Part shown: in pieces, positions 1 through 64,000 of the stretch | How the letters are laid out: each line of letters starts with the position of its first letter | Position numbering within the stretch: the first letter of the stretch is position 1 | NCBI GenBank assembly: GCA_023264875.1 | Contig: JAHFUX010000006.1 | Coordinates: 1,303-65,302, forward strand | Length of the DNA stretch: 64,000 bases | Reading direction: 5' to 3' | Source: Nitrosarchaeum sp. | Lineage (GTDB): Archaea > Thermoproteota > Nitrososphaeria > Nitrososphaerales > Nitrosopumilaceae | Position numbers and translations under genes: made by a program | Notes under the pieces: generated by a model | What the model was told of the DNA's origin: nothing | The model's input: the letters and a program-made list of their open reading frames with translations, nothing else | Databases searched by the model: none

Positions 1-117
1 ATGATATATGGAATTTTTTGATGTCTTTAATTATTCTGTTTTCATTTTTGGTCTAAAGCATCATTCCCAAATTTGGTAAATATCTATTATATTCTGCTAG
101 TTTGATAATAATTTGGA

Positions 118-330
118 ATGGCCATTGATGAGGTAGAAAGATCAAATATTTTTATGAATGTTGTACTAGATGATTTAACTGTAATTGAGCTATCTGTTGC
201 AATGCTTGAAATATATTATAAACAACACATGGATGAAGAAGCAAAGCGATATTTTGAAAATATTAAAAATCATTGTAACCATATAGTTAAAACTATAAAT
301 GAAAATAATAAAATTGTAAAGAAAAATTGA
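118..330 (+). CDS. Small stand-alone HisKA/DHp-like helical protein lacking the phospho-acceptor His
   Basis: LTVI..SVAML...MDEEAKRYFENIK..C..I...IN parallels the HisKA consensus; lies directly upstream of a receiver gene. Confidence 0.45.
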   Translation: MAIDEVERSNIFMNVVLDDLTVIELSVAMLEIYYKQHMDEEAKRYFENIKNHCNHIVKTINENNKIVKKN

Positions 331-479
331 TAACTATGTGCTTCTGAATAAATATTATAATTTCATCTAGATCTAAAAAAGTCAGTTTAATTTAAATAAA
401 TTATGTCATTTAATTATTTATAAATTTATGAACATATGCTGTTTGTTAAAAAAATAACATACAGTAGATTATTGTTTAT

Positions 480-866
480 GTGAGAAAAAATAAAATCATG
501 AACGGTTCTGTTATCATAATTGATGATGATGAAGATATTCTAGAGTTATTGACTGAGTATCTTTTACTTGAAAACTTTGATGTCATAGGACGTGGTACTG
601 ATGGATTACAGGCAGTAAATTTGTATGCTGAACACACTCCTGATTTTATAATTATGGATATTGCAATGCCAAACTACGATGGTCTATATGGATTAGAAAA
701 TATCAAAAAACTTAATCCAAATGCCATCGTCATTATTCTTACTGGGAACAGTGACAAATCCATAACTCACAAAATAACTCAATTAAATGCTACAAAGATC
801 TTGGAAAAACCATATCCTGTTGAAAAATTAGTATCTGTTATGAAATCTATTAAAAATCATGTGTAG
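480..866 (+). CDS. Stand-alone response regulator receiver (CheY-like)
   Basis: IIDDD acidic pocket, phospho-acceptor in IIMDIAMPNYDG, T in ILTG, K in LEKP. Confidence 0.95.
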   Translation: MRKNKIMNGSVIIIDDDEDILELLTEYLLLENFDVIGRGTDGLQAVNLYAEHTPDFIIMDIAMPNYDGLYGLENIKKLNPNAIVIILTGNSDKSITHKITQLNATKILEKPYPVEKLVSVMKSIKNHV

Positions 867-927
867 TATCATGTGATTCTGAATACATCTTAAAAGTTAT
901 TAATAATACATTCCTTCCTAATTTAAC

Positions 928-1161
928 TTGCCGTTTAAAATTCAGTATAAATTTCAAGATGAATCTGACACTCGTTACTGTGTAGTTTCATACGAACAAT
1001 ACCGAAATTTTTGTGCATTACCCATAATACAAGAATGCAAAATAATTAAAGGCAATCAAACAACTACAAAAAAGAATCTTGATGAAATACAAAAAGCACT
1101 TGATATGGCATATCAAAAAGATACCAGTCACATTCGTAACTTATCTGAAAATACTTTGTAA
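928..1161 (+). CDS. Small hypothetical protein with C-terminal D-x-S-H-x-x-N-L-S module
   Basis: 77-aa ORF (TTG start) co-oriented between two receiver genes. Confidence 0.7.
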   Translation: MPFKIQYKFQDESDTRYCVVSYEQYRNFCALPIIQECKIIKGNQTTTKKNLDEIQKALDMAYQKDTSHIRNLSENTL

Positions 1162-1210
1162 TTTAATTACTGTTCTTGTGCGTGATCTTCATATTTTTAA
1201 ATTAAATTTC

Positions 1211-1234
1211 TAGTTTGTGCATTTGCACAAACTA
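1211..1234. promoter_or_regulatory. 24-bp palindrome (11-bp arms): operator or hairpin terminator
   Basis: TAGTTTGTGCA-TT-TGCACAAACTA, followed by CTTTTTATG about 30 nt before ATG 1267. Confidence 0.6.
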
Positions 1235-1266
1235 CTTTTTATGAATCTACTTGTTTTTCCTATGTT

Positions 1267-1632
1267 ATGAAAATACTCCACATTGAAGACATTCCTGAAA
1301 TAAGTGAGATATTTTCAGATATTCTAAAAACTAAAAGTCATGATTTTGAAAGTGCAATTGATGGAAAAAAAGGTCTTGACCTTGTATTAAAAAATCAATA
1401 TGATCTAATTTTACTTGATATGTGTATGCCTAATTATAGTGGAATTGATTTTCTTTTGGATTTAAAAAATAAAAAATCATCCGAAATTCAAAAAGTCATT
1501 ATTGTAAGCTCCCTTGAACTAGATGAATATCAAACTAAATTTCTTAAAGAATTAGGTGTCCGTTCAATACGACGAAAACCTATTTCGATTCAAAGTCTTT
1601 TATTACAAATAGAACCTGAACTTACACTCTAA
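1267..1632 (+). CDS. Stand-alone response regulator receiver (CheY-like)
   Basis: HIED, LLDMCMPNYSG, VSS and RKP motifs. Confidence 0.95.
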   Translation: MKILHIEDIPEISEIFSDILKTKSHDFESAIDGKKGLDLVLKNQYDLILLDMCMPNYSGIDFLLDLKNKKSSEIQKVIIVSSLELDEYQTKFLKELGVRSIRRKPISIQSLLLQIEPELTL

Positions 1633-1673
1633 ATTCAATCCTTTTGAATTTTTTAATTTGTAATTGTATTTTC

Positions 1674-2072
1674 TTATTTTAATCCCCAACTTGTTTTATT
1701 GGTAGTAATAATTTTGAGAAATGGTGCCTCATTTTCTTCCCATGGTTCGTTTCTTACCCATGTAAATTTTTTTTCAAACATTTTGTATGCCTGTAAAAAT
1801 TCTTGTCCTTTTTCCAAGATTTCAACTTTTCCTTGAATACAAATAGCTCTGTGTTTTCCGGATTCATAAATATCAATTGTTACGCTCACTTTTGGATTTA
1901 TTTTTACATTTTTGAATGTCCTAGTTTGATAATCGGTTGCAATTAAAATAATGTTGTCATGATAAATAAATGACACTGGTTTTACATGTGGAATATCTGC
2001 ATGTGATGTTGCAATTCTTGCTTCCTCCATAGATTGCAGAAATTCTTCTTCGACTTTGGTGAATTTTATCAA
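1674..2072 (-). CDS. Pyridoxamine 5'-phosphate oxidase-like flavin-binding protein
   Basis: ARIAT...PHVKPVSF...KNVKINPKVSV split-barrel signature. Confidence 0.85.
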   Translation of the reverse strand: MIKFTKVEEEFLQSMEEARIATSHADIPHVKPVSFIYHDNIILIATDYQTRTFKNVKINPKVSVTIDIYESGKHRAICIQGKVEILEKGQEFLQAYKMFEKKFTWVRNEPWEENEAPFLKIITTNKTSWGLK

Positions 2073-2347
2073 CTAAAGATCCGTTCTCTAATTTCTGGAA
2101 TATACTTGTATATGATATCTCTTACTTTCATCTGTTCTTCTGCAGTAGGTATTTCTTTTTGTGAGCTTAACAAGGCCCCACTCATACCCAATGCCATCCC
2201 CATTATCATTCCATAGACGAACTCTTGTGGATTCTCAACTTTGAGTATTTCTTGATTTTGTTTTATGTCTTCTAGATAAGCTGGAATTGTTAGAGATGCG
2301 CCATTGATAGTTTGAGTAATTAGCATCTCTATTTGTTTTTCATCCAT
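2069..2347 (-). CDS. Conserved hypothetical protein
   Basis: 92-aa ORF with 4-bp overlap into the PNPOx-like gene. Confidence 0.75.
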   Translation of the reverse strand: MDEKQIEMLITQTINGASLTIPAYLEDIKQNQEILKVENPQEFVYGMIMGMALGMSGALLSSQKEIPTAEEQMKVRDIIYKYIPEIRERIFS

Positions 2348-2418
2348 AATTTAACACTAGAATTATTGTTAATAAATTTGCACCTAAGATATTTAATTAA
2401 GGACACAATGATTACTAC

Positions 2419-2820
2419 ATGTTTTCATATTTTACAAAAAATGAGGCAAATCAAGCATTACCTGATGTAATCAAAAAATTTGAGTTTACACTTGCAAAAA
2501 AGAACGAAATCTCCAAGCTGGACCAAGAACTTCAGATGAGTCTTGCTACTGCAAATACCTTTGAAGAATATGTTTTACTCAAACAAAAACTCAACTCTGC
2601 AATAACTAAATTTTATGAAGCGACAGAGATGCTTGAAAATACTGGTGTTGTAGTTAAAAGTATAGAGCAGGGACTACTTGATTTTCCCTCAAAGAGATTT
2701 AATGAAGAAGTATGGCTTTGTTGGAAATACGGCGAAACTGAAATCAAATTTTGGCATGAAAAAGATTCTGGTTTTATGGGGAGAAAACCAATCGAAGTAA
2801 GCGATGAATCACTGATTTGA
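2419..2820 (+). CDS. DUF2203 family protein
   Basis: FT..EAN..LP start; GLLDFP and VWLCWKYGE..IKFWH..DSGFMGRKP motifs. Confidence 0.9.
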   Translation: MFSYFTKNEANQALPDVIKKFEFTLAKKNEISKLDQELQMSLATANTFEEYVLLKQKLNSAITKFYEATEMLENTGVVVKSIEQGLLDFPSKRFNEEVWLCWKYGETEIKFWHEKDSGFMGRKPIEVSDESLI

Positions 2821-2942
2821 TGATTATTTTCTGAATTTTTTTTAATTAAGCAAATGTTCGTTTCTAAGATCATTCCATCCATTTACTAGATGAACTACAA
2901 ACCTATCCTTATCATTAGTACAATATCCACATACACATCGTG

Positions 2943-3785
2943 TCATTTTGTATCTCCGATGCTTTCATTTGACCAATAATTGTTAAACAATAGAGATTTT
3001 GAATAAATTATTGTTTCTGAATTTGTACAAATTGCTCTCATCTCTTTATTATTTCCCGTGGAATTTTTTATAAAAAAGAGCACTTCGTCATTATCCTTAA
3101 TCAAGAAACATAGATTATCTTTTACAGTAGAGCACAATTCTTTTATTTTTGTGTCATCCATATTCTCAAAAATATACTGCGATTTTTTTGAAATTGGTGA
3201 TAGTATTTTGTAATCAATTGCACGTTCTTCTAGTGCTTCAAAGACACTAGCATGATAAAATTTCATCATATCTTTTTCTGATCCAAGAATCCTACATTCG
3301 TTTTTTGAGTTTAAGATCATATCAAATATTTTACTATTTACTTGATTTCCACCCTGTAACACTTGAAACTTCTCTTCTGGTTCATCATCAGAATCATCAA
3401 CAAAGCCTGGAATTTTTCCCCATAGCTCTTCTAAAATTGGTCCTGATTTTTTTAATTTCTTTAAACGCTCTGTTTCAGCGCTTACTAATACGTGAATTGC
3501 ATCTTGAATGGATACTGTTGAAAATTTAATTGGATGTTCAAATGTTGCAGAAACTATTCCTTTGTTTTGCAGTGCTGTTAGCAAATGATATGTCTCACTT
3601 CTTGGAACATCTACTGCCTTTGCAATATCTGATGCTGATCTCTGACCTACTTTTCCAAGATAAAAAAACACCTTTACTTGATTTGGTGTTAATCCAAATG
3701 TTCCGAAATAGTCCTTAATCTCATCATAATTTGCTTTATCTACGGGAAAATTGCCTAATTGTAACATGCTTGATGCTATTTCCAT
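2943..3785 (-). CDS. TrmB family transcriptional regulator
   Basis: FGLTPNQVKVF..L...ASDIAK..DVPRSETYHLL..LQNKGIV wHTH plus TrmB-type C-terminal domain. Confidence 0.9.
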   Translation of the reverse strand: MEIASSMLQLGNFPVDKANYDEIKDYFGTFGLTPNQVKVFFYLGKVGQRSASDIAKAVDVPRSETYHLLTALQNKGIVSATFEHPIKFSTVSIQDAIHVLVSAETERLKKLKKSGPILEELWGKIPGFVDDSDDEPEEKFQVLQGGNQVNSKIFDMILNSKNECRILGSEKDMMKFYHASVFEALEERAIDYKILSPISKKSQYIFENMDDTKIKELCSTVKDNLCFLIKDNDEVLFFIKNSTGNNKEMRAICTNSETIIYSKSLLFNNYWSNESIGDTK

Positions 3786-4005
3786 TATTGGAAATGTTCA
3801 TTTTTACTTTATAACTCTGATCGCGTAATTGTATACAAATACTTACAATTGACTACATTTAAAAAATTCTTAAAATTTCTACTTTTTATCGAGCCTATTT
3901 TTTTTGAATATATCTAAAAGTCTACATCTTATTTAACAAAAGATTAACAATATGGGAATTTATTCTGCTAATTCCATTTTGTGATAATTATGTCTTTTAG
4001 GCGTG

Positions 4006-5085
4006 TTACCCTATACCACAATTCGGTAATATGGCGATTTTTTCTTTAGTTGATGTATCTGGTATCGACTTTGTTATGCCTGACAGTGGTTTGGTTTTAG
4101 CAAAAACCACATACGATGTATTTGTTTTATTGATGATCTCTGTTTCAACAACACTTTCTTCTTTTCCTGCAAGTTTATTTCTTAGCAAAAATATGCCTGC
4201 AAAAACCAACATAGTTGAAAATATATCTACAGGTGTAATTGCTTCAGAAAGAATTAATCCTGAAAATAATATTCCAAACATTGACATGGTTGAATACAAT
4301 AGTACTGTTCTTACTGCTCCAATGAGTTTTAATCCCATCAAGAAAAATAATGTAGACATTCCAGTGCCAATTATAGACATTATCAAAATACTTGGTAATT
4401 GTATCAACTCCACATCCATTGGAATCTGAAATAGTGCAATAATTGAAATTGTAATTGCTGCACAAATGAATGATGTTATCTGCACTGTTTTTTTCACATC
4501 AAATCTTTCTCCGATATACTTACACAAAGTGATATCTATTGCATACAACAATCCTGAAAAAATTATCAATAAATCCCCTGTTACAAGACTTCCCAAGCTT
4601 AAATCATTTTGATAAAGATCATTTCCTATTGGTATGATCATCATTCCTATGATTATCATAGAGAAAGGTATGCACTCTTTGATTCGTAATCTTTCTTTAA
4701 AAACCATCATGGCAATAACTAGAGAAAAAATGATTTCACTATTGCTAAATATCGAAGCATTTACTGCAGTTGATGTACTTATTCCGTAAAAATATGTGAT
4801 TAATGCTGAAACTTCTGCAATCCCAATTAATGCCATAAATAGTACATCCTTTCTGGTAAATCTGGAAATCACCGGTGATTTTTTTACTAATGGTGTAAAG
4901 AATATTCCACAAATAAAATAGATCAAAAATGCCATTACAATTGGATTAATTTCTAGTTGACTGTTTCCGCCATCTAACATTGGTTTGCAAATGACATGAA
5001 TTAACGCTGCCAGTGCTGCAGCTAGTATGATGAAATAATACCCATAATGGGATTTTCTTATAAGATCTAATGCACTCATTTCCAT
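4006..5085 (-). CDS. DMT/EamA family transporter
   Basis: About 10 hydrophobic segments in two EamA-like repeats (STTAVNASIF, IGAVRTVLL). Confidence 0.9.
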   Translation of the reverse strand: MEMSALDLIRKSHYGYYFIILAAALAALIHVICKPMLDGGNSQLEINPIVMAFLIYFICGIFFTPLVKKSPVISRFTRKDVLFMALIGIAEVSALITYFYGISTSTAVNASIFSNSEIIFSLVIAMMVFKERLRIKECIPFSMIIIGMMIIPIGNDLYQNDLSLGSLVTGDLLIIFSGLLYAIDITLCKYIGERFDVKKTVQITSFICAAITISIIALFQIPMDVELIQLPSILIMSIIGTGMSTLFFLMGLKLIGAVRTVLLYSTMSMFGILFSGLILSEAITPVDIFSTMLVFAGIFLLRNKLAGKEESVVETEIINKTNTSYVVFAKTKPLSGITKSIPDTSTKEKIAILPNCGIG

Positions 5086-5162
5086 ATTTGGAAATATGCC
5101 CGATCTTTAATAATATTCTCACGTATGTTTAAAAAATTTGACGTTAACCGTGCCTGATTTTT

Positions 5163-5732
5163 CTATTCATCTCCCGCCTTGACAATTTCAAATGAGAATC
5201 CCTGATTGTTATAATCCTCATTAATGGTTCTATGCCCGATCTCATTTAATATTGAATTCATTTGTCTTATTATAAAAAAAGGCCAGTTTTTACCAAGATC
5301 ATGTTGAATTATGATTTTGATTGTGTTATTTACTGGAATTAATCTAAATTGCACATTCATGTCTTGACATCTTTTCTTGAATAAATCTAAAATAGAATCT
5401 AAATTAACATAACCATAAAAATAATTCAATGAATTTTTGAGGTCAATAGTACTTGTTGTTTCTGCGATCTTTTGTATTTTTTCCTTGGAATTTGAATCCA
5501 TTAATTCCCGAAATGTCGATCTGAACATTGTTATCCAACCCATTTCACTAGTCAACTCATTCCAATTAACTTGTTTTTCTAAAAGATGATTGATCAAAGT
5601 ATTGAGACTGATTTTTTGTTCAATACATTTTTCATGTAATTTATTGCTCAAATCTGAATCTATTCTAATAGAAACATTGTCTGTTTTTCTAAGGATTCCG
5701 TTTTCTTGTAATGTCAATTTAACCAACCTCAT
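5163..5732 (-). CDS. Ribbon-helix-helix-containing putative regulator
   Basis: N-terminal VSIRIDSDL..KL..KC....ISLNTLIN..L resembles RHH; C-terminal domain unassigned. Confidence 0.6.
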   Translation of the reverse strand: MRLVKLTLQENGILRKTDNVSIRIDSDLSNKLHEKCIEQKISLNTLINHLLEKQVNWNELTSEMGWITMFRSTFRELMDSNSKEKIQKIAETTSTIDLKNSLNYFYGYVNLDSILDLFKKRCQDMNVQFRLIPVNNTIKIIIQHDLGKNWPFFIIRQMNSILNEIGHRTINEDYNNQGFSFEIVKAGDE

Positions 5733-6038
5733 TTCCTATCTGTGTATTGTCCATTTTTCTACTATTTGCTTATTTCCACTTTTGGTGATATGCATTGGTA
5801 TGTTATATCCAAACACTTACTACTTTGTACAACTGACTACAATGTACCTATTTGTATTATTATGTAATAATTCATGCATGATCGTACCTCTTTTTTATTC
5901 TCCATACATTGCTAACCAGATCTTATTTTTGAAAATAATGCCAGAAAAAAGCAAAAACTTCATTTTGTATCTTTTAAACAATATTTGTTATTTCCAAAAT
6001 AACATTCCAATTAGTTTAATACTGATTATTTTTATATT

Positions 6039-6659
6039 GTGTTATTGGAAAACAGTTTGGATAATTTACTGGCGCCGTCTTTACGTCAATCTATTGAAGT
6101 AAACCTTGGTAAATCCACCTTAAACAAAATTGAACAACGATTAATGGAACGTCATGGTATGGGTATTGCGCAGGCAATCAAAGATTTTCATAAATTTGAT
6201 AGTGTATTAAGAGAATTTTTTGGGGCAGGTGCAGATGGATTAGAAACAAAATTTCTCCAAAATATTATTGTTCTAAAACAATCAAAGAAAGGATCTGACA
6301 ATTGGATTACCATACACGATCAAAATTTGGCCAAAATATTTCTCGAATCCTTTGCAGATGAAGATAAAAAGGCAATAATCGGGGCTGTTTTAGATGACTC
6401 CCTTATCATTGCTGATATTTTGGAACATTGTAAAGTGCCTCAAACATCGGGTTATAGAAAAATAAATCAATTGATTGATAATGGTTTGCTCATTTCAAAT
6501 GAATATGCAGTATCTACTGATGGCAAAAAAATAAAAAAATATGGAACTATATTTGATAACATAAAAATGGATATCGAGAGAAATATTGTTGTAGTTAAAA
6601 TTCAATTAAAACGCAGTTCATTACGTGAAAGTACCATATTACAAACCGTTCGATATTAA
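6039..6659 (+). CDS. Putative regulator: DUF3227/NitrOD5-like N-terminus plus ArsR-type wHTH
   Basis: LG...L..IE..L..RHG...AI.DF..F..VLREFFG, then IADILEHC.VPQTSGYRKIN.L...GLL. Confidence 0.6.
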   Translation: MLLENSLDNLLAPSLRQSIEVNLGKSTLNKIEQRLMERHGMGIAQAIKDFHKFDSVLREFFGAGADGLETKFLQNIIVLKQSKKGSDNWITIHDQNLAKIFLESFADEDKKAIIGAVLDDSLIIADILEHCKVPQTSGYRKINQLIDNGLLISNEYAVSTDGKKIKKYGTIFDNIKMDIERNIVVVKIQLKRSSLRESTILQTVRY

Positions 6660-6796
6660 CAAATAATTTAATTGATCAGTTTGAATTCTGTAAAAATTTT
6701 CAAATTAGCTACTATTTTCCAAATTCATAAACAAATTTTCTAGATTCAAATTTATTTTTTTTATTATAAAATTTATATTGATTGAAAATTAGTAAT

Positions 6797-7618
6797 TCAA
6801 AGTATGTTTCTATGTTTGATCAATGCATAAATTACTAGCCAATATCCTGCATACCAAAACAAGTTCACAGGATGTCCTAAATCATATTGGTCAAATACTT
6901 CCAAATTATAATACCATGTATCTCCAATTGTATTGCACAAAATACCTATTACCAGAAGAAGCCATACTTTGCCAATAACTCCTTCTTTAAAAATAATTGC
7001 GCCTATTATTGCGACACTCAATGTTAATGAAGAGGCGTACACAAATATCGCACCATAATAGAAATCAAAATTTGGTTCAAAATCATCTAATCCAAATCCT
7101 GATAACATGGCATATGATGTCAAAATACTAATTGGAAATATTATTATCCATATTTTTGAAATTTTATTTAATTTGGGCGAAAAAAATCTCATGTTTATAA
7201 TAATATGAGTCAGTATCAATGGATATTGTGCAAAAAAGAAAATATCAGCAATCGATGGATATGGTTCTATATCTGGAATGAAAAGATCATATGCAAAGTA
7301 TGTTATTTCTCCTAAAAAAATTGCAAAAAAACCTACTGATAAAGCTAAATATGCTTTTTGAAAAATTTTGGCTCCTTTGTATCTAAACGCAACAATAAAT
7401 CCTATAATTGATGCTATGAATGGATTAAAAACTGAAAATATTGATGCAGTTATTTCTGCATCTTCAGGAACAATAACTACATTGATCATAATGTGAAAAA
7501 TAATTACTGATGTAATAATTCCCGCAAGTATTTTATAATTAAAAGGACTTTTGATTTTATCAGGTACTATTTCCGGCTGTGACAATGTTTTTTTATTAAT
7601 TATAGGCTTTAATTCCAA
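6797..7618 (-). CDS. Multi-pass membrane protein resembling a sensor module with no kinase domain
   Basis: About 8 TM segments; YPSIADIFF and GDTWYY...NLFWYAGY motifs; ORF ends without a cytoplasmic catalytic domain. Confidence 0.6.
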   Translation of the reverse strand: MELKPIINKKTLSQPEIVPDKIKSPFNYKILAGIITSVIIFHIMINVVIVPEDAEITASIFSVFNPFIASIIGFIVAFRYKGAKIFQKAYLALSVGFFAIFLGEITYFAYDLFIPDIEPYPSIADIFFFAQYPLILTHIIINMRFFSPKLNKISKIWIIIFPISILTSYAMLSGFGLDDFEPNFDFYYGAIFVYASSLTLSVAIIGAIIFKEGVIGKVWLLLVIGILCNTIGDTWYYNLEVFDQYDLGHPVNLFWYAGYWLVIYALIKHRNIL

Positions 7619-7745
7619 TTGGTTAACAAAATCGAACTTCCGAATGGTCTTTTTTTAGGCTCAATTTTCATAAGTTATGAATAATTAATTTTTGTACTGG
7701 TAATCGTGGTAATTCTTATTAGTACGTCTAGTTTTCAGATTTTTT

Positions 7746-8246
7746 ATGCCAATAGAAGTCTTTGATGAATATAATCTGCGAAAACTTTCAGATGAAGAAC
7801 GATTCTCAATATGTGAGGAGACATTAAAAAATGAAAAAGATGAATCAAAACGTTGGGATGCAGTATGGTTGATAGGTGAATTAGCTGAAAACAAAGACGA
7901 GAATGATCCAATGTTCAATAAAGTATCTGATGTGATTGAATGGGTTTTAAATAATGATGATAACGGAGTGGTAAAACATGAAGCATGTTTTCAAGTCGCT
8001 GCAAGAAACATGCGACAAAAAATTCCGGTCTTAGTAAATACTGCACTACACAACAAAAGTATATTGACACAACATGAAGCGATTGAATCACTTGGACTAA
8101 TGCGTGCATTTGAAGCAGAGCCATTAATTCGAAAAGCACTGAATGATCCTAGTAGTGATGTGAGAGAAACTGCAGAATTTGTTATTAAAAGATTTGCACG
8201 AATAAAAAATCGCGATGTTGTTTACAAACCATCTGCCATTCTATAG
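7746..8246 (+). CDS. HEAT/PBS-lyase repeat protein, half-DOHH-like
   Basis: Repeats RWDAVWLIG, VKHEACFQV, TQHEAIESLG, VRETAEFVI. Confidence 0.8.
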   Translation: MPIEVFDEYNLRKLSDEERFSICEETLKNEKDESKRWDAVWLIGELAENKDENDPMFNKVSDVIEWVLNNDDNGVVKHEACFQVAARNMRQKIPVLVNTALHNKSILTQHEAIESLGLMRAFEAEPLIRKALNDPSSDVRETAEFVIKRFARIKNRDVVYKPSAIL

Positions 8247-8336
8247 CCTTCTATTTTTTTCTCAATTTTTAAGTGCTATTTGTATGTTACAGTGAATTGA
8301 AATCATAAAGATTTTTTTTGGTTTAAAATTTTAAAT

Positions 8337-9185
8337 TTATTTGGTTTTTCTAATGTAGTTTTTTACATCCAATGTTGTTAGTGGTTGGGCTGTTTCCCAT
8401 AGTAGACTACAAAGGCTGTGTATGTTACTTACCATTTCAGATGAATTTGTACACAAAGAAAAATCTGATTCTGAATTTGTAGACATTTGACTTGCAGTAG
8501 CAGAGTCTGACATTATCATTTGTTTGTCTTTTTGAACTACCATTCTTCCTTTTGATGGAAGCTTGCAAATTTTAGTCTCAGAGGCATTAAATCTTTTTAC
8601 AAATGGAATTAGTTTTGAATCATCTAATTCTACAAGTAATCTAACTTTACCACCTTTCTTTTCACAAATCATGATTTTTTCAGGTATTGCACTATGATAC
8701 ATTCTAGATATGTCTTCAAGTGTTGTTGAAATGTATACTATATCTGATGAATTTTCAATTAATTGAGCAATATCGGCATAAATGTTATTTCTTCCCTGGA
8801 CTACTCTGAATGTTGGAACGTTTGTACCCTGTTTTATGGTAATCTCACTGTTAATTTTTTCAATAATTGCCTCGCCACCTCTTTTGATCCTATTGACTTC
8901 GTCTTCTTTTTTTCGCAGTGCAATTTTCAATGCATCTTGTGGATCTGCGGCAATGCATAATTTGGGACTGGAAAGTGTAGTTGAAATAATATTTCTGCTA
9001 ACTAGCTTGTCTACTGTTCTATACATTCGTGCTCTGTCTATGTCTAGTTCTTTTGCAAGTGCACTTGCCGTGATTGGTCCTGCTCTTAACAGATTAAGGT
9101 ACACTTTGGCTTCTAAATCATCAAGATCTAATATATCCTCTAATTCTGATGCTATGCCACTTAATTGATCTTGATACGACATCAT
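8337..9185 (-). CDS. TrmB family transcriptional regulator
   Basis: LDLDDLEAKVYLNLL..GP.TAS.LAKELDIDRARMYR...LVSR wHTH. Confidence 0.9.
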   Translation of the reverse strand: MMSYQDQLSGIASELEDILDLDDLEAKVYLNLLRAGPITASALAKELDIDRARMYRTVDKLVSRNIISTTLSSPKLCIAADPQDALKIALRKKEDEVNRIKRGGEAIIEKINSEITIKQGTNVPTFRVVQGRNNIYADIAQLIENSSDIVYISTTLEDISRMYHSAIPEKIMICEKKGGKVRLLVELDDSKLIPFVKRFNASETKICKLPSKGRMVVQKDKQMIMSDSATASQMSTNSESDFSLCTNSSEMVSNIHSLCSLLWETAQPLTTLDVKNYIRKTK

Positions 9186-9441
9186 TTTATTTTCACTTTT
9201 AACTTATTTGCCATAGGGAAATTTTGTGTAATTGCATTTAGCACTTGCGCATGATTTCCTAGTTTATTCCATGTTGCTACATTCATCTTTCCATTATTGT
9301 TAAGATGCATGCAAACTAAAGGATCAGCGTGTTATGTGCTCAACTAACAAACTCGATGTATTTCTAATTTGTTACATACAAATTATCTCATCTATACATT
9401 ACATTTGAATTAATTATCGCTAAAAATATCTGAAATGATAA

Positions 9442-10362
9442 CTATGACACATTAAATGCAATTACTGCCATAATGATCATTACGACAACATGTTTTGTTC
9501 CAGCAACATACGATCCAGACCCAATTTTTCCAGCAGCTACTCCTCCAAAGACTGCCTCAATTATTGCCATGTTAAATAATGATGCTTCTAATTTTGATAC
9601 ATCCATATCAGCTAATGAGCTGAATAATCCTGCTTTACCTTTACCGTTACCTGCTGCTAATAATCCCTCTTGTACTTTTTCAATTTCTGTAAAGAAGCTT
9701 GTAGTTAGTAATACTGCAACTGCTAAAAATACTGCAAATGAAATGTAAATTGTATATGTATATGGCTGCAAAGCTGACTTTCTGCTTTTTTCAATGTTTT
9801 GCATCTCTGAAACATGTCTTTGAATCATCTCTAAATTTTCACTAACATCTCCTCCTATCTTCATGGCCATTTCAAGTAATACTGTTACACGTCGTGATAC
9901 TCTAGTTCCTGTTCTTTTTGCAAAATTCTCAAATGCCTCTTCAACTGGTGTACCCCAGCTGATATTTGCCTTGAGATTTTTTAATTCAGGAGTTAAAGCA
10001 CCTAGATTTCTTTCAGCTGCTTGCTCTATTGCTTTGATAAGATTTGAGCCACTTTGAACTGAACTTAATAATGCCAATAAAAACACGGGCATGTTTCTAT
10101 CCACACTATCTCTTCTTTGAACTTCTCTTAACTGATGAATTGTTAATGGGATGATTCCAACCATAATTCCAAAGATTATTCCAATGTCTTTGATTGTAGT
10201 TGATCCTGTAAATTCTGATAACTTGAGACTAATTACAATTACGCTAACTGATGCAATAAGTGAAAACATGATGGATTTTACTATCTCGTTTTTTAGGATT
10301 GCTTTTTTTGGTATGATCTCATTTGATGAAATTTCTTTTGGTTTTCTGCTTATTTTTTGCAT
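9442..10362 (-). CDS. Type IV pilus platform protein (TadC/ArlJ-like, T2SS-F family)
   Basis: FL..L...VQSG..L..AI...A...LGALT.EL; WGTP.EEAF..FA.R; GGDV.E.L. Confidence 0.9.
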   Translation of the reverse strand: MQKISRKPKEISSNEIIPKKAILKNEIVKSIMFSLIASVSVIVISLKLSEFTGSTTIKDIGIIFGIMVGIIPLTIHQLREVQRRDSVDRNMPVFLLALLSSVQSGSNLIKAIEQAAERNLGALTPELKNLKANISWGTPVEEAFENFAKRTGTRVSRRVTVLLEMAMKIGGDVSENLEMIQRHVSEMQNIEKSRKSALQPYTYTIYISFAVFLAVAVLLTTSFFTEIEKVQEGLLAAGNGKGKAGLFSSLADMDVSKLEASLFNMAIIEAVFGGVAAGKIGSGSYVAGTKHVVVMIIMAVIAFNVS

Positions 10363-10366
10363 ATTC

Positions 10367-11278
10367 TTACCTCTTTGGTACCATTGTATCCATCATAACT
10401 AACATCAATATTCCACTTAGTGGGACTACGGCAAACGTGAGAATATTCATCAATGTTAGTAAATCAAAACCTCCCAAACTTGGACTCATAATACCCATTA
10501 TTGATAACATGATTACTGCTAGTAATGGGAAAACTATCAAAAGAATTGTATAAATTTCTGCAACTGACCCTAGTGATTCTGTAGTTTTTTGCAACAGCAT
10601 CTTTTTTTCTTCTAGCTGAACTTTGGCAGTTGCGTTAAAGTATTCTTTCAAATCCCCCCCTGATTGCGATGTAATGATTGCACCTTCCAATAATTCTGAA
10701 TATGGTCCTGATGGAGTTCTATTAATTAGATCTTTTACTGCAGTAATTAGATCCATTCCAAGAATCTCGATGTTTCTTGTAATGAATCGTGCATCCTTTA
10801 CAATGTCCTCATCTATTTCCTCTTTTGCTATGGATTTGAAAATTTCTTCTAATGATAAGCCGCTAGTAGCAAGCGTTGACATGTATCCAATAAAGTGAGG
10901 AATTTCTTCTAACAATTTTGTTGATCTATTTTTTACTCTTACTGGGGGAATTATCTGAAGAATCCCAAACGTCATTGCCATTAGAGCCATTCCTGCAACC
11001 GGTGGAAGCAAATAACCTACTATTGCAGGCTGAATGTTGATAAACTGAGTTGCAATTAGGCCAATAATTACTCCACAAATTCCTGCAATTAAACTAAAGA
11101 AAACCATACTTGAAACATATACTTCAAAAGGAATTGGCATCATTGCTTGTTTTATTGATTTTTCCATTGATCTTAATTTTGGATATAAAAATTTTATATG
11201 ATCATTTAGTAATTTGTAACTATAAACATGAATAACTCCTACTGATTCCTCTTGTTTTTGTTTTGTCATCATCTTCAT
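10367..11278 (-). CDS. Type IV pilus platform protein (TadC/ArlJ-like, T2SS-F family)
   Basis: EIP.FIGYMSTLATSG.S; LGMDL..A; SGGDL..YF. Confidence 0.9.
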   Translation of the reverse strand: MKMMTKQKQEESVGVIHVYSYKLLNDHIKFLYPKLRSMEKSIKQAMMPIPFEVYVSSMVFFSLIAGICGVIIGLIATQFINIQPAIVGYLLPPVAGMALMAMTFGILQIIPPVRVKNRSTKLLEEIPHFIGYMSTLATSGLSLEEIFKSIAKEEIDEDIVKDARFITRNIEILGMDLITAVKDLINRTPSGPYSELLEGAIITSQSGGDLKEYFNATAKVQLEEKKMLLQKTTESLGSVAEIYTILLIVFPLLAVIMLSIMGIMSPSLGGFDLLTLMNILTFAVVPLSGILMLVMMDTMVPKR

Positions 11279-11279
11279 A

Positions 11280-12887
11280 TTACATCTCTAGCCTCTTTCT
11301 TTCATAGTATCTTTCAGGATCCGAATAATATTCCATGATATTATTGGAAACTTCCTTATGATCACGTATGTCATTTTTTACCATCCATTCTAAAGCAAGT
11401 CGTCTTTTTGTTAATTCATAATTAATTTTCTCATCTGTTTCTCCATCACGTTCTTTGATTTTAGTAAATACAACACTCTCACCCATGAATTCATGTCTGT
11501 CTTCTCTTGGATTCCATTTGAATATTTCATGTGTTTTAATTTCCCCTGTTGTATGATCAATACCGTCTATTTCTGAAACCTGAATTATTCTTCTAGCTGA
11601 TTTATCTCCTATTCTAATTTTTAGCTGCAATGTAATTAAATCGAGACTATTTGAAATCAAAGATTTTGGAACGTCCATAGGTGATGATGTTAATCTAGTT
11701 AAAGTGGCATCTACTGAATCTGCATGTATTGATGAGAATCCCCCGTGACCTGTTGCCATTGCTTGAAATAATGTATATGCCTCTCTTCCTCTAGTTTCTC
11801 CCACAATTATGATGTCTGGTCTTTGTCTGAGGGCAGCTCTTAGCAGATCAAATTGATTGATTTCTCCAATTTGTGTATCTGTGAAGCTCTGTCTTGAAAC
11901 AGCTGGAATCCAATTCTCATGAGGCAAATTTAGTTCCTGCGTATCTTCTATGCTAACTACTTTTTGTCCTGGTCTGATAAATGTCGCCAATGCGTTTAGC
12001 GCAGTAGTTTTTCCACTGGCAGTACCACCTGCAATGAGCATTGTTGCACGTTTTTCAGCAAGATACCACATATATGCAGCGATATCTACTGACATTGTTC
12101 CGAATTTAATCAAATCTATCACCGTAATTGGATCTGCCCGAAAACGTCTTATTGTAAACGTGCTTCCTCTTTTTGTAATTTCATGACCGAGTGTAAGATT
12201 AATTCTACTTCCACCAGGTAATGAGGCATCAATAATTGGATCTGCAATTGAAACATGTTTTCCGCATATGTATGCCATTTTTCTTGCAAAATTATTTAAT
12301 TCTGATTCTTTTTCATAAATTATATTTGTTGGAATTGACTCATGTTCTCTATGCCACACATAAATTGGAATGTTTGTTCCATCACAACTAATTTCCTCAA
12401 TCATGTGATCTCTCATGAGTGGCTCAATTTTTCCAAGATAGATAAAATCACGAACTGCAAAATAATTGATTTTTTCAATATTTTTTAAAGGAATTTTTAA
12501 TCTGTATTTTTTTATCATTGCCGATATTTTATTTTTTAATCTTCGCTCTGCATCTTTTTTGGTTTTAATTTCACCTAGTGATACTGAAAGTTCTGTGATT
12601 AACAGCTTTTTGATGATTTCAAAAGCATTTTGGTCTCTTTCTGATAGCTCTGGCTCTATTACTTGATATCTTAATCCTCCTTTTGCTGTGGGATCTTTTA
12701 TTATTCCTGCATGAATTTCATTGTTATCCCAATCTAATTTTGATAATGTCATAAACTGGGGAATTTTATTTTCATTTAATTTAGATGTGTTATCTGGCAA
12801 ATTTTTATTTGCTTTTAAAATACTTTTATTGTCGTATTGTATTTTTTGTAATGCTGAGATTTTATCTTTAAATATTTTCAGCCTCAT
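11280..12887 (-). CDS. Type IV pilus assembly ATPase (VirB11/TadA/ArlI family)
   Basis: Walker A GGTASGKTT, SIEDT.EL, LRQRPD.IIVGETRG.EA, His box TGHGGFSSIHA. Confidence 0.97.
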   Translation of the reverse strand: MRLKIFKDKISALQKIQYDNKSILKANKNLPDNTSKLNENKIPQFMTLSKLDWDNNEIHAGIIKDPTAKGGLRYQVIEPELSERDQNAFEIIKKLLITELSVSLGEIKTKKDAERRLKNKISAMIKKYRLKIPLKNIEKINYFAVRDFIYLGKIEPLMRDHMIEEISCDGTNIPIYVWHREHESIPTNIIYEKESELNNFARKMAYICGKHVSIADPIIDASLPGGSRINLTLGHEITKRGSTFTIRRFRADPITVIDLIKFGTMSVDIAAYMWYLAEKRATMLIAGGTASGKTTALNALATFIRPGQKVVSIEDTQELNLPHENWIPAVSRQSFTDTQIGEINQFDLLRAALRQRPDIIIVGETRGREAYTLFQAMATGHGGFSSIHADSVDATLTRLTSSPMDVPKSLISNSLDLITLQLKIRIGDKSARRIIQVSEIDGIDHTTGEIKTHEIFKWNPREDRHEFMGESVVFTKIKERDGETDEKINYELTKRRLALEWMVKNDIRDHKEVSNNIMEYYSDPERYYERKRLEM

Positions 12888-13022
12888 TTTTAAATATTTT
12901 AACGCCTCTTGTGTGTTTTAATACTTGTTCGTTCATTTGAACAACATTTTGCTTTTACTATAGATTAGATACAAAATAGTAACAATGGCATGTGTTATTC
13001 TCTTATGTTATGAGGCGTATCG

Positions 13023-14159
13023 TTGATGTTTGGACGAAAATCTAATAGTGATTCAAAATCCACACCTGAGGCTAAATTTCCACATATTGGTGGTCTTGCA
13101 TCAATTTTGAAAAATGCATCTATTCCTGTACAAAATATCCCAGCAGCTACTCCTAAGGTGAATTCTGAGCCTGATTTGCCAAAACCATCCACCAGTAAAT
13201 CTGTAAATCTGATTCAGGAAGTTCAAAAATTCGATGATAAGACGATTAAACCCTTTATCGATTATACTGCAGGTAGTATCTTTTATCCTGTATTATCTAA
13301 TATCGGGGAAACACAGGATAACGTCTCGTATTTGGATGATTTAGTCTCTGATGGTATTTTGGCAAAGCACATCTATGAAAAATTAATTGTCTGTCCTATA
13401 CATCCAACTGTCTTTTCATCAAGCATGAGATTGTATTGTCCAAAGTGTCATTCAATGAATGTTGAGAAATTAAATCTATTTGAGCATAAAAAATGTGGCT
13501 ATATTGCTGAAAGTAAGAATTTTGATTTTTCAAATATTGATCACTCTGTTTGTCCTTCATGTCTAAAAGAAATCAAAAATTTTGAAAAAGAAATTAGAGT
13601 TCCTGCAATGTGGTATCAATGTGAAGATTGTATAGAAAAATTTGACAATGCTGTGATAAAGCTTCATTGTAGAAAACATGATCATGATTTTGATACAAAC
13701 TCTGGAAAATTTATTACTACATTTTGCTACAAGTTAAAAAATTCAGATATATCTAATATTTCTGATACAACTCAAATAAAAGATGAATTAGTAAAGTTGT
13801 TACGTGGTTTTAATTTTACAGCTGAATTAAACTCACTTGTAAAGGGAAAAAGTGGCAATACTCATGAAATTCCAATATTTGGTAAAAGCAAATCTAACGA
13901 TGATTCTATTCTGATCTTTATCAAAAATCAATCTACCGGAGTAGATGAATCTGATATGAATTCTATTTTGATTCCAAAACTAGACATTGATCCCAAAAAT
14001 ACCCTACTTGTTACAGTATCAGATGTAAAAGAAGGTGTTGAAAATATGGCAAAACACTATGGAATTAATTTGATTTCTGATCCTGATTTCTCAAAAATAA
14101 TTTCACGTGTTGAAGAATTTGTTTCTGCTTGGTATGCAAATAACGGTGGTCGCAAATGA
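13023..14159 (+). CDS. TackOD1-like multi-Cys Zn-binding protein with C-terminal restriction-endonuclease-like region
   Basis: CP.H..CP.C, EH..CG, CPSC, CEDC, CRKH; C-terminal VKGKSG..HEIPI. Confidence 0.65.
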   Translation: MMFGRKSNSDSKSTPEAKFPHIGGLASILKNASIPVQNIPAATPKVNSEPDLPKPSTSKSVNLIQEVQKFDDKTIKPFIDYTAGSIFYPVLSNIGETQDNVSYLDDLVSDGILAKHIYEKLIVCPIHPTVFSSSMRLYCPKCHSMNVEKLNLFEHKKCGYIAESKNFDFSNIDHSVCPSCLKEIKNFEKEIRVPAMWYQCEDCIEKFDNAVIKLHCRKHDHDFDTNSGKFITTFCYKLKNSDISNISDTTQIKDELVKLLRGFNFTAELNSLVKGKSGNTHEIPIFGKSKSNDDSILIFIKNQSTGVDESDMNSILIPKLDIDPKNTLLVTVSDVKEGVENMAKHYGINLISDPDFSKIISRVEEFVSAWYANNGGRK

Positions 14160-14665
14160 ACCATCTCTCATCTCATTCTCTAAAAAAAAGACGTGCTGTA
14201 AGCCAAATTATGGGAAGCATTGTGATTTTAGGTGTTGTTACATCTATTGGCTCTGTAGTTTTGTTTAATGGCATGAATCAAATTAATGCATTTTCATACG
14301 ATCTGTCTTTTCATGACAAGCCAAAAAATGAGGCATATCGTGAAAAACTAATGTTTGAGCATGTGAGATTTGAGCCTGGAACTGATCAAATTATTCTTTA
14401 TCTTGCAAATATTGGAACCACTGAATCTACAATTGAAAGCATTACTGTAGTTCAGCTTGACACTCAAAATATTTTAGTTGATTGGGAAGAAAGTGTAAGT
14501 TCTACCATTCAGATCAAAGAATCAAGTGATCCAATTATTTTGGATGCAAATCTTAATTCACTTACTTGGAATGATCCTCTGTACCTTAACTCTGAATACA
14601 AAATATCAATAACCACCTCTAAAGGTAATTTCTTTTCTACTGTTGCCAGCCCATTTAATACATAG
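14156..14665 (+). CDS. Archaeal type IV pilin-like protein (minor)
   Basis: Class III signal KKRRA|VSQIMGSIVILGVV. Confidence 0.85.
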   Translation: MNHLSSHSLKKRRAVSQIMGSIVILGVVTSIGSVVLFNGMNQINAFSYDLSFHDKPKNEAYREKLMFEHVRFEPGTDQIILYLANIGTTESTIESITVVQLDTQNILVDWEESVSSTIQIKESSDPIILDANLNSLTWNDPLYLNSEYKISITTSKGNFFSTVASPFNT

Positions 14666-14672
14666 AATTACA

Positions 14673-15377
14673 ATGAACGATAATTTCAAATTCAATTCTA
14701 AATTGGAAAAAAACTCTAAACTCTGTAAACGAAGAGGTGTTGCAGATATTATTTCAACTATGTTGCTTATGGGATTAACCGTGACTGGCGCTACTACTCT
14801 GACATATTTTGTAAATGATTCATTTGTAACTGGGAATTTATCTACTGTGTCATCATTGAACACTGCAACAAAATCTGTTCAGTTATTGGCATATGACACC
14901 AGAGACTCTACAACTTTGTTACAATTATCTAATCTTGATAATGAATTAGATCAAAAATTATGTGGCGTTTCTTGTACAGTTGATTTCTCTGAAAAAATTC
15001 CATCTAATGGTGGTTCTGAATTTATTATGATTAAAATTAAAAATACTGGTATTAATTCAATTTTTTTGGAAAATATTCAATTAAATAATGTCTTACATAC
15101 GTGGGATTCTCAAACATCTGGTGCCACTTTGAATACTCTGCAAGATTTATCTTCAGGTGGTAATTATCCCAACGATGGTAAATTTTCAATATTGTCAATC
15201 TCTTCTATTGTTCAGTCCGTTAATAATGAAATCCAAAGTGGAAAAACAGTTAATCTTTTGATCAAATTGGGTCCTGGTGATCAAGATATCTCATTAAACA
15301 AAGGAATCCGTGTTTTGTTAAATATTGGTAGTATTGATCCTGTAGAATTTTTAATTGAGAGTGGTAACGCACGATGA
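14673..15377 (+). CDS. Archaeal type IV pilin-like protein (minor)
   Basis: KRRG|VADIISTMLLMGLTV; start placed at ATG 14673 within ORF 14643-15377. Confidence 0.85.
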   Translation: MNDNFKFNSKLEKNSKLCKRRGVADIISTMLLMGLTVTGATTLTYFVNDSFVTGNLSTVSSLNTATKSVQLLAYDTRDSTTLLQLSNLDNELDQKLCGVSCTVDFSEKIPSNGGSEFIMIKIKNTGINSIFLENIQLNNVLHTWDSQTSGATLNTLQDLSSGGNYPNDGKFSILSISSIVQSVNNEIQSGKTVNLLIKLGPGDQDISLNKGIRVLLNIGSIDPVEFLIESGNAR

Positions 15378-17152
15378 CTCTTACTAGCTCGTTTTCTTCT
15401 AATTCTAAGCGTGGAATTTCATCCGTTGTTGGTGCATTGATTTTTACTGTTTTAATGATTGCTGGTTTTTCTGCTATGAGCTTAGCACTGGATTCCCAAA
15501 CTGACATTGTAAACACACAACGAGTAGTAGCAGATATTGAACTTAAAAAACAACAAGAACAATTTGGAATTGCAGTTTTTACTGATGCAAATAACATCTT
15601 AAATGTCTCAGTTGATAACAATGGTCAAAATCCTGTTGAAATCTCACGTGTATGGATAACTAACAAAACTCTGGCAACTCAACCTGCTAAACCATTTTCC
15701 ATTAATTCTGATGACGCATTTGTTCCAACCGGATTTACCTCAAATGTTCTTTCTAGTCAACCTCTTTACATGATACCTGATACTTATGATATCAAAGTAA
15801 TCTCAACATTAGGTACTGTAAAAATTACTGAAGTAACTGTAGGTTCTGGACCTTCATCTAATGGATTAAGATCTGAACTAATCACTGACCCACCAGATGT
15901 AATTATTGGACAAAATGTCACTATTGCAATGGTTGTAACAAATACTGGTTCATCAACTATTGAAGATGTTACACCTAGCTCACTTACTGTTACTCCTTTT
16001 ACTGCAATAGCGGCGTCATCTTCACCAATTCCTATATCAGTTGATCTTACTCCTGGCGAATCTGTTTTGTTTTCTTGGGATTATACAATAACTGGTGGTA
16101 GTGGGGATGATGTTACTTTTTCTAGTTATGCAAGTGGAACTAACATTGATGATTCTACTATTGTGACAAGTAACACTGTTTCTGATGTAAGCACATTACG
16201 TTTACCTACTGATGGTGGAAATAGTGAACAAGATTCCAATATAGTAAATGAAGACTTGCTTGCAAGACCGAAATTATTTCTAATAATTCCTTCACCCCAG
16301 GGTGATTCAAATCAAAAAGCATTATGGGGTATAAATGTGGCAAATCCCGTAAATGCTCCAATGAAAGTAAGTAAGCTGTCTATTACCGCTTTTGCTCCTG
16401 GTGCAAATAATAATGACAAAATTTTTGCTGCAAGCTGCATTGCTGATAATATCTTCCCTATAGGCGCAAATAATTGGAGTTGCCCTTCTGAAAATGTCAT
16501 TATGTGGCAAAACTTTGCAAATCCTGTAATAATAGCTCCAAATTCAACACAACCATTTCTGGTAAAAATTTTACCTGGTACCATTGCTGGACAAAATATT
16601 TTAGAAACAGTTGTTGTTCAAGCATCTGTATTTACTACAGTTGGGTCATTTGGTAAATCTGGATATCAAACTACAATGTTTGATGGAACTGAAGTTATTG
16701 GCAATGTGTATCTTTCAAATGTTGTAGATTCTAGAAATAACAACGATATACAGTCTACAAGAACAAATATTGTTCCTGGTAGTACTCAGACGTTTAATGT
16801 TGTTTTTGCTGATCTAGACACTAGCAACACTACTTGGATTAAATCTGGTGGGCAATTAATTATCAACATTCCTAAAGGTTGGACTAATGTACAAATTGTA
16901 AATAATTATGGATTTGTGAATCCTCCAACTGTAACTGTTTTTGGTGATGGCTCTACCCAAATAATTGGCATAACATCATCTAACTTGGGTGATGCACTTA
17001 ATCAAGCTGATACAATACAATTTAGTGCACAAGCACCTAATATCACAAATGATCAAATGTATGTAATGTATGTTTTAGCTCAAGGTGAAACTACAAACAA
17101 TTTTGCAATTGGTCCTCTAACTGAAATTGTTTTGCAAGTAAATGGTTCCTAG
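15374..17152 (+). CDS. Large pilin-like protein / putative adhesin
   Basis: SKRG|ISSVVGALIFTVLM followed by about 550 aa of beta-rich Ser/Thr/Val sequence. Confidence 0.8.
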   Translation: MTLTSSFSSNSKRGISSVVGALIFTVLMIAGFSAMSLALDSQTDIVNTQRVVADIELKKQQEQFGIAVFTDANNILNVSVDNNGQNPVEISRVWITNKTLATQPAKPFSINSDDAFVPTGFTSNVLSSQPLYMIPDTYDIKVISTLGTVKITEVTVGSGPSSNGLRSELITDPPDVIIGQNVTIAMVVTNTGSSTIEDVTPSSLTVTPFTAIAASSSPIPISVDLTPGESVLFSWDYTITGGSGDDVTFSSYASGTNIDDSTIVTSNTVSDVSTLRLPTDGGNSEQDSNIVNEDLLARPKLFLIIPSPQGDSNQKALWGINVANPVNAPMKVSKLSITAFAPGANNNDKIFAASCIADNIFPIGANNWSCPSENVIMWQNFANPVIIAPNSTQPFLVKILPGTIAGQNILETVVVQASVFTTVGSFGKSGYQTTMFDGTEVIGNVYLSNVVDSRNNNDIQSTRTNIVPGSTQTFNVVFADLDTSNTTWIKSGGQLIINIPKGWTNVQIVNNYGFVNPPTVTVFGDGSTQIIGITSSNLGDALNQADTIQFSAQAPNITNDQMYVMYVLAQGETTNNFAIGPLTEIVLQVNGS

Positions 17153-17173
17153 TCTTTGTTCATTTCAAATTAC

Positions 17174-17205
17174 AAATGCACACTTTTGTAAATTGTAGTG
17201 CATTT
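17174..17205. promoter_or_regulatory. Inverted repeat upstream of the putative major-pilin promoter
   Basis: AAATGCAC-N16-GTGCATTT, then TATTTAAC at 17218-17225 and ATG at 17253. Confidence 0.4.
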
Positions 17206-17252
17206 TGAACACAGATCTATTTAACATCTTTTTGTGTTTTACAAAATTAAGA

Positions 17253-17915
17253 ATGACATACATAACATCAAAACAAAAAATGACCTCAAGAAGAGCAGTT
17301 GCTCCAATCATTGCAACACTTCTTTTAGTTGCTATCGCAGTTGTAGGTGGAAGTATCATCTTTGTGTTCTCACAAGGATTCTTTAGTTCTGCCCAAGTAA
17401 GCGGTGCACCACAAATTGAATCACTACGAATTACCGGCTATGATGCAAGAGATTCTGCATCACTAACACTACATGATGCACTTGATTCAGGTGTTGCTGA
17501 AGGTGTATCAAATAACGGACTAGCACAAGGTGAAAGAGTCGCTATATATCTCCAAAATAATAGTGTACAGAAAGTCACTTTGAATGAAATTCGTTTAGCA
17601 GGTACTGTGTATTCATTTATTCCAGGAACTGGCCTAACTCCATTGCTTGATGCATATGGTGCTGGTGGTGCATTAGCATCCTCTACTGTTCCGGGATTCA
17701 TGATTGCAACAAACAGTAACGGTGTAGCAGGTGCGGAAACTGCTGCCACTGTATTATCTACAACAGCTGCTGAACTCCAACCAGGACAACAAGCAACAGT
17801 TATCATCGAACTCGATGAAAACATAAAAACTGGTAGGGATACACAATTCAAGATAACCACTTCAAATGGTGCAGTTTTTGTGGGAACTGTAATAGCAGGT
17901 CAACAAAGTGGATAA
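17253..17915 (+). CDS. Archaeal type IV pilin, probably the major pilin
   Basis: SRRA|VAPIIATLLLVAIAVVGG; Ala/Gly-rich; own TATA-like box; start placed at ATG 17253. Confidence 0.9.
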   Translation: MTYITSKQKMTSRRAVAPIIATLLLVAIAVVGGSIIFVFSQGFFSSAQVSGAPQIESLRITGYDARDSASLTLHDALDSGVAEGVSNNGLAQGERVAIYLQNNSVQKVTLNEIRLAGTVYSFIPGTGLTPLLDAYGAGGALASSTVPGFMIATNSNGVAGAETAATVLSTTAAELQPGQQATVIIELDENIKTGRDTQFKITTSNGAVFVGTVIAGQQSG

Positions 17916-17950
17916 TTCCACATTTTTTCCTTTTTTATGGTGAAATAAAA

Positions 17951-20551
17951 ATGACTCCAAAAAAATCACTCTTCTTTCTTTTATCGCTAACACTGTTGCT
18001 AACTATACCATTACAAACTGCAACTGCCCAAAATCTTGAATCCCTATCTGATTATTCAATAAAACTTGTCATATCTCCTTCTCATATAGAAGAAGGTCCA
18101 TCTGAGCATCCTATAGGGTATCTCTATGTTCTAAGTAGAAGTGGAATCCCTATCACTTCTTCTAGGGATGTCTCAATTACATTAAGTTCTGATGATCCTC
18201 TGCTAGCATCAGTTCCTGAAAAAATTATTTTAAAAGCAAATGAAGAGTATGCATCATTTAATGTAACTACTGGAACTTTAACTGGAAATACAGTTATCAC
18301 TGCCACACTTAACTCAAAAACAACATTTCAAGAGATTCAGGTAGGTAATACCCAAACTCATCTGCCTGATGATTTGATTTTAGAATTGAATATTCCTACA
18401 GATGAAATGCATGTTAATTCTAAAATGCCATTTTCTGTTTATTTGAAAACTTCGGATGGCTATGTAATTCGTGCACCTTTTGATATTGATGTTAATTTAG
18501 AATATGAAAAATCATTGGCCATTCCAAATTCTGATATGTTGACCATAAAAAAGGGTGAATATTATGCGTGGGGAACACTTGAAACCAATGAAAAAGTTGG
18601 TAACACATTCTTGCGTGCAATTCAAAACGAATCTAATTTAGATACTGCAAAAAGTGTAAAAATCTCATCAACTCTTCCCACATCCTTAGCAATTGATGTC
18701 TTTCCAAAATTAATTACTGCTGAAGTTGAAAAAAAATTGGATATTTTTGTTAGCGTAGTTGATTCTGATGGAAATCCTACAATTACGCCTGAAGATATTG
18801 AATTGAATTTTTTCTCAAATGATCAATATTCTGTAGGTGATGAATTAGATAACACTATGAAAGAAATAAAGACCGTGATAAAAAAAGGACAATTCGGTTA
18901 TTATCTTAGACAAGACTTGAATCTTTCAAATTTGCTTGCCAATGATATTATGATTGGAGTTAGTGCTGAAGGATATGGCATTGCCACTGATACATTTTCA
19001 ACAGTAGGAAAATCTATCAATATCGATAATGATAAAATAACTGAAAAGGATGTACAACTCTTCATACCAGAAAGAATGCCTAGCAATGCAACTAGTATAG
19101 TGACTTATCAAATCAATGCAATAGAAAATGATGATGACGATGTGGATGAAGAGGGAAATCCAATAACTGATGAAACAGAAGATGCAGAAGATGATGATAA
19201 AATTATTTTATCTATGGATGATCTAGCTGATGGTGAATTTTATCCAATTCAAACAAATGAAAATTATTATGCCGATGGATATGTAAAAAAATTAGATGTC
19301 ATATCTGGAGATAATAATTTAATTACAGTTAAGAATATAGGAAAAATTGAAGTAGGTAATTCTTTTGGCACTGCCACTATCTCATCTGGACAAAAAAGTG
19401 GCACCGTTTTGATTTCTGCATCTGTACAAGGTGTGGGCTCTGATTCTATTTTAACTGAAGTTGTAAATACACTTGAACAAAAAGAAACACGAATTTTCTC
19501 CCCAACTGGTCAAGATAGTATATTGTTTGATCGTGATGGTAATTTTGATGTCTTTTTAATTGCAATTGACAGCCAAGATAGACCAAAAGTCTTGAAACAT
19601 GACTCAAAATATTTGATCACCCCCACTAATGGCATAATTGAAATTAAAAAGGACACTGCTTTTGCATTTTCTAAACTTCATAGTGATTCATTTACAATAA
19701 CTGAAGAAGAAAACCTGATCGACTTAAAAGTAGTTCCAATAGGAGAAGGTGCAAATTTATCATTGGAAACGGAAAAAACCTTTGTCACTCAACCATCATC
19801 AAAGATATTGGTAATACTTCCATTAGGTGAAATCAATGCAAATCATAACAATAACTTGGGTATTGTGCAAATTGTTGATCTTCAGGAAAATCCAATAATT
19901 CCTTTATTTGATGTTAAATCAAAAATTACTTCATCTGAAGAAAGCATAATTCAAGTAATTAATGATGCTGTGATCCCATCTGGACTTTCTTATGCTACAT
20001 TCCCAATTGAAACTACTGGAAAAATAGGCAATTCTATAATTTCAGCTAGTGCAAAAGGTGTGATTGGAACTAATTATGAAATAAGTACTGGTTCTTCATT
20101 AACACAATTAAAAATATTCACTAGTGGACTGGATGAGTTAATACCAGTTGATAAGCCAGTTGAGATTAAACTGTTTATAGATGATGAAAATGCCGAATCT
20201 GTTGCAGGTGCATCAATTAAAATAGAAACTGATGGAAATTCTCTAGTTAATCCAGATGTGATTAGAACTGGTCCTGATGGCAGTGCTGTTGTCAGCTTAA
20301 CTGCAACAAATGGTCCTAGTATCTCGTTAAATCTTATTGCAACTGCTGAAGGATATTCAGAAGGAAAGGACACATTAACAATCAATGTTGATTCCCCAGA
20401 CAAAACTTTGAACGCTGTAGATCTTCAATTACCTGAATGGATTGTTTATGTAATTATTGCAGCAATACTTTTGATAGGTATTCTAGTTGTATTATTCTTA
20501 AAAAAATCAAAAGTACCATTAGAAGAAGAATGGGAAGAAGAAGAAATTTAA
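17951..20551 (+). CDS. Large membrane-anchored cell-surface protein with Ig-like repeats
   Basis: N-terminal signal peptide, beta-rich repeats, acidic D/E tract, C-terminal TM helix, then KKSK and an acidic tail. Confidence 0.8.
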   Translation: MTPKKSLFFLLSLTLLLTIPLQTATAQNLESLSDYSIKLVISPSHIEEGPSEHPIGYLYVLSRSGIPITSSRDVSITLSSDDPLLASVPEKIILKANEEYASFNVTTGTLTGNTVITATLNSKTTFQEIQVGNTQTHLPDDLILELNIPTDEMHVNSKMPFSVYLKTSDGYVIRAPFDIDVNLEYEKSLAIPNSDMLTIKKGEYYAWGTLETNEKVGNTFLRAIQNESNLDTAKSVKISSTLPTSLAIDVFPKLITAEVEKKLDIFVSVVDSDGNPTITPEDIELNFFSNDQYSVGDELDNTMKEIKTVIKKGQFGYYLRQDLNLSNLLANDIMIGVSAEGYGIATDTFSTVGKSINIDNDKITEKDVQLFIPERMPSNATSIVTYQINAIENDDDDVDEEGNPITDETEDAEDDDKIILSMDDLADGEFYPIQTNENYYADGYVKKLDVISGDNNLITVKNIGKIEVGNSFGTATISSGQKSGTVLISASVQGVGSDSILTEVVNTLEQKETRIFSPTGQDSILFDRDGNFDVFLIAIDSQDRPKVLKHDSKYLITPTNGIIEIKKDTAFAFSKLHSDSFTITEEENLIDLKVVPIGEGANLSLETEKTFVTQPSSKILVILPLGEINANHNNNLGIVQIVDLQENPIIPLFDVKSKITSSEESIIQVINDAVIPSGLSYATFPIETTGKIGNSIISASAKGVIGTNYEISTGSSLTQLKIFTSGLDELIPVDKPVEIKLFIDDENAESVAGASIKIETDGNSLVNPDVIRTGPDGSAVVSLTATNGPSISLNLIATAEGYSEGKDTLTINVDSPDKTLNAVDLQLPEWIVYVIIAAILLIGILVVLFLKKSKVPLEEEWEEEEI

Positions 20552-20658
20552 TTCCAATAAAATTTCCTTTATTTTTTTAATCACGTAAAAACAAAATATT
20601 GCTCATTTGATTACAACATATCAATAATACTGATAAATAATTGATGTTACATATTCAT

Positions 20659-20760
20659 TCACAGATTCTCAGAATGATGATATTCAAGACGATGATCATG
20701 GTGATGATCATGACAATTACAAGAACAACAAGAAAAATAACGGTTAATGCCTACTCCCAT
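20659..20760 (-). CDS. 33-aa Cys/His-rich micro-peptide (metallothionein-like candidate)
   Basis: Manual translation MGVGINRYFSCCSCNCHDHHHDHRLEYHHSENL*; TATAAA 30 nt upstream of ATG. Confidence 0.55.
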   Translation of the reverse strand: MGVGINRYFSCCSCNCHDHHHDHRLEYHHSENL

Positions 20761-20924
20761 CTTTTTATTTTCAATTTGATTGAATTTATAGATCTAATTT
20801 GATATTCTCAATTTTAAGTAGAACGTAATTTTATCTTCAGAATTGTCTTTTCTATCTGATATTTCTTATTTCATTTTATTACAATTTGATATAGAGATAT
20901 TATGTTGTGATAATTTTGTATTAA

Positions 20925-21812
20925 TTGATGATATCTGTTTGGTTAAGAGTAATACGTGTTAGATTTCTTTTAGCCTCTGTTATTGCTGTATCACTTGGGC
21001 TTGCAATAAATTGGCGTCAAAATTTCACTATTGATCCACTTGATACTGTTTTGACATTTGCTGGTGTTATGGCACTTCATGCTAGTGTTGATCTGTTAAA
21101 TGATTATTGGGATTACAAAAGAGGAATTGATACGGTAACAAAAAGAACTAAAATGAGTGGCGGAACTGGCGTTTTACCTGAAGGACTACTAAAACCATCA
21201 TCTGTTTACCGTGCTGGACTTGGATTTTTGATATTAGGTTCTGTAATTGGATTTTATTTTGTATTAACTGATGGGATAATTATTGCAGTGATTCTGGGAT
21301 TTGCAATTTTATCTATTTATTTTTACTCTACTAAAATCGTGGACTCTGGGCTAGCAGAATTTTTTGTTGCAGTTAAGGGCACTATGATTGTACTTGGAAC
21401 ATATTTTATCCAATCAAATCACATGACAATTGAATCCCTTTTAGGTGGAATAGTTGTAGGTGTTTTATCATCGCTTGTTCTTTTTATTGCATCATTTCCT
21501 GATCATGATGCAGACAAATCTAAAGGAAGAAAAACTCTAGTTATTGTAGTTGGCAAACAAAAGGCAACAACTCTGTTTTGGATGTTTCCTACAATATCCT
21601 ATTCTTTGATTATCCTTGGTGTTTCTATTGGTATTTTTCCAATCTTGTCTTTTATCACATTGTTTAGCATTCCATTAGTGATAAAGGCAGGAATAGGTTT
21701 GAAGAAAAATTTTGATTCTGTAAATGAACTCGTACCTTTTATGTCTTCCACACTGATGTTTAGTAGGATTACTGGTGCCTTGTTTGTACTTAGTTTTTTG
21801 CCTAGTTTCTAA
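20925..21812 (+). CDS. menA: UbiA-family prenyltransferase, MenA-like
   Basis: LLNDYWDYKRGID and ASFPDHDADKSKGRKTL Asp-rich motifs; multiple TM helices. Confidence 0.85.
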   Translation: MMISVWLRVIRVRFLLASVIAVSLGLAINWRQNFTIDPLDTVLTFAGVMALHASVDLLNDYWDYKRGIDTVTKRTKMSGGTGVLPEGLLKPSSVYRAGLGFLILGSVIGFYFVLTDGIIIAVILGFAILSIYFYSTKIVDSGLAEFFVAVKGTMIVLGTYFIQSNHMTIESLLGGIVVGVLSSLVLFIASFPDHDADKSKGRKTLVIVVGKQKATTLFWMFPTISYSLIILGVSIGIFPILSFITLFSIPLVIKAGIGLKKNFDSVNELVPFMSSTLMFSRITGALFVLSFLPSF

Positions 21813-21856
21813 TTTTGATGCTCTAGACATAAATTCAGTGTTGATTGATATTTTTT

Positions 21857-22957
21857 ATGATTTCAGGCTTTGCTACATCTGATGGAACAAAAAAATTCCT
21901 TAAAAATTCAAACATAAATTCATTAAATTTTAAGCAAATTCACAATCTCACATTGTCTAATGTCGGTGTCGGTACATATCTTGGAGAAGCAGATGAGAAG
22001 ACAGATGAACTTGTAAAAAACGCAGTTAAACAATCTATTTTATCTGGAATTAATGTAATTGATACTGCCATTAACTATAGAGCACAAAAAGCAGAGCGTT
22101 CTGTAGGAAAGGCAATTTCTGAATTAATTAGTGAAGGAAAAATTTCACGTGATCAAATTTTTATTAGTACAAAAAATGGCTATATCACAAATGATGCTGA
22201 TATAAAACAAGAATTCTGGGAATACATCAAAAGTGAATACACGCAAAAAGGAGTGTTAAAAGAAGGTGATGTAACATCTGGCTATCATTGCATGACTGTT
22301 GCATATCTTGATGACCAGCTAGAACGTAGTTTAAGGAATTTGGGATTGGATTGCATTGATTTGATGTATTTACATAATGCTGTAGAAGGTCAAATCAAAG
22401 ACGTTTCAAAAGAAAAGTTTTTGGAAAATCTCAAATCTGTCTTTGAATTATATGAACAAAAAAGAAAAGAAGGAAAGATCAAATTTTACGGCATGGCCAC
22501 TTGGGAATGTTTTCGTGTATCTTCTGATAATCCACAATATCTATCATTACAAGATACAATTGAATTGGCCAAAAAAGTTGGAGGTGAGAATCATGGATTT
22601 AGATTCATTCAACTTCCATTCAATATGCATTATGATCAAGCACTACTTGCAAAAAATCAAACACTTGATGGAATACTTGTCTCTGTATTAGAAGCTGCAG
22701 TCAAATTAAACATTGGAGTATTTACAAGTGTGCCATTAATGCAAGGAAGATTATTAGCTCCTGGTGCAATGCCTGAATTCAATGACCTAAAACCCTCACT
22801 TCGTGCATTACAGTTTATTCGTTCATCGCCAGGTGTTTTGGCTCCACTTGTAGGGCAAAAGTCTTCTGAACATGTTTCTGAAAATCTGGAGATAATGAAA
22901 ATTCCTCCAATGCCTGAAGATGAATTTCTTGCATTAGTCAAGAAACTAACATTATAA
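21857..22957 (+). CDS. Aldo/keto reductase
   Basis: GVGTY, INVIDTA.NY, STKNGY, CIDLMYLHN. Confidence 0.92.
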   Translation: MISGFATSDGTKKFLKNSNINSLNFKQIHNLTLSNVGVGTYLGEADEKTDELVKNAVKQSILSGINVIDTAINYRAQKAERSVGKAISELISEGKISRDQIFISTKNGYITNDADIKQEFWEYIKSEYTQKGVLKEGDVTSGYHCMTVAYLDDQLERSLRNLGLDCIDLMYLHNAVEGQIKDVSKEKFLENLKSVFELYEQKRKEGKIKFYGMATWECFRVSSDNPQYLSLQDTIELAKKVGGENHGFRFIQLPFNMHYDQALLAKNQTLDGILVSVLEAAVKLNIGVFTSVPLMQGRLLAPGAMPEFNDLKPSLRALQFIRSSPGVLAPLVGQKSSEHVSENLEIMKIPPMPEDEFLALVKKLTL

Positions 22958-23036
22958 TCTCACGCGTATTTCTTCTTTCAAATAATTAATGCTATAGAAA
23001 GATAATAAATGGGTCCCTTGAAATTATAATCAGAAT

Positions 23037-23402
23037 TTGTCATCTAAGATTTTTGATTATCAAAAAATTTGTAAATCTATTTTGTCAATAGATCCAAAAA
23101 TTAGATTTGCTGGAGTGATTAATCAGCGGGGCAGACTAGTTGCAGGTGGAATGAAAGAAAATGTAGTTCCACTAGAAAATGAAAAAGATGATGAGATGCT
23201 CTTTATGGAACTTGCATTAAGAGTAACAATGAGAAAAGAATTCGATAAGCAGCTAGGTCGTGTAAATTTTGCGTTAGCATCAAGAGAACGTGCATTGGCA
23301 ATTAGTTTTTTAATTAATGATGATATTTTGTATGTAGTTTCAGAACCTGATGCTGATTATGGTATGCTTCCAAAGAAAATACTGCAAATCATTCACTCAT
23401 AA
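23037..23402 (+). CDS. Thaumarchaeal roadblock/profilin-like small protein
   Basis: IRFAGVI...G.LVAGG...LFMELALR..MRKEFD.QLG.V pattern. Confidence 0.7.
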   Translation: MSSKIFDYQKICKSILSIDPKIRFAGVINQRGRLVAGGMKENVVPLENEKDDEMLFMELALRVTMRKEFDKQLGRVNFALASRERALAISFLINDDILYVVSEPDADYGMLPKKILQIIHS

Positions 23403-23467
23403 TTTCTAATTTGATCTTTTTCTCATTTTCTACATATCTATAAATAGAATTGATCAGTGAAAAATTT

Positions 23468-23614
23468 GTGCCAGTAGATCCTGTTTGTGGAATTGAACTT
23501 GCTGAAGAATTAGCTGTCACACATGATTATGAAGGAAAAAAACTCTTTTTTTGTTGCAATGGGTGCAGAAAAATTTTCATAAGAAAACCAAAAAAATGGA
23601 AAAAAAATATCTAG
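23468..23614 (+). CDS. YHS/TRASH domain protein (48 aa)
   Basis: Manual translation MPVDPVCGIEL...YEGKKLFFCCNGCRKIF..KPKKW. Confidence 0.85.
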   Translation: MPVDPVCGIELAEELAVTHDYEGKKLFFCCNGCRKIFIRKPKKWKKNI

Positions 23615-24552
23615 ATAGGAAAAGCGCCACACATACGACAAAATTTTGAATTTTCTACATTGAAATTACAATAAGGACAAGAACTGATTCCTTGCTTTTC
23701 TGGTATTCCATACAAATTCCTGTAAATTTTGTAATAATGCATGGATTCTTTTGTTCTAATTATTACTCCATTTGTTTCTTCTATTTCCTTTTTATTTTCT
23801 AAAAATACTTTATCGTTTATCACTGAATCAAATAAATTTGAAAGACCTCCAGTTCCAGAACCATCTTGCATAGGTGATTTTTCTCTCCAAACAATTTGTG
23901 TTGGTATGTTTTTCTCAAATGTTTTACGGAGAATCCATTTTCCATATCTTTTTTCTCCTTCGTTTCTTATCTTGAGATCTACTGGAATTGTCTTTGAAAA
24001 TTCTATTATTTTTTCATCAAGAAATGGTGATTCAATCATAATTCCAAGTGCTTTACCTATTTTCTGAGTTGGAAAATGCATTATAGAACATACTCTTTGA
24101 ATCTCGCTTTCTAGTTCCTCTTTTGGTTTGTTTATCAAAAAATTATACCCTGCAAATAATTCGTCTGCTCCATCTCCTGTTATTATCCCCGTACTATTTT
24201 GCTCCTTTGCCCACTTTATTGCAAGATACATCACTACATTATTTCTAATTTCTATGTCGTTAAAGTTTTTTAGAATTTTTATTGTCTCTTCTATTGCACT
24301 TAGAATATCTGCGGTGCTTACTTGATTAATTGTTAATGGTATGTTAAATTCCTTTGAAACTCTCTGACAATATGTAAGATCACTTGCAACAAAGTCTTTT
24401 GCTATAATTGCAACTGTCTGTGGTTTTCGTTCTTTCAGAAAATGTGCTATTACTGTACTATCTAATCCTCCTGATAATGCTATTGTATTTGATTTGCATG
24501 ACTCACATGATTCTTTTAACATCTGATACAATTTTTTGGAAATGTTCTCCAA
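23611..24552 (-). CDS. Asparagine synthase C-terminal-like PP-loop ATPase with terminal Zn ribbon
   Basis: ALSGGLDS, TGDGADELFAGY, CPYC..CRMC; no N-terminal glutaminase domain. Confidence 0.85.
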   Translation of the reverse strand: MENISKKLYQMLKESCESCKSNTIALSGGLDSTVIAHFLKERKPQTVAIIAKDFVASDLTYCQRVSKEFNIPLTINQVSTADILSAIEETIKILKNFNDIEIRNNVVMYLAIKWAKEQNSTGIITGDGADELFAGYNFLINKPKEELESEIQRVCSIMHFPTQKIGKALGIMIESPFLDEKIIEFSKTIPVDLKIRNEGEKRYGKWILRKTFEKNIPTQIVWREKSPMQDGSGTGGLSNLFDSVINDKVFLENKKEIEETNGVIIRTKESMHYYKIYRNLYGIPEKQGISSCPYCNFNVENSKFCRMCGAFPI

Positions 24553-24669
24553 TGTCTCAATTATATTTTTGAAACTAAAATAGGTTAGCCTAATGAATTG
24601 ACTGATTTACACTTTAGGCAACTTTACTCATTGCAAACTTTAAATCCCTTATCCAAACTTTGTGTGTTA

Positions 24670-25086
24670 ATGTTACTTCCAGCAGAAATAGAATCAAAAA
24701 CATTGATTCCTGCATTAAGAGCAATTCTTGCTAAAAAACTAGCAGAAGATCATAGTGTTCGTGAAGATGAAATCTCAAAAATGCTTGGTGTTACACAAGC
24801 AGCTATAAGCAATTACATTCGTGGAACACGTGGTGATCCATCTTTGATTGCAAAACTTTTGGCAGAAAAACAAGTTTCTACTCTTATCAATGAACTAACT
24901 GACAATCTTTCATCCGATATGGCATATACTCCATCCAGTCTTTCAAAATTTATTGGTCTTTGTAATTACATAAAATCAAGTTTGTTGATTTGTGAAATTC
25001 ATCACAATCTTGAATCAAACATTGATGAAAAAGTTTGCAAAGAATGTGAAAATATGCTTCTAAAAGGTCCTGGAAGCGTTTACTAG
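24670..25086 (+). CDS. HTH transcriptional regulator (archaeal ThiN/XRE-like)
   Basis: LPAEIE...IPALRA.LA..L...EISKMLGVTQAAISNY..G.RG; start placed at ATG 24670. Confidence 0.8.
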   Translation: MLLPAEIESKTLIPALRAILAKKLAEDHSVREDEISKMLGVTQAAISNYIRGTRGDPSLIAKLLAEKQVSTLINELTDNLSSDMAYTPSSLSKFIGLCNYIKSSLLICEIHHNLESNIDEKVCKECENMLLKGPGSVY

Positions 25087-25397
25087 ATTTTAAGTAAAAT
25101 AATTTCAATATTTGAAGTCATTCTTCCAATACCTGCCGCAGCTTCAGTGTCCAGTTTTATTTTTTGAACTTTGGAATTACCATGTAGCATCTTTTCTGTT
25201 ATAATGTTTGCCACTGCAACTGCATTTGGAATTGAATTGCCAACTGCTCTAAGAATTACTTTCTTTTTATTTCCCAATATAGGCAGGAGCTCTATAGCTG
25301 ATTGCATAACTGGTTCGTTTCTAATGTAAACTATGGTTTCCTCAGATTTGTTGATCTGCTCTTGACCATATTCTTCGTTAATCTCTTCCATGAGCAT
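25083..25397 (-). CDS. albA: Alba DNA/RNA-binding protein
   Basis: IYI...P...V.LRAVG.SI..AV.VA...S.IEI.L. Confidence 0.85.
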   Translation of the reverse strand: MLMEEINEEYGQEQINKSEETIVYIRNEPVMQSAIELLPILGNKKKVILRAVGNSIPNAVAVANIITEKMLHGNSKVQKIKLDTEAAAGIGRMTSNIEIILLKI

Positions 25398-25452
25398 TAT
25401 TCAATAATTCGCAATTTTGTGTTCTATTAAGTTTTATCGACGATTGATTCAC

Positions 25453-25968
25453 TTAATCAAAATAATCGATTGGTATGTTTTGATAATCTCCATTTGGGAG
25501 TACTCTTCTAATGGTGATTGGGATTACTCTTTGTTCTAATTCCTCCATTGCAATATCTAGTGATATTCTTGCAGTTTTTGGAATTGGAATAAATGGTGGT
25601 GCCCCTAGTGATAACTGTAATGCTCTTGCTCCCATAATTCTTGCTTTTTCAAATCTTGTTAATGTTGGTGGTCCAATTGTGATCTTATTTTTTTCACAAG
25701 GAATTTCCATCGGTTCATGTTCTTCAATTGTTTCTACAACTTCTCGTGATTCAATCTCTTTAATTCTTTTTTCTAGTGCCTCTTGTTGTTTTTCCGTTAG
25801 TGGTTCTAGACCTTCATTTTTTTCAATTAATTTTCGATAAGTATCTAATGCTTTGTTTAAACCAGTGTTTACCTCTACATCCCCGTCAAAAATTTCCTCA
25901 GTTTCTACAACTTCTACATATTCTTCTGGTTCTTCTACAATTAGTTCCGCTTCATTAGCATCAGACAA
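25453..25968 (-). CDS. rpoK: DNA-directed RNA polymerase subunit K/Rpo6 with acidic N-terminal extension
   Basis: LTRFEKARIMGARALQLSLGAPP...IA.EEL....IPITIRR; probable TTG start at 25968. Confidence 0.95.
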   Translation of the reverse strand: MSDANEAELIVEEPEEYVEVVETEEIFDGDVEVNTGLNKALDTYRKLIEKNEGLEPLTEKQQEALEKRIKEIESREVVETIEEHEPMEIPCEKNKITIGPPTLTRFEKARIMGARALQLSLGAPPFIPIPKTARISLDIAMEELEQRVIPITIRRVLPNGDYQNIPIDYFD

Positions 25969-26020
25969 GTACACAATTTCTCTCAAAGCGTTATATAATC
26001 CAATAATTCTAAAGTACAAA

Positions 26021-26407
26021 TTGAGTTTATCATCAGTCTCAAGAAAACAGATAATCTTGGAAATTAAAGGAAAAGCAAAGATCCAATGTGATCTAAAACG
26101 ACATTTGTCACCAAGAACTGTCGGTACAATAATGAGATCTTTGCCATTGGAGGGACATGCTCATTTTCTAGGAAAAAGTATAGCATACTTTGAAACTATA
26201 GTTGATTCTGGAATTGAAAGATCTACAAAAGAATTCAAAAAAGGAGACATTGCATTTTTATCATCTGCTGGAAGTATTTGCTTTTTTATTGATGATGCTT
26301 CACCTGGAAAAATAATGACTCCAATTGGAAAAATATTAGGAAACATTGATGCACTAAAAAATGTGAAACCTGGAGATGTTTTTTGTCTCTATGAGGAAAC
26401 TGCTTGA
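26021..26407 (+). CDS. Cyclophilin-like fold protein (DUF369 type)
   Basis: P.TV..I...LPL; GIER....FKKGDIAF....GSICFF; TTATATAA 30 nt upstream of TTG 26021. Confidence 0.8.
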   Translation: MSLSSVSRKQIILEIKGKAKIQCDLKRHLSPRTVGTIMRSLPLEGHAHFLGKSIAYFETIVDSGIERSTKEFKKGDIAFLSSAGSICFFIDDASPGKIMTPIGKILGNIDALKNVKPGDVFCLYEETA

Positions 26408-26709
26408 TATATGCGATGACCGCTATATCCGCCAACACGTTTGACAAGCCCTTTCTTTGTTGATTCTATTAAAAATGCATTTGCTGCTGAAATTTTAACT
26501 CCTGTTTGTCTTGCAAGATCATGACATGTTACAACTTTTGAATTTTGAATTATTTTTATCGCTTCTTTTTCATTTACCATTACTGTAATCTCTGCTTTAC
26601 GTGGTCCGCCTTCCCCCTTGTCTTTTCTACCCTTTTTTGAATCCTTTGCATCTTTTGCACCTTGATTCTTTTCTTGTTTTGCCGCAGTTACTTTTTTCGT
26701 TCCACCCAT
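26389..26709 (-). CDS. rps25e: 30S ribosomal protein S25e
   Basis: VVTCHDLARQTGVKISAA..FL.E....GLVK.V Lys-rich wHTH. Confidence 0.9.
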   Translation of the reverse strand: MGGTKKVTAAKQEKNQGAKDAKDSKKGRKDKGEGGPRKAEITVMVNEKEAIKIIQNSKVVTCHDLARQTGVKISAANAFLIESTKKGLVKRVGGYSGHRIYQAVSS

Positions 26710-26843
26710 AATCTCAGAAAAAAATATTCCTCTTATAAACGATGTATACCACTTGAATCTAATCCTATTTTGTAAACCTGGTGTAGATCAAGCCATGTCT
26801 AGAAAATTTTCAAATATAAATAACATCTTGTTTATGCATAATC

Positions 26844-27056
26844 ATGGGTATTATTTCAAAAGGTGCTAAATGCAATGTCGAGGGCTGTGAAAAAGAGGGT
26901 GCTCGTTCATTAAACACCACCAAAGTAGAAAATGCAGGATTACATGTGAGTTCTGTAGGTAAAAAGACTGTTCTTTGTAAAGATCATTATAAAGAATGGA
27001 AAAAAGAATCTAAAGACGATAGAGACCTAGAACGCGCTCGTTTTGACAAGTTTTAA
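26844..27056 (+). CDS. Small conserved Zn-binding protein
   Basis: CNVEGC...LCKDHYKEWKK. Confidence 0.75.
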   Translation: MGIISKGAKCNVEGCEKEGARSLNTTKVENAGLHVSSVGKKTVLCKDHYKEWKKESKDDRDLERARFDKF

Positions 27057-27149
27057 TTTTTCTTTTTATTTCTGTATGTGCATGTGTTTTCAGATAATCT
27101 GATTGTAGTTTTTTATAAATTTAATACTGTAATTAATAGTGTTGATGAC

Positions 27150-27533
27150 GTGAACTCCAAAATTTTGGACATGATAATACTTGTACTTACTTCGTTATTT
27201 TTTATTGGGCTATTGGCATTTGAATATCATTCATTTGGGCTGGGAACTTCCATTTTGCCAATACCTGATCAATTTAAAGAATTTTTAGAGTTTTTGATAT
27301 GGCCAATTCTTGCACTGCTGACTCTTGATTTAATTCTCAAGTATAGGAAAATAAAGAATCCAAAAAAATTTGTAAAAAAATATTGGATTGATATTTTGAT
27401 GTTGGCATTAATTCCAATTTTTTCTGTATTCAAATTTTTAAAAATTGGTCTAGGTGTGATAAAACAATTAAAAACTATCAAAATGGGCGCCAAAGTATTT
27501 CATAAAACAAAAAAGATTTCTCAGAAAAAATAA
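27150..27533 (+). CDS. Small ion-transport / voltage-sensor-like membrane protein with no pore
   Basis: TM helices with LDLILKY, KKYWIDIL, FKFLKI...KQLKTIK; probable GTG start at 27150. Confidence 0.55.
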   Translation: MNSKILDMIILVLTSLFFIGLLAFEYHSFGLGTSILPIPDQFKEFLEFLIWPILALLTLDLILKYRKIKNPKKFVKKYWIDILMLALIPIFSVFKFLKIGLGVIKQLKTIKMGAKVFHKTKKISQKK

Positions 27534-27587
27534 TTTTTACATCGAATATCAAGTAAAACACACTCAAATGTTATGTCCTGCGAATGT

Positions 27588-29390
27588 CTATTTCATGAGT
27601 TTTGGGACAAATATGTACACAAGTAAAATTATCTCAATTCTTCCAAGAATCATCAAAAATCCAAAAACTATTGTTATAAATGGATCAAGTGCAGTACTGA
27701 CTGTTCCTGCTCCATGCCCTGTGGTTGTTATTGCAGAGACACCGTCAAAGAATGCATTTTGAAAGTCGTATCCCACAGAAGTCATGTATGTTGCAACTAA
27801 TAATGGGATGATGATCTCTGTTGCTAATATTATAATCCCAATTATGATGTCTTTTCTATCTGATTCTGATATCTTGACAGATTTTATGTTAAAAATATGC
27901 CTCAATTTAGCTAATTGCATAAATCTGAAAATCTTTATGCCTCCTGCTGTAGAAAACCCACATCCTCCTATTGTCATAGCCATAATAATGACGATGAATG
28001 CCATTGGATTCAAATTCTCAAAATTCATTGTTTGGAACCCTGTGGTGGTACTTGCTGAAACTATATTGAATATGCTATCCAACCAATTTGCATCCATTGA
28101 TAATATGAATACTATACAAAAAATTACTAAAAGACTCAAATACACTACAACTTCTTTTGTCAAGTTAATTGAAAGAAATTTTGTTCTAACAAATGCATAA
28201 TGAAAACCAAATGGTAGTGCACCAAGTATCATTCCAGCAATCATCACAACATATTCTGGTGTTGTAAATCCCTGAAATATTTTGGAATCTGGACTTGTAC
28301 CACCTGTAGACAGTGCACTAAACGCCAAAGCGAAATCATCTAATATTTCTCCACCTCCCAAATAGAATAAAAGTAGTGCAATGATTATCGCATAAATAGA
28401 AAAGATGATTGTGATTATCGCAAATAATTCTTTTAGATGTGGAATATTTCCTGAAATGAATCCTTTCATTGTGCTGACTCTTTTTTCTGAATAAAACGCA
28501 GTTACAATCAAATAGATGAAGCTTAGTCCTCCAACAAATTGAGCATATCCACGATAAAACGTGAAGCTTCTTGGCAAATCTTCTGGATTTGGTACTAATG
28601 AAAATCCACCGGTTGTAAATCCTGCAGCACTTTCAAAAAATCCATCTGCAAATAATTCCACAGGATCACTAGAATCAAATTGTATTACAAAAAGCTGAGG
28701 TATCATGCCAAACAGCACTAAAATCATAAAGCTGGAAAAGACTAGAATTGCAGTCCCCCTCAATGTAATGGGTTGTTTTTCACCATAGGAATTCATGAAA
28801 AAACCAGAAACTATGAGCAGGACAGACATTAGGTATATTCCTGTTGCAACTATTGGATCATTTAGTAACGTTGCAACAATTCCAGGAATGAACATCAAAA
28901 CACCTGTAAATTGTAAGACAATGCCAAGATTCCAAATTACTCCCCAAAGTGTAGACTGTTTTTGTTGTTTTACCAATGATTTTTTAACAAGATTAACTAT
29001 TGTATCCAAGTAAAGTATTCCTACAACTAAATTACTGTTTGACATTACTGCCAATTTTCTAATCTTTTTCTCACGCATTAATTCAAGTGCTTCTGAAATA
29101 ATTTGGTCTTCTTTGATTGAAATTAAAGGAAACACCATGATATCTCCTAATGTTGTTTTAGAAGGATTGACAAGAGATTCGCTTATTTTTGTTAAAATAT
29201 CTTCGTCTGTGACTATTCCTATAGGATTGTATGACTCATCAACTACGATGATCTCATCTACATCTTTCTTTTTTAATATGGTACACGCTTCTGAAAGCTT
29301 TACTGATTCAGCTAGCATTAGAATATTGGGTCTATAATACTGTGATACTTTTTTACCCAAGTAATCTGTAAGGTTTTTTTCTTGTGACAA
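27588..29390 (-). CDS. trkH: CBS-pair / TrkH-type K+ uptake protein fusion
   Basis: Two CBS repeats, then FFESAAGFTTGG, FSALSTGG, SASTTTG, GGCGFSTAGGIK, SAITTTG, MILGRIE. Confidence 0.92.
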   Translation of the reverse strand: MSQEKNLTDYLGKKVSQYYRPNILMLAESVKLSEACTILKKKDVDEIIVVDESYNPIGIVTDEDILTKISESLVNPSKTTLGDIMVFPLISIKEDQIISEALELMREKKIRKLAVMSNSNLVVGILYLDTIVNLVKKSLVKQQKQSTLWGVIWNLGIVLQFTGVLMFIPGIVATLLNDPIVATGIYLMSVLLIVSGFFMNSYGEKQPITLRGTAILVFSSFMILVLFGMIPQLFVIQFDSSDPVELFADGFFESAAGFTTGGFSLVPNPEDLPRSFTFYRGYAQFVGGLSFIYLIVTAFYSEKRVSTMKGFISGNIPHLKELFAIITIIFSIYAIIIALLLFYLGGGEILDDFALAFSALSTGGTSPDSKIFQGFTTPEYVVMIAGMILGALPFGFHYAFVRTKFLSINLTKEVVVYLSLLVIFCIVFILSMDANWLDSIFNIVSASTTTGFQTMNFENLNPMAFIVIIMAMTIGGCGFSTAGGIKIFRFMQLAKLRHIFNIKSVKISESDRKDIIIGIIILATEIIIPLLVATYMTSVGYDFQNAFFDGVSAITTTGHGAGTVSTALDPFITIVFGFLMILGRIEIILLVYIFVPKLMK

Positions 29391-29676
29391 TTATCCTGAA
29401 TCCAGAATTACTACAGATTAAGCTTGTGTCGTATGATCTCAAAATAAATGCGATCTAATCACTATACTTATGTGAATGCAAAAATTTTATTTCTTACATG
29501 TATAATTTGACATTCTTCTAAATGCATGTTCAAATCCTGTGCAGAATGATTCTATGCTAATATGGTGTTCCAAAACACATAACATATCTGACTAAACTTT
29601 AAACTCTGAATCATTTATCTTATCTTGAGATTAAACTGACAAATTTTAAACATCGTTTTGGAGGCTATGACTCAAA

Positions 29677-30024
29677 ATGAATATTATTGATTTACATAAT
29701 CCTCAAAGAATAAACCGTAAACCTGATGGTATTGAGGTGTTGTTTTCTTCAGGTAATTTTGTAGACCAAGGATTTTCCGTACATAAAGTTGAACTTCGTC
29801 TATATCTGGAAAAAATAGACGAGAAATTGGGACCCTATTCATTAATCACATCCTTTGTTGAAACTGATAAGGGGTCAGTAGAGATGATTTATGATGAAGG
29901 ATTTCGTGGCGAAGATTCACTTAATCGCACAGTGCAGTTTCTCATATCGAATTTGGGCATATCTGGATTAATTTTACGATCAATTATTACACTACAAGAT
30001 CGGATTGAACAACAAAAGACCTGA
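29677..30024 (+). CDS. Conserved hypothetical protein
   Basis: 115-aa ORF with GGAGG just upstream. Confidence 0.7.
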   Translation: MNIIDLHNPQRINRKPDGIEVLFSSGNFVDQGFSVHKVELRLYLEKIDEKLGPYSLITSFVETDKGSVEMIYDEGFRGEDSLNRTVQFLISNLGISGLILRSIITLQDRIEQQKT

Positions 30025-30204
30025 TTCTATATCTTATCAAATCATGATATAATCATGCCTGTATGATTACTTTTTTTAACAATAGTCCGTGACTTGTATG
30101 ATTCATGTGTAACCATGTATTTTATTAAATAATTCAAAAAGTAAACTTTTCAATCATATTTTATTATGATCCCGAATTAAATTGATCTTATTTTTACGAA
30201 TATC

Positions 30205-30606
30205 ATGAAAGGCGATGTTTTACTACAAAATATCAAGGTAAGTGGGCTGGTTCCAGTAGCCGCAGGAAAAAAAGCTAAAGAAACCAAACTAATAATTCGT
30301 GAAACTATTCTTACTAAGCTAGGCAAGAACGTTGATAATGTAAAGAAAAGATGTGCAGGAAAGCCCCTATCAATTAGCATTACTTTTTTCCTACACAAGG
30401 CAACACACACCAAAAAAGATCTAGATAGTCTTTCAAATAATGTCATCAAAATTCTTGGAGAAGAAATGTCTTCAAAGAAAGATGCCCTAAAAGGATTGGA
30501 AATTGTGACTAATACTAATCTGATTCACAGAATAATATTGGAAAAAAATATAGTCAAAAAAGATGAAAAGGAAGAGTTTTCTTTTTCTATATATGAATGG
30601 GATTAA
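30205..30606 (+). CDS. RusA-like protein, possibly degenerate
   Basis: ISITFFL...KKDLDSL...I..LG recalls RusA D-x-D-N-x-x-K. Confidence 0.5.
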   Translation: MKGDVLLQNIKVSGLVPVAAGKKAKETKLIIRETILTKLGKNVDNVKKRCAGKPLSISITFFLHKATHTKKDLDSLSNNVIKILGEEMSSKKDALKGLEIVTNTNLIHRIILEKNIVKKDEKEEFSFSIYEWD

Positions 30607-30749
30607 CGATAATCTGGATATCTCTATTTGATCTATGCTTTTTCCCCCATCTGAAAACTTCAAAATCAGGCACATTCTAAGCCATTTTACATTACATTGT
30701 AGGGAAAACTAGCCAAAGATTTAATTCAATTATTATTTGGTTTGAGATT

Positions 30750-32624
30750 GTGCGTATATTACAATTACATTGTGACAGTATAGAATACACTCCCACAAAA
30801 AAAGAGATCAAAAGTGCTGAGGAGATTACCCCTGAAACAAAAAGACTAGAGGAAGTTGTTGTTGTATTTGTAGCAATTGAACAAGGAGATGATTCTTCTG
30901 TTGCGCAAAATGCAATATCTCAAATAAAAAATTCTATGGAAAAAATCGGTTGTAAAAAATTATTATTATATCCATATGCTCATCTTAGCTCAAATTTGGC
31001 AGCCCCTTCAATTGCCTTATCCTTACTTCAAGAAATGGAGTCATCCGCATCTGAGTTGGAAGTCTCTCATTCTCCATTTGGCTGGACCAAGTCATACAAA
31101 GTTCAAGTAAAGGGACATCCCCTTGCTGAAAGCTCCAAAGTTGTAACAAAAGAAAGTAGTATGGGGAAAAGTTCAAACGAAGAAAAAGAAATGACTTCTG
31201 ATGCTCTAAAAGGTGAATCAAAAATCACATCTTATTGGAAAATACTTTCCCCAGATGGAACATTGAGTAATATTGGCGATTTTAATTTTTCAAAACATCC
31301 AAAACTTGAAGTGCTTGCAAAATATGAATCTGCAAAAAAGAGAAATGTAGATGAACCTCCACCACATGTTGCATTAATGAAAAAAATGGCAATTGCAGAT
31401 TATGAACCGGCTTCTGATTCTGGAAACATGCGCTTTTTTCCAAATGGCCGTTTGATTAAATCACTCATTGAACGATATGTCACTGACAGAGTCAAAGAGT
31501 ATGGTGGATATGAAGTTGAGACTCCAATTATGTATGATTCTCATCATCCAAGTATGGTTAGTTATTTCAATAGATTTCCGGCAAGACAATACAACATTGA
31601 TTCAGAAGGGAAAAAGCTATTTTTGAGATTTGCTGCATGTTTTGGACAATTTCTAATGGCAAATGAATATCAAATGTCATACAAGAATCTACCCTACAGA
31701 TTATACGAATTAACTCGTTACAGCTTTAGGCGTGAACAATCTGGAGAATTAGTAGGATTAAGACGATTGCGTGCGTTTACCATGCCTGACTGTCATGCCT
31801 TTTGCAAAGACATTGAGCAATCTATTCAAGAAATCAAAGTTCGATTTGATTTGTCACGTGATGTTCTAAAAGAACTTGGCATTGTAGATTTTGACTATGA
31901 AATGGCAATACGATTCACTGAGGATTTCTATAATGAAAACAAATCTTCTATTGAAGAACTAGTTAAGAAACATGGTAGACCAGTACTAGTCGAAATGTGG
32001 AAGGAGAAATTCTTTTATTTTGTTTTAAAATGGGAGTTTAACTTTATCGATAATATGGGAAAAGCATCTGCACTTTCCACTGATCAAATAGATGTTGAAA
32101 ATGGAAATCGTTACGGAATTGAATTTGTAGATGAACACAATGTTCGTAAACATCCTATAATTTTACACAACTCTCCAAGCGGTGCAATTGAGAGAATAAT
32201 CTATGTATTATTGGAAAAGGCTGCACAAGACATCAAGGAAGGACGAAAACCTCAATTCCAACTATGGCTTGCCCCAACACAAGTGCGTGTAATTCCACTA
32301 AAAGAAGAGTTCTCGGGCATATGTGATACTTTGGCTGATAAAATATCATCTCACAATATACGTGTCGATATTGATGATAGAAACGAAAGTATCGGAAAAA
32401 GAATCCGTGATGCAGAAAAAGATTGGATTCGCTATACTATTGTAATTGGAGAAAAAGAAGCAAATTCGGAAAATCTAAGTATTCGAGATAGACAAACAGG
32501 AGATGTTAGAGAATTGACATTTAATAATTTTATTAATGAAGTAAGTGAGCAAACAAAAGACAAACCATTCACTGGGCTAAACCTTCCAAAGTATCTCTCA
32601 CAGAGACCACAACTGATGGTGTAA
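30750..32624 (+). CDS. thrS: Threonine--tRNA ligase, archaeal type
   Basis: N-terminal editing domain (LHCD.IEY, YPYAHLS), LRFAACFG, FRREQSGEL, HNSPSGAIER. Confidence 0.98.
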   Translation: MRILQLHCDSIEYTPTKKEIKSAEEITPETKRLEEVVVVFVAIEQGDDSSVAQNAISQIKNSMEKIGCKKLLLYPYAHLSSNLAAPSIALSLLQEMESSASELEVSHSPFGWTKSYKVQVKGHPLAESSKVVTKESSMGKSSNEEKEMTSDALKGESKITSYWKILSPDGTLSNIGDFNFSKHPKLEVLAKYESAKKRNVDEPPPHVALMKKMAIADYEPASDSGNMRFFPNGRLIKSLIERYVTDRVKEYGGYEVETPIMYDSHHPSMVSYFNRFPARQYNIDSEGKKLFLRFAACFGQFLMANEYQMSYKNLPYRLYELTRYSFRREQSGELVGLRRLRAFTMPDCHAFCKDIEQSIQEIKVRFDLSRDVLKELGIVDFDYEMAIRFTEDFYNENKSSIEELVKKHGRPVLVEMWKEKFFYFVLKWEFNFIDNMGKASALSTDQIDVENGNRYGIEFVDEHNVRKHPIILHNSPSGAIERIIYVLLEKAAQDIKEGRKPQFQLWLAPTQVRVIPLKEEFSGICDTLADKISSHNIRVDIDDRNESIGKRIRDAEKDWIRYTIVIGEKEANSENLSIRDRQTGDVRELTFNNFINEVSEQTKDKPFTGLNLPKYLSQRPQLMV

Positions 32625-32626
32625 AA

Positions 32627-33508
32627 ATGAGTTTTCTAGATTTATACATGAACCGAAATCCAATGATCACCGCGTCTGGTGACGGTTCTGAGCCGGTGGC
32701 AACTGTATTTGGAATTCCTTTTGATTCCACTCACTCTTACAAACCTGGATGCAGATTTGGACCCGATGTAATTCGTGATGCATTTAACAATATTGAGATA
32801 TTTCATCCACAATTTGGCATTGATCTGGAAGATGTGAACATTGAAGATTTAGGAAATACAACTCATACAGTTTCGGCAAGTGAGATGATTGACATGGTTG
32901 GCAAAATCACTACAGAACTAGTTGCAAAGAACAAGCAACTGTTCATTTTAGGCGGTGAACATTCTCTTACATATGGTACATACATGAGTTTTCCAAAAGA
33001 AACTGGGTATGTTGTATTTGATGCTCATTATGACTTACGTGATGAATATGCAAACACCAAACTAAGTCATGCTGCTTATCTTAGAAGAATTGTAGAAAAA
33101 AGAGGTGCAGATAATATTTTACATGTTGGTGCACGTGCATTTGTAAAAGAAGAACTTGAATTTCTAAAAGAACATAACATAAAAACAATCTCTGATAGAC
33201 AAGTACGCGAAGGGAAAGGTCCTCAACTTTTAAAGGAATTTGCATCTTCATTTGATTCAATGTATACTAGTTTTGATCTTGATGTGTTGGATCCTGCATA
33301 TGCCCCAGGTGTTGGAAATCCTGAAGCCGCAGGTATGACCTCTCGTGAACTCTTTGATCTAATTTATTCACTTGAAAACAAAAAAGTAACAGGCGTTGAT
33401 ATTGTAGAGTTAAATCCTCAATATGATAACGGTGCCACTGCATCAATTGCAGCAAAGATAATGTCTACTTTAATTGCTATGAATTTGAATCGATTAAACT
33501 ACAAATGA
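32627..33508 (+). CDS. speB: Agmatinase
   Basis: GGEHS, DAHYDLRD, SFDLDVLDP.YAPGVG.PE. Confidence 0.95.
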   Translation: MSFLDLYMNRNPMITASGDGSEPVATVFGIPFDSTHSYKPGCRFGPDVIRDAFNNIEIFHPQFGIDLEDVNIEDLGNTTHTVSASEMIDMVGKITTELVAKNKQLFILGGEHSLTYGTYMSFPKETGYVVFDAHYDLRDEYANTKLSHAAYLRRIVEKRGADNILHVGARAFVKEELEFLKEHNIKTISDRQVREGKGPQLLKEFASSFDSMYTSFDLDVLDPAYAPGVGNPEAAGMTSRELFDLIYSLENKKVTGVDIVELNPQYDNGATASIAAKIMSTLIAMNLNRLNYK

Positions 33509-33593
33509 GTTGTCCCTTGATGATTTTGCAATATGAAAAATTTGTTAACTCTATCCAAATCACTTTATCAAAAAGTCTAACTGGGAAAACCAC

Positions 33594-34175
33594 ATGTTAA
33601 ATAATTTAAGAGATATACTGCAGCCTACGCTTGAAAAGATTGGAAAGGCCTTTGCTTCCACAGGTCTCTCACCAAATTTTTGGACTTTGATAGGTCTTGT
33701 ATTTGCTCTTGCATCTGCATTGGTCTATGGACTAGGCTTTGAATTTGGATTGATTATTGGTGGAATACTGTTACTTGTATCTGGATTTTTTGATATGGTT
33801 GATGGGCAAGTAGCAAGAATAACTGGCAAAACTTCCCAAATGGGTTCTTACCTTGATTCCATGTTTGACAAGATTGCAGAAGTTGCAATTTTTTTGGGAC
33901 TGTTAGTTGGTGGATATGCAGAACCTTATCTTGTAATGCTTGCAATTACTTTGTCGTTATTGGTAAGTTATGCCAGAGCAAAATCTGATGCATTAAACAT
34001 CAAGCTACAGGGGGTTGGTATCGGGGAGAGAGCAGAGCGTTTACTGGTAATTGCTATTATTGGAATAATTGGATACATGGAACCCGCAGTGATTATTGTA
34101 GTAGTAATTGCCGGAATTACCCTTGTTCAAAGAATGATTGTAACTGCTAAAAATATTAAAGAAAAAACTGAATAA
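33594..34175 (+). CDS. CDP-alcohol phosphatidyltransferase (archaetidylinositol phosphate synthase-like)
   Basis: DMVDGQVAR..G..S..G.YLDS.FD motif. Confidence 0.95.
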   Translation: MLNNLRDILQPTLEKIGKAFASTGLSPNFWTLIGLVFALASALVYGLGFEFGLIIGGILLLVSGFFDMVDGQVARITGKTSQMGSYLDSMFDKIAEVAIFLGLLVGGYAEPYLVMLAITLSLLVSYARAKSDALNIKLQGVGIGERAERLLVIAIIGIIGYMEPAVIIVVVIAGITLVQRMIVTAKNIKEKTE

Positions 34176-34277
34176 GTGCTATTTTTGAAAATAATCTTTC
34201 TATATTGACTTGTCTTGCTTTGTCAATAAAATACAAATTAACTAACGTTTTTTTATATTGAAAAGATTTACTAAATT

Positions 34278-34350
34278 GCCCAGCAATGAAGAATAATAGA
34301 GCATTGATTGATGTACAAAATGATTCACTGTTTCACGATCTGAGCTAGGC
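34278..34350 (+). ncRNA. Probable C/D box small RNA
   Basis: Terminal stem GCC-C-AGC / GCT-A-GGC enclosing box C ATGAAGA (34286-34292) and box D CTGA (34340-34343); TTTATATT about 25 nt upstream. Confidence 0.7.
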
Positions 34351-34387
34351 AAAAATTAAAATTTTAAATCTACAAAACACAATATTA

Positions 34388-34675
34388 CTAACGGAGTTTT
34401 CCACGTTGTCTTCTGCTGTCTTCTGATCTAATTTTTAGAATCTTGAAGTGAATTGCACATGAAATACAATACCATTTTAGTACCATTGGTGATGCTATGT
34501 ATGCTCCTTGTGCACGTAGTTCTTTAGCCAAAGTATGTTCTACTAGATTTAGTCTGGATGTGACTTTCTTTGCCTTGTCTTTTGGTACTGTACAACCACA
34601 GTTTGTACACTGTATAGTGCCAGACGAGCCCTTCCCTCCTTTTGTTCGTCCCCTACTTGCACGCTTAAGTGGCAT
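34388..34675 (-). CDS. rps26e: 30S ribosomal protein S26e
   Basis: MP.KR.SRGR.K...IQC.NCG..VPKDKA...YCISCAIH. Confidence 0.97.
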   Translation of the reverse strand: MPLKRASRGRTKGGKGSSGTIQCTNCGCTVPKDKAKKVTSRLNLVEHTLAKELRAQGAYIASPMVLKWYCISCAIHFKILKIRSEDSRRQRGKLR

Positions 34676-34804
34676 AAACCCAATCGAATTTGCCTCCTTA
34701 TAATCTTGCGTATGATTAAGAAAGTCTGATGGAATTCCTTTTGTTATTTACTCAAAACCCAATCATGTTTTAATGTCAGATTCACTATTTCCTATTGATA
34801 AATA

Positions 34805-34912
34805 ATGCGTGGCTTGTGTCATATGTGTTTTAGATCAAATATGGATTTGGTAATATTGAAGGGCATTGTACTATGTCAGGAATGTTTTGAAAAAAAGAAT
34901 GCAAAAAACTAA
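34805..34912 (+). CDS. 35-aa CxxC/CxxC Zn-finger micro-protein
   Basis: Manual translation MRGLCHMCFRSNMDLVILKGIVLCQECFEKKNAKN*. Confidence 0.65.
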   Translation: MRGLCHMCFRSNMDLVILKGIVLCQECFEKKNAKN

Positions 34913-34938
34913 ATCGATATTGTTTGGAATTATAACCA

Positions 34939-35808
34939 ATGAAACTAGCATTATTTTCACACTGTGCAATTGATACGATTACTATTGATGGCATAAATCA
35001 TGAACAAATTGGGGGTGCTGCATGTTATGGTGGACTGACTGCAAGACAGCTCAAATTTGATGTTGACCTTTACACCAAATTTGGTAGCGACTTTCCAATG
35101 CAATATTTAACTCAAAATAAAATTCATTTTGGAAATGCAATATCTGAGAAACTTACGACTCGATTTGCAATAGATATTATGGGTTCAGATAGAACGCTTA
35201 AACTATTACATGAGTGCGATCCTATTGAATACACTACCATAAACGCAGATGGTTCTTTGGTCACACCAATCTTTCATGAAATTTCTGCTGATGTATTTAC
35301 TAAAATAAAAAAAGACTCTAGTTTTACTCTAGTTGATCCTCAGGGGTTTTTGAGGCAAGTAGATTCCGATAAAAATGTAATTTTAGAAAACGCTGTACTT
35401 GATTTATCTGATGTAAATGCAATCAAGGTAAACCCTGATGAATCTCAGAAAATTGTTAGCGGTTCTTATGATGAAATGATGATAGCGTTGCAGAAAAAAG
35501 GTGTGGAATCTGTAATTTTTACAAACAAAACTGAAGTCTCATTACTGGTAAAGGACAAAGTCTATTCTATAACATTGCCAAACAAAGAAGTTTATGATAC
35601 TACTGGCATTGGAGATATTTTTTGTGCAACATTTTGTTGTACAATGCTAAAAGAAAAAGACTTTCTTTGGGCATTGTGTTTTGCAGGAGGAGCTGCACAG
35701 GCTGCACTTGATTCAAAACAAGTGGGTCTGCTAAAAATACCTCAAAAGAGTGCAATTGAGACTAATGCTTCTTATTTTTACAATCTAGTAAAATATAGGA
35801 CGATTTAG
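34939..35808 (+). CDS. PfkB/ribokinase family kinase
   Basis: IGGAACY; DTTGIGDIF anion-hole motif. Confidence 0.9.
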   Translation: MKLALFSHCAIDTITIDGINHEQIGGAACYGGLTARQLKFDVDLYTKFGSDFPMQYLTQNKIHFGNAISEKLTTRFAIDIMGSDRTLKLLHECDPIEYTTINADGSLVTPIFHEISADVFTKIKKDSSFTLVDPQGFLRQVDSDKNVILENAVLDLSDVNAIKVNPDESQKIVSGSYDEMMIALQKKGVESVIFTNKTEVSLLVKDKVYSITLPNKEVYDTTGIGDIFCATFCCTMLKEKDFLWALCFAGGAAQAALDSKQVGLLKIPQKSAIETNASYFYNLVKYRTI

Positions 35809-35847
35809 CACTTTATCCTTTTATTGCACTCCAAGTTTTATCACTCT

Positions 35848-36849
35848 GTGCAAATAGGAATCTATGGTTCTGATACAACAGACTCTGCAGCCAAGATCAT
35901 AAAAAAAATTTTAGATGATGCGGAAATTGAATCATTTACAATTACTGCAAAATCAAAAGTAAAACAATCTGATTGTATTTTGGTGTTGGGTGGAGATAAG
36001 GGAGTTAGAAACTATTTTCATAGATCTTTTGATTCAACAACACCTGTTTTAGGAATAAGTGAGGGTGAATCTAGTGGATTTTTAGCTCAGGTAGATCTTA
36101 GGGAGTTTCCATCATATGTAAGAATACTAAAAAAACAAAATTACACAATAGAGGAAGTTCCAAGACTAGGAGTAAAAATTGATGGAAAAAATGTCTATCC
36201 TGTATTAAATGATGTTGCAGTATTTTCATCAAAAAGTGCAATGCTTATGGAGCACACATTACGTGTAAATGATGAAGAAGTATGGCACGATAACAGCGAT
36301 GGGATTATTGTATCTACACCGATTGGTTCTTCTGCATATTCAATGTCTGCTGGTGGACCTATGTTATTTCAAGACTCTGGCGTATTTGAAATCATCTCAG
36401 TAAACTCTTTAGATATTACCAGAAGACCGATCATCGTATCAAATAAAAGCTCTATTCAAATTAGTGATATTTCAGCTAGACTGCATTGTGAAGTTGTTCT
36501 TGATGGACTAGATAGATACAAAGTAAACAATATGGTAGAATGTACCCAGTTTTTACCTCCGGCAAAAATAATCCGACTCAAAACAGACTCTACTGCAATC
36601 TCTGCACTTGCAAAGAAGGTTCATCTTGCTGAAGAACTACTTAGTATGCCTCCAAGCTCTAAATTATTGCTAAAGACATTAGAGTATGAAGGAGCACTTA
36701 CACAAAAAGACCTTGCAAACAAGACTCTACTTCCAGACAGAACCGTTAGATTGGCACTTAGTCATTTACTCAAAAAAGGATATGTCAAAAAGAAAGTCTC
36801 AATTAGAGACGCACGACAAAAAATCTATGAAATATCGAAGATAGAATAG
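35848..36849 (+). CDS. nadK: NAD(+) kinase fused to a C-terminal MarR-like wHTH
   Basis: GGDKG, VLNDV, DGIIVSTPIGSSAYSMSAGGP; C-terminal LTQKDLA..TLLPDRTVR.AL..L; probable GTG start at 35848. Confidence 0.88.
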   Translation: MQIGIYGSDTTDSAAKIIKKILDDAEIESFTITAKSKVKQSDCILVLGGDKGVRNYFHRSFDSTTPVLGISEGESSGFLAQVDLREFPSYVRILKKQNYTIEEVPRLGVKIDGKNVYPVLNDVAVFSSKSAMLMEHTLRVNDEEVWHDNSDGIIVSTPIGSSAYSMSAGGPMLFQDSGVFEIISVNSLDITRRPIIVSNKSSIQISDISARLHCEVVLDGLDRYKVNNMVECTQFLPPAKIIRLKTDSTAISALAKKVHLAEELLSMPPSSKLLLKTLEYEGALTQKDLANKTLLPDRTVRLALSHLLKKGYVKKKVSIRDARQKIYEISKIE

Positions 36850-36875
36850 ATTTTATTTTTTAGTATTGTAAAATA

Positions 36876-37037
36876 TTATGACAAGTTTTTAGTATGTGTT
36901 ATATCGTCACCACATGCATCTTTGATTCTTTTTTGTAAATCCGATTCGTAGCAAGCATTAGAACAAAAATTCTTTACTCCTGTATGATAATCTTTTCCAC
37001 AATTTGTGCATCTTGTCAAATTTTCATTATTTATCAT
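36876..37037 (-). CDS. 53-aa TRASH/FCS-type Zn finger with D-x-T-H-x-x-N-L-S tail
   Basis: Manual translation MINNENLTRCTNCGKDYHTGVKNFCSNACYESDLQKRIKDACGDDITHTKNLS*. Confidence 0.75.
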   Translation of the reverse strand: MINNENLTRCTNCGKDYHTGVKNFCSNACYESDLQKRIKDACGDDITHTKNLS

Positions 37038-37134
37038 TCTGGACTATTTAATAGTCTTGTTAATAATTCATTTTCTATAATTCCCATTATTGAGACATTC
37101 TAAAACTATGTTTAGTAATTAAACCCAATATTTT

Positions 37135-38736
37135 CTATTTTTGGGCTGAAGCTTTTACAAATGCCTCAAATGCCTGTTCTGGATATCCTGGCCTGCTGTT
37201 AAACTCTGGATGAAATTGTACCCCAAGATAGAATTTATGAGATGGAATCTCTAGCATTTCCATTCTTTTGCCCCCATCACTTTCAGCTGAAAATACCAAT
37301 CCATTTTTTTCAAATTCTGGAATGTATTTTTTATTAATCTCATATCTATGTCTGTGTCTTTTACTAATTGTATTTGCATTGTAGATTTTATGCGATATTG
37401 TATTTGGTTTTATTTGGATATCATTTGCGCCAAGCCTTAATGATCCTCCCATGTCTGATATATTTTTCTGCTCTGGAAGTAAATCTACAATTGGATTTTT
37501 AGCATCTGGTTTTATTTCAGTAGAATTTGCATCATCTAACTTCAAAATATTTCTTCCAAATGCAATTGCCGCTAGCTGAAATCCAAAACATATCCCAAGA
37601 TATGGTATATTTTTCTCTCTTGCATAATTTGCAGTTTTTATAATTCCTTCTGAACCTCTTGTTCCAAATCCACCTGGAACTAGTATGCCGTCATATTTTG
37701 ATAAATTATTAAAATCTGTCATTGATTCTGAATCAATCCAATCAATTTCAACTGATTTTCCTAACTTTGCACCTGCATGCTTTAGCGCATGATTTACACT
37801 AACATAACTATCTGCAAGTGTAACGTATTTTCCAACCATTGCAATTCTTACTTTCTGGTCTTCATGATTTACCATAGATTCTGCAATACTATTCCACTTG
37901 TCCCAATTTGCAGATGCATTTACCATTCCAACTTTTCCAAACTTTGTAAATAAGGAATCCATTATTCCCTGATCATACAATATCTGTGGCACTTGAAAAA
38001 TTGATTTTACATCATGACATGATAGTACGTCATTTGCAGTGACATTGGTAAATAATGCAATTTTTTTCTTCGTCTTTTCTTCTAGTGGTGTTGTACATCT
38101 TACTGCCAAAAAATCAGGCTGAATACCAATTCTTCTTAATTCTTGTGCACTGTGCTGTGTTGGTTTTGTTTTTTGCTCTCCTACTACATCCAGTGACGGT
38201 GCAAGTGTAACATGAACAAAAATTACATTTTGTGGTCCTTCTTCGACTCTCATCTGTCTTAGTGCCTCTAAAAATGGTAATGATTCTATGTCTCCTACCG
38301 TACCTCCACATTCTACAATCAAAAAATCAAGTTTTTCTTCTTCGGCAATTTTTCTAATCCTATTTTTGATTTCATCTGTGATGTGAGGAATTATCTGAAC
38401 ACATGCTCCTAGATATTCTCCTTTTCTTTCTGCTTCAATTACTGCTGAATATACTTGAGCTGTAGTAATGTTATGACTTTTTGGAATATTCTGATTTAGA
38501 AATCTCTCATAGTTTCCAATATCCATATCGCATTCGCCACCGTCATCTGTTACAAAGACTTCCCCATGAGCAACTGGATTCATGGTTCCTGCATCATAAT
38601 TCAGATAGGGATCTATTTTGATACAAGACACTTTTTGACCTGCTAATTGTAATAATTTTGCAATCGATGATGTTGTTACACCTTTTCCAAGGCCTGACAT
38701 TACCCCCCCTGTAACAAAAATAAGCTTCGTCTGCAC
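37135..38736 (-). CDS. pyrG: CTP synthase
   Basis: [40 protein letters not shown]; probable GTG start at 38736. Confidence 0.99.
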
Positions 38737-38920
38737 ATTAAGAAAACAAGTATCTGGTTTTTGTATGTTTTGCTGATCAGACACCGAAATTATGCGATCT
38801 CTTATTCTAGTGTGGAGATCTTACATGCGTGTGAAATCTCTTATTTTTTTTAACGAGTGTTTGGATTTTTTAACGTGTATTTTTTATTTTACAATACGTA
38901 TCTGTATGCTGAGCACATCT

Positions 38921-38988
38921 AGATAGTGGTCTTTACCTAAAATAGAGTTCTCCCTGGCTTCCCGTCGAAAATAACAGACCACTACTCT
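38921..38988. repeat. Intergenic hairpin A
   Basis: Perfect 9-bp arms TAGTGGTCT (38924-38932) / AGACCACTA (38976-38984) around a 43-nt loop. Confidence 0.6.
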
Positions 38989-38999
38989 TTAACGAACTG

Positions 39000-39284
39000 T
39001 CATAGCTTATCGCTAAATTTGGATTTGAATGCATCCACTCTGCTTTGAGTTTTGTATTCTTCAGGATGTGAATCTTTTCGTGAACGCTTCTCCAACATAT
39101 GTTTGTGTTCTTCTCTGGAATGGTGTAGTCTGTCCTTTTCATGAATGAACTCTTTTTTGCAGTATTGGCAGATTACGATAGTTTTATGATGTTCATGTCT
39201 GACGTGTTTTACCAAGTCATCATGACTGTCAAATTTTGCATCACATTGTGTACAATCATTTTTCTTATTATGGAAAAATCTCAT
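39000..39284 (-). CDS. Tandem C2H2 zinc-finger protein
   Basis: CTQC..KF.....LVKH...EH and CQYC..EF......HH...EH. Confidence 0.85.
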   Translation of the reverse strand: MRFFHNKKNDCTQCDAKFDSHDDLVKHVRHEHHKTIVICQYCKKEFIHEKDRLHHSREEHKHMLEKRSRKDSHPEEYKTQSRVDAFKSKFSDKL

Positions 39285-39442
39285 TATTTTATCAACAAAA
39301 CATGTGTATTTAAATCCCACATCTATTATTCATTTTGAATTTTTAATTGATTTGATCATTGGTTTTATGTAAAATGATTTTGTATGCCCACTCAAAATTT
39401 ACATCGTTATTCAATAATATTACAATTTTTTGGAATTGAATT

Positions 39443-39529
39443 ATGATGATAGAATCTGAATCTTGTAACCATGAATATGTTGCTAATGGCACATTATCAT
39501 GTAGAAAATGTGGTAAAGTTCGTTACTGA
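39443..39529 (+). CDS. 28-aa C-x-H...CxxC micro-protein
   Basis: Manual translation MMIESESCNHEYVANGTLSCRKCGKVRY*. Confidence 0.55.
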   Translation: MMIESESCNHEYVANGTLSCRKCGKVRY

Positions 39530-39551
39530 TTCATTGAATTTTTTAAAACAA

Positions 39552-40355
39552 TCATGTTTGGACGGTTTGTCTTTTAAGACTTTTTGTAAATGCTGCAATA
39601 CTTGATTCAAGTTTGTTTTGAGGTATCTTTTCAATTAGTTTCAAAAATGCACTACCTACAATTACTGCATCAGCTCCTGCTTTGATATATTTTTTGACAT
39701 CCTCAGGAGTTGAAACCCCAAATCCTACACCAACTGGAATCTTTCCCTTGGTAATTTTTTTAACTTCTTTGATTGCATTTAGAGTATAATTTTGAATTCC
39801 TATCTTTACTCCAGTTGTACCATACACTGCAACTAAATACAAAAATCCTGAAGATAATTTTGCTATTCTTTCTATCCTTGATTTTGTTGTGTTTGGAGAT
39901 ACCAAAAATATTGTGTCTGCTGTATTTTTAGCAGATGTAAGATATTCTTTTGATTCTTCAATGGACATGTCTGGAAGAATGAATCCATCAATTCCTGCAT
40001 TTTTAGCCTCTGCAATAAATTTTGAATATCCTTTATGATACAAAATATTGGTATATGTCATTAGAATCAACGGTATGTCAGTTTCTTTTCTAATCTTTTT
40101 TACAATGTTGAAGAATTTGTTGAGTTTAATTCCATTGTCTAAAGATACAGTGCTAGCATTTTGAATTACAGGGCCATCTGCTAGAGGATCTGAAAATGGA
40201 AATCCTAATTCTATAATGTCTGCCCCACCTTTGATTAGTCCTCTGACTACAGATATTGTTGCATTTTCATTTGGATATCCGACCATGATATATGCGATTA
40301 ATGCCTTTTCTTTTTTTGCAGAGAGTTCTGCAAATTTTTCTTTAATTCTTGACAT
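39552..40355 (-). CDS. trpA: Tryptophan synthase alpha chain
   Basis: [18 protein letters not shown]. Confidence 0.98.
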
Positions 40356-41532
40356 GTTTGCTCAGATACTTTTGTACTTCTTCTACATCCTTGTCTCCTC
40401 TTCCTGAAAGTGTAACTACAATTGATTCTGATTTTTTACTCTTTTTTGCAACCTTCATTGCTTCAGCTATCGCATGAGCTGACTCTAGTGCTGGAATGAT
40501 TCCTTCAGTTCTAGTCAACATCAAAAATGCATCTATTACTTCGGCATCTGTTGCAGAGTGGTACTTTACTCGCTTAGTATCTTTTAGATAAGAGTGCTCT
40601 GGACCTACACCTGGATAATCTAATCCTGCTGAAATACTGTGCGTTTCTGTGATTTGTCCTTCATCATCTTGCAATAGATATGTCATCATTCCATGAAGCA
40701 CCCCTTTACTGCCAGCTGATAATGTTGCAGAGTGATATTTTGATTTTAATCCTTTACCTGCGGCTTCTACTCCAATAATTTCGGCATTTGTATCAACTAG
40801 TGGATAAAATGTCCCAATTGCATTTGATCCTCCACCAACACATGCAATTACAATATCTGGTGTTTTGTTTGATATTTTTTTCATCTGCACTTTAATTTCT
40901 TCTCCTATCACACTTTGAAAATCTCTTACCATTACGGGATATGGATGAGGACCTACTGCAGAGCCCAGCAAATAATATGTAGATTCTACATTTGTAATCC
41001 AGTCTCTGATTGCCTCATTGATTGCATCTTTGAGAGTTTTTGAGCCCGATTTTACTGGATGAACTTTAGCACCAAGCATATTCATTCTGTAGACATTTAG
41101 CTTTTGTCGTATGGTATCTTTGTATCCCATGTATACTTCGGATTTTATTCCCAAAACAGCACATGCCATTGCAGTAGCTACTCCGTGTTGACCTGCACCT
41201 GTTTCCGCAATGATTCTTTTTTTATTCATTTTTTTTGCAAGTAGTGCTTGACCTAATGTGTTGTTTATTTTGTGAGCTCCTCCATGCAAGAGGTCTTCTC
41301 TTTTTAGATAGATTTTAGCCCCACCGCATTTTTCTGATAAATTTTTTGCATAGTATAATGGAGTTGGCCTTCCTGCATATTGTTTGAGATAATAATCTAA
41401 TTCTTTTTTGAAATCTTTATTGTCTTTGAATTTAAGATAATTTTCTTCTAATTCTTCAATTGCAGGTACTAGTGTCTCTGGAATGTACTTGCCCCCAAAC
41501 TCTCCAAATCTACCGTCTTTAGGATACTTCAA
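40342..41532 (-). CDS. trpB: Tryptophan synthase beta chain
   Basis: [41 protein letters not shown]. Confidence 0.99.
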
Positions 41533-42308
41533 TATGCATTCACCAATTTTCTGACATGTTCTTCGATATTATCGCTTTTCATTATACTAGATCCTATTAG
41601 AAATGCATCTGTTCCGCACTTTTTTAGATATTGTATATCTCTAGGTGTCTCAATTCCACTCTCGGATAGTATTGGTCTTGTCTTTTTGTATCCTTCTAAT
41701 ACTCTTTCTGTAGTTTTCAGGTCAATCTCCAATGTGTCTAGATTTCTGTTGTTAATTCCAATTAGATCTGATTCTGTTTTTAGTGCATTTTGAAATTCTT
41801 GTTTTGTGTGAACCTCTAGTAAAATTTTCAGCCCCTTTTTGTGACCATATTTGATGAACTCATCGATATCTTTGAGAAATCTTTGATCAAATAATGATTG
41901 AATAACTAACATGTAATCTGCCCCTATTTTTTCTGCAGCATCAATCTGTACCGTATCAATCATGATATCTTTCATCAATAATGGGACATCTACTGCTTGT
42001 CTTACCTGCATAAAGTACTCTGGTGAGCCATTAAACATATGAGGCTGGGTAAGAACAGAGAGTGCTTTAGAGCCTCCTGCAATCATTTGTTTTGCGATAC
42101 TAGCTGGGTCTGATAATGTTCTAATCTTACCCAAAGACGGAGATGAAAATTTTATTTCTGTAAGTAGCGTTGCATGTTTATTTGATTTTATTATTTGTAA
42201 AAAATCCTTGTTTGATTTTTGCAATTTTATATCTATATCATACACTCCGTCATCAATTGCAGTTTGTGAATTCTTTACTAGTTTTCTTAGAATATTTTCA
42301 GTCATCAT
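41529..42308 (-). CDS. trpC: Indole-3-glycerol-phosphate synthase
   Basis: [14 protein letters not shown]...F.GS, LMKD, GINNRNL, SESGI. Confidence 0.97.
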
Positions 42309-43345
42309 ACCATCTCCTTTAATTTTGAAATGTCTCCCGTGTCTGCAACAAATCTTTCTAATAGTTTGAATGCTTTTCCATCTTTAATTGTGTTTAATGC
42401 TAACTCAACTCCTTCTTCAAAATTATTTACAATGTTTGCAACAATTAATCCTCCAGCTGCATTAAGAGCTGTTGTTTCTATCATGGCTTGATTTGCAGTA
42501 TTGTTTAACACTCCAACAAATGCCTTTATTGCATCTTCTCTTGTTTTAATTTGAATGTCTCTTAGTGTTGACTTGTGTAGTCCTACTACTTGGGGATCAA
42601 TTGAATTCATCAATACTTTGTCATTTCTTAAAATGCATACTCTGTTTGTTGCACTAGTAGAAAATTCATCCATACCATCATCAGAGCGAACTGTCATGAT
42701 GTTTTCCGCCCCGTTTCTTTTTAGAATCAGCGGTAATCTGTCTAAAAACTCAATAGCTCCAACCCCTATCATTTGATTTTTAACACCAGCTGGATTTGAT
42801 AATGGCCCTAAAAGATTAAATGCTGATCTTTTTCCTAACTGTTTTCTTGCATTTGAGACATGTCTCATTGCCGGATGAAATTTTTGTGCAAACATAAAAC
42901 AAATGTTATGTTTTTCAAGCATGTCTGCAATTCTGTCTGGCTCTGAGTTTAGATCATATCCAAAATATTCAAAAATATCTGCACTTCCAGAAACGCCTGA
43001 ACTCGAACGATTACCATGTTTTGCTACAACTCCTCCTGCGGCTGTTACCAGAAAAGAGGCAGTAGTGGACACATTAAATGTTTGAAGGTTATCCCCCCCA
43101 GTACCGCACATGTCGATTATTTTTCCTTTATTTTTAGGTACAACTTTTAGAGCAAATTCCCGCATTTTATCAAGCATTCCAAGCAGCTCATCATCGGTTT
43201 CACCTTTTTCTGTTAAGCTGGATAGAAAATCTAAGTTTTCTTTGTCATTTGTTTTACCTGATAACATCTCTGTCATGATGTAATTCATCTGATCATATGT
43301 GAGATCTGCTTTTTGTTGTAGCTTTGAAATTAAATCTGAAATCAT
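42305..43345 (-). CDS. trpD: Anthranilate phosphoribosyltransferase
   Basis: DMCGTGGD...FNVST, KHGNRSSS..SGSAD. Confidence 0.98.
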   Translation of the reverse strand: MISDLISKLQQKADLTYDQMNYIMTEMLSGKTNDKENLDFLSSLTEKGETDDELLGMLDKMREFALKVVPKNKGKIIDMCGTGGDNLQTFNVSTTASFLVTAAGGVVAKHGNRSSSGVSGSADIFEYFGYDLNSEPDRIADMLEKHNICFMFAQKFHPAMRHVSNARKQLGKRSAFNLLGPLSNPAGVKNQMIGVGAIEFLDRLPLILKRNGAENIMTVRSDDGMDEFSTSATNRVCILRNDKVLMNSIDPQVVGLHKSTLRDIQIKTREDAIKAFVGVLNNTANQAMIETTALNAAGGLIVANIVNNFEEGVELALNTIKDGKAFKLLERFVADTGDISKLKEMV

Positions 43346-43935
43346 TTTTTGTTTTTCACCTGTTTTATGAAATTTGAGAGGATCTTTTTTCCATCCTCTG
43401 TCATGATTGATTCGGGATGAAACTGTACTCCTTCTATTAGATATTTTTTGTGTCTTATTGCCATTACTTCTCCATCATCAGCTGCAGTAGCTGTCACTTC
43501 TAACACATCTGGAATTATTGTTTTATCTCCAACTAGTGAATGATATCTTGTTGCCCTGAATGGATTTTTGACATCTTTGAATAATTCTGAATTTTTATGC
43601 TCAACTGGACTAGTCTTACCATGTCTTACACAACCTGCATTTGTAACCTTGCCGCCAAATGCCTCAATGATTCCCTGGTGTCCTAAACATACTCCTAATA
43701 TTGGGGTGGTAGGTCCAATGTCTTTTATTACATCGCTACATATTCCAAAATATTTCCTGTCTGCTGGAGTTCCTGGACCTGGTGATATGATTATTGCATT
43801 ATAGTTATTTTGTTTTATCTGTTCTAGTGTTATCTTGTCATTTCTAATGACATCACAATCTACTCCTAGCTCACCCAAGTATTGTGCAATATTGTATACA
43901 AACGAATCATAGTTGTCAATAATTAGAAATTTCAT
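43342..43935 (-). CDS. trpG: Anthranilate synthase component II
   Basis: IDNYDSF, SPGPG.P, GVCLGHQ, RYHSL, QFHPES. Confidence 0.98.
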   Translation of the reverse strand: MKFLIIDNYDSFVYNIAQYLGELGVDCDVIRNDKITLEQIKQNNYNAIIISPGPGTPADRKYFGICSDVIKDIGPTTPILGVCLGHQGIIEAFGGKVTNAGCVRHGKTSPVEHKNSELFKDVKNPFRATRYHSLVGDKTIIPDVLEVTATAADDGEVMAIRHKKYLIEGVQFHPESIMTEDGKKILSNFIKQVKNKK

Positions 43936-45281
43936 TTTGTTGCCTCCCTTAGTGCTTGAAGCATCGCACCAGCTTTATGTTCAGTTTCTTTGAATTCGTT
44001 TTCTGCAACAGAGTCTGAGACAATTCCTGCACCTGATTGCACAAATCCTTTGTTGCCATTTATGAATATACTTCTAATTGCAATTGCAAAATCACAGCAT
44101 CCATTAAATGAAAAATACCCCACTGCCCCTGCATATGGCCCTCTTGCTTCGGTTTCTAATTCATCGATTATCTCCATGGCTCTGACTTTTGGAGCCCCTG
44201 ATACAGTTCCTGCTGGAAATACTGCCTTAAATGCATCAAACATGTCGTTTTCAGGCGCCAAATTACCTACAACATGGGTTACTATATGCTGCACATGACT
44301 GAATCGTTTGATCTGCATTAATTCTTCAGTGTGTACAGTTCCATACTTGCATACTCTACCTATGTCATTTCTTCCCAAATCAACTAACATGGTGTGTTCT
44401 GCTAATTCTTTTTCATCATGGAGTAATTCATCCGCTAACTGTTTGTTTTTTTCCTCATCATCTGTAATTTTTCTAGTTCCTGCAATTGGGAATGTTTCTA
44501 CTTTGTCATTTGTGATTCTTACTAGCATTTCAGGTGATGCTCCTATGATTGTTTTGCTATCTTGTTTTAGATGATACATGTATGGTGATGGATTTAGTCT
44601 TCGTAGTGTTTTGTATAGTGTTAGATTGTCTCCATGTGTATCAAACGTAAACTTTCTAGATAACACCACTTGAAATATATCTCCATCATGAATGTACTGC
44701 TTTGCCTTGTTTACAATATTTGAGAATTTTTCTTGGTTCATATTAGGTACTATTTCAGTTGTTTTAAAATCTCCAAATGAATCATCACTCATTTTAAATT
44801 GTTCAAATCTGTTTTGATCATGATAAAAATAAAATAATTTCCTATGTAGATTATCATATAATATTCCGTCATCGTATATTCCAAACTCCATTAATGGCTG
44901 TGGTGAATCATGAGTATCTGGAATATTTTCTACCAGTCTGATTGCATCATAATTTACAACACCAACTGCACCACCCAGATATCTGTAACTTTGATCTTTT
45001 GATTTTCCTAATAGTTTTTTTAGCTCTTCAAATGGGTCATTTGTTTGAATAGTTTCAGTTTTACCGTCTCTTTTGATTTCTACTTTGTCTGAATATCCTT
45101 TGAGAATTATTTTGGGGTCAAATCCCATTACCGACGTTTCAGCTAGTATTTCTGGACCTGTTAGTGATTCAAAGAGAAATGAATGTGAATAGTTTCTAGA
45201 AATTTTATTGTATATTTGAAATTGATTTTCAGATAACTCTAGTGGTATTACTTTCGGCTGAGAATTTCCAAAGGTGTCCAC
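43932..45281 (-). CDS. trpE: Anthranilate synthase component I
   Basis: GDIFQVVLSR, NPSPYM, KE.AEH.MLVDLGRND, PAGTVSGAPK; probable GTG start at 45281. Confidence 0.98.
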   Translation of the reverse strand: MDTFGNSQPKVIPLELSENQFQIYNKISRNYSHSFLFESLTGPEILAETSVMGFDPKIILKGYSDKVEIKRDGKTETIQTNDPFEELKKLLGKSKDQSYRYLGGAVGVVNYDAIRLVENIPDTHDSPQPLMEFGIYDDGILYDNLHRKLFYFYHDQNRFEQFKMSDDSFGDFKTTEIVPNMNQEKFSNIVNKAKQYIHDGDIFQVVLSRKFTFDTHGDNLTLYKTLRRLNPSPYMYHLKQDSKTIIGASPEMLVRITNDKVETFPIAGTRKITDDEEKNKQLADELLHDEKELAEHTMLVDLGRNDIGRVCKYGTVHTEELMQIKRFSHVQHIVTHVVGNLAPENDMFDAFKAVFPAGTVSGAPKVRAMEIIDELETEARGPYAGAVGYFSFNGCCDFAIAIRSIFINGNKGFVQSGAGIVSDSVAENEFKETEHKAGAMLQALREATK

Positions 45282-45346
45282 CCATAGACAAAATTTTACT
45301 CGTTTATTATTTAAATTGATTAGGTGGAAATTTAGCCACAATCTAT

Positions 45347-45372
45347 TACGGTATGGTACGGTACCTTTATAT
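45347..45372. promoter_or_regulatory. Direct repeat abutting a TATA-like box in the trpE divergent promoter region
   Basis: TACGGTA-TGG-TACGGTA (10-bp period), then CC and TTTATAT. Confidence 0.4.
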
Positions 45373-45393
45373 GATAATTGAACGTATATTTCC

Positions 45394-45588
45394 ATGACCA
45401 TGCAGGGGACAAAATCAACACTGATGCAAGATCTTTACTTCAAAAAAACATCTGAAGTAAAATCAAGTGTATCAGAAGTAGAGTGTTATATTTGCGGTAA
45501 AGGACTGCAAGATGGATATCGTATAACTGCCAAGACACTATCAAATGGAATGGCATTGTTTTGTAATGTACATTATTCCTTACAATGA
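45394..45588 (+). CDS. Small Zn-binding hypothetical protein
   Basis: CYICG...FC..H. Confidence 0.7.
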   Translation: MTMQGTKSTLMQDLYFKKTSEVKSSVSEVECYICGKGLQDGYRITAKTLSNGMALFCNVHYSLQ

Positions 45589-45675
45589 TCATTCAAATGT
45601 ATTTTTAGTTTGTAATTATTGATTCAAATCCCCTTGTAAAAGGCATTTGATATAGTAGTTTGATCAAGATCGTAT

Positions 45676-45756
45676 ATGTCTAGAAATGGCGTGCTGATAA
45701 TACTTGGTGGTATTTTGTTAATTATAATGGGATTGAAGCTAATGGGTGCTTTTTAA
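45676..45756 (+). CDS. 26-aa single-TM micro-protein
   Basis: Manual translation MSRNGVLIILGGILLIIMGLKLMGAF*. Confidence 0.5.
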   Translation: MSRNGVLIILGGILLIIMGLKLMGAF

Positions 45757-45773
45757 TTCTAAATAGTTTGGAA

Positions 45774-45959
45774 CTATCTTAGGGAATTTGAATCTTTTTT
45801 GCAAAATGGGCAAATCAGTGAATTTGTTTTGCGTCCACATGCTATGCACTGCTTTGTATTTCCAGCATGACCTGTCGTATTTGAACTTCGAATTAATTTT
45901 ATTATGATAAAAACAATGACTATCGCGACTCCAACAGTAATGATGATTCCAAGTACCAT
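45774..45959 (-). CDS. Small membrane-anchored Zn-ribbon protein
   Basis: N-terminal TM helix, then CIACG...ICPFC. Confidence 0.7.
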   Translation of the reverse strand: MVLGIIITVGVAIVIVFIIIKLIRSSNTTGHAGNTKQCIACGRKTNSLICPFCKKDSNSLR

Positions 45960-46015
45960 GTTATTTGTGTGCCTTATTACTATTCAAACCTTAGCTAATT
46001 TTTCAAAAATGACGT

Positions 46016-47173
46016 CTAACTCCAAACTTTTTCTTTAAACGTCCATTTTTTATTTAAAATAAAATTGCTAAACGCTGCAGTTGCAACTGCTAATACCAGT
46101 GCAACCGGATAGGACACACTTAGATCATCCACCAAATAATACACCATTCCAATCTGAACTACTGCACCAATAGAGCTAAATCCTGCAAACTTGCCATACT
46201 GAATGGCAGTTATTCTTGCTTTGAAATCTCTATCCTCAAATGTCCAATATTTATTCAAAAAGAAATTGCTAGTAATTGAAAACATGATTCCCAGTATGGT
46301 TGCATGAAGATACCACATGTCCAAACTTGATGTAAACAAAATAGATGTAAGATAATTAATGCCTAGCCCACATGCACCAACTGAAAAGAATCTTGCAGCC
46401 TTTGATACAAATTTGACTGATGATCTTGTTTCCTTTTGTTGCTCTTTCTTTCCATATCTGTAAAGCTTTCCTACTGCATGAATGTATTCTAAAATGATTT
46501 TTGTTCCAAGCTTACTTTTTCCATTTTCTCTATCAGAAAATGTGTATGGAATTTCCTTTATTGATACATCTTTTATCTTTACAATCATCTCCAAGAGAAT
46601 CTTGTAGCCTATTGCATCAAAGTTGATTCCTTTGATTATGTCTTTGTTAAATGCAAAAAATCCTGACATTGGATCAGATTCCTTTATGCCAAGACCTTTC
46701 TTTGCAATAATTGTTGCAATCTTGCTTATCATTTTTCGTTTTATTGACCAACCATGTATTGAACCTCCATTGAGATATCTTGATGCAACAACAATGTCTG
46801 TTTTTGATTGTTTTAATGCATCAACAAGTTTTGGTATGAGTTGTGGAGGATGAGAAAAATCGCTGTCCATTACAACAACTATTTTCCCTTTTGCCTGTTG
46901 TATTCCATTTAATATTGCAGAGCTAAGGCCTTCTCGTGTTTTTCGATTTATTACATTAATGGTATATCTTGTTTTTTCTTTTAATGACTCAAAATAATCT
47001 TCTGCGATTTTACCTGTTCCATCAGGGGAGTTGTCATCTACTACTATTGCTTCCACTATGGTGTTTTTTGGCATGTGCTCTTTGATTAAATGCAGTATTC
47101 CTTTGATATTTTCAGACTCGTTATATGTAGGAATTATTATTGATACTTCTGCATTCATTGTATTTGACAACAC
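46016..47173 (-). CDS. GT2 polyprenol-phosphate mannosyltransferase-like protein with C-terminal GtrA domain
   Basis: IIPTYNE, VDD.SPDGT, MDSDFSHPP, DPMSGFF; GtrA-like TM C-terminus. Confidence 0.92.
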   Translation of the reverse strand: MLSNTMNAEVSIIIPTYNESENIKGILHLIKEHMPKNTIVEAIVVDDNSPDGTGKIAEDYFESLKEKTRYTINVINRKTREGLSSAILNGIQQAKGKIVVVMDSDFSHPPQLIPKLVDALKQSKTDIVVASRYLNGGSIHGWSIKRKMISKIATIIAKKGLGIKESDPMSGFFAFNKDIIKGINFDAIGYKILLEMIVKIKDVSIKEIPYTFSDRENGKSKLGTKIILEYIHAVGKLYRYGKKEQQKETRSSVKFVSKAARFFSVGACGLGINYLTSILFTSSLDMWYLHATILGIMFSITSNFFLNKYWTFEDRDFKARITAIQYGKFAGFSSIGAVVQIGMVYYLVDDLSVSYPVALVLAVATAAFSNFILNKKWTFKEKVWS

Positions 47174-47222
47174 GAATTCACCAGATTTATCTCATATTAA
47201 ATTTTTAAATTGTAAAATTTGA

Positions 47223-48662
47223 CTAGCTTCCACGTATGCTTTCACGAATTTCGATCTTGGCTGCTTCTCCATTGGCTTGCATGCTTGTATATGGATATAT
47301 TTTGTCGTTAAATCCAATTATTGCCCCCTCAAAAGTTTGTATTACTGTGGAATGATCTAATGCATTTTGCAGTTGAGGGCCTCTAACTAGATCAATACGA
47401 TAATGATCATCTACCATTATGACTGTTTTTTCTGTGGTTGGGGTATAAAACAAAACAGATGAATAGTCTTTTGGAGTGGTTTCTCGCTGAAATACATCAT
47501 ACAATATCCATGAATACACTGGACTTGTAAGAATTGTAACACTGTCATCATAATTTTCTAAAACATATGATAATGCCTGAAATTGATTATATGATATATC
47601 ATTGACAATCAAAAGTGTTGTGCTAATAAACCCAAAAACTAAAACCGCTGATACAATTCCTACATAAACAAACTTCTTTTTGATCGTGTCAAACTTACGA
47701 ATTGATTCTATCAATATGCCCGATGCAATGCACATCATTGGAACTATTATCATCCAGTGAAAGTATTGTTTGTATCCAATACCACTTAGAAATACTACAA
47801 ATGGAACAAACCACAACAAGAGAAATTTGTCTCTGCGTAATGCTGCAAGAACTATTCCTGATACTCCCAATACAAACATCAATGGATCAATGACTGCAAA
47901 GAATCCAAATATGTCTAATACGCTGTTTGTTCTCTGTGTTTGCCATAACACACCTTTCTGCCAAAGATCAAACTGATCAAGCATAATTGCATTAACAGGC
48001 CATATTAACGGAATCAACAAAAATGGAATCAGTAGCAGTAAAACATCTGTGAGTTTTTTTCTGTCTGTATATACAATCCATGCAACTACAAAGATCATTG
48101 TAAATGCAGGTATCTTTGTAAATACTGCTAAACCCAATAAACATCCTGAAAAAATAATCAGTACTGTTTTTTGTTTTGTTTTGGTAGAATAAATTGCCAG
48201 TAAAATTGCTCCTAATACAAGCGGCACCAAAACAGAATCAAGTAATATTCTTTTGAAAATCCATGTAAATGGCAATACTGCAAAAAGTGATGCTGATAGA
48301 AATGCAGAATTTACTCCGTATCTGATTTGAACAATCTTGTAGATTAGAAATGTATCTAGCACTGCTAATAATCCCATAAATATTCTGGGAACCATGTACA
48401 GTGACTGTAATGAATCTGGGTCTGTAGACGGTGTAACATCAGAATAATTTGTTATGGCAAGAATGGATGCAATTGCAATTTGACCAAAATATGGATGGTC
48501 ATACACATTTCCTTCCTGTGGATTTCCAGTATCTAGAAAATTTACTGCCCGTCTCATGTAAATTCCCTCATCAAAAAATACATCTGGATATCCAACAGGA
48601 TTCCAGAGATGGATAAAACCCGAAAGTAAAAGTGGAATCAACAAGAAAAATAATTTATTCAA
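47223..48662 (-). CDS. GT-C fold membrane glycosyltransferase (PMT/ArnT-like)
   Basis: FFDEGIY, DHP.FG, G.LLGLA..TK, many TM helices. Confidence 0.85.
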   Translation of the reverse strand: MNKLFFLLIPLLLSGFIHLWNPVGYPDVFFDEGIYMRRAVNFLDTGNPQEGNVYDHPYFGQIAIASILAITNYSDVTPSTDPDSLQSLYMVPRIFMGLLAVLDTFLIYKIVQIRYGVNSAFLSASLFAVLPFTWIFKRILLDSVLVPLVLGAILLAIYSTKTKQKTVLIIFSGCLLGLAVFTKIPAFTMIFVVAWIVYTDRKKLTDVLLLLIPFLLIPLIWPVNAIMLDQFDLWQKGVLWQTQRTNSVLDIFGFFAVIDPLMFVLGVSGIVLAALRRDKFLLLWFVPFVVFLSGIGYKQYFHWMIIVPMMCIASGILIESIRKFDTIKKKFVYVGIVSAVLVFGFISTTLLIVNDISYNQFQALSYVLENYDDSVTILTSPVYSWILYDVFQRETTPKDYSSVLFYTPTTEKTVIMVDDHYRIDLVRGPQLQNALDHSTVIQTFEGAIIGFNDKIYPYTSMQANGEAAKIEIRESIRGS

Positions 48663-48778
48663 TTGTTATCTTATCTTGATGAATAATGACACTTTTAAAT
48701 TAATTAGAACTATTGTATCAATTTGGCAAAATGATGTAGTATCCTTGTCTAAATCAAAATTTTACCACTGTTATGAAA

Positions 48779-49027
48779 CTAACTACGCATTGATATTTCG
48801 TTTCCTACAGATGCCTGCAGACCAAGTCCTGAACCTGGCTCTGTAGTAATTATCATCAAAGTTTCACATGTCATACACAATACAGATGGTGTATAGTCTG
48901 TGTTTTCTTGAGTTGGGCCAGTTGAAGCTAATACTGCATCCTGTATAATATTTTGACTATTGCAATCAATGCATGTTGATGGTTTATGAGAAAGGCGCTT
49001 TATTTTTTTGATATAGTAATGAACCAT
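48779..49027 (-). CDS. Small CxxC/CxxC protein
   Basis: CIDC...CMTC. Confidence 0.6.
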   Translation of the reverse strand: MVHYYIKKIKRLSHKPSTCIDCNSQNIIQDAVLASTGPTQENTDYTPSVLCMTCETLMIITTEPGSGLGLQASVGNEISMRS

Positions 49028-49148
49028 ATGAACATTGTATCTGTTGGTGATTCTTAAATTAATTGATTATTTCTCACTATCTTTTGTCTGTTAATTATTA
49101 TCGTATCTTTACATACTCATAAAATAAAGTAGTTTTCTATAGGATTTA

Positions 49149-50144
49149 ATGTCAAATTCAAAAATTGCTCTAGCTGATGATTTACTAATATGCAGAATCT
49201 TAAATGGAATGTGGCAGGTATCTGGAGGACATGGACAGATTAATTCAGAATCTGCCATTTTAGAGATGCTAGAATATCACAAAGATGGATTTACCACATG
49301 GGATTTGGCTGATATCTATGGTCCTGCTGAATCATACATTGGAGAATTTAGAAAACGATTAGCACCAAGTGACCTCTCAAAATCCCAAGCACTGACTAAA
49401 TTTGTACCAAATCCTGGACCTATGACAAAGTCTATTGTAGAATATTACATAGATCAATCACTACACAAAATGAATGCCGATTCACTTGACTTGGTGCAGT
49501 TTCATTGGTGGGATTACAATAATCCAAGTTATCTTGATGCCCTTAATCATTTATCAAAACTACAAGATAAGGGAAAAATCAAACATCTTGGTCTAACAAA
49601 CTTTGATACACAAAGAATCAAAATAATGATTGAAAAAGGATTCAAACTAGTATCAAATCAAGTGCAATACTCTATTTTAGATCAAAGACCCGAAAAATTG
49701 ATGGTTCCATTTTGCCAAAAACATGGAATGACTCTTCTTACATATGGTACTTTGCTTGGTGGATTTTTATCTGAAAAATATCTAAACTCTCCAGACCCAC
49801 ATAGAGCAGACCTGATTACTTCTAGTCTGCAAAAATACTATAACATGATTGATGCATGGGGGGGATGGAAATTATTTCAAGAATTATTACATGTATTATC
49901 TCAAATAGCAAAAAAACACGATTCCAGTATTGCAAATGTATCTGCCAAATTTATTTTAGATAAACCTGCAGTTGCAGGGGTAATAATCGGTGCAAGGCTT
50001 GGAATATCTGAACATAGACAAGATAATGCCAAAGTCTTTGATTTACATCTAGACTCTCAAGATCATACCATGATAAGTTCAGTTACTGGTAAATCAAATG
50101 ACCTTTTTGATATAATTGGTGACTGTGGAGATGAGTATAGGTAA
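49149..50144 (+). CDS. Aldo/keto reductase
   Basis: NGMWQ.SG, FTTWDLADIYG.AE, DLVQFHWWDY, LGLTNFD, NQVQYS. Confidence 0.93.
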   Translation: MSNSKIALADDLLICRILNGMWQVSGGHGQINSESAILEMLEYHKDGFTTWDLADIYGPAESYIGEFRKRLAPSDLSKSQALTKFVPNPGPMTKSIVEYYIDQSLHKMNADSLDLVQFHWWDYNNPSYLDALNHLSKLQDKGKIKHLGLTNFDTQRIKIMIEKGFKLVSNQVQYSILDQRPEKLMVPFCQKHGMTLLTYGTLLGGFLSEKYLNSPDPHRADLITSSLQKYYNMIDAWGGWKLFQELLHVLSQIAKKHDSSIANVSAKFILDKPAVAGVIIGARLGISEHRQDNAKVFDLHLDSQDHTMISSVTGKSNDLFDIIGDCGDEYR

Positions 50145-50254
50145 TGTCTTCTAGAGATTCTAAAACTTGTAAAATATGTGGAAATTCTATGACTCGCCAG
50201 GCACAAATGTTTCAAATTGTATGGGTTTGTTCAAAATGTGGTATGCAGGAATAA
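50144..50254 (+). CDS. 36-aa Zn-ribbon micro-protein
   Basis: Manual translation MSSRDSKTCKICGNSMTRQAQMFQIVWVCSKCGMQE*; ATG overlaps the AKR stop (TAATG). Confidence 0.7.
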   Translation: MSSRDSKTCKICGNSMTRQAQMFQIVWVCSKCGMQE

Positions 50255-50761
50255 AGAATTTGATCTAAATTTAACACACAGACGGTAAAAATTAGATAGT
50301 AACCAAAACCAATCAGATATCCACTGACACCTGAGCATCAATTCTCTTTTCACATACCATTGATGTTTGGGATTAATTGATTACTACCAGTATCATAATG
50401 TAATAATGAAATAAAAAGACTGTTCTGTAAATTCTTAACATTTGTTTATTTTTGTAAGAAATTTTGTATGAAGTTAAGACTGACATCTATTTAATCTTCT
50501 TATGGCTGGTAATTTTCTATAATCTTTTGAACATTGGCAAGAATTATCTCGCTAATCTCTTGTATTCAATCCTGATGTCTTCATGAGTTTAATTTGTTCT
50601 AAAATTGTAAACTGGATTCTTCCTTGCATCTGTTCTATGCCAAATCCTTCTTTTGGAAATTGTTATGAATTTTTTTGATTCGTCTTTATCCAATTTATTT
50701 CTCTTTGAGAAAAGATATTAAAATATCTAGTTCTTGATGTATGACATTTATGGAAATAATT

Positions 50762-51112
50762 CTATTCATTCCATACTGGTTGTTTTTTCAACCAAGATAT
50801 CAAATCTCTGTACAGTTGGCTTTTTTGTACATTTAAGACATTGATTTCCATATTCGTTGATAATTTTGCTGTCTTGGTATAGTGTTCATATTTTGCAAAT
50901 ATGACTTTGTCCAGATATGTCTGGCCTTGAATCTCTTTTTTTGCCAATTCCTCAGAATCAGTCATTGCAAAGCATGCAAAGAGAACTCCATCAACCCAAT
51001 ATGCATTGCCTGATTCAAGTGATCCCATCATGCTGAGCAGATCATCCAAGCTTAGCTTGATCAGGTCTCTAACATAGACGGTTTTGTATGGCTCGTGAAT
51101 AAAATCAGTCAT
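50762..51112 (-). CDS. Conserved archaeal hypothetical protein
   Basis: 116-aa ORF with W.DGVLF motif. Confidence 0.75.
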   Translation of the reverse strand: MTDFIHEPYKTVYVRDLIKLSLDDLLSMMGSLESGNAYWVDGVLFACFAMTDSEELAKKEIQGQTYLDKVIFAKYEHYTKTAKLSTNMEINVLNVQKSQLYRDLISWLKKQPVWNE

Positions 51113-51184
51113 TTTCTAATTATGGGTTGATTTGACTTTATTTTAAGCCTAGTTAAGACGACTGTTTTCTTTGGGAGACATAAT

Positions 51185-51976
51185 TCAATACTTTTTTTCA
51201 TAAAGATTTACTGTGACTTTTGTAACCCATGGCTTCAACTCGTCTGGAAATACAATGATCAATCCACCATTTTTTTCCACATTGTTGCATGTTCCACTGT
51301 AGCTTTGTTTGTTTTGTGCAAAACAACCAGAATTTTTATAATAATCAACATTATCACTTGAAAAGTTGTTACGTTCTATAGACGATGATACAAAATAGAT
51401 ATCAAATCCTAAATCATTGTTGTCTGTCTTTATACTGTAATCATATGAAGTAGTATCTTTTGTTGTACATATTGGAATAAACTGTACATATCCGTTTTTT
51501 ATTTTAATTTGTTGCTGAGATTTATCATAGTTGGTATTTTCAATGTCAGGATAAACTGAGATGTCAGGATCTGTACTTAGTTGATTTCCCTGTACATACT
51601 CAATTTCATGTCGTACTGTGTCTACTGCTTTTCCATATGATATTGGTTGCCACTCTTTCTGACAATTACTAAAGCTGTGTTTTAGCTCAACATATGATTT
51701 ACCGTTAATGAATTGGAGCTGGTTTGAATTGTATTCTTTGGAATCACTGACAACATTGTTAGTTTTATTATCCTTTGATTTGTACCACGAGTTTGTAACA
51801 TCAAATATGATGTTTTTAGAACTACTATGCCATTCTGGTTGCAGATGAACATACACTGAATACTTGGTTGTCACATAATCTGTTGTTGATACAAACAATA
51901 AATGCCCATAAAGTGCATTAGTCAAAATTAGTAAAAATGCAACTATGGGAAGAATAATGTAAAATACGGTCTTCAC
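51185..51976 (-). CDS. Putative secreted/membrane-anchored protein
   Basis: N-terminal hydrophobic helix; several Cys in the extracellular part. Confidence 0.7.
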   Translation of the reverse strand: MKTVFYIILPIVAFLLILTNALYGHLLFVSTTDYVTTKYSVYVHLQPEWHSSSKNIIFDVTNSWYKSKDNKTNNVVSDSKEYNSNQLQFINGKSYVELKHSFSNCQKEWQPISYGKAVDTVRHEIEYVQGNQLSTDPDISVYPDIENTNYDKSQQQIKIKNGYVQFIPICTTKDTTSYDYSIKTDNNDLGFDIYFVSSSIERNNFSSDNVDYYKNSGCFAQNKQSYSGTCNNVEKNGGLIIVFPDELKPWVTKVTVNLYEKKY

Positions 51977-52053
51977 GATATATTGTATCTTTTATTTGTC
52001 TGCAATAAAGAGATTTTGTATATTCTTATTAATTTCTTTTATATCGTAATTAC

Positions 52054-52785
52054 ATGAATTTTGGAGAAAAGTCAAAAATAAAATCAATTGCAAAAATCAC
52101 AGAATTTTTGCAAACTGAGCATATTGGTAGAATTGCAACCATTGACAAAAATGGATTTCCATTTGTAGCCCCAATGAATTTTATCTTTCATAATGGTTCA
52201 GTGTACATACACGGTTTTCCAAGGGGAGAAAAATATGAAAACATAAAGCTAAACTCAAAATGCGGCTTTGAAGTGGACAAGGAACTGGCATTTTTGCCAT
52301 CGTATTTTTTTGAGCCACCAACAGATGCATCACTTACTGATACACTGTATGTCAGCGTAATAATCAAAGGGTATGCTGAACTAATAACTGACAATGATGA
52401 AAAATCACAAGTACTCAATAAATTAATTCAAAAATACCAAATTGAGGGTGGCTATGAACCTCTTAATCCACAAATGGCTACTATTCGTGGAGTTGGACTA
52501 ATCAAAATAAAACCAGAAACAATTACTGGCAAATACAAGCTAGGAAAATATTGGGATGAAAAAGACAAGATCAGAATTGCTACAAGAATAATGGAGCGAG
52601 CAGTCAGTAATCCAAAAAGAATTCTTGAATTGCTTAATGTTCCAGGATTGAATATTCTTGATGAAAAAACTATAAAAGAATTTGCTTGGATTCATTCAAC
52701 TGAGATTGTAAAAATGATGGGATTCAACAATGAATCTGAATATCCGCACATATTACTAGTACTTGCAAATGATGTGGATTGGTAG
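52054..52785 (+). CDS. Flavin-nucleotide-binding protein (PNPOx/NimA-like)
   Basis: GRIAT.D.NG.PFVAPMNF...VY.HG...GEK; YVSVII.G.A; TGKYKLG. Confidence 0.9.
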   Translation: MNFGEKSKIKSIAKITEFLQTEHIGRIATIDKNGFPFVAPMNFIFHNGSVYIHGFPRGEKYENIKLNSKCGFEVDKELAFLPSYFFEPPTDASLTDTLYVSVIIKGYAELITDNDEKSQVLNKLIQKYQIEGGYEPLNPQMATIRGVGLIKIKPETITGKYKLGKYWDEKDKIRIATRIMERAVSNPKRILELLNVPGLNILDEKTIKEFAWIHSTEIVKMMGFNNESEYPHILLVLANDVDW

Positions 52786-52835
52786 TTAGTTTTTTGAAAA
52801 TTATCTTTTACTATTCTATAACAAAAAGAAAAAAT

Positions 52836-53306
52836 CTACTTGCATTGACCTTTCATAAATTCAGCGCCAGCTTTTTGTATCTCCTCTACTGTCATATCTT
52901 TTTTTCTGGTTGCTATGGTCCATCTATGCCCAAAAGGATCTGTTAGTGCCCCGATGCGGTCGCCCCAAAATCCATCCATCATTGGCATCATTAGTTTTGC
53001 ACCTACTGAAATGGCTTTGTTAAAAACAGAATCTACGTCGTTTACGTATAGGTATATCGAACCACTTGGGCCTCCTATTGATGTTGGAGATAAACATCCC
53101 ATTTGAGGCATTTCATCACACAACATTATTGCAGAATCTCCAATTCTGATTTCTGCGTGCATTATTGATTTACCGTCTGGTCCTGGAAATCTGTGAATTT
53201 CTTTTGCATCAAAGGCTTTTTTGTAAAATTCTATTGCGTTAGATGCTCCGCTTATAGTCAATGTTGGAGTAACAGAATGATATCCATCTGGAATTGGTTT
53301 TACCAT
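52836..53306 (-). CDS. VOC/glyoxalase (PhnB-like) protein
   Basis: PIPDGYHSVTP, AIEFYKKAF, IMHAE..IG, FWGDR.G...DPFGH.W. Confidence 0.95.
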   Translation of the reverse strand: MVKPIPDGYHSVTPTLTISGASNAIEFYKKAFDAKEIHRFPGPDGKSIMHAEIRIGDSAIMLCDEMPQMGCLSPTSIGGPSGSIYLYVNDVDSVFNKAISVGAKLMMPMMDGFWGDRIGALTDPFGHRWTIATRKKDMTVEEIQKAGAEFMKGQCK

Positions 53307-53354
53307 GGTGCGAATTATTATTTGAATGGATTTATGTGTTTTCCAAGTTTTCTT

Positions 53355-54020
53355 CTAGTTTGCTAATTGACGGAATTTTTCTATCTTTTCCATTAACATT
53401 TCTTTAAAATCACATGGTATTTTGATAAACTCTGCAACATCGCCAGTTTCTTCAGAACCTATAATTACAATTTGATCTATTTCTGTACCTGTTCTCTCCT
53501 TCCACATAAGAGAGTATGCTGTAGCCTGCATGAAGTATTTCTGAACTTTATCATAATGTTCCATCAGTCTACTGCGGCTTGTCTTAAAATCAATAATTGA
53601 CAAATCTCCATTATATTCTGCTATACAATCACAAGTTCCTGCAATTTCAAACTCGTCACTATACAGTGGAAGTTCAATTCCTCTAATGTTGTCAATTTTA
53701 TGCAGATACGGTTTTAGTTTTTCAAAATGATTCTTTGGAATATCAAAAAAATTCCCCTCTACTTCTTTATTGTTTAGATAGTATTCGCATAATTTGTGCG
53801 TCATTGTTCCATGAATTTGTGCTTCTTTCATTATTTGCTCTGCAGTGTCATTTCCTACTCTTTCTCTCCATTCATCAAGGCCTGACATGTCTGATGTCTT
53901 AGATAATACAGTGGTAATTGATGGGTATAGTTTTCCTTGAGGTGTCTGATAGTATCTGACTCCATCTATTTCTGTTTGAGATGCCAGTGGAATTGTTGTA
54001 ATGTGGTGAATAAACTGCAA
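53355..54020 (-). CDS. PD-(D/E)xK (RecB/MGME1-like) exonuclease
   Basis: YPSITTVL, GT..H..CE, E.PLY...IAGTCD, IIDFKTS, Q..AY. Confidence 0.85.
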   Translation of the reverse strand: MQFIHHITTIPLASQTEIDGVRYYQTPQGKLYPSITTVLSKTSDMSGLDEWRERVGNDTAEQIMKEAQIHGTMTHKLCEYYLNNKEVEGNFFDIPKNHFEKLKPYLHKIDNIRGIELPLYSDEFEIAGTCDCIAEYNGDLSIIDFKTSRSRLMEHYDKVQKYFMQATAYSLMWKERTGTEIDQIVIIGSEETGDVAEFIKIPCDFKEMLMEKIEKFRQLAN

Positions 54021-54093
54021 TTATTCATATTGTATTAAAGCAATAAAAAAATCAAGTGTTTTAAGAAAATAATCCTTAAATTATCTCGAATGG

Positions 54094-54774
54094 TTAATTT
54101 TCAAAGCTTTTTTCAATTTCCTGTGCAAGTGATTCCAGCTTACTTGTATCTCCTAAACTTCTGTACGTTAGTTTCTCTAGTGTCTTGATTATGCTAATTG
54201 CTGCTCTATACTGTGGAATTTCAGGCTGATTTAACTCTCCATACATTCCCATTCCCTGAATGCCATTTTGCTTTGCAAACCCTAAGATCAGTCCGTTAAA
54301 TCCTGTAATTATTGATCTTTGCGGCGTTGTCAAAATTCCCAATCCCTGCATTTGTTTTGTTAATTCTATGGATGTAGTGGTGACAAAAGTTTTAGGATTT
54401 TTATCCAGTATTCTATTTGTGTGAAAACCTCCAAGGGTATAGATGAATTTGGCAGAGTATTTTTTAGAAACATCGATGACGTCTTGACAAAGCGAATATA
54501 GTTCTTGGCTGTCTTGTGGCTGACCAGTTCCTCCTCCAAACATAATTAATCCGTCAGCGTATTTGTACTCCCAACTTTCATTTGGCAAGTCGATGTGCCC
54601 TCCCACATCTACAACATATGTGGGATATGGTGTCTTTGCAATTCTGAATTTTTTTGTTCTCAAACTATTATTAATGAAATTTACTACTATGCTACCCACA
54701 TTTCCCATATCTTGCATCGCAGCAATGACTATTGGTTTTTCAATCTCTGGCTCTTCTGTTTGAAAAAACTCCAT
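54094..54774 (-). CDS. PAC2 family proteasome assembly chaperone-like protein
   Basis: DMGNVG.I; YTLGGF; ITGFNGL.LG. Confidence 0.9.
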   Translation of the reverse strand: MEFFQTEEPEIEKPIVIAAMQDMGNVGSIVVNFINNSLRTKKFRIAKTPYPTYVVDVGGHIDLPNESWEYKYADGLIMFGGGTGQPQDSQELYSLCQDVIDVSKKYSAKFIYTLGGFHTNRILDKNPKTFVTTTSIELTKQMQGLGILTTPQRSIITGFNGLILGFAKQNGIQGMGMYGELNQPEIPQYRAAISIIKTLEKLTYRSLGDTSKLESLAQEIEKSFEN

Positions 54775-54842
54775 TATTTTCTCTAGATTTTACTTGCTTA
54801 AAACTTAAGATTTGTATAGGATATTCAACCTTGATATCGTAC

Positions 54843-55055
54843 ATGATCATTGGTAAGATAAATAAAAATGAGAAAAAAATCAAATTTCATTTGGATATAA
54901 AGTGCACAAAATGCGGGAAAGCAGTACCTGGTGGAATGCAAGCATCTGAAAATTATTTTGGCTCTGACTCATTTAAGGCAGAAGTTGATAATTTTAAGAA
55001 AAATTATCTCTGTGGCATATGTAGAGACAAAAAAAGATTTGCAGATAAAAAATAA
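54843..55055 (+). CDS. Small CxxC/CxxC protein
   Basis: CTKCG...LCGICRD; start placed at ATG 54843. Confidence 0.7.
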   Translation: MIIGKINKNEKKIKFHLDIKCTKCGKAVPGGMQASENYFGSDSFKAEVDNFKKNYLCGICRDKKRFADKK

Positions 55056-55122
55056 CTTATTTCTAATTTATTTAATTATGATAAATAATTAAAATATCTC
55101 TCTCAGAATTGTAGTTCCTTTA

Positions 55123-55779
55123 CTACCAAACCGCATGTACTATTTCTTGTAAATTTCTTCTTGGTTTTGGGAATTTATCTTGTTTAGGATATCCTATGCA
55201 TAATACTGATGATGGAATCAAATCTGTGTTGATTATTTTCATTACTTTTTGCTCATCAAACATCCCGATCCATATGGAACTTAATCCCAAAGCCTGAGCT
55301 GCAAGCTGAGAATATGCTGCTGCTAATGTGGCATCTTGTATGGCAAATTTTTTGAGTACTTCTTCTGGAAAATTAAATTTGACTCTTGCCGGATTTTTAC
55401 AAAAAACTAGTACCACAGGTGCATATACGTATGGCTGATTGTTGCATGCCTCTACTAGACGCTGTTTTTTTTCAGGACTTTTTACATAAAATATCTCAAA
55501 ACCCTGAAAATTTCCAGCAGTAGGTGCAGTATCTGCAGCAGCTATGATCTTGTCTATCTTTACTGTCTCTACTATTTTGTCTGCAAACTTTCTAGTTGAG
55601 CGTCGTTTTGACATCACTGTAAACAAATCTGTATTGATAAATTCAGTTGGCGATGATTTTAGTATCTCACTGAGTAATTGATTTCTAACATTAACGTCTG
55701 TATTGGTCTCTTTTGGTTCATATCCTGATGGATAAATTTTTTCAGGTTCATCTTTTGAATCCATGTTATATGAAGACAA
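55123..55779 (-). CDS. Nitroreductase family protein
   Basis: KRRSTRKF, APTAGN.Q, ALGLSSIWIG.FD, LCIGYP. Confidence 0.95.
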   Translation of the reverse strand: MSSYNMDSKDEPEKIYPSGYEPKETNTDVNVRNQLLSEILKSSPTEFINTDLFTVMSKRRSTRKFADKIVETVKIDKIIAAADTAPTAGNFQGFEIFYVKSPEKKQRLVEACNNQPYVYAPVVLVFCKNPARVKFNFPEEVLKKFAIQDATLAAAYSQLAAQALGLSSIWIGMFDEQKVMKIINTDLIPSSVLCIGYPKQDKFPKPRRNLQEIVHAVW

Positions 55780-55827
55780 AATATCTAATTAAGTAATTCT
55801 CTACTGTTGATTTTGTTTTGAACTGTT

Positions 55828-55971
55828 TTATTTGGATAATTGATGTACTGTTGCACCACAGCTGTTGCATTTTTTACTCTCTATGTAATTTTCAATGGTC
55901 TGTCCATCCCAGATCAAAGCATTTGCTTTGTGACCTTTTTCACATTTTATCTTAAATAACATACTTGTCAT
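55828..55971 (-). CDS. 47-aa C-x-x-x-H/CxxC Zn micro-protein
   Basis: Manual translation MTSMLFKIKCEKGHKANALIWDGQTIENYIESKKCNSCGATVHQLSK*. Confidence 0.65.
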   Translation of the reverse strand: MTSMLFKIKCEKGHKANALIWDGQTIENYIESKKCNSCGATVHQLSK

Positions 55972-56032
55972 AGCTGTTTTTTCTGATTTTTTTCTAAACT
56001 TAAGTATATTGCTTTAGGATATGTGCCCTGTT

Positions 56033-56383
56033 TTATTGGCTAGGTCTAGCATTGCCAATATCACTTGATTCGTCTTGTTTTTTGAATACTCTGTATTCTC
56101 CAATAATAGAACTGCATTGCTGGCATGTGTATTGGCCTCTTTCTACAAGAATCAAGTTATCTGCAACTTGTTCATTTGTATTTTCTTCCAGATGTATCTT
56201 TGGTGGGTTGTTAAATTCAGTTTCACAGTTTTTACAGTAATGCTTTGACATTTTTTGTTCTTCTAGTTTGCCTATTGGTGCTAAAAATAATTTTCCAACT
56301 CCTAAATCTGCTTTTTTTGCTTGTTCTTCAGTTAGGTCAGCTATTATGTAGCCGCCTGACCCTTGTAATTTGAATTCTGCCAC
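56033..56383 (-). CDS. Conserved Zn-ribbon protein
   Basis: YCKNC...YTCQQC. Confidence 0.75.
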   Translation of the reverse strand: MAEFKLQGSGGYIIADLTEEQAKKADLGVGKLFLAPIGKLEEQKMSKHYCKNCETEFNNPPKIHLEENTNEQVADNLILVERGQYTCQQCSSIIGEYRVFKKQDESSDIGNARPSQ

Positions 56384-56434
56384 TCATTTTCTTGTCTCTT
56401 TTGGCCTTAAAATGCTATGTTTTTGAAAATTAGT

Positions 56435-56635
56435 TTATGGTTTGTGTTTTCTTATCTGATAAAGTATTGAAAAACCCAATCCAAACATAAACATACCAAT
56501 ACCAAACATGCTTAGAAAAATCATGTTGATAACACTGTCTTGAGGATTTAACAACATTGTAAATCCAATCAGAGTTAAGATAAGACCTAAAATAAGTAGC
56601 AAAATACTAGGACGTCTAAGTTCAATGATTTTCAA
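56435..56635 (-). CDS. Small two-TM membrane protein
   Basis: Two hydrophobic helices. Confidence 0.65.
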   Translation of the reverse strand: MKIIELRRPSILLLILGLILTLIGFTMLLNPQDSVINMIFLSMFGIGMFMFGLGFSILYQIRKHKP

Positions 56636-56727
56636 TGGTTTTCTAAATTTTGTGTGAACTTAAGCTTATTGAAAAACATCTATAAAATATTGATTCTACA
56701 TATTTTTAAAATAGTCTTAAAATTCAT

Positions 56728-57201
56728 TTATTTTTGTTTAATTTTTTCTGCAGCCTTTTCATAGAAAAATTCTTGCTTTTTCAACTCTTTCTCTGTTATT
56801 ATTCTGCATTTTCTCATTGGTACTAGTCGTGATATTTGCTCGTAGGTACTCATTTCTCTTACATCTGCTGCATATGCAATTTGTAGCAATGGTGATTTTT
56901 CTGTAATCATTGGCTTTACTTGCTCATATCCACCACTTTGACGCATGCCTGTACGATACAATCCGATATTTTTTCCATTCTTTGAAATTTGTGGATCCTG
57001 ATAACAACAAATGGAGTACTCTCCATTTTCTTTTTCAATAATTGTTAATCTTGTAAATTTATCACTCCAATCTTTGATCTCTCTTGCAATTTCCATTGCC
57101 TCTTTTTTATCCTCAAAGACAGTGGATACTACCAACCTGTCTTTCTCATATGCCCATGAAATACCATAAAAATTTCCATGCCATTCTATCTCCCCAGACA
57201 T
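56728..57201 (-). CDS. Hypothetical protein
   Basis: 157-aa ORF. Confidence 0.7.
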   Translation of the reverse strand: MSGEIEWHGNFYGISWAYEKDRLVVSTVFEDKKEAMEIAREIKDWSDKFTRLTIIEKENGEYSICCYQDPQISKNGKNIGLYRTGMRQSGGYEQVKPMITEKSPLLQIAYAADVREMSTYEQISRLVPMRKCRIITEKELKKQEFFYEKAAEKIKQK

Positions 57202-57290
57202 ATGTATTTCTAAGAATTTATCAAATTAACACTTTCTAATTATTGTTTATCACAATGAATAATCATACTATCTTCATCTACAAAAAAATA

Positions 57291-57521
57291 CTAACAGAAT
57301 CTGTCACATTCACATTTTCTGCTGGTAAACACATTTCTCAGAATATCTAGTCTTGAATGGGAGATTGAAGGTTTTTTGCCAACAATTTTGAATAACGTGA
57401 TCCCAGTGGCAGAACTAGTTCCCTTAAGTGCCCATGAGCCATTTTTCATCAAGTATGGTTTTGGGTTTTTCATAGTCACTTTTTTGTGTGCCTTGACATC
57501 ATATGCCTCGATTTCTGACAT
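57291..57521 (-). CDS. DUF5679-like small basic protein lacking the usual Cys ligands
   Basis: EAYDVKA.KKV.MKNP....MKNG..ALKG....TG..LFKI. Confidence 0.65.
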   Translation of the reverse strand: MSEIEAYDVKAHKKVTMKNPKPYLMKNGSWALKGTSSATGITLFKIVGKKPSISHSRLDILRNVFTSRKCECDRFC

Positions 57522-57746
57522 GAATTCTATCTCAAAATTGATATTATATAACCAAAGTAAATTTTTTCATATCAACAAGCTCAAAAATAGTTTTTCTAAA
57601 AATTAGAGCCTAAAGTGATACCGCCACTAATCAATTATTGCAATTATACGATGATTGTTGAAAATTAGTTTTATTTTTTAATTTGAATCAAACAAATGTT
57701 TGAAATTTCATAATATCTTGTTTTATATCACTAAAAGAACAATACT

Positions 57747-57806
57747 TTGACGCCTTCGATTAGTGGTCTAGGCATGCTATAAACGACCACTATTCCAAGT
57801 CGTTGA
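57747..57806 (+). ncRNA. Candidate structured small RNA (hairpin B)
   Basis: About 60-nt imperfect hairpin with core TAGTGGTC (57761-57768) / GACCACTA (57785-57792); TTTATAT at 57722-57728. Confidence 0.5.
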
Positions 57807-57808
57807 TT

Positions 57809-58141
57809 CTAAATTTCATTTAGGTGAATTTGTAGTGCTTTTTTTATTTCCTCTTTTTTTAATGCAATTTTACTGCTCCCAATTTTTAGACTGTCTGCAT
57901 CATCAATTGGTGATAATCTGTAAGCTAGAAAATCAGATAACAAATCTAAATTAAAATCATTGTTCTTTTTTAGATTTATTTTTAAATATTTTTCTTGTAT
58001 GCCTCCATCCTTTGTTAAACCACCTGATGGAAAAATTCGAATATCCTCATTGATCTTATTTTCATTTAATTTTTTTCCAAAAATTACATTGTCTATGTCA
58101 TTACCCTTATGAAAATGAAGTATGGTAATCATAAATTCCAT
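57809..58141 (-). CDS. Hypothetical protein
   Basis: 110-aa ORF. Confidence 0.55.
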   Translation of the reverse strand: MEFMITILHFHKGNDIDNVIFGKKLNENKINEDIRIFPSGGLTKDGGIQEKYLKINLKKNNDFNLDLLSDFLAYRLSPIDDADSLKIGSSKIALKKEEIKKALQIHLNEI

Positions 58142-58183
58142 AAAATTCTGTATGTTATCTAAAATAAAGAGGCTTCCTTGTGA

Positions 58184-58330
58184 CTATTTTTTCTTTAGCA
58201 GTGCATCTTCCGGTGTTTTATCTTGATTAATTTGCCAATGCCAATTGTGATGTTTTTTCCAATGTTCTTCTAATTGTTGAATTGTAGGTTCTTTTCCTAA
58301 AGGTGTTCCACAAATTTTACACTGCCTCAC
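58184..58330 (-). CDS. 48-aa C2H2 Zn-finger micro-protein
   Basis: Manual translation MRQCKICGTPLGKEPTIQQLEEHWKKHHNWHWQINQDKTPEDALLKKK*. Confidence 0.75.
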   Translation of the reverse strand: MRQCKICGTPLGKEPTIQQLEEHWKKHHNWHWQINQDKTPEDALLKKK

Positions 58331-58396
58331 AAATTTTTGTAAATTTCTGTAAAATTAAGGATTGCTTTTTCTTTGATTGATAATCCACTGTTTATC

Positions 58397-58756
58397 CTAT
58401 TTTGATTTTTGTTTTCTACTCTTGAATTCTTGTGATTTTTGTCTTTTTCTTTGTTGCTCTAGATTCATAATCAGATATGTTTTTCCTGCCTCACACAGCT
58501 TCATTTCGCCAGTAAATTCATCATGAATTGATTCTAAGGTTCCATCTGTCAAAAGCATGCCTACAATTTCCCATGCTTTGTCTTCCTGTATTTCAAATTT
58601 GTAAGAAAGTGTTGAAACTTTGGTATAGTAACCATTTTTTGAATTACGTAAAATAAAATCCCTGATTTTATCTTCTGTTGTCTGTGTTTTTGGTCGTGAT
58701 GATCTGTTGCCAAATTTCTTAAATGGTCTATTGTTTTCTGGCATATTTTTTTTCAT
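58397..58756 (-). CDS. Basic hypothetical protein, possibly wHTH
   Basis: 119-aa ORF with basic termini. Confidence 0.7.
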   Translation of the reverse strand: MKKNMPENNRPFKKFGNRSSRPKTQTTEDKIRDFILRNSKNGYYTKVSTLSYKFEIQEDKAWEIVGMLLTDGTLESIHDEFTGEMKLCEAGKTYLIMNLEQQRKRQKSQEFKSRKQKSK

Positions 58757-58828
58757 GATTTGCTGCTATTTTAGGACTTTGAACAACAAAACCTAAAGAC
58801 TTTTTGAATTCATCTGGTATTGATTTTC

Positions 58829-58957
58829 ATGAGTGAAAAGGCAAGAAGAATTGAGGAATTAAGAATGAAAACTGGTAGAAGCAAGCGTTGTCTTGATTGC
58901 AAAAAACATCGATGTATTATTGATAGTTGTCAATGCAGTTGTCATTTGAAAAGCTAA
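58829..58957 (+). CDS. 42-aa Cys-rich micro-protein with CxCxCH end
   Basis: Manual translation MSEKARRIEELRMKTGRSKRCLDCKKHRCIIDSCQCSCHLKS*. Confidence 0.65.
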   Translation: MSEKARRIEELRMKTGRSKRCLDCKKHRCIIDSCQCSCHLKS

Positions 58958-59131
58958 CTGGCATCAAAGACCTATGTGTCAGACCTGAATGACGAGCTTC
59001 ACTGCTCTAGCCTGAAAGAGGTTGTGGGTATTGTTCATTTCCCAATCTAGCCAATTAGCAACTAGCATTACACCTTTCATCAATAAAGAGTTTAAAATCT
59101 GGCTTAATTGTTGTTTTTAACCTATATACCA

Positions 59132-59254
59132 TTAGAATGATTTTGAGTCCATTTTCCTTGAATCCATCATGATGATTTTATGACACTTACAAAAGCAATT
59201 AGCATGAATCATATCGTGAGTATTTCTGTATTCACATTCTTTAGTATGTTCCAT
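59132..59254 (-). CDS. 40-aa Cys/His micro-protein with CxCxCH motif
   Basis: Manual translation MEHTKECEYRNTHDMIHANCFCKCHKIIMMDSRKMDSKSF*. Confidence 0.55.
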   Translation of the reverse strand: MEHTKECEYRNTHDMIHANCFCKCHKIIMMDSRKMDSKSF

Positions 59255-59401
59255 ATGATATTTTATTTTCAATTTTTATACACTTAAAGATTAACGAATA
59301 TTAGGTCATTAGCAATGCACACGATGAACATTACAATACGTATTGAATTGCTTTAAAAGTATTAAATTGGAATTTAAAAGAAAAAAATTTGCTTCACTTG
59401 A

Positions 59402-59452
59402 TTATTTCTTTTTTGAAGCTTTTTTTGCTGCTGCTTTTTTCTTGGCTGCCAT
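59402..59452 (-). CDS. 16-aa Lys/Ala-rich peptide
   Basis: Manual translation MAAKKKAAAKKASKKK*. Confidence 0.5.
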   Translation of the reverse strand: MAAKKKAAAKKASKKK

Positions 59453-59597
59453 AATGCAAACGATGATTTACTTGAATTTCCAACATTGATGTAAAAAAAT
59501 TAGACAAAATGGATATTGATCGGAACACAATTTTAGTCTATTTAGAATTAAAAAATAATTGAATTTCATCAAAAATATTTAGTGATTTGTCAATTCC

Positions 59598-60191
59598 TTA
59601 TTTTGTATTGATTGAATCTGGATCGTTATTTCCTGAAATATATTTATCTCCTAATTCTGCCTTCATTTTTTCATCAAATTCTTCTTGTAATCTTGTTAGA
59701 TAGATTTCTGCTTCCGTTTCGTCATCTGGAATTCCTGTATTTACATTGTAATTGAAACCCGTCGCTAGATGGTAAAACTTCTCAAAGAATTCCTTGCAAT
59801 CTATTACGTCTGCATGAGAATCAACTGCTACTACCAGACAATCACTGTCTTTTCTAAATTTTAAACAAATTTCTTCATCAATCATGGTATCTACTATTAC
59901 TGCCATGAGATACGGAATTAATGATTCATCTATTCTCTGATTATTCTTGGCATTTGTTATCCATAATTCATAACCGTCTACAAGATATTCAAACGTGCTA
60001 ACTATGATTTCTCTGATATTGCTATCTAGATGTGCTAGTTTTGATTTCCATGATCTCTCTTCTTTATTTCCAGGTTTTACATACATTACATCAAATTTTA
60101 TTTCTTCGTGAATTTGCTCATATTCCCAAATTTGCTTGTTTGTCCACATAGGTGAATACTTTTCGATTAGTGCTACAGTTAATTTATCCAA
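59598..60191 (-). CDS. Acidic hypothetical protein
   Basis: 197-aa ORF; no recognised motif. Confidence 0.65.
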   Translation of the reverse strand: MDKLTVALIEKYSPMWTNKQIWEYEQIHEEIKFDVMYVKPGNKEERSWKSKLAHLDSNIREIIVSTFEYLVDGYELWITNAKNNQRIDESLIPYLMAVIVDTMIDEEICLKFRKDSDCLVVAVDSHADVIDCKEFFEKFYHLATGFNYNVNTGIPDDETEAEIYLTRLQEEFDEKMKAELGDKYISGNNDPDSINTK

Positions 60192-60264
60192 TATTCTGAA
60201 TCAACTAGACGGTTGTTTATGCTTATCTTATAGAACCACTTAAATTTTTTTACTGTGTTTTATT

Positions 60265-60480
60265 TTAGTTTTTGATATTTGATTTTAAAAATGCTAATGT
60301 GCATTCTGCAAGTTCTTTATCTGAATGTTTTTTGATGGCGTGCTTGCAGTTAGGGCATGTACCTCTGTCTTCCTCAATAAAATCATCCCCCACTTGTTTC
60401 ATACAACATTCCATTAGTTCTGCAGTAGAATGTGATTCCATGGCTAGTTTGCATGTAGGACATTCAGTCAAATTTTTCAC
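60265..60480 (-). CDS. Tandem C2HC-type Zn-binding repeat protein
   Basis: CPTC.....HS..EL.EC and CPNC.....HS..EL.EC. Confidence 0.75.
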   Translation of the reverse strand: MKNLTECPTCKLAMESHSTAELMECCMKQVGDDFIEEDRGTCPNCKHAIKKHSDKELAECTLAFLKSNIKN

Positions 60481-60709
60481 CTATGTGAGAATCAAAGCCA
60501 TATCATGGAAAGTAACTTGTATCCAAACAAGTCCTGCTATGATTGAAATTAATGTAATGTTCAATATTTTGCATCTATTTTTCTATTTTAGTTTATCAAA
60601 ATAAAAGTTTCTCAATTTAAAAATTATTTGTATGTTCATTGATGTTGACTAAAATTTCATGGATTTGGAATTTTATGACATGTTTTAGATGAAACAAACA
60701 ACTTTTTTG

Positions 60710-60862
60710 TTATTTTTTAAACAGCTCTAATTCTTCTAGGATTTTACCCATGGAATGTTTCCATCTTCTCATTGCATCAATATCATGTGGTCTGCTATTT
60801 TCTAGTTCTTCTTTTTGTTTTAGTAATTCTTGATATCTTTTCTCATCAATTTTTTTGACCAT
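60710..60862 (-). CDS. 50-aa helical micro-protein
   Basis: Manual translation MVKKIDEKRYQELLKQKEELENSRPHDIDAMRRWKHSMGKILEELELFKK*. Confidence 0.65.
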   Translation of the reverse strand: MVKKIDEKRYQELLKQKEELENSRPHDIDAMRRWKHSMGKILEELELFKK

Positions 60863-61015
60863 ACGTTTCCTTTTTGCTCCTATATTTGAATAAATTCCCC
60901 TATGATTAGTTTTGATTCATTTTATGCCTACATTTTTTAATTTTAGGTTTTGTCTAATATTATGACTTGTTAATACATAGAAAGTTTTACTTATTACAAT
61001 AAATAATTTTTTTTA

Positions 61016-61909
61016 TTGAAATTACTACTTTTAGTTGTTCTGGTAATTGGTGTTTTGGGATACCTGTGGTATGCAAATCTATTGCCATTTGATACCACTA
61101 CCGAACTAGTCAAATCTTCTGAAAAAGTTAAGGAATTATCTAAAATTGTTACTAAAAACGAGCAAAAAGTCATCTATTACTCAATTCAAGCAATTCCAAA
61201 TCTCCCTGATGAGCAAATTCCATTAAATGCATTACATAAAGCACTTGGTGCCTGGAAATCACTTAATCCTAATTTAGATTTTGTAGAATCAGATAATCCT
61301 GGCATTGAGATTAGATGGCAAGTATATGCCTCTGAAACTCATTCTGGTCTGGCTACTTGTAATTCTGCATTATTTGGAATCTTGAATCATTGTGTGTTGG
61401 ATATTTCTGTTGGTAATGAAGATTGTAATGGTAATTATGTTCAAAATGATGAAAACATGGTTTCCAATATAATAATGCACGAGATAGGTCATGCCATTGG
61501 ATTAGGACACAGTGCTGATAAAACCCATCTAATGTATTCAGATGAATCGTCTATTGTCGATTTTGATTCACAGGGGTTTGTTGTACCTAAAAAATTTGAA
61601 GAACTCTATGTTGGACAAAAATCTCTACTTGATCAAGACAGTGAAATTCGAAGTCAACTTGAATCATTGGATAAAAAAATCTCACGTACAAAATCACAAT
61701 ATGATGAATATTATAAACAATATGAATACTATGATGGAAAAACTTTACCTCAGGACGAATTTGAAAAAGCACAGAGAATCCTAGATAAATTAAATTCTGA
61801 AGCCGACAAGATTAATTTGTTAATTGATCAACAAAATCAATTAATTAATCAAAGTAACTCTATTCTAGAAATTCTAGACTGTCATCCTAATTTTGATGTT
61901 CAAGACTAG
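61016..61909 (+). CDS. Membrane-anchored matrixin-family (metzincin) metalloprotease with C-terminal coiled coil
   Basis: HEIGHAIGLGHS plus Met-turn HLMY; N-terminal TM helix. Confidence 0.92.
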   Translation: MKLLLLVVLVIGVLGYLWYANLLPFDTTTELVKSSEKVKELSKIVTKNEQKVIYYSIQAIPNLPDEQIPLNALHKALGAWKSLNPNLDFVESDNPGIEIRWQVYASETHSGLATCNSALFGILNHCVLDISVGNEDCNGNYVQNDENMVSNIIMHEIGHAIGLGHSADKTHLMYSDESSIVDFDSQGFVVPKKFEELYVGQKSLLDQDSEIRSQLESLDKKISRTKSQYDEYYKQYEYYDGKTLPQDEFEKAQRILDKLNSEADKINLLIDQQNQLINQSNSILEILDCHPNFDVQD

Positions 61910-62379
61910 TTTCATTTTGCAGTATGTTGTAAATACAAATTAAATTATTTTTGCTTGTTATTTGATGTCGTATAATAAGATAAAACCTACAATTAATGAT
62001 ACTACTGAAATTCCCATAGAAATCATAAATTTTAGATTCACAAATTATTTTGATTTTATCTTAAATTAATAGTTTTTAAAGGAAAGCAAGCAAGTTTAAT
62101 GTCTTTTTTGCATCTGTCCCTTTGGGGGATATGTTAAAGCCATCAAACATGCAAACAGCCTTGCTTCCAATATTTTGTATATTCTAATTTTTGAAAAACT
62201 CTTAAAATAAAACGTGTCGTGTTAATTGATCAAAGTGGTTTGAAAAAATGATCCATTCATACCTAAATCTATTATTTTCCTAAAATATTCTCTAATCTAG
62301 GCATATCTATTTGGTTTGTGTTTCAAATTACACACACTGTTTCTTTTAATCTATCTTGAAATAGCATTATCGAGTCATC

Positions 62380-62445
62380 GTGTTTGACGGCATTCCTACG
62401 TTTGCCTTACAGACCATACCCTAGAATTCATTGGCCGTCAAACAC
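62380..62445. repeat. Intergenic hairpin C
   Basis: Perfect 12-bp arms GTGTTTGACGGC (62380-62391) / GCCGTCAAACAC (62434-62445) around a 42-nt loop. Confidence 0.65.
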
Positions 62446-62500
62446 ATCTTTAATTCTAAACCAAACATTTTCAAATCTGTTAGGTATTGAAATAGTCTTG

Positions 62501-62701
62501 ATGATAATTTGTAAGGGTGCTAGAAAAATAAACAAAGTCGAAAAATGTAATTTTCTATATGATGGCACTTGGGGTGATGCACAACTTGTTGAACACCAAA
62601 AACAACATCAATTATTAGAAGATGAAAATTATCTGTGGCTGGGATTTGACATGCCTCAATCATTTGGCAATTACAGTGGTCGTGATGGAAAAAGAATTTA
62701 A
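62501..62701 (+). CDS. Small C2H2-like protein
   Basis: MIICKG...KCNF...EHQKQH; start placed at ATG 62501. Confidence 0.65.
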   Translation: MIICKGARKINKVEKCNFLYDGTWGDAQLVEHQKQHQLLEDENYLWLGFDMPQSFGNYSGRDGKRI

Positions 62702-62812
62702 CTTTTTTATTGGTTGTTTTTTGCTTGCTATTTTTTAAAACTGACGTAATTTTGTGGCTAATTTTCATAGTAGAAATAAATAATTTTATTCCCACATATA
62801 ACAAACAATTTC

Positions 62813-63355
62813 ATGAGTCAAAATAATACTCTCTCTTGGTCTAAGGATTATTTTTTGGATTGGTTAGATTTTCAAGCTGAATCTAATCCTGCTGTATTTG
62901 AAGATGTTCATAGTACCATCAAATACCGATATACTTGGACTGTGAATTCTGATAGTATTGGTAATCAAATTAGATTCTTTATTGAAAATATTAATTTGAC
63001 TGCTGAATTTTATCCCTTACTTTCTTGGGTAAGGCAATCCCAAGCAACTTCTCAACTCTTAAAACATGAACAAGGGCATTTTGATTTTGCAGAACTACTT
63101 AGGTCTGAAATTACAGAACAAATTCAGAATGTGTTTAATGGAAAAAAATTTCCTACTAGAGGACAAAATCCAGAGCAACAAAAACAATTTGCCCGTGAAG
63201 ATTCTAACTTGCTAATTGCAAATGAAATTGAAAGATGGGAGAAATATCTTTTTGAAAAACAAGAAGAATATGACAAACAAACCAATTATGGACAGATAGT
63301 AGAAAAACAACAAGAATATGATGTTATGTTCAAAAAATTACGAAATACGCTCTAA
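62813..63355 (+). CDS. DUF922 family putative Zn-dependent peptidase
   Basis: L.W.DFQ, SWV, LLKHEQGHFD.AE, Q.EYD.QT.YG. Confidence 0.9.
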   Translation: MSQNNTLSWSKDYFLDWLDFQAESNPAVFEDVHSTIKYRYTWTVNSDSIGNQIRFFIENINLTAEFYPLLSWVRQSQATSQLLKHEQGHFDFAELLRSEITEQIQNVFNGKKFPTRGQNPEQQKQFAREDSNLLIANEIERWEKYLFEKQEEYDKQTNYGQIVEKQQEYDVMFKKLRNTL

Positions 63356-63388
63356 TCTAGCCTACGTACGATTTGTCTTGTTTTTTAT

Positions 63389-63652
63389 TTACCCTTGTTT
63401 AATCATTTTATTTTCAGGAATCGAATTGATGTAATTAACAAGACCGCGATAATATTTTAGATGAAAATTTAAATCTTTGATCTCTGTTTGTTTTAGCTCT
63501 TCTAATTCTGGTCCAAACTCTCGTTTATCTAATTGTATTTGATTTAATGTATTTTCATTTATCTCAATCATGTGAAATAAACTGTGTAATACTTCGCCTT
63601 TTGTCAGTGTTTTATCACATGATCTTTTTAGTAAAACTTCAACCCATTCCAT
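63389..63652 (-). CDS. Hypothetical protein
   Basis: 87-aa ORF. Confidence 0.65.
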   Translation of the reverse strand: MEWVEVLLKRSCDKTLTKGEVLHSLFHMIEINENTLNQIQLDKREFGPELEELKQTEIKDLNFHLKYYRGLVNYINSIPENKMIKQG

Positions 63653-63755
63653 ATTTTTTATTTCAAAATTGTTATTTGTATTCCTAAATGTATATTTTCT
63701 AACCTTTGCTCTAATTTTGTTTAGTGATTATTAATTTGAGAAATATGAAACGAGG

Positions 63756-63887
63756 CTAGCCTTTTTTTGCATTCTTTTTTTTATCCATTATCTCTTGATT
63801 TCTTTCAATGTCTGAATGAATCTCCACATGATCATACAAGGCTTCTTTAGAATCAAAAAGTTGCTCGCAATAATAACACTGGTGCAC
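63756..63887 (-). CDS. 43-aa C2H2 Zn-finger micro-protein
   Basis: Manual translation MHQCYYCEQLFDSKEALYDHVEIHSDIERNQEIMDKKKNAKKG* (GTG start). Confidence 0.75.
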   Translation of the reverse strand: MHQCYYCEQLFDSKEALYDHVEIHSDIERNQEIMDKKKNAKKG

Positions 63888-64000
63888 TTCTTGCTTACGT
63901 CGATCTTAAATTAATTACTTTCTCTATATTTACGCCTGACTAAAATACTGATAATTTAGAACAAGAGAAGTTTATGTGAAAATCAATGAGTTTCTAATGC

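Follow-up and report, generated by a model that had tools for sequence, protein, structure and literature searches.

Few microbes on Earth are as abundant as the ammonia-oxidising archaea, and to our knowledge almost nothing has been learned of their non-coding RNAs: we know of essentially no family specific to them in the curated libraries, beyond the universal RNAs, and of no genetic tools for the group. The stretch of DNA analysed here (64 kb in all, hereafter the window; Nitrosarchaeum-like in character, Nitrosopumilaceae) raises the question of what two intergenic hairpins with the same stem, A and B, might be, and whether they are related. An earlier note, made from the sequence, had grouped them with a variant hairpin, C, as an undescribed family of sRNAs or cis-elements or, alternatively, as a dispersed repeat. 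The reading favoured here, to which we give a probability of roughly 0.55, takes A and B to be a pair of small non-coding RNA genes of the Nitrosopumilaceae, each single-copy and inherited vertically, and each read from the + strand under its own promoter.

The shared stem and its background

An exact count gave four occurrences in the window of the 8-mer TAGTGGTC or its reverse complement (38924+, 38977−, 57761+, and 57785−), against 0.82 copies expected from dinucleotide shuffles, and confirmed that these copies form, as had been noted by eye, two inverted pairs: hairpin A (38924-38984), with a 9-bp stem and a 43-nt loop, and hairpin B (57761-57792), with an 8-bp stem and a 16-nt loop. The cores quoted at that time are also present as written, as are the opening bases in which B and C resemble each other, TTTGACGCCTTC and TTTGACGGCATTC. 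Counting perfect hairpins of 8 bp or longer gives 138 in the window, with 12 8-mers common to two hairpins; all but two of these 8-mers have at most one G or C in eight, the two richer ones being TAGTGGTC and AAATGGAG (three G/C). The real window has one stem 8-mer with at least four G/C that is common to two hairpins, and no such case arose among 400 first-order Markov simulations, by which chance under a Markov model is disfavoured. One-mismatch copies of TAGTGGTC are not enriched in the window (30 versus 25 expected).

Hairpins A and B are real, single-copy, conserved structured elements of ammonia-oxidising archaea (Table 1). As imperfect intergenic palindromes of 60-70 nt with a common core, they do resemble the bacterial REP/BIME sequences and MITEs, which likewise measure tens of nucleotides, and the earlier note had offered a REP/MITE-like dispersed mobile element as its alternative. 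This is highly improbable: exactly one A and one B lie in the 64 kb, each keeps its syntenic position from genus to genus, and the covariance models give one match each per related locus. No further paired copies were found in 1.15 Mb of 82 related loci, nor further copies in ~1.4 Mb of related DNA, and there was no other low-GC type among the matches listed, which covered at least 120 metagenome loci. Neither flanking direct repeats or target-site duplications at A and B nor a transposase or RAYT gene in the neighbouring open reading frames was detected—in agreement, as is the lack of an ACA tail at A and B, with the earlier note—and the compensatory evolution of the stems is typical of a vertically inherited structure. 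The single-copy, syntenic nature of A and B thus corrects the mobile-repeat reading.

Site C does not belong with them. Its 12-bp stem (hairpin z = −3.5) is missed by both covariance models, R1 and R2, and its likeness to A and B is confined to 7-8-mers at chance level; C, though built similarly, is a conserved hairpin in its own right and not a variant member. Rfam gave no match for C, a SNORD49 hit of 15 bits near it not rising above noise. What stands of the proposed family is that its elements are undescribed (the whole window has no match in Rfam 15, the surroundings of A, B, and C giving nothing better than noise, E ≥ 0.2), conserved, and structured, with covariation in both stems; what falls is its extent, since C is excluded and the family can comprise at most two paralogous loci.

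Table 1. Coordinates of features at sites A, B, and C in the window.
Feature	Positions	Strand	Observation
A TATA-like box TTTTTTATTTT	38880..38890	+	Fixed spacing, conserved in all A-type loci; centre ~26 nt upstream of conserved leader
A conserved leader TGAGCACATCTAGA	38910..38923	+	tGAgaACaTCtAG conserved in 28 loci
A hairpin	38924..38984	+	Covariation; covariance-model match 38908-39004, 105.9 bits
A arms TAGTGGTC and GACCACTA	38924-38931, 38977-38984		45-nt loop between the 8-nt arms carries AAATAGAGTTCYCCC
A conserved trailer CTCTTTAACG	38985..38994	+	Consensus YTCTTTRACG, from alignment of A loci
B conserved upstream block AAAATTAGTTTTATTTTTTAATTTGAATCAAACAAATGTTTGAA	57661..57705	.	In all B-type loci, whatever the left gene
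B TATA-like box TTTTATAT	57721..57728	+	yTTTTATAy at fixed distance, ~28 loci including divergent L307; 40 nt upstream of upper stem
B hairpin	57749..57806	+	Covariance-model match 95.6 bits; compensatory changes
B lower stem	57749-57756 with 57797-57804		Internal loop CGAT/TTCC
B upper stem	57761-57768 with 57785-57792
B apical loop TAGGCATGCTATAAAC	57769-57784		16 nt, almost invariant; most conserved part of B
B T7 run	57839..57846	+	Candidate archaeal terminator for + strand RNA; inside Lys-Lys codons
C hairpin unit	62340..62455	+	Conserved in L190, L248, L277, L279, L280, L302, L305, L307, L308, L311; T-rich tail
C TATA-like box TTTCTTTTAAT	62340-62350
C leader GAGTCAT	62372-62378
C stem	62380-62391 with 62434-62445		12 bp

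Conservation and covariation of hairpins A and B

The earlier note had suggested a check for covariation across relatives, and this was positive for both hairpins. Hairpin A is conserved, syntenic, and single-copy, and lies upstream of pyrG in 28 loci. Compensatory (double) changes were observed in six of its eight stem pairs, with 95.5% of cells paired, and its covariation score was 0.36, compared with 0.11 in shuffles, none of 500 of which reached the observed value. TAGTGGTC is the most widespread form of the A stem, across several genera, with TGGCGGCC or TAGTGGCC in other genera. In two loci of the Nitrosomaritimum lineage (L012 and L023), the loop of A is inverted relative to the flanks, which keep their orientation. 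Small inversions of hairpin loops are also known from chloroplast non-coding DNA; unlike in those, the inversion in A is seen here between genera only, with no recombinase involved. With regard to a possible invertible DNA switch (inverton), the segment measures only 41-47 bp, and there is no recombinase gene among the adjacent genes.

Hairpin B is conserved, syntenic, and single-copy in ~30 loci. Double changes were found in six of its pairs, with 0 of 500 shuffles scoring as high, and the upper stem is altered in the divergent locus L307 (TAGCAGTC/GACTGCTA), its near-invariance elsewhere being partly an ascertainment effect of a metagenome search pattern that required exact arms; only six distinct B loci were obtained free of that bias (L302, L305, L307/L310, L311/L312, and L314). 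G·U or U·G pairs occur at five positions of B: 7-62, 12-57, 6-63, 8-61 (in L302), and 23-46 (in Nitrosopumilus sp. K4). On the − strand these would be A·C mismatches, which favours the + strand for B; model R1 (B) scored 95.6 bits in the window on + and 27.7 bits on −. In A, two wobble cells are U·G in the + orientation and four are C·A that would be U·G on the − strand; split both ways in this manner, the wobble evidence does not fix the strand of A.

Putative own promoters, predicted transcript ends, and a possible role as DNA

As proposed, + strand transcription would diverge from pyrG (A) and from the small left-hand gene (B), and converge with the right-hand gene. The two units would be built alike: a TATA-type promoter would be followed ~26 nt downstream by a start that lies on a conserved leader of 10-12 nt, and then by a hairpin whose pairing is kept by selection. 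The archaeal TATA box is centred near −26/−27, and in every A, B, and C locus a TATA-like box stands at a fixed distance, followed by a variable spacer, with conservation resuming at the predicted start (near A38912/G38913 in A and at about G57749-G57752 in B). A second TATA-like stretch in the AAAATTAGTTTTATTTTTTAATTTGAATCAAACAAATGTTTGAA block is probably the − strand promoter of the left-hand gene of B. The predicted A RNA, of ~90-105 nt, would have a loop of 41-47 nt closed by a covarying 8-bp stem, flanked by a conserved single-stranded leader and trailer; the predicted B RNA would be a hairpin of ~60 nt with a 3′ tail (~75-100 nt in total), whose 18-20 bp stack almost continuously into one helix that retains conserved pyrimidine mismatches and is capped by the nearly invariant apical loop of 16 nt. 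The working surfaces would be the invariant loop and the internal loop in B and the leader and trailer in A, with the stems only presenting them, and their ligand may be a conserved protein or an RNA target in trans; no target or partner was identified.

With respect to the 3′ ends, the T7 run past B lies within the C-terminal Lys-Lys codons of the convergent 110-aa open reading frame; outside Nitrosarchaeum, a T7 run stands ~9-13 nt past the lower stem, overlapping the ‘LLKK’ C-terminus of a 48/49-aa zinc-finger gene. No consistent T-run terminator was found across the A loci.

The hairpins begin 3-16 nt past − strand stop codons, and could be read as 3′-UTR or terminator stem-loops that stabilise or end the mRNAs of those genes, that is, a C2H2 zinc-finger gene at A and a 110-aa or 48-aa gene at B. 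Consistent with this, four A loci have U·G on the − strand only, and a few low-depth contigs from RNA libraries cover B (57681-57846, 57712-57927, and 57671-57835), including ones that extend into the 3′ end of the 110-aa gene; the contigs begin upstream of the predicted start, and they could represent DNA carry-over or − strand read-through. Nevertheless, such a function is improbable. The wobble pairs of B are mismatched on the − strand, which also has no conserved U-run, and a near-invariant 16-nt loop is unexpected for a generic terminator. Furthermore, the right-hand gene changes while the hairpin remains with the promoter region on its left: pyrG adjoins A constantly, whereas its right-hand neighbour is a zinc-finger gene, trpA, or another gene, and where the 110-aa gene is inserted between B and the 48-aa zinc-finger gene, B stays with its TATA-like box. 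The hairpin thus travels with the promoter and not with the right-hand gene. In marine metatranscriptomes, the zinc-finger mRNA contig ends 8 nt short of the hairpin, which has zero depth in four runs, indicating that the hairpin lies outside the 3′ UTR of that mRNA. The groundwater metatranscriptomes from the same study as the source gave no signal for the hairpins, and no strand-resolved transcripts of A or B were found in public RNA data.

The absence of clear RNA coverage agrees with another reading, in which A and B act as DNA: a dimeric factor would bind an inverted-repeat operator, or a cruciform, between divergent promoters and so regulate pyrG or the left-hand gene, or insulate adjacent transcription units. 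The hairpins lie at a fixed ~33 nt from the TATA-like box, with A upstream of pyrG in 28 loci; small C2H2 zinc-finger genes are nearby; and the A loop is tolerated both ways round, as if the arms alone mattered, a feature that an RNA function specific to the loop would not readily explain. However, the spacing of the arms is very unlike (16 nt versus 41-47 nt), the spacer of B is its most conserved part, the left-hand gene of B differs between genera, and the variable lower stem of B covaries with G·T-type pairs, which would be meaningless for a double-stranded operator. We therefore regard a role as DNA as unlikely, and return to small RNA genes as the preferred reading.

Known RNA classes and the possible relationship between A and B

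Among known systems, the intergenic sRNAs catalogued in Haloferax, Sulfolobus, Methanosarcina, and Pyrococcus, which have TATA promoters of their own, are like A and B in being short units with a TATA-like box ~26 nt before a conserved start, a stable hairpin, a T-rich 3′ region, and family-wide conservation. They differ in that A and B are known from sequence and match no curated RNA family, and in that the loop conservation of B is more usual for RNAs in protein complexes. The H/ACA and C/D guide sRNAs, which form L7Ae/K-turn RNPs, resemble B in size (60-100 nt) and in an internal loop between stems, and A in its GA...GA flanks on the − strand; A and B have neither an ACA tail nor RUGAUGA/CUGA box pairs. 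For the C/D class, UGAUGA is absent from both strands of A and B, CUGA occurs only in the leader and loop of A at non-canonical spacing, and there is no Rfam C/D match above noise. For the H/ACA class, the internal loop of B is 4×4 and partly paired, its upper part has no tandem G·A pairs, and its 3′ flanks (AUUC, UGUU, AUCA, and so on) are not ACA. The − strand sequence of A, AAGA-R-stem...stem-N-CUA-GA-UG, fits the K-turn consensus with invariant bases at the level of sequence; a K-turn placed on B in the same register would disrupt the lower stem that covaries there. The resemblance to a tRNA D-loop seen earlier did not amount to a meaningful tRNA link: ARAGORN called zero genes across the window and, over 35 loci, nothing at A or B, Rfam tRNA likewise gave none, and a real tRNA-Gln D-arm, GUAGUGUGG, is only loosely like UAGUGGUC.

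One genome (L314) bears on whether A and B are relatives: its A stem is AGATGGTC/GACCATCT and its B keeps TAGTGGTC/GACCACTA; with A altered and B unchanged, the stems are not in concerted evolution. The identical stems in the present genome most likely reflect an old duplication, and not a shared stem-reading factor, with A and B being two possibly paralogous genes. That they are instead unrelated conserved elements with 8-bp stems identical by coincidence, sharing neither ancestry nor function, is doubtful, and the observations divide. BLAST gives nothing similar beyond a 9-mer, model R1 (B) fails to find A in the window, the A stem has diverged in L314 and in other genera while B in L314 has not, and the upstream TGTTTGRA motif common to both is not conserved in A outside Nitrosarchaeum. 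On the other hand, no simulated window (0/400) gave a G+C-containing stem 8-mer common to two hairpins; TAGTGGTC, the most widespread A stem over several genera, is hence probably ancestral; the flanks agree as well, in having a G 2-3 nt ahead of the stem and YTC behind it; the promoter-leader-hairpin layout is common to both; and the second-best match of the A model in the window is B, on the same strand (20.3 bits, E = 0.02).

A further proposal, which we hold tentatively and at less than even odds, is that an unrecognised, clade-wide RNP or regulatory system of the ammonia-oxidising Nitrosopumilaceae has B, and perhaps also A and C, as its RNA subunit or as a specific ligand, with A and B being ancient paralogues of one such RNA. 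Three compact candidates are now at hand—A (upstream of pyrG), B (with its near-invariant loop), and C—each with covariance support for its structure and with a predicted promoter and start; if transcribed, they would offer a way into new RNA-protein complexes or regulatory circuits. For archaeal intergenic hairpins, they also supply a clear natural case of compensatory change in the stem and, in A, of inversion of the loop. Finally, the 16-nt loop of B, UAGGCAUGCUAUAAAC, is almost invariant over marine, freshwater, and soil lineages, and contains the self-complementary GCAUGC, a motif that could allow loop-to-loop pairing of two molecules.

The shared stem of hairpins A and B

Hairpins A and B are read here, with a probability of roughly 0.55, as two small plus-strand ncRNA genes that may be paralogous; close by lies a third unit (C), built alike but unrelated. 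An earlier note had reported one 8-mer core occurring four times as two inverted pairs, and an exact count confirmed this: TAGTGGTC or its complement occurs exactly 4 times in the window, against 0.82 expected, and is arranged as the two hairpins. The window contains 138 perfect hairpins with stems of 8 bp or more, and sharing of a stem 8-mer between them is, taken alone, not rare: 12 stem 8-mers, nearly all of them AT-only words, are common to hairpins. For a shared stem 8-mer with at least four G/C, the actual window gave one case and 400 Markov simulations gave none, so that chance similarity under a Markov model, which the note had raised, does not account for the identical stems of A and B. 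The A/B observation is real and exceeds chance.

The window is AT-rich (G+C ~32%). CTP synthase (pyrG), at 97% and 94% identity to Nitrosarchaeum MAGs, places the host within the Nitrosopumilaceae as Nitrosarchaeum-like; the lineage occurs chiefly in groundwater and freshwater metagenomes.

Features of the window and conserved elements of the A-type and C units
Feature	Position	Strand	Detail
pyrG	37135-38784	-	
Predicted start, A	~38912	+	from TATA spacing
Hairpin A	38924-38984		stem 8-9 bp
A stem form			TAGTGGTC/GACCACTA
A stem form			TGGCGGCC/GACCGCCA
A stem form			TGGTGGTC/GGCCACCA
A stem form			TAGTGGCC/GGCCACTA
A stem form			AGATGGTC/GACCATCT
A leader, conserved			tGAgaACaTCtAG; A-type alignment
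A loop motif, conserved			TGAAATAGAGTTCCCC; A-type alignment
A trailer, conserved			YTCTTTRACG; A-type alignment
Two-finger C2H2 protein gene	39000-39320		106 aa; upstream of pyrG
trpA/trpB and more ORFs	39552-45401		match trp operon annotated in related locus L314
45-nt block upstream of B	57661-57705		AAAATTAGTTTTATTTTTTAATTTGAATCAAACAAATGTTTGAA; conserved across genera
Predicted start, B	~57749-57752	+	from TATA spacing
Hairpin B	57761-57792		8-bp upper stem within longer imperfect helix 57749-57806
C unit	62340-62455		TATA-like TTTCTTTTAAT; conserved GAGTCAT leader; T-rich tail
Predicted start, C	~62372	+	from TATA spacing
C stem			GTTTGACGGC/GCCGTCAAAC; almost invariant, 10-12 bp
C loop			40 nt, conserved
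TTG ORF overlapping C	62384-62701		105 aa; probably spurious

Conservation and covariation of A and B

A pyrG-anchored search yielded 80 loci, and a covariance model (R2) was built from the A-type sequences. R2 identified one copy each in 28 Nitrosopumilaceae loci, always upstream of pyrG and on the opposite strand to it, at a distance from the pyrG start ranging from ~90 nt to ~1.4 kb. The pyrG side is constant, whereas the right-hand neighbor varies and may encode a C2H2 zinc-finger protein, be trpA, or be some other gene; certain relatives lack the zinc-finger gene, and trpA then directly adjoins the hairpin. The stem letters differ by lineage with pairing preserved (five forms), changes on both sides being found in 6 of 8 pairs and 95.5% of the cells being paired; the covariation score was reached by 0 of 500 shuffles. 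In two of the comparison loci (L012:2465-2557 and L023:9807-9899), the loop motif lies in reverse orientation between unchanged flanks and appears inverted, since it reads GGGGAAC instead of the GTTCCCC of the other loci; judging from these sequences, a small inversion of the hairpin loop seems to have become fixed in the Nitrosomaritimum lineage. A T-rich motif with AACG also occurs three times around A (window 38840-38997). Two copies, TTTTTTTTAACGAG and TTTTTTAACGTG, lie within the pyrG promoter region and have counterparts in Nitrosopumilus loci; the third is the trailer, CTCTTTAACGAA.

When metagenomes were scanned for the paired core, at least 120 loci matched; among the matches listed, 24 low-GC contigs carried B and 11 carried A, and the remainder were high-GC or unrelated. 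Because the scan demanded exact arms, further B loci were gathered without this bias, through the neighboring proteins, and B features were compared over ~25 distinct sequences. A covariance model of B-type hairpins (R1) found exactly one copy each in L302, L305, L307/L310, L311/L312 (Nitrosopumilus sp. K4, where B lies at ~753.6 kb of CP067007.1), and L314. The lower stem covaries (pair 7-62 as G-C, A-U, or G.U; 9-60 from C-G to U-A; 10-59 from G-C to A-U), and the upper stem in L307 bears two compensatory changes (TAGCAGTC/GACTGCTA). Overall, both sides change in 6 pairs, which was matched by 0 of 500 shuffles; covariation, the lack of which the earlier note had listed as a refutation, was found for both hairpins. 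Wobble pairs occur at five positions, all valid solely on the plus strand of the window, and the 16-nt loop UAGGCAUGCUAUAAAC differs at no more than two positions across the ~25 sequences. A window search for targets of this loop gave one 13/16 match, inside a 119-aa gene, which 13 of 100 shuffles equaled and which is therefore not significant. B remains with its putative left-hand promoter block despite insertion of a 110-aa gene on the right or a different gene on the left. The 45-nt block upstream of B is kept whichever minus-strand gene follows (76-aa, 45-aa CxxC, or 155-aa protein); it may act as a promoter or upstream element or belong to a transcript.

As to whether A and B form one family, coincidence of the stems would agree with the absence of extended similarity in BLAST comparisons of regions A, B, and C with each other and with the window, and with the behavior of L314, the sole genome with both loci captured, where B retains UAGUGGUC and A reads AGAUGGUC/GACCAUCU. 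Against it stand the identity of the stems beyond chance, the matching flanks (G 2-3 nt before the stem, YTC after), the same unit layout, and the ranking of B as the second-best R2 match (E = 0.02) within the window, its strand being that of A; coincidence is considered rather unlikely. Concerted evolution of the stems was rejected because they differ in L314, the one genome tested. Since the stems do not co-evolve there, their sequence would not be read by a common factor. The identical stems are most simply explained by old paralogy, TAGTGGTC being the most widespread A form. That A and B are DNA-level inverted-repeat operators is judged improbable.

Predicted promoter layout and transcripts

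Every A, B, and C locus contains a TATA-like box at a fixed distance, followed by a variable spacer, with conservation resuming ~26 nt past the box center. Archaeal TATA boxes are centered near -26/-27, and the resumed conservation thus coincides with the expected start site. A T7 run lies 3′ of B, ~9-13 nt past the lower stem outside Nitrosarchaeum and 33 nt past the helix within it, and in both cases overlaps codons for Lys in the convergent gene; A has no consistent T-run. TGTTTGRA was rejected as a common promoter motif, being neither enriched in the window (19 versus 15 expected) nor conserved in A outside Nitrosarchaeum.

Groundwater metatranscriptomes from the same study gave no coverage over B. 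In marine metatranscriptomes, the neighboring zinc-finger mRNA was covered until 8 nt before hairpin B, with zero depth over the hairpin itself. This argues against a 3′-UTR role for B, and that the hairpins belong to the 3′-UTRs of minus-strand mRNAs is judged improbable. Zero depth in standard libraries is also expected for a small RNA of ~75 nt. The few low-depth contigs from RNA libraries that span B lack strand information and extend 5′ of the predicted start, and contigs from soil and sediment "RNA" runs were mostly long and DNA-like. At a related locus (L226:5758-5762), contigs in three independent marine metatranscriptomes begin at exactly the same place, right after the Illumina adapter, marking a sharp RNA 5′ end inside an annotated 45-aa CxxC ORF, the start of which may therefore be mis-called.

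Unit C and relation to known elements

The earlier note had included C as a variant of the A/B family. C is a genuine 12-bp hairpin that folds strongly, and its 7-8-mers in common with A and B are at chance level; by sequence comparison it is a separate, third conserved unit, with the layout of A and B and an unrelated sequence. It was found in Nitrosarchaeum and Nitrosopumilus sp. K4 as well as at more distant loci.

None of the three elements matched Rfam 15 at gathering or permissive thresholds, and ARAGORN called no tRNA for them; a tRNA or tRNA fragment was rejected on these results. For the tRNA complementarity check suggested in the note, all the sequence analyzed offered a single tRNA. 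C/D RNA (boxes absent) and H/ACA RNA (ACA tail absent) were rejected for B and are improbable for A. On the minus strand, A could form a K-turn, its GA dinucleotides being invariant in the sequences; a K-turn for B was rejected, the register in A being incompatible with the covarying lower stem of B. A scan of viral contigs for the paired core gave 98 matches, all unrelated (chance or virus-specific families). Of the two proposals in the note, a REP/MITE-like dispersed element does not fit, each type being single-copy and syntenic in the loci compared, with covarying stems and without duplication or transposase; an undescribed sRNA or cis-element family holds insofar as A and B are conserved, covarying, and absent from Rfam, and fails as a repeat family. 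No description of A, B, or C was found in the libraries and literature searched, where the elements are thus undescribed.

The region around B and C (window 56000-64000; G+C 0.30) is dense in small conserved ORFs, several of which encode C2H2, CxxC zinc-finger, or zinc-ribbon proteins (e.g., 58184-58330, 60265-60480, and 63756-63887); it looks like a core region rather than a mobile island, since gene order is kept across Nitrosopumilaceae. Separately, a contig of a Nitrosopumilus MAG carries at its end (L006, reverse-strand 3-130) ~8 tandem copies of a 15-nt unit, TACTGGTGTATTAAT.

What the first reader, a model, noticed from the sequence alone, without database searches (positions are those of the whole stretch)
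58829..59254. Two convergent CxCxCH micro-genes; third family member at 20659
Seen: SCQCSCH (42 aa, +) and NCFCKCH (40 aa, -) face each other across 174 nt. With CCSCNCH at 20659, three otherwise dissimilar peptides share C-x-C-x-C-H with extra Cys/His nearby, and none is in the ORF track. Inference: a hidden family of metal-binding or redox micro-peptides, perhaps specialised for different metals. This is my best candidate for an undescribed system here, together with the hairpin family.
Basis: partly seen in the sequence, partly recalled or inferred. Interest (0 to 1): 0.7.

Follow-up and report, generated by a model that had tools for sequence, protein, structure and literature searches.

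The report
Two real Cys/His micro-protein genes
Two of the three tiny CxCxCH reading frames are genuine, strongly conserved 40-42-residue cysteine/histidine-rich proteins of ammonia-oxidising archaea (probably small metal-binding proteins of unknown role, mostly missed by annotation), while the third is only the antisense shadow of a decayed gene.

Summary
The window comes from a Nitrosarchaeum (ammonia-oxidising archaeon, about 32% GC). Exactly three CxCxCH strings occur in the six-frame translation, against 0.15 expected.

pep1 (58829-58957, +, 42 aa) and pep2 (59132-59254, -, 40 aa) are real protein-coding genes. Start and stop are conserved, pN/pS is 0.14 and 0.20 in the claimed frame only, and each has seven invariant Cys/His residues.
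- pep1 is a Nitrosopumilaceae family with the pattern CX2CX4CX3-4CXCXCH. It has a paralogue in sister species and one YwbE fusion.
- pep2 is present in 53 related loci, including Nitrosopumilus. It has been named once (BG20_I0777) and is uncalled in the closest NCBI record.

The third peptide (20659-20760, -) is not conserved. It lies antisense to the 3' remnant of a gene with an Asp/His-rich tail.

pep1 and pep2 may be distant relatives (hhalign 32-48%), but this is unproven. Nothing in Pfam, NCBIfam or PDB matches either one. Metal binding is inferred, not shown.

The 174-nt spacer holds a roughly 105-nt non-coding element (58953-59060). It is more conserved than synonymous sites and is probably a structured RNA.

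The parts
58829..58957 (+). pep1: a 42-aa basic Cys-rich micro-protein, MSEKARRIEELRMKTGRSKRCLDCKKHRCIIDSCQCSCHLKS. The N-terminal part is a predicted basic helix (residues 3-15). The C-terminal part is a CX2CX4CX4CXCXCH module.
   Evidence: The exact sequence is in NCBI as a hypothetical protein. Invariant positions are K14, G16, R17, S18, C21, C24, C29, S33, C34, C36, C38 and H39. It is present with the same start and stop in 22 loci. pN/pS is 0.14 in frame and above 1 in the other same-strand frames. Entropy at codon position 3 is 0.55, against 0.26 and 0.12 at positions 1 and 2.
58953..59060 (+). Conserved non-coding element of about 105 nt and 45% GC, directly 3' of pep1. Its 5' stem half overlaps the pep1 stop codon. 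It is a candidate structured RNA or 3'-UTR element, with a terminal stem GCUAACUGGC/GCCAAUUAGC and the motif CUGA-AUGA(C/U)GA-N16-CUGA.
   Evidence: Mean pairwise identity is 0.84 (0.93 without four divergent species, and 0.95 between window and L027). This compares with 0.57 for the next 70 nt and 0.67-0.77 for codon position 3 of the flanking genes. Indels of 1, 6 and 7 nt rule out coding. nhmmer finds it in all 22 Nitrosarchaeum loci next to pep1 and nowhere else in the DNA held. Stem cells are 87% paired, against 2-41% when slid, but covariation is no better than shuffles. There is no Rfam match.
59061..59131 (.). Poorly conserved AT-rich spacer with T-runs on both strands. It probably holds the 3' ends of the two convergent transcripts.
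   Evidence: Mean pairwise identity is 0.57. The sequence was read. A terminator function is inferred, not tested.
59132..59254 (-). pep2: a 40-aa Cys/His-rich micro-protein, MEHTKECEYRNTHDMIHANCFCKCHKIIMMDSRKMDSKSF. It has 4 invariant Cys and 3 invariant His, and a conserved C-terminal tail.
   Evidence: tblastn finds it in 53 related loci, including Nitrosopumilus, with a conserved stop after ...(S/T)F. Invariant positions are H3, K5, E6, C7, R10, D14, H17, C20, C22, C24, H25 and S37. pN/pS is 0.20 in frame, with pS 0.77. Upstream in-frame stops in L008, L009, L011 and L013 fix the ATG at 59254 as the start. It is annotated once, as BG20_I0777, and is not called in NCBI record JBBDXM010000009.1.
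59283..59292 (-). Conserved AATCTTTAAG box, 29-38 nt upstream of the pep2 ATG. It is a candidate archaeal TATA box, which implies a short or absent leader.
   Evidence: It is near-invariant in Nitrosarchaeum loci although the surrounding upstream DNA is only 0.54 identical. A promoter function is inferred from position and sequence only.
20659..20760 (-). pep3: the 33-aa ORF MGVGINRYFSCCSCNCHDHHHDHRLEYHHSENL. It is judged not to be a gene. It is the antisense reading of the + strand remnant 20637-20744 (IIDVTYSFTDSQNDDIQDDDHGDDHDNYKNNKKNNG*).
   Evidence: The exact sequence is not in the 15-billion-protein collection. No conserved counterpart exists in 77 syntenic loci. The closest relatives (L085, L087, L092) have no intergenic region at all there. 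L090 and L098 carry an intact 199-203-aa + strand gene ending ...IDVTYSFTDP.DDDA.DDD..., of which the window keeps only the 3' end without a start codon.

Best explanation
The 58.8-59.3 kb locus of this Nitrosarchaeum genome holds two real, independently transcribed, convergent micro-genes. Both encode small Cys/His-rich proteins.

pep1 (42 aa) belongs to a Nitrosopumilaceae-restricted family. Its members combine a basic N-terminal helix with a compact C-terminal module, G-R-S-x-x-C-x2-C-x4-C-x3-4-C-x-C-x-C-H, which has six invariant Cys and one invariant His. The module behaves as a separable unit. It has a paralogue ('pep1b') in sister species, a marine branch in another genomic context, and one fusion to a YwbE/DUF2196 domain.

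pep2 (40 aa) is a separate, possibly distantly related family: H-x3-C-x9-H-x2-C-x-C-x-C-H followed by a conserved tail. It is found across Nitrosarchaeum and Nitrosopumilus.

Inferred mechanism (not shown): each peptide is too small to have a hydrophobic core. It would instead fold around one or two metal ions, Zn(II) being most likely and Cu(I) possible, held by its seven invariant Cys/His ligands. This is how archaeal zinc-finger micro-proteins fold. pep1 would then use its basic helix to bind nucleic acid or a partner. pep2 would use its conserved C-terminal tail to dock on a partner protein.

The third CxCxCH ORF at 20659 is a chance antisense frame over the remnant of a gene with an Asp/His/Asn-rich tail. 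On the opposite strand, GAT-GAT-CAT and ACA-rich codons read as His and Cys.

The spacer between pep1 and pep2 carries a strongly conserved non-coding element that abuts the pep1 stop codon. It is most likely a structured RNA made on the pep1 strand.
For: Organism and context:
- Cluster names and 80 syntenic loci are all Nitrosarchaeum, Nitrosopumilus or other Nitrosopumilaceae.
- The locus sits in a conserved core block, zr71-g197-...-g119-zf48-g76-g157.

Coding status:
- pN/pS is 0.14 for pep1 and 0.20 for pep2, in the claimed frame only.
- Variation concentrates at third codon positions.
- Start and stop positions are conserved.
- Cys and His are invariant while the residues between them vary.
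- Where the paralogue pep1b decays (L012, L022), its Cys residues are the first to be lost.

Family structure:
- An HMM search of 1.84 billion representatives finds only 7 pep1 relatives, among them a YwbE fusion.
- hhalign of pep1b against the pep1 family gives 86% probability, E 5e-6.
- The marine branch lies in another genomic context.

Transcription (weak evidence):
- Metatranscriptome contigs from related strains cover pep1 plus the element. One spans 58841-59066 and ends just after the element.
- Other contigs cover pep2.

pep3:
-.

Element:
-.
- U-G pairs at one stem position in 7 of 17 sequences fit the + strand but not the - strand.
Against: - No metal binding, translation or function has been demonstrated.
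- The AlphaFold models are of low confidence (pLDDT 64 and 69). They match nothing in the PDB by fold or by sequence.
- No Pfam or NCBIfam family matches. The zinc-finger analogy therefore rests only on ligand pattern and size.
- The RNA evidence comes from assembled metatranscriptome contigs. These may contain DNA and carry no strand information.
- A strain-specific, newly arisen pep3 gene cannot be formally excluded.
- The secondary structure of the spacer element has no significant covariation support.
Confidence: 0.7

Rival explanations
1. All three CxCxCH peptides form one homologous family of metal-binding or redox micro-peptides, each specialised for a different metal.
For: The terminal CxCxCH is shared. 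pep1 and pep2 align without gaps as K-x-C-x12-C-x-C-x-C-H, with hhalign probability 32-48%. They are neighbours in all 22 Nitrosarchaeum loci.
Against: pep3 has no conserved counterpart and overlaps a gene remnant on the other strand. The pep1-pep2 similarity is carried almost entirely by Cys and is not significant. In Nitrosopumilus, pep2 sits elsewhere without pep1. Nothing bears on metal specificity.
Confidence: 0.05
2. The ORFs are not translated. The conservation reflects RNA-level or DNA-level function, for example one long structured RNA that spans pep1 and the downstream element.
For: The element immediately 3' of pep1 is conserved as non-coding sequence. No proteomic evidence is available.
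Against: The substitution pattern is codon-periodic. pN/pS is 0.14-0.20 in exactly one frame. The reading frames stay open with fixed start and stop across genera whose DNA is saturated at synonymous sites (pS 0.77). The element itself tolerates frameshifting indels, whereas the ORFs do not.
Confidence: 0.03
3. pep1 and/or pep2 are precursor peptides of ribosomally made, post-translationally modified products that use their Cys residues. Examples would be a thiazole- or thioether-containing copper-binding compound, or a SCIFF-like peptide.
For: The peptides are short and Cys-rich, with six Cys in 42 residues. A nitroreductase-family gene lies about 3 kb away at 55123-55779. The organism needs much copper (general knowledge).
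Against: No radical-SAM, YcaO, MbnBC or lanthipeptide-type maturase was seen among the neighbours scanned. NCBIfam, which contains the SCIFF model, gives no hit at E<=10. The whole peptide is conserved, not just a leader. pep1 and pep2 keep no constant neighbour across genera.
Confidence: 0.05
4. The Cys clusters work as thiol or disulfide redox switches, or bind an Fe-S cluster, rather than as structural Zn or Cu sites.
For: Closely spaced Cys (CxCxC) can form vicinal disulfides or ligate Fe-S clusters. This is an inference from chemistry, and no tool result speaks to it.
Against: The invariant His next to the last Cys, and the two further invariant His in pep2, are more typical of Zn or Cu sites. 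No Fe-S family matched.
Confidence: 0.1

Closest known systems
Zinc-finger micro-proteins of Haloferax volcanii (C(P)XCG type, e.g. HVO_0758, HVO_2753) and Brz of Halobacterium (PMC6562870, PMC11241148, PMC10716476, PMC2253796)
   Same: They are archaeal proteins under 70 aa and consist of essentially one Cys/His metal-binding module. They are often missed or left unnamed by annotation, many are lineage-restricted, and their roles are regulatory or adaptor-like.
   Different: Those proteins are defined by two C(P)XCG knuckles with four ligands and one Zn. pep1 has one CxxC plus CxCxCH, with seven invariant ligands. pep2 has no CxxC at all. There is no sequence or profile similarity. PMC11241148 also shows that a predicted zinc finger does not always bind zinc, so binding must be measured.
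CxC-type Cu(I)/Zn(II) sites: the CopY C-terminal CxCxxxxCxC motif and CXCXC blocks of metallothioneins (PMC12648655, PMC4862169)
   Same: They have alternating Cys-x-Cys runs, which can form polynuclear thiolate clusters with Cu(I) or Zn(II). This makes copper a plausible ligand in a copper-dependent ammonia oxidiser.
   Different: Cys content is much lower than in metallothioneins, at 14% and 10%. The sequences are fixed and conserved, with His ligands and non-Cys invariant residues. No DNA-binding domain of the CopY type is present, and no profile match was found.
YwbE family (TIGR03833 / DUF2196)
   Same: One relative, P0073, carries a complete YwbE domain fused N-terminally to the pep1-type module.
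   Different: pep1 itself has no YwbE domain. The function of YwbE is also unknown, so the fusion shows that the module is separable but does not indicate a function.
Archaeal box C/D sRNAs and other L7Ae-bound k-turn RNAs (PMC6009581, PMC5539422). This comparison concerns the spacer element only.
   Same: The + strand has AUGA(C/U)GA and CUGA boxes. Four species carry the canonical AUGAUGA. The element abuts the 3' end of a protein gene, a placement described for Pyrobaculum C/D sRNAs.
   Different: There is no second box pair and no 12-nt guide spacing. At about 105 nt it is longer than the usual 50-70 nt. Rfam gives no match. See the membership test.

Membership tests
C(P)XCG zinc-finger micro-proteins (Haloferax type) | At least two C(P)XCG / CxxC knuckles providing four ligands | tested here: not met
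   pep1 has a single CLDC. pep2 has no CxxC.
C(P)XCG zinc-finger micro-proteins (Haloferax type) | Size under 70 aa and a single-domain protein | tested here: met
   The proteins are 42 aa and 40 aa.
C(P)XCG zinc-finger micro-proteins (Haloferax type) | Stoichiometric zinc binding | not testable with these tools
   This needs purified protein and metal analysis.
Metallothioneins | Very high Cys content (about 15-30%), few or no aromatic or His residues, and a match to a metallothionein family profile | tested here: not met
   Cys content is 14% (pep1) and 10% (pep2). pep2 has invariant His and Tyr/Phe. No Pfam or NCBIfam hit was found even at E<=10.
SCIFF / Cys-rich RiPP precursors | A profile match (TIGR03973-type) and an adjacent radical-SAM or other maturase gene | tested here: not met
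   NCBIfam gives no hit. The neighbours carry no maturase domain. The neighbourhood is not conserved between lineages.
pep1-type module family (CX2CX4CX3-4CXCXCH; unnamed) | Invariant G-R-S-x-x-C-x2-C-x4-C-x3-4-C-x-C-x-C-H | tested here: met
   Window pep1 matches all invariant columns of A1 and A4. pep1b matches the family with hhalign probability 86%.
pep1-type module family, as applied to pep2 | The same ligand spacing and a significant profile similarity | tested here: inconclusive
   The two share K-x-C-x12-CxCxCH without gaps. C24 and C29 of pep1 have no counterpart in pep2, and hhalign gives 32-48%.
pep1-type or pep2-type family, as applied to pep3 (20659) | Conservation of the ORF and of its Cys/His pattern in orthologous loci | tested here: not met
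   Only 3 of 77 loci have any His-rich antisense ORF there. None of these conserves a start codon, the sequence or CxCxCH.
Box C/D sRNA (spacer element 58953-59060) | A terminal C (RUGAUGA) and D (CUGA) box pair, plus an internal D'/C' pair with guides of about 12 nt | tested here: not met
   Only one C-like and two D-like boxes are present, with 16-nt spacing and no C'/D set downstream. The best Rfam hit is E=7.3 and lies outside the element.
tRNA (spacer element) | A cloverleaf detectable by ARAGORN, with introns allowed | tested here: not met
   No tRNA gene was found.

The most novel reading that the evidence does not exclude
pep2 is a previously overlooked core component of the metal economy of ammonia-oxidising archaea, for example a Cu(I) or Zn chaperone or a small subunit of a copper enzyme. 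It is a 40-residue protein with 4 Cys and 3 His, conserved across Nitrosopumilaceae. Alternatively or additionally, pep1 is an RNA-binding zinc micro-protein that recognises the conserved k-turn-like element in its own 3' UTR. That would form an autoregulatory micro-RNP of a kind not described in archaea.
Probability: 0.12. Interest if true: 0.7.

Novelty: new variant of a known kind. Interest (0 to 1): 0.42.

Why it matters
Ammonia-oxidising archaea drive much of global nitrification and depend heavily on copper, yet about half of their conserved genes have no assigned function. This work shows that a 40-residue Cys/His-rich protein is conserved across two genera but is absent from most gene calls. 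A second micro-protein family with a distinctive CX2CX4CX3-4CXCXCH module has paralogues and one domain fusion. Both are concrete, cheap targets, because peptides of this size can be chemically synthesised and used directly for metal-binding tests. If they bind copper or zinc they bear on metal handling in these organisms. If they do not, they are still two new small-protein families with unusual ligand patterns. The case also shows how antisense frames of Asp/His/Asn-rich coding sequence produce convincing but false 'metal-binding' ORFs in AT-rich genomes.

Tried and rejected
1. Known-family searches were all empty for the three peptides: Pfam and NCBIfam at E<=10, PDB sequence profiles and Foldseek against the PDB. 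The PDB sequence hits (cyclin K, a FYVE-RING protein) are chance matches at E 0.1-0.5.

2. AlphaFold2 on the small alignments gave pLDDT 64 and 69. That is too low to read ligand geometry.

3. The spacer element is not a tRNA, even with introns allowed.

4. The spacer element does not match any Rfam family.

5. The spacer element is not a canonical C/D sRNA, because the box layout is wrong.

6. The spacer element is not a small ORF, because it tolerates frameshifting indels.

7. I tested whether the spacer element mimics 23S rRNA domain V. GAGCUUCACUGCUCUAGCCUGA resembles GAGCUUUACUGCAGCCUGA, a sequence I confirmed as real Bacillus 23S. The local alignment score is reached by 16% of shuffles, so I dropped the idea. 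It could not be tested against a thaumarchaeal 23S sequence.

8. RNAalifold and pair counting on the element showed a real inverted repeat but no significant covariation, because the sequences are too similar.

9. Very abundant lake-metatranscriptome contigs match 59417-59451. They align for only 35 nt and have unrelated flanks carrying a bacterial-type ribosome-binding site. This is a low-complexity chance match, not expression of this locus.

10. An ATCUN (NH2-X-X-His) copper site at the pep2 N-terminus (M-E-H) was considered. Nitrosopumilus orthologues start M-I-E-H or M-S-x-I-E-H, so it is not conserved.

11. A literature search for small Cys-rich proteins in Nitrosopumilus found nothing relevant.

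Full report
**What the window is**

The window is AT-rich, at 27-36% GC. Exact-sequence look-ups of its proteins return clusters whose named members are all 'hypothetical protein [Nitrosarchaeum sp.]'. The 197-aa gene at 59598-60191 recovers 80 syntenic loci from GTDB species representatives, all Nitrosarchaeum, Nitrosopumilus or other Nitrosopumilaceae. The window is therefore chromosomal DNA of a Nitrosarchaeum, an ammonia-oxidising archaeon. It contains no tRNA gene and no Rfam family at gathering score.

**Checking the observation**

The three ORFs are exactly as described:
- pep1, 58829-58957 (+): MSEKARRIEELRMKTGRSKRCLDCKKHRCIIDSCQCSCHLKS.
- pep2, 59132-59254 (-): MEHTKECEYRNTHDMIHANCFCKCHKIIMMDSRKMDSKSF.
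- pep3, 20659-20760 (-): MGVGINRYFSCCSCNCHDHHHDHRLEYHHSENL.

The gap between the pep1 and pep2 stop codons is 174 nt. A six-frame regex scan finds exactly these three CxCxCH strings. Five hundred dinucleotide-preserving shuffles average 0.15, and none reaches three. The analytic expectation from six-frame residue frequencies is also 0.15.

**pep1 is a real gene**

- The exact 42-aa sequence is in NCBI as a hypothetical protein, within a 19-member 90% cluster.
- In an alignment of 19 relatives, the invariant columns are K..R.KTGRSKRCLDCK..RC...SC.C.CH. The residues between the cysteines vary (Q/L/H/K and S/R/E/G/N/D/T).
- tblastn finds it with the same ATG and stop in 22 loci.
- Over 22 distinct nucleotide sequences, pS is 0.44 and pN is 0.06, giving pN/pS 0.14 in the annotated frame. 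The two other same-strand frames give values above 1.
- Entropy by codon position is 0.26, 0.12 and 0.55.
- A profile search of 1.84 billion representative proteins finds only seven relatives. Among them are a marine branch (WLRVKSGRSKGCKDC..HRCIP.SCNCNCH) and one protein, P0073. In P0073 a complete YwbE/DUF2196 domain precedes the Cys module.
- The marine branch and another relative lie in unrelated neighbourhoods. The gene is therefore not tied to one operon.

**pep2 is a real gene, and the more widespread of the two**

- tblastn finds it in 53 of the related loci, in both Nitrosarchaeum and Nitrosopumilus.
- The stop is always after ...(S/T)F. In Nitrosarchaeum the start is the ATG at 59254, because several species have an in-frame stop just upstream. 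In Nitrosopumilus the start is one to three codons further upstream.
- Invariant residues are H3, K5, E6, C7, R10, D14, H17, C20, C22, C24, H25 and S37.
- Synonymous sites are saturated (pS 0.77) while pN is 0.15. pN/pS is 0.20, in the claimed frame only.
- Among called proteins it appears only as 20 small unnamed clusters. One is named: 'hypothetical protein BG20_I0777 [Candidatus Nitrosarchaeum limnium BG20]'.
- In the near-identical NCBI record, no gene is called between pep1 and the 197-aa gene. 'Hidden' is a fair description of pep2.
- In Nitrosarchaeum it lies between the 197-aa and 119-aa genes, convergent with pep1. In Nitrosopumilus it lies about 2-3 kb away in the same conserved block. 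There it sits directly behind a 133-aa gene and is convergent with a 78-aa gene.
- A near-invariant AATCTTTAAG box 29-38 nt upstream of its ATG in Nitrosarchaeum looks like an archaeal TATA box. This is inferred.

**pep3 is not a gene of this kind**

- Its sequence is not in the protein collection.
- I fetched 80 metagenomic loci around the adjacent UbiA gene. None of them conserves the peptide.
- Only three loci (L090, L098, L152) have any His-rich antisense ORF at that place. These have no common start, no common sequence and no CxCxCH.
- In the closest relatives, the upstream 866-aa gene ends about 25 nt before UbiA, so the region does not exist there.
- In L090 and L098 a 199-203-aa + strand gene occupies the gap. 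It ends ...IDVTYSFTDP.DDDA.DDD(H/Q)DDD....
- The window retains only the last 35 codons of that gene (IIDVTYSFTDSQNDDIQDDDHGDDHDNYKNNKKNNG*), preceded by stop codons and lacking a start.
- On the opposite strand, the GAT-GAT-CAT repeats read as His-Asp-His and the ACA-rich Asn/Lys codons read as Cys. This produces the 'CCSCNCHDHHHDH' string.
- pep3 is best explained as the antisense shadow of a decaying gene.

**Is there a family?**

Partly. I scanned 972 kb of related loci for CxCxCH. The hits were:
- 19 pep1;
- 51 pep2;
- 12 others, of which two are the marine pep1 branch, six are one recurrent out-of-frame string, and about four look random;
- 7 copies of a peptide I had not looked for, pep1b: MSFWNKK.CSDCKRMKCQKGC.CDCHQLRDRID (33 aa).

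This 'pep1b' lies between the 119-aa gene and the 48-aa zinc-finger gene in several sister species. It has lost its cysteines in L012 and L022. It is missing from the window, where that gap is only 66 nt instead of about 600 nt.

Profile comparison with the pep1 family gives 86% probability, E 5e-6, with nearly the same spacing. So pep1-type micro-proteins are a small multigene family.

pep2 aligns to pep1 without gaps as K-x-C-x12-C-x-C-x-C-H, but only at 32-48% probability. pep2 against pep1b gives 27%. Common ancestry is possible but unproven.

**What they probably do**

Both peptides are too short to have a hydrophobic core, and each has seven invariant potential ligands (6 Cys + 1 His; 4 Cys + 3 His). 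The most economical reading is a metal-organised fold.

The closest known kind is the archaeal zinc-finger micro-proteins (PMC6562870, PMC10716476, PMC11241148) and Brz (PMC2253796). However, the defining two C(P)XCG knuckles are absent. PMC11241148 also warns that predicted zinc fingers do not always bind zinc.

Cys-x-Cys runs bind Cu(I) and Zn(II) in CopY and in metallothioneins (PMC12648655, PMC4862169). Copper is therefore a reasonable alternative ligand in a copper-dependent organism.

pep1 has a predicted basic helix at residues 3-15 followed by the invariant GRSKR. This suggests contact with nucleic acid or an acidic partner. The conserved but disordered tail of pep2 (K26, I27, M29, S32, S37, F40) suggests a docking motif.

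All of this is inference. No known family, solved structure or fold matches, and the models are of low confidence. Neighbouring genes are lineage-specific proteins of unknown function plus other small zinc-finger proteins, so they give no functional lead.

**Transcription**

Assembled metatranscriptome contigs from related strains (90-95% identical) cover the locus. One contig spans 58841-59066, that is pep1 plus the downstream element. Others cover pep2. Such contigs can contain DNA and have no strand information, so this is only weak support.

**The spacer**

The first 103 nt after the pep1 stop (58958-59060; 58953-59060 including the stem) are 45% GC and strikingly conserved.
- Mean pairwise identity is 0.84 in 19 species and 0.93 without four divergent ones.
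- Identity between the window and L027 is 0.95, although pep1 third positions are only 0.62 identical in that pair.
- The next 70 nt are 0.57 identical.
- Indels of 1, 6 and 7 nt exclude a coding function.
- The element is found next to pep1 in all 22 Nitrosarchaeum loci and nowhere else in the DNA held. It is absent next to the pep1 homologue of L004.
- One metatranscriptome contig matches only the element, with unrelated flanks.
- On the + strand it has a 10-bp terminal stem whose single C·A mismatch is repaired in two different ways (C to U, or A to G). It also has a position with C-G in eight sequences and U-G in seven, which fits only the + strand.
- It carries the motif CUGA-AUGA(C/U)GA-N16-CUGA.
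- Covariation is not significant. It is not a tRNA, not a canonical C/D sRNA, and not in Rfam.
- I regard it as a probable structured RNA or 3'-UTR element of unknown class.

**Verdict**

There are two real, conserved, under-annotated Cys/His micro-proteins and a real small pep1-type family. Homology between pep1 and pep2 is unproven, and there is no evidence about metal specificity. This is a new variant of a known kind (archaeal metal-binding micro-proteins), of moderate interest. The spacer element and the broad conservation of pep2 are the most promising leads.

Noticed in passing
window 58953-59060 (+): A non-coding element of about 105 nt and 45% GC between the two micro-genes. It is more conserved than synonymous sites of the flanking genes (0.84-0.95 identity). 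It has a terminal stem overlapping the pep1 stop codon and box C/D-like motifs. Its class is unknown and it has no Rfam match.
   Followed up: partly
L013:5811-5912 (+), also L014-L017, L020, L027; corresponding window gap 58331-58396: A third genuine CxCxCH micro-gene, 'pep1b' (MSFWNKK.CSDCKRMKCQKGC.CDCHQLRDRID, 33 aa). It is a paralogue of pep1 and lies between the 119-aa and 48-aa genes in sister species. It has decayed in L012 and L022, and the whole segment of about 550 nt is absent from this window.
   Followed up: partly
window 59402-59452 (-): A 16-aa Lys/Ala-rich ORF, MAAKKKAAAKKASKKK, about 200 nt upstream of pep2 on the same strand. It is kept in 17 Nitrosarchaeum loci, with only in-frame length changes (16-18 aa). 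It could be a real ultra-short gene or a low-complexity coincidence.
   Followed up: partly
window 20637-20744 (+): The 3' remnant (last 35 codons, no start) of a 199-203-aa gene with a signal-anchor-like N-terminus and an Asp/His-rich acidic tail. The gene is intact in L090 and L098 and completely deleted in the closest relatives. This is a gene caught in the process of being lost.
   Followed up: yes
window 50503-50693 (-): The homologue of a 78-aa Nitrosopumilus gene, which there is the convergent partner of pep2. In the window it is split over two reading frames. This is either a frameshifted pseudogene or an assembly error. The adjacent 116-aa gene (50762-51112) is intact.
   Followed up: partly
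window 58184-58330 (-) and 60265-60480 (-): Two further small Cys/His proteins in the same conserved block: a 48-aa C2H2-like finger (weak zf-met2 hit) and a 71-aa double CxxC zinc ribbon. This block of core genes is unusually rich in micro zinc-finger proteins.
   Followed up: partly
L151:275-298, L158:277-300, L165:3001-3147: In marine Nitrosopumilus contigs, the pep1-type gene (KSGRSKGCKDCLTHRCIPSSCNCNCHK) sits about 2.2 kb upstream of the same UbiA gene whose upstream region carries the spurious pep3 in this window. This looks like coincidence rather than synteny.
   Followed up: no
whole window: CxCxC without the His occurs 16 times in six frames, against 4.6 expected from shuffles. Apart from pep1, pep2 and pep3, the hits are in 11-57-codon frames that overlap larger genes. 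This is probably a codon-composition effect.
   Followed up: partly
window 59417-59451: Very abundant short contigs (depth up to 1600) in lake metatranscriptomes match this 35-nt Lys/Ala-coding stretch, but their flanks are unrelated and look bacterial. This is a low-complexity cross-match that could mislead expression analyses.
   Followed up: yes
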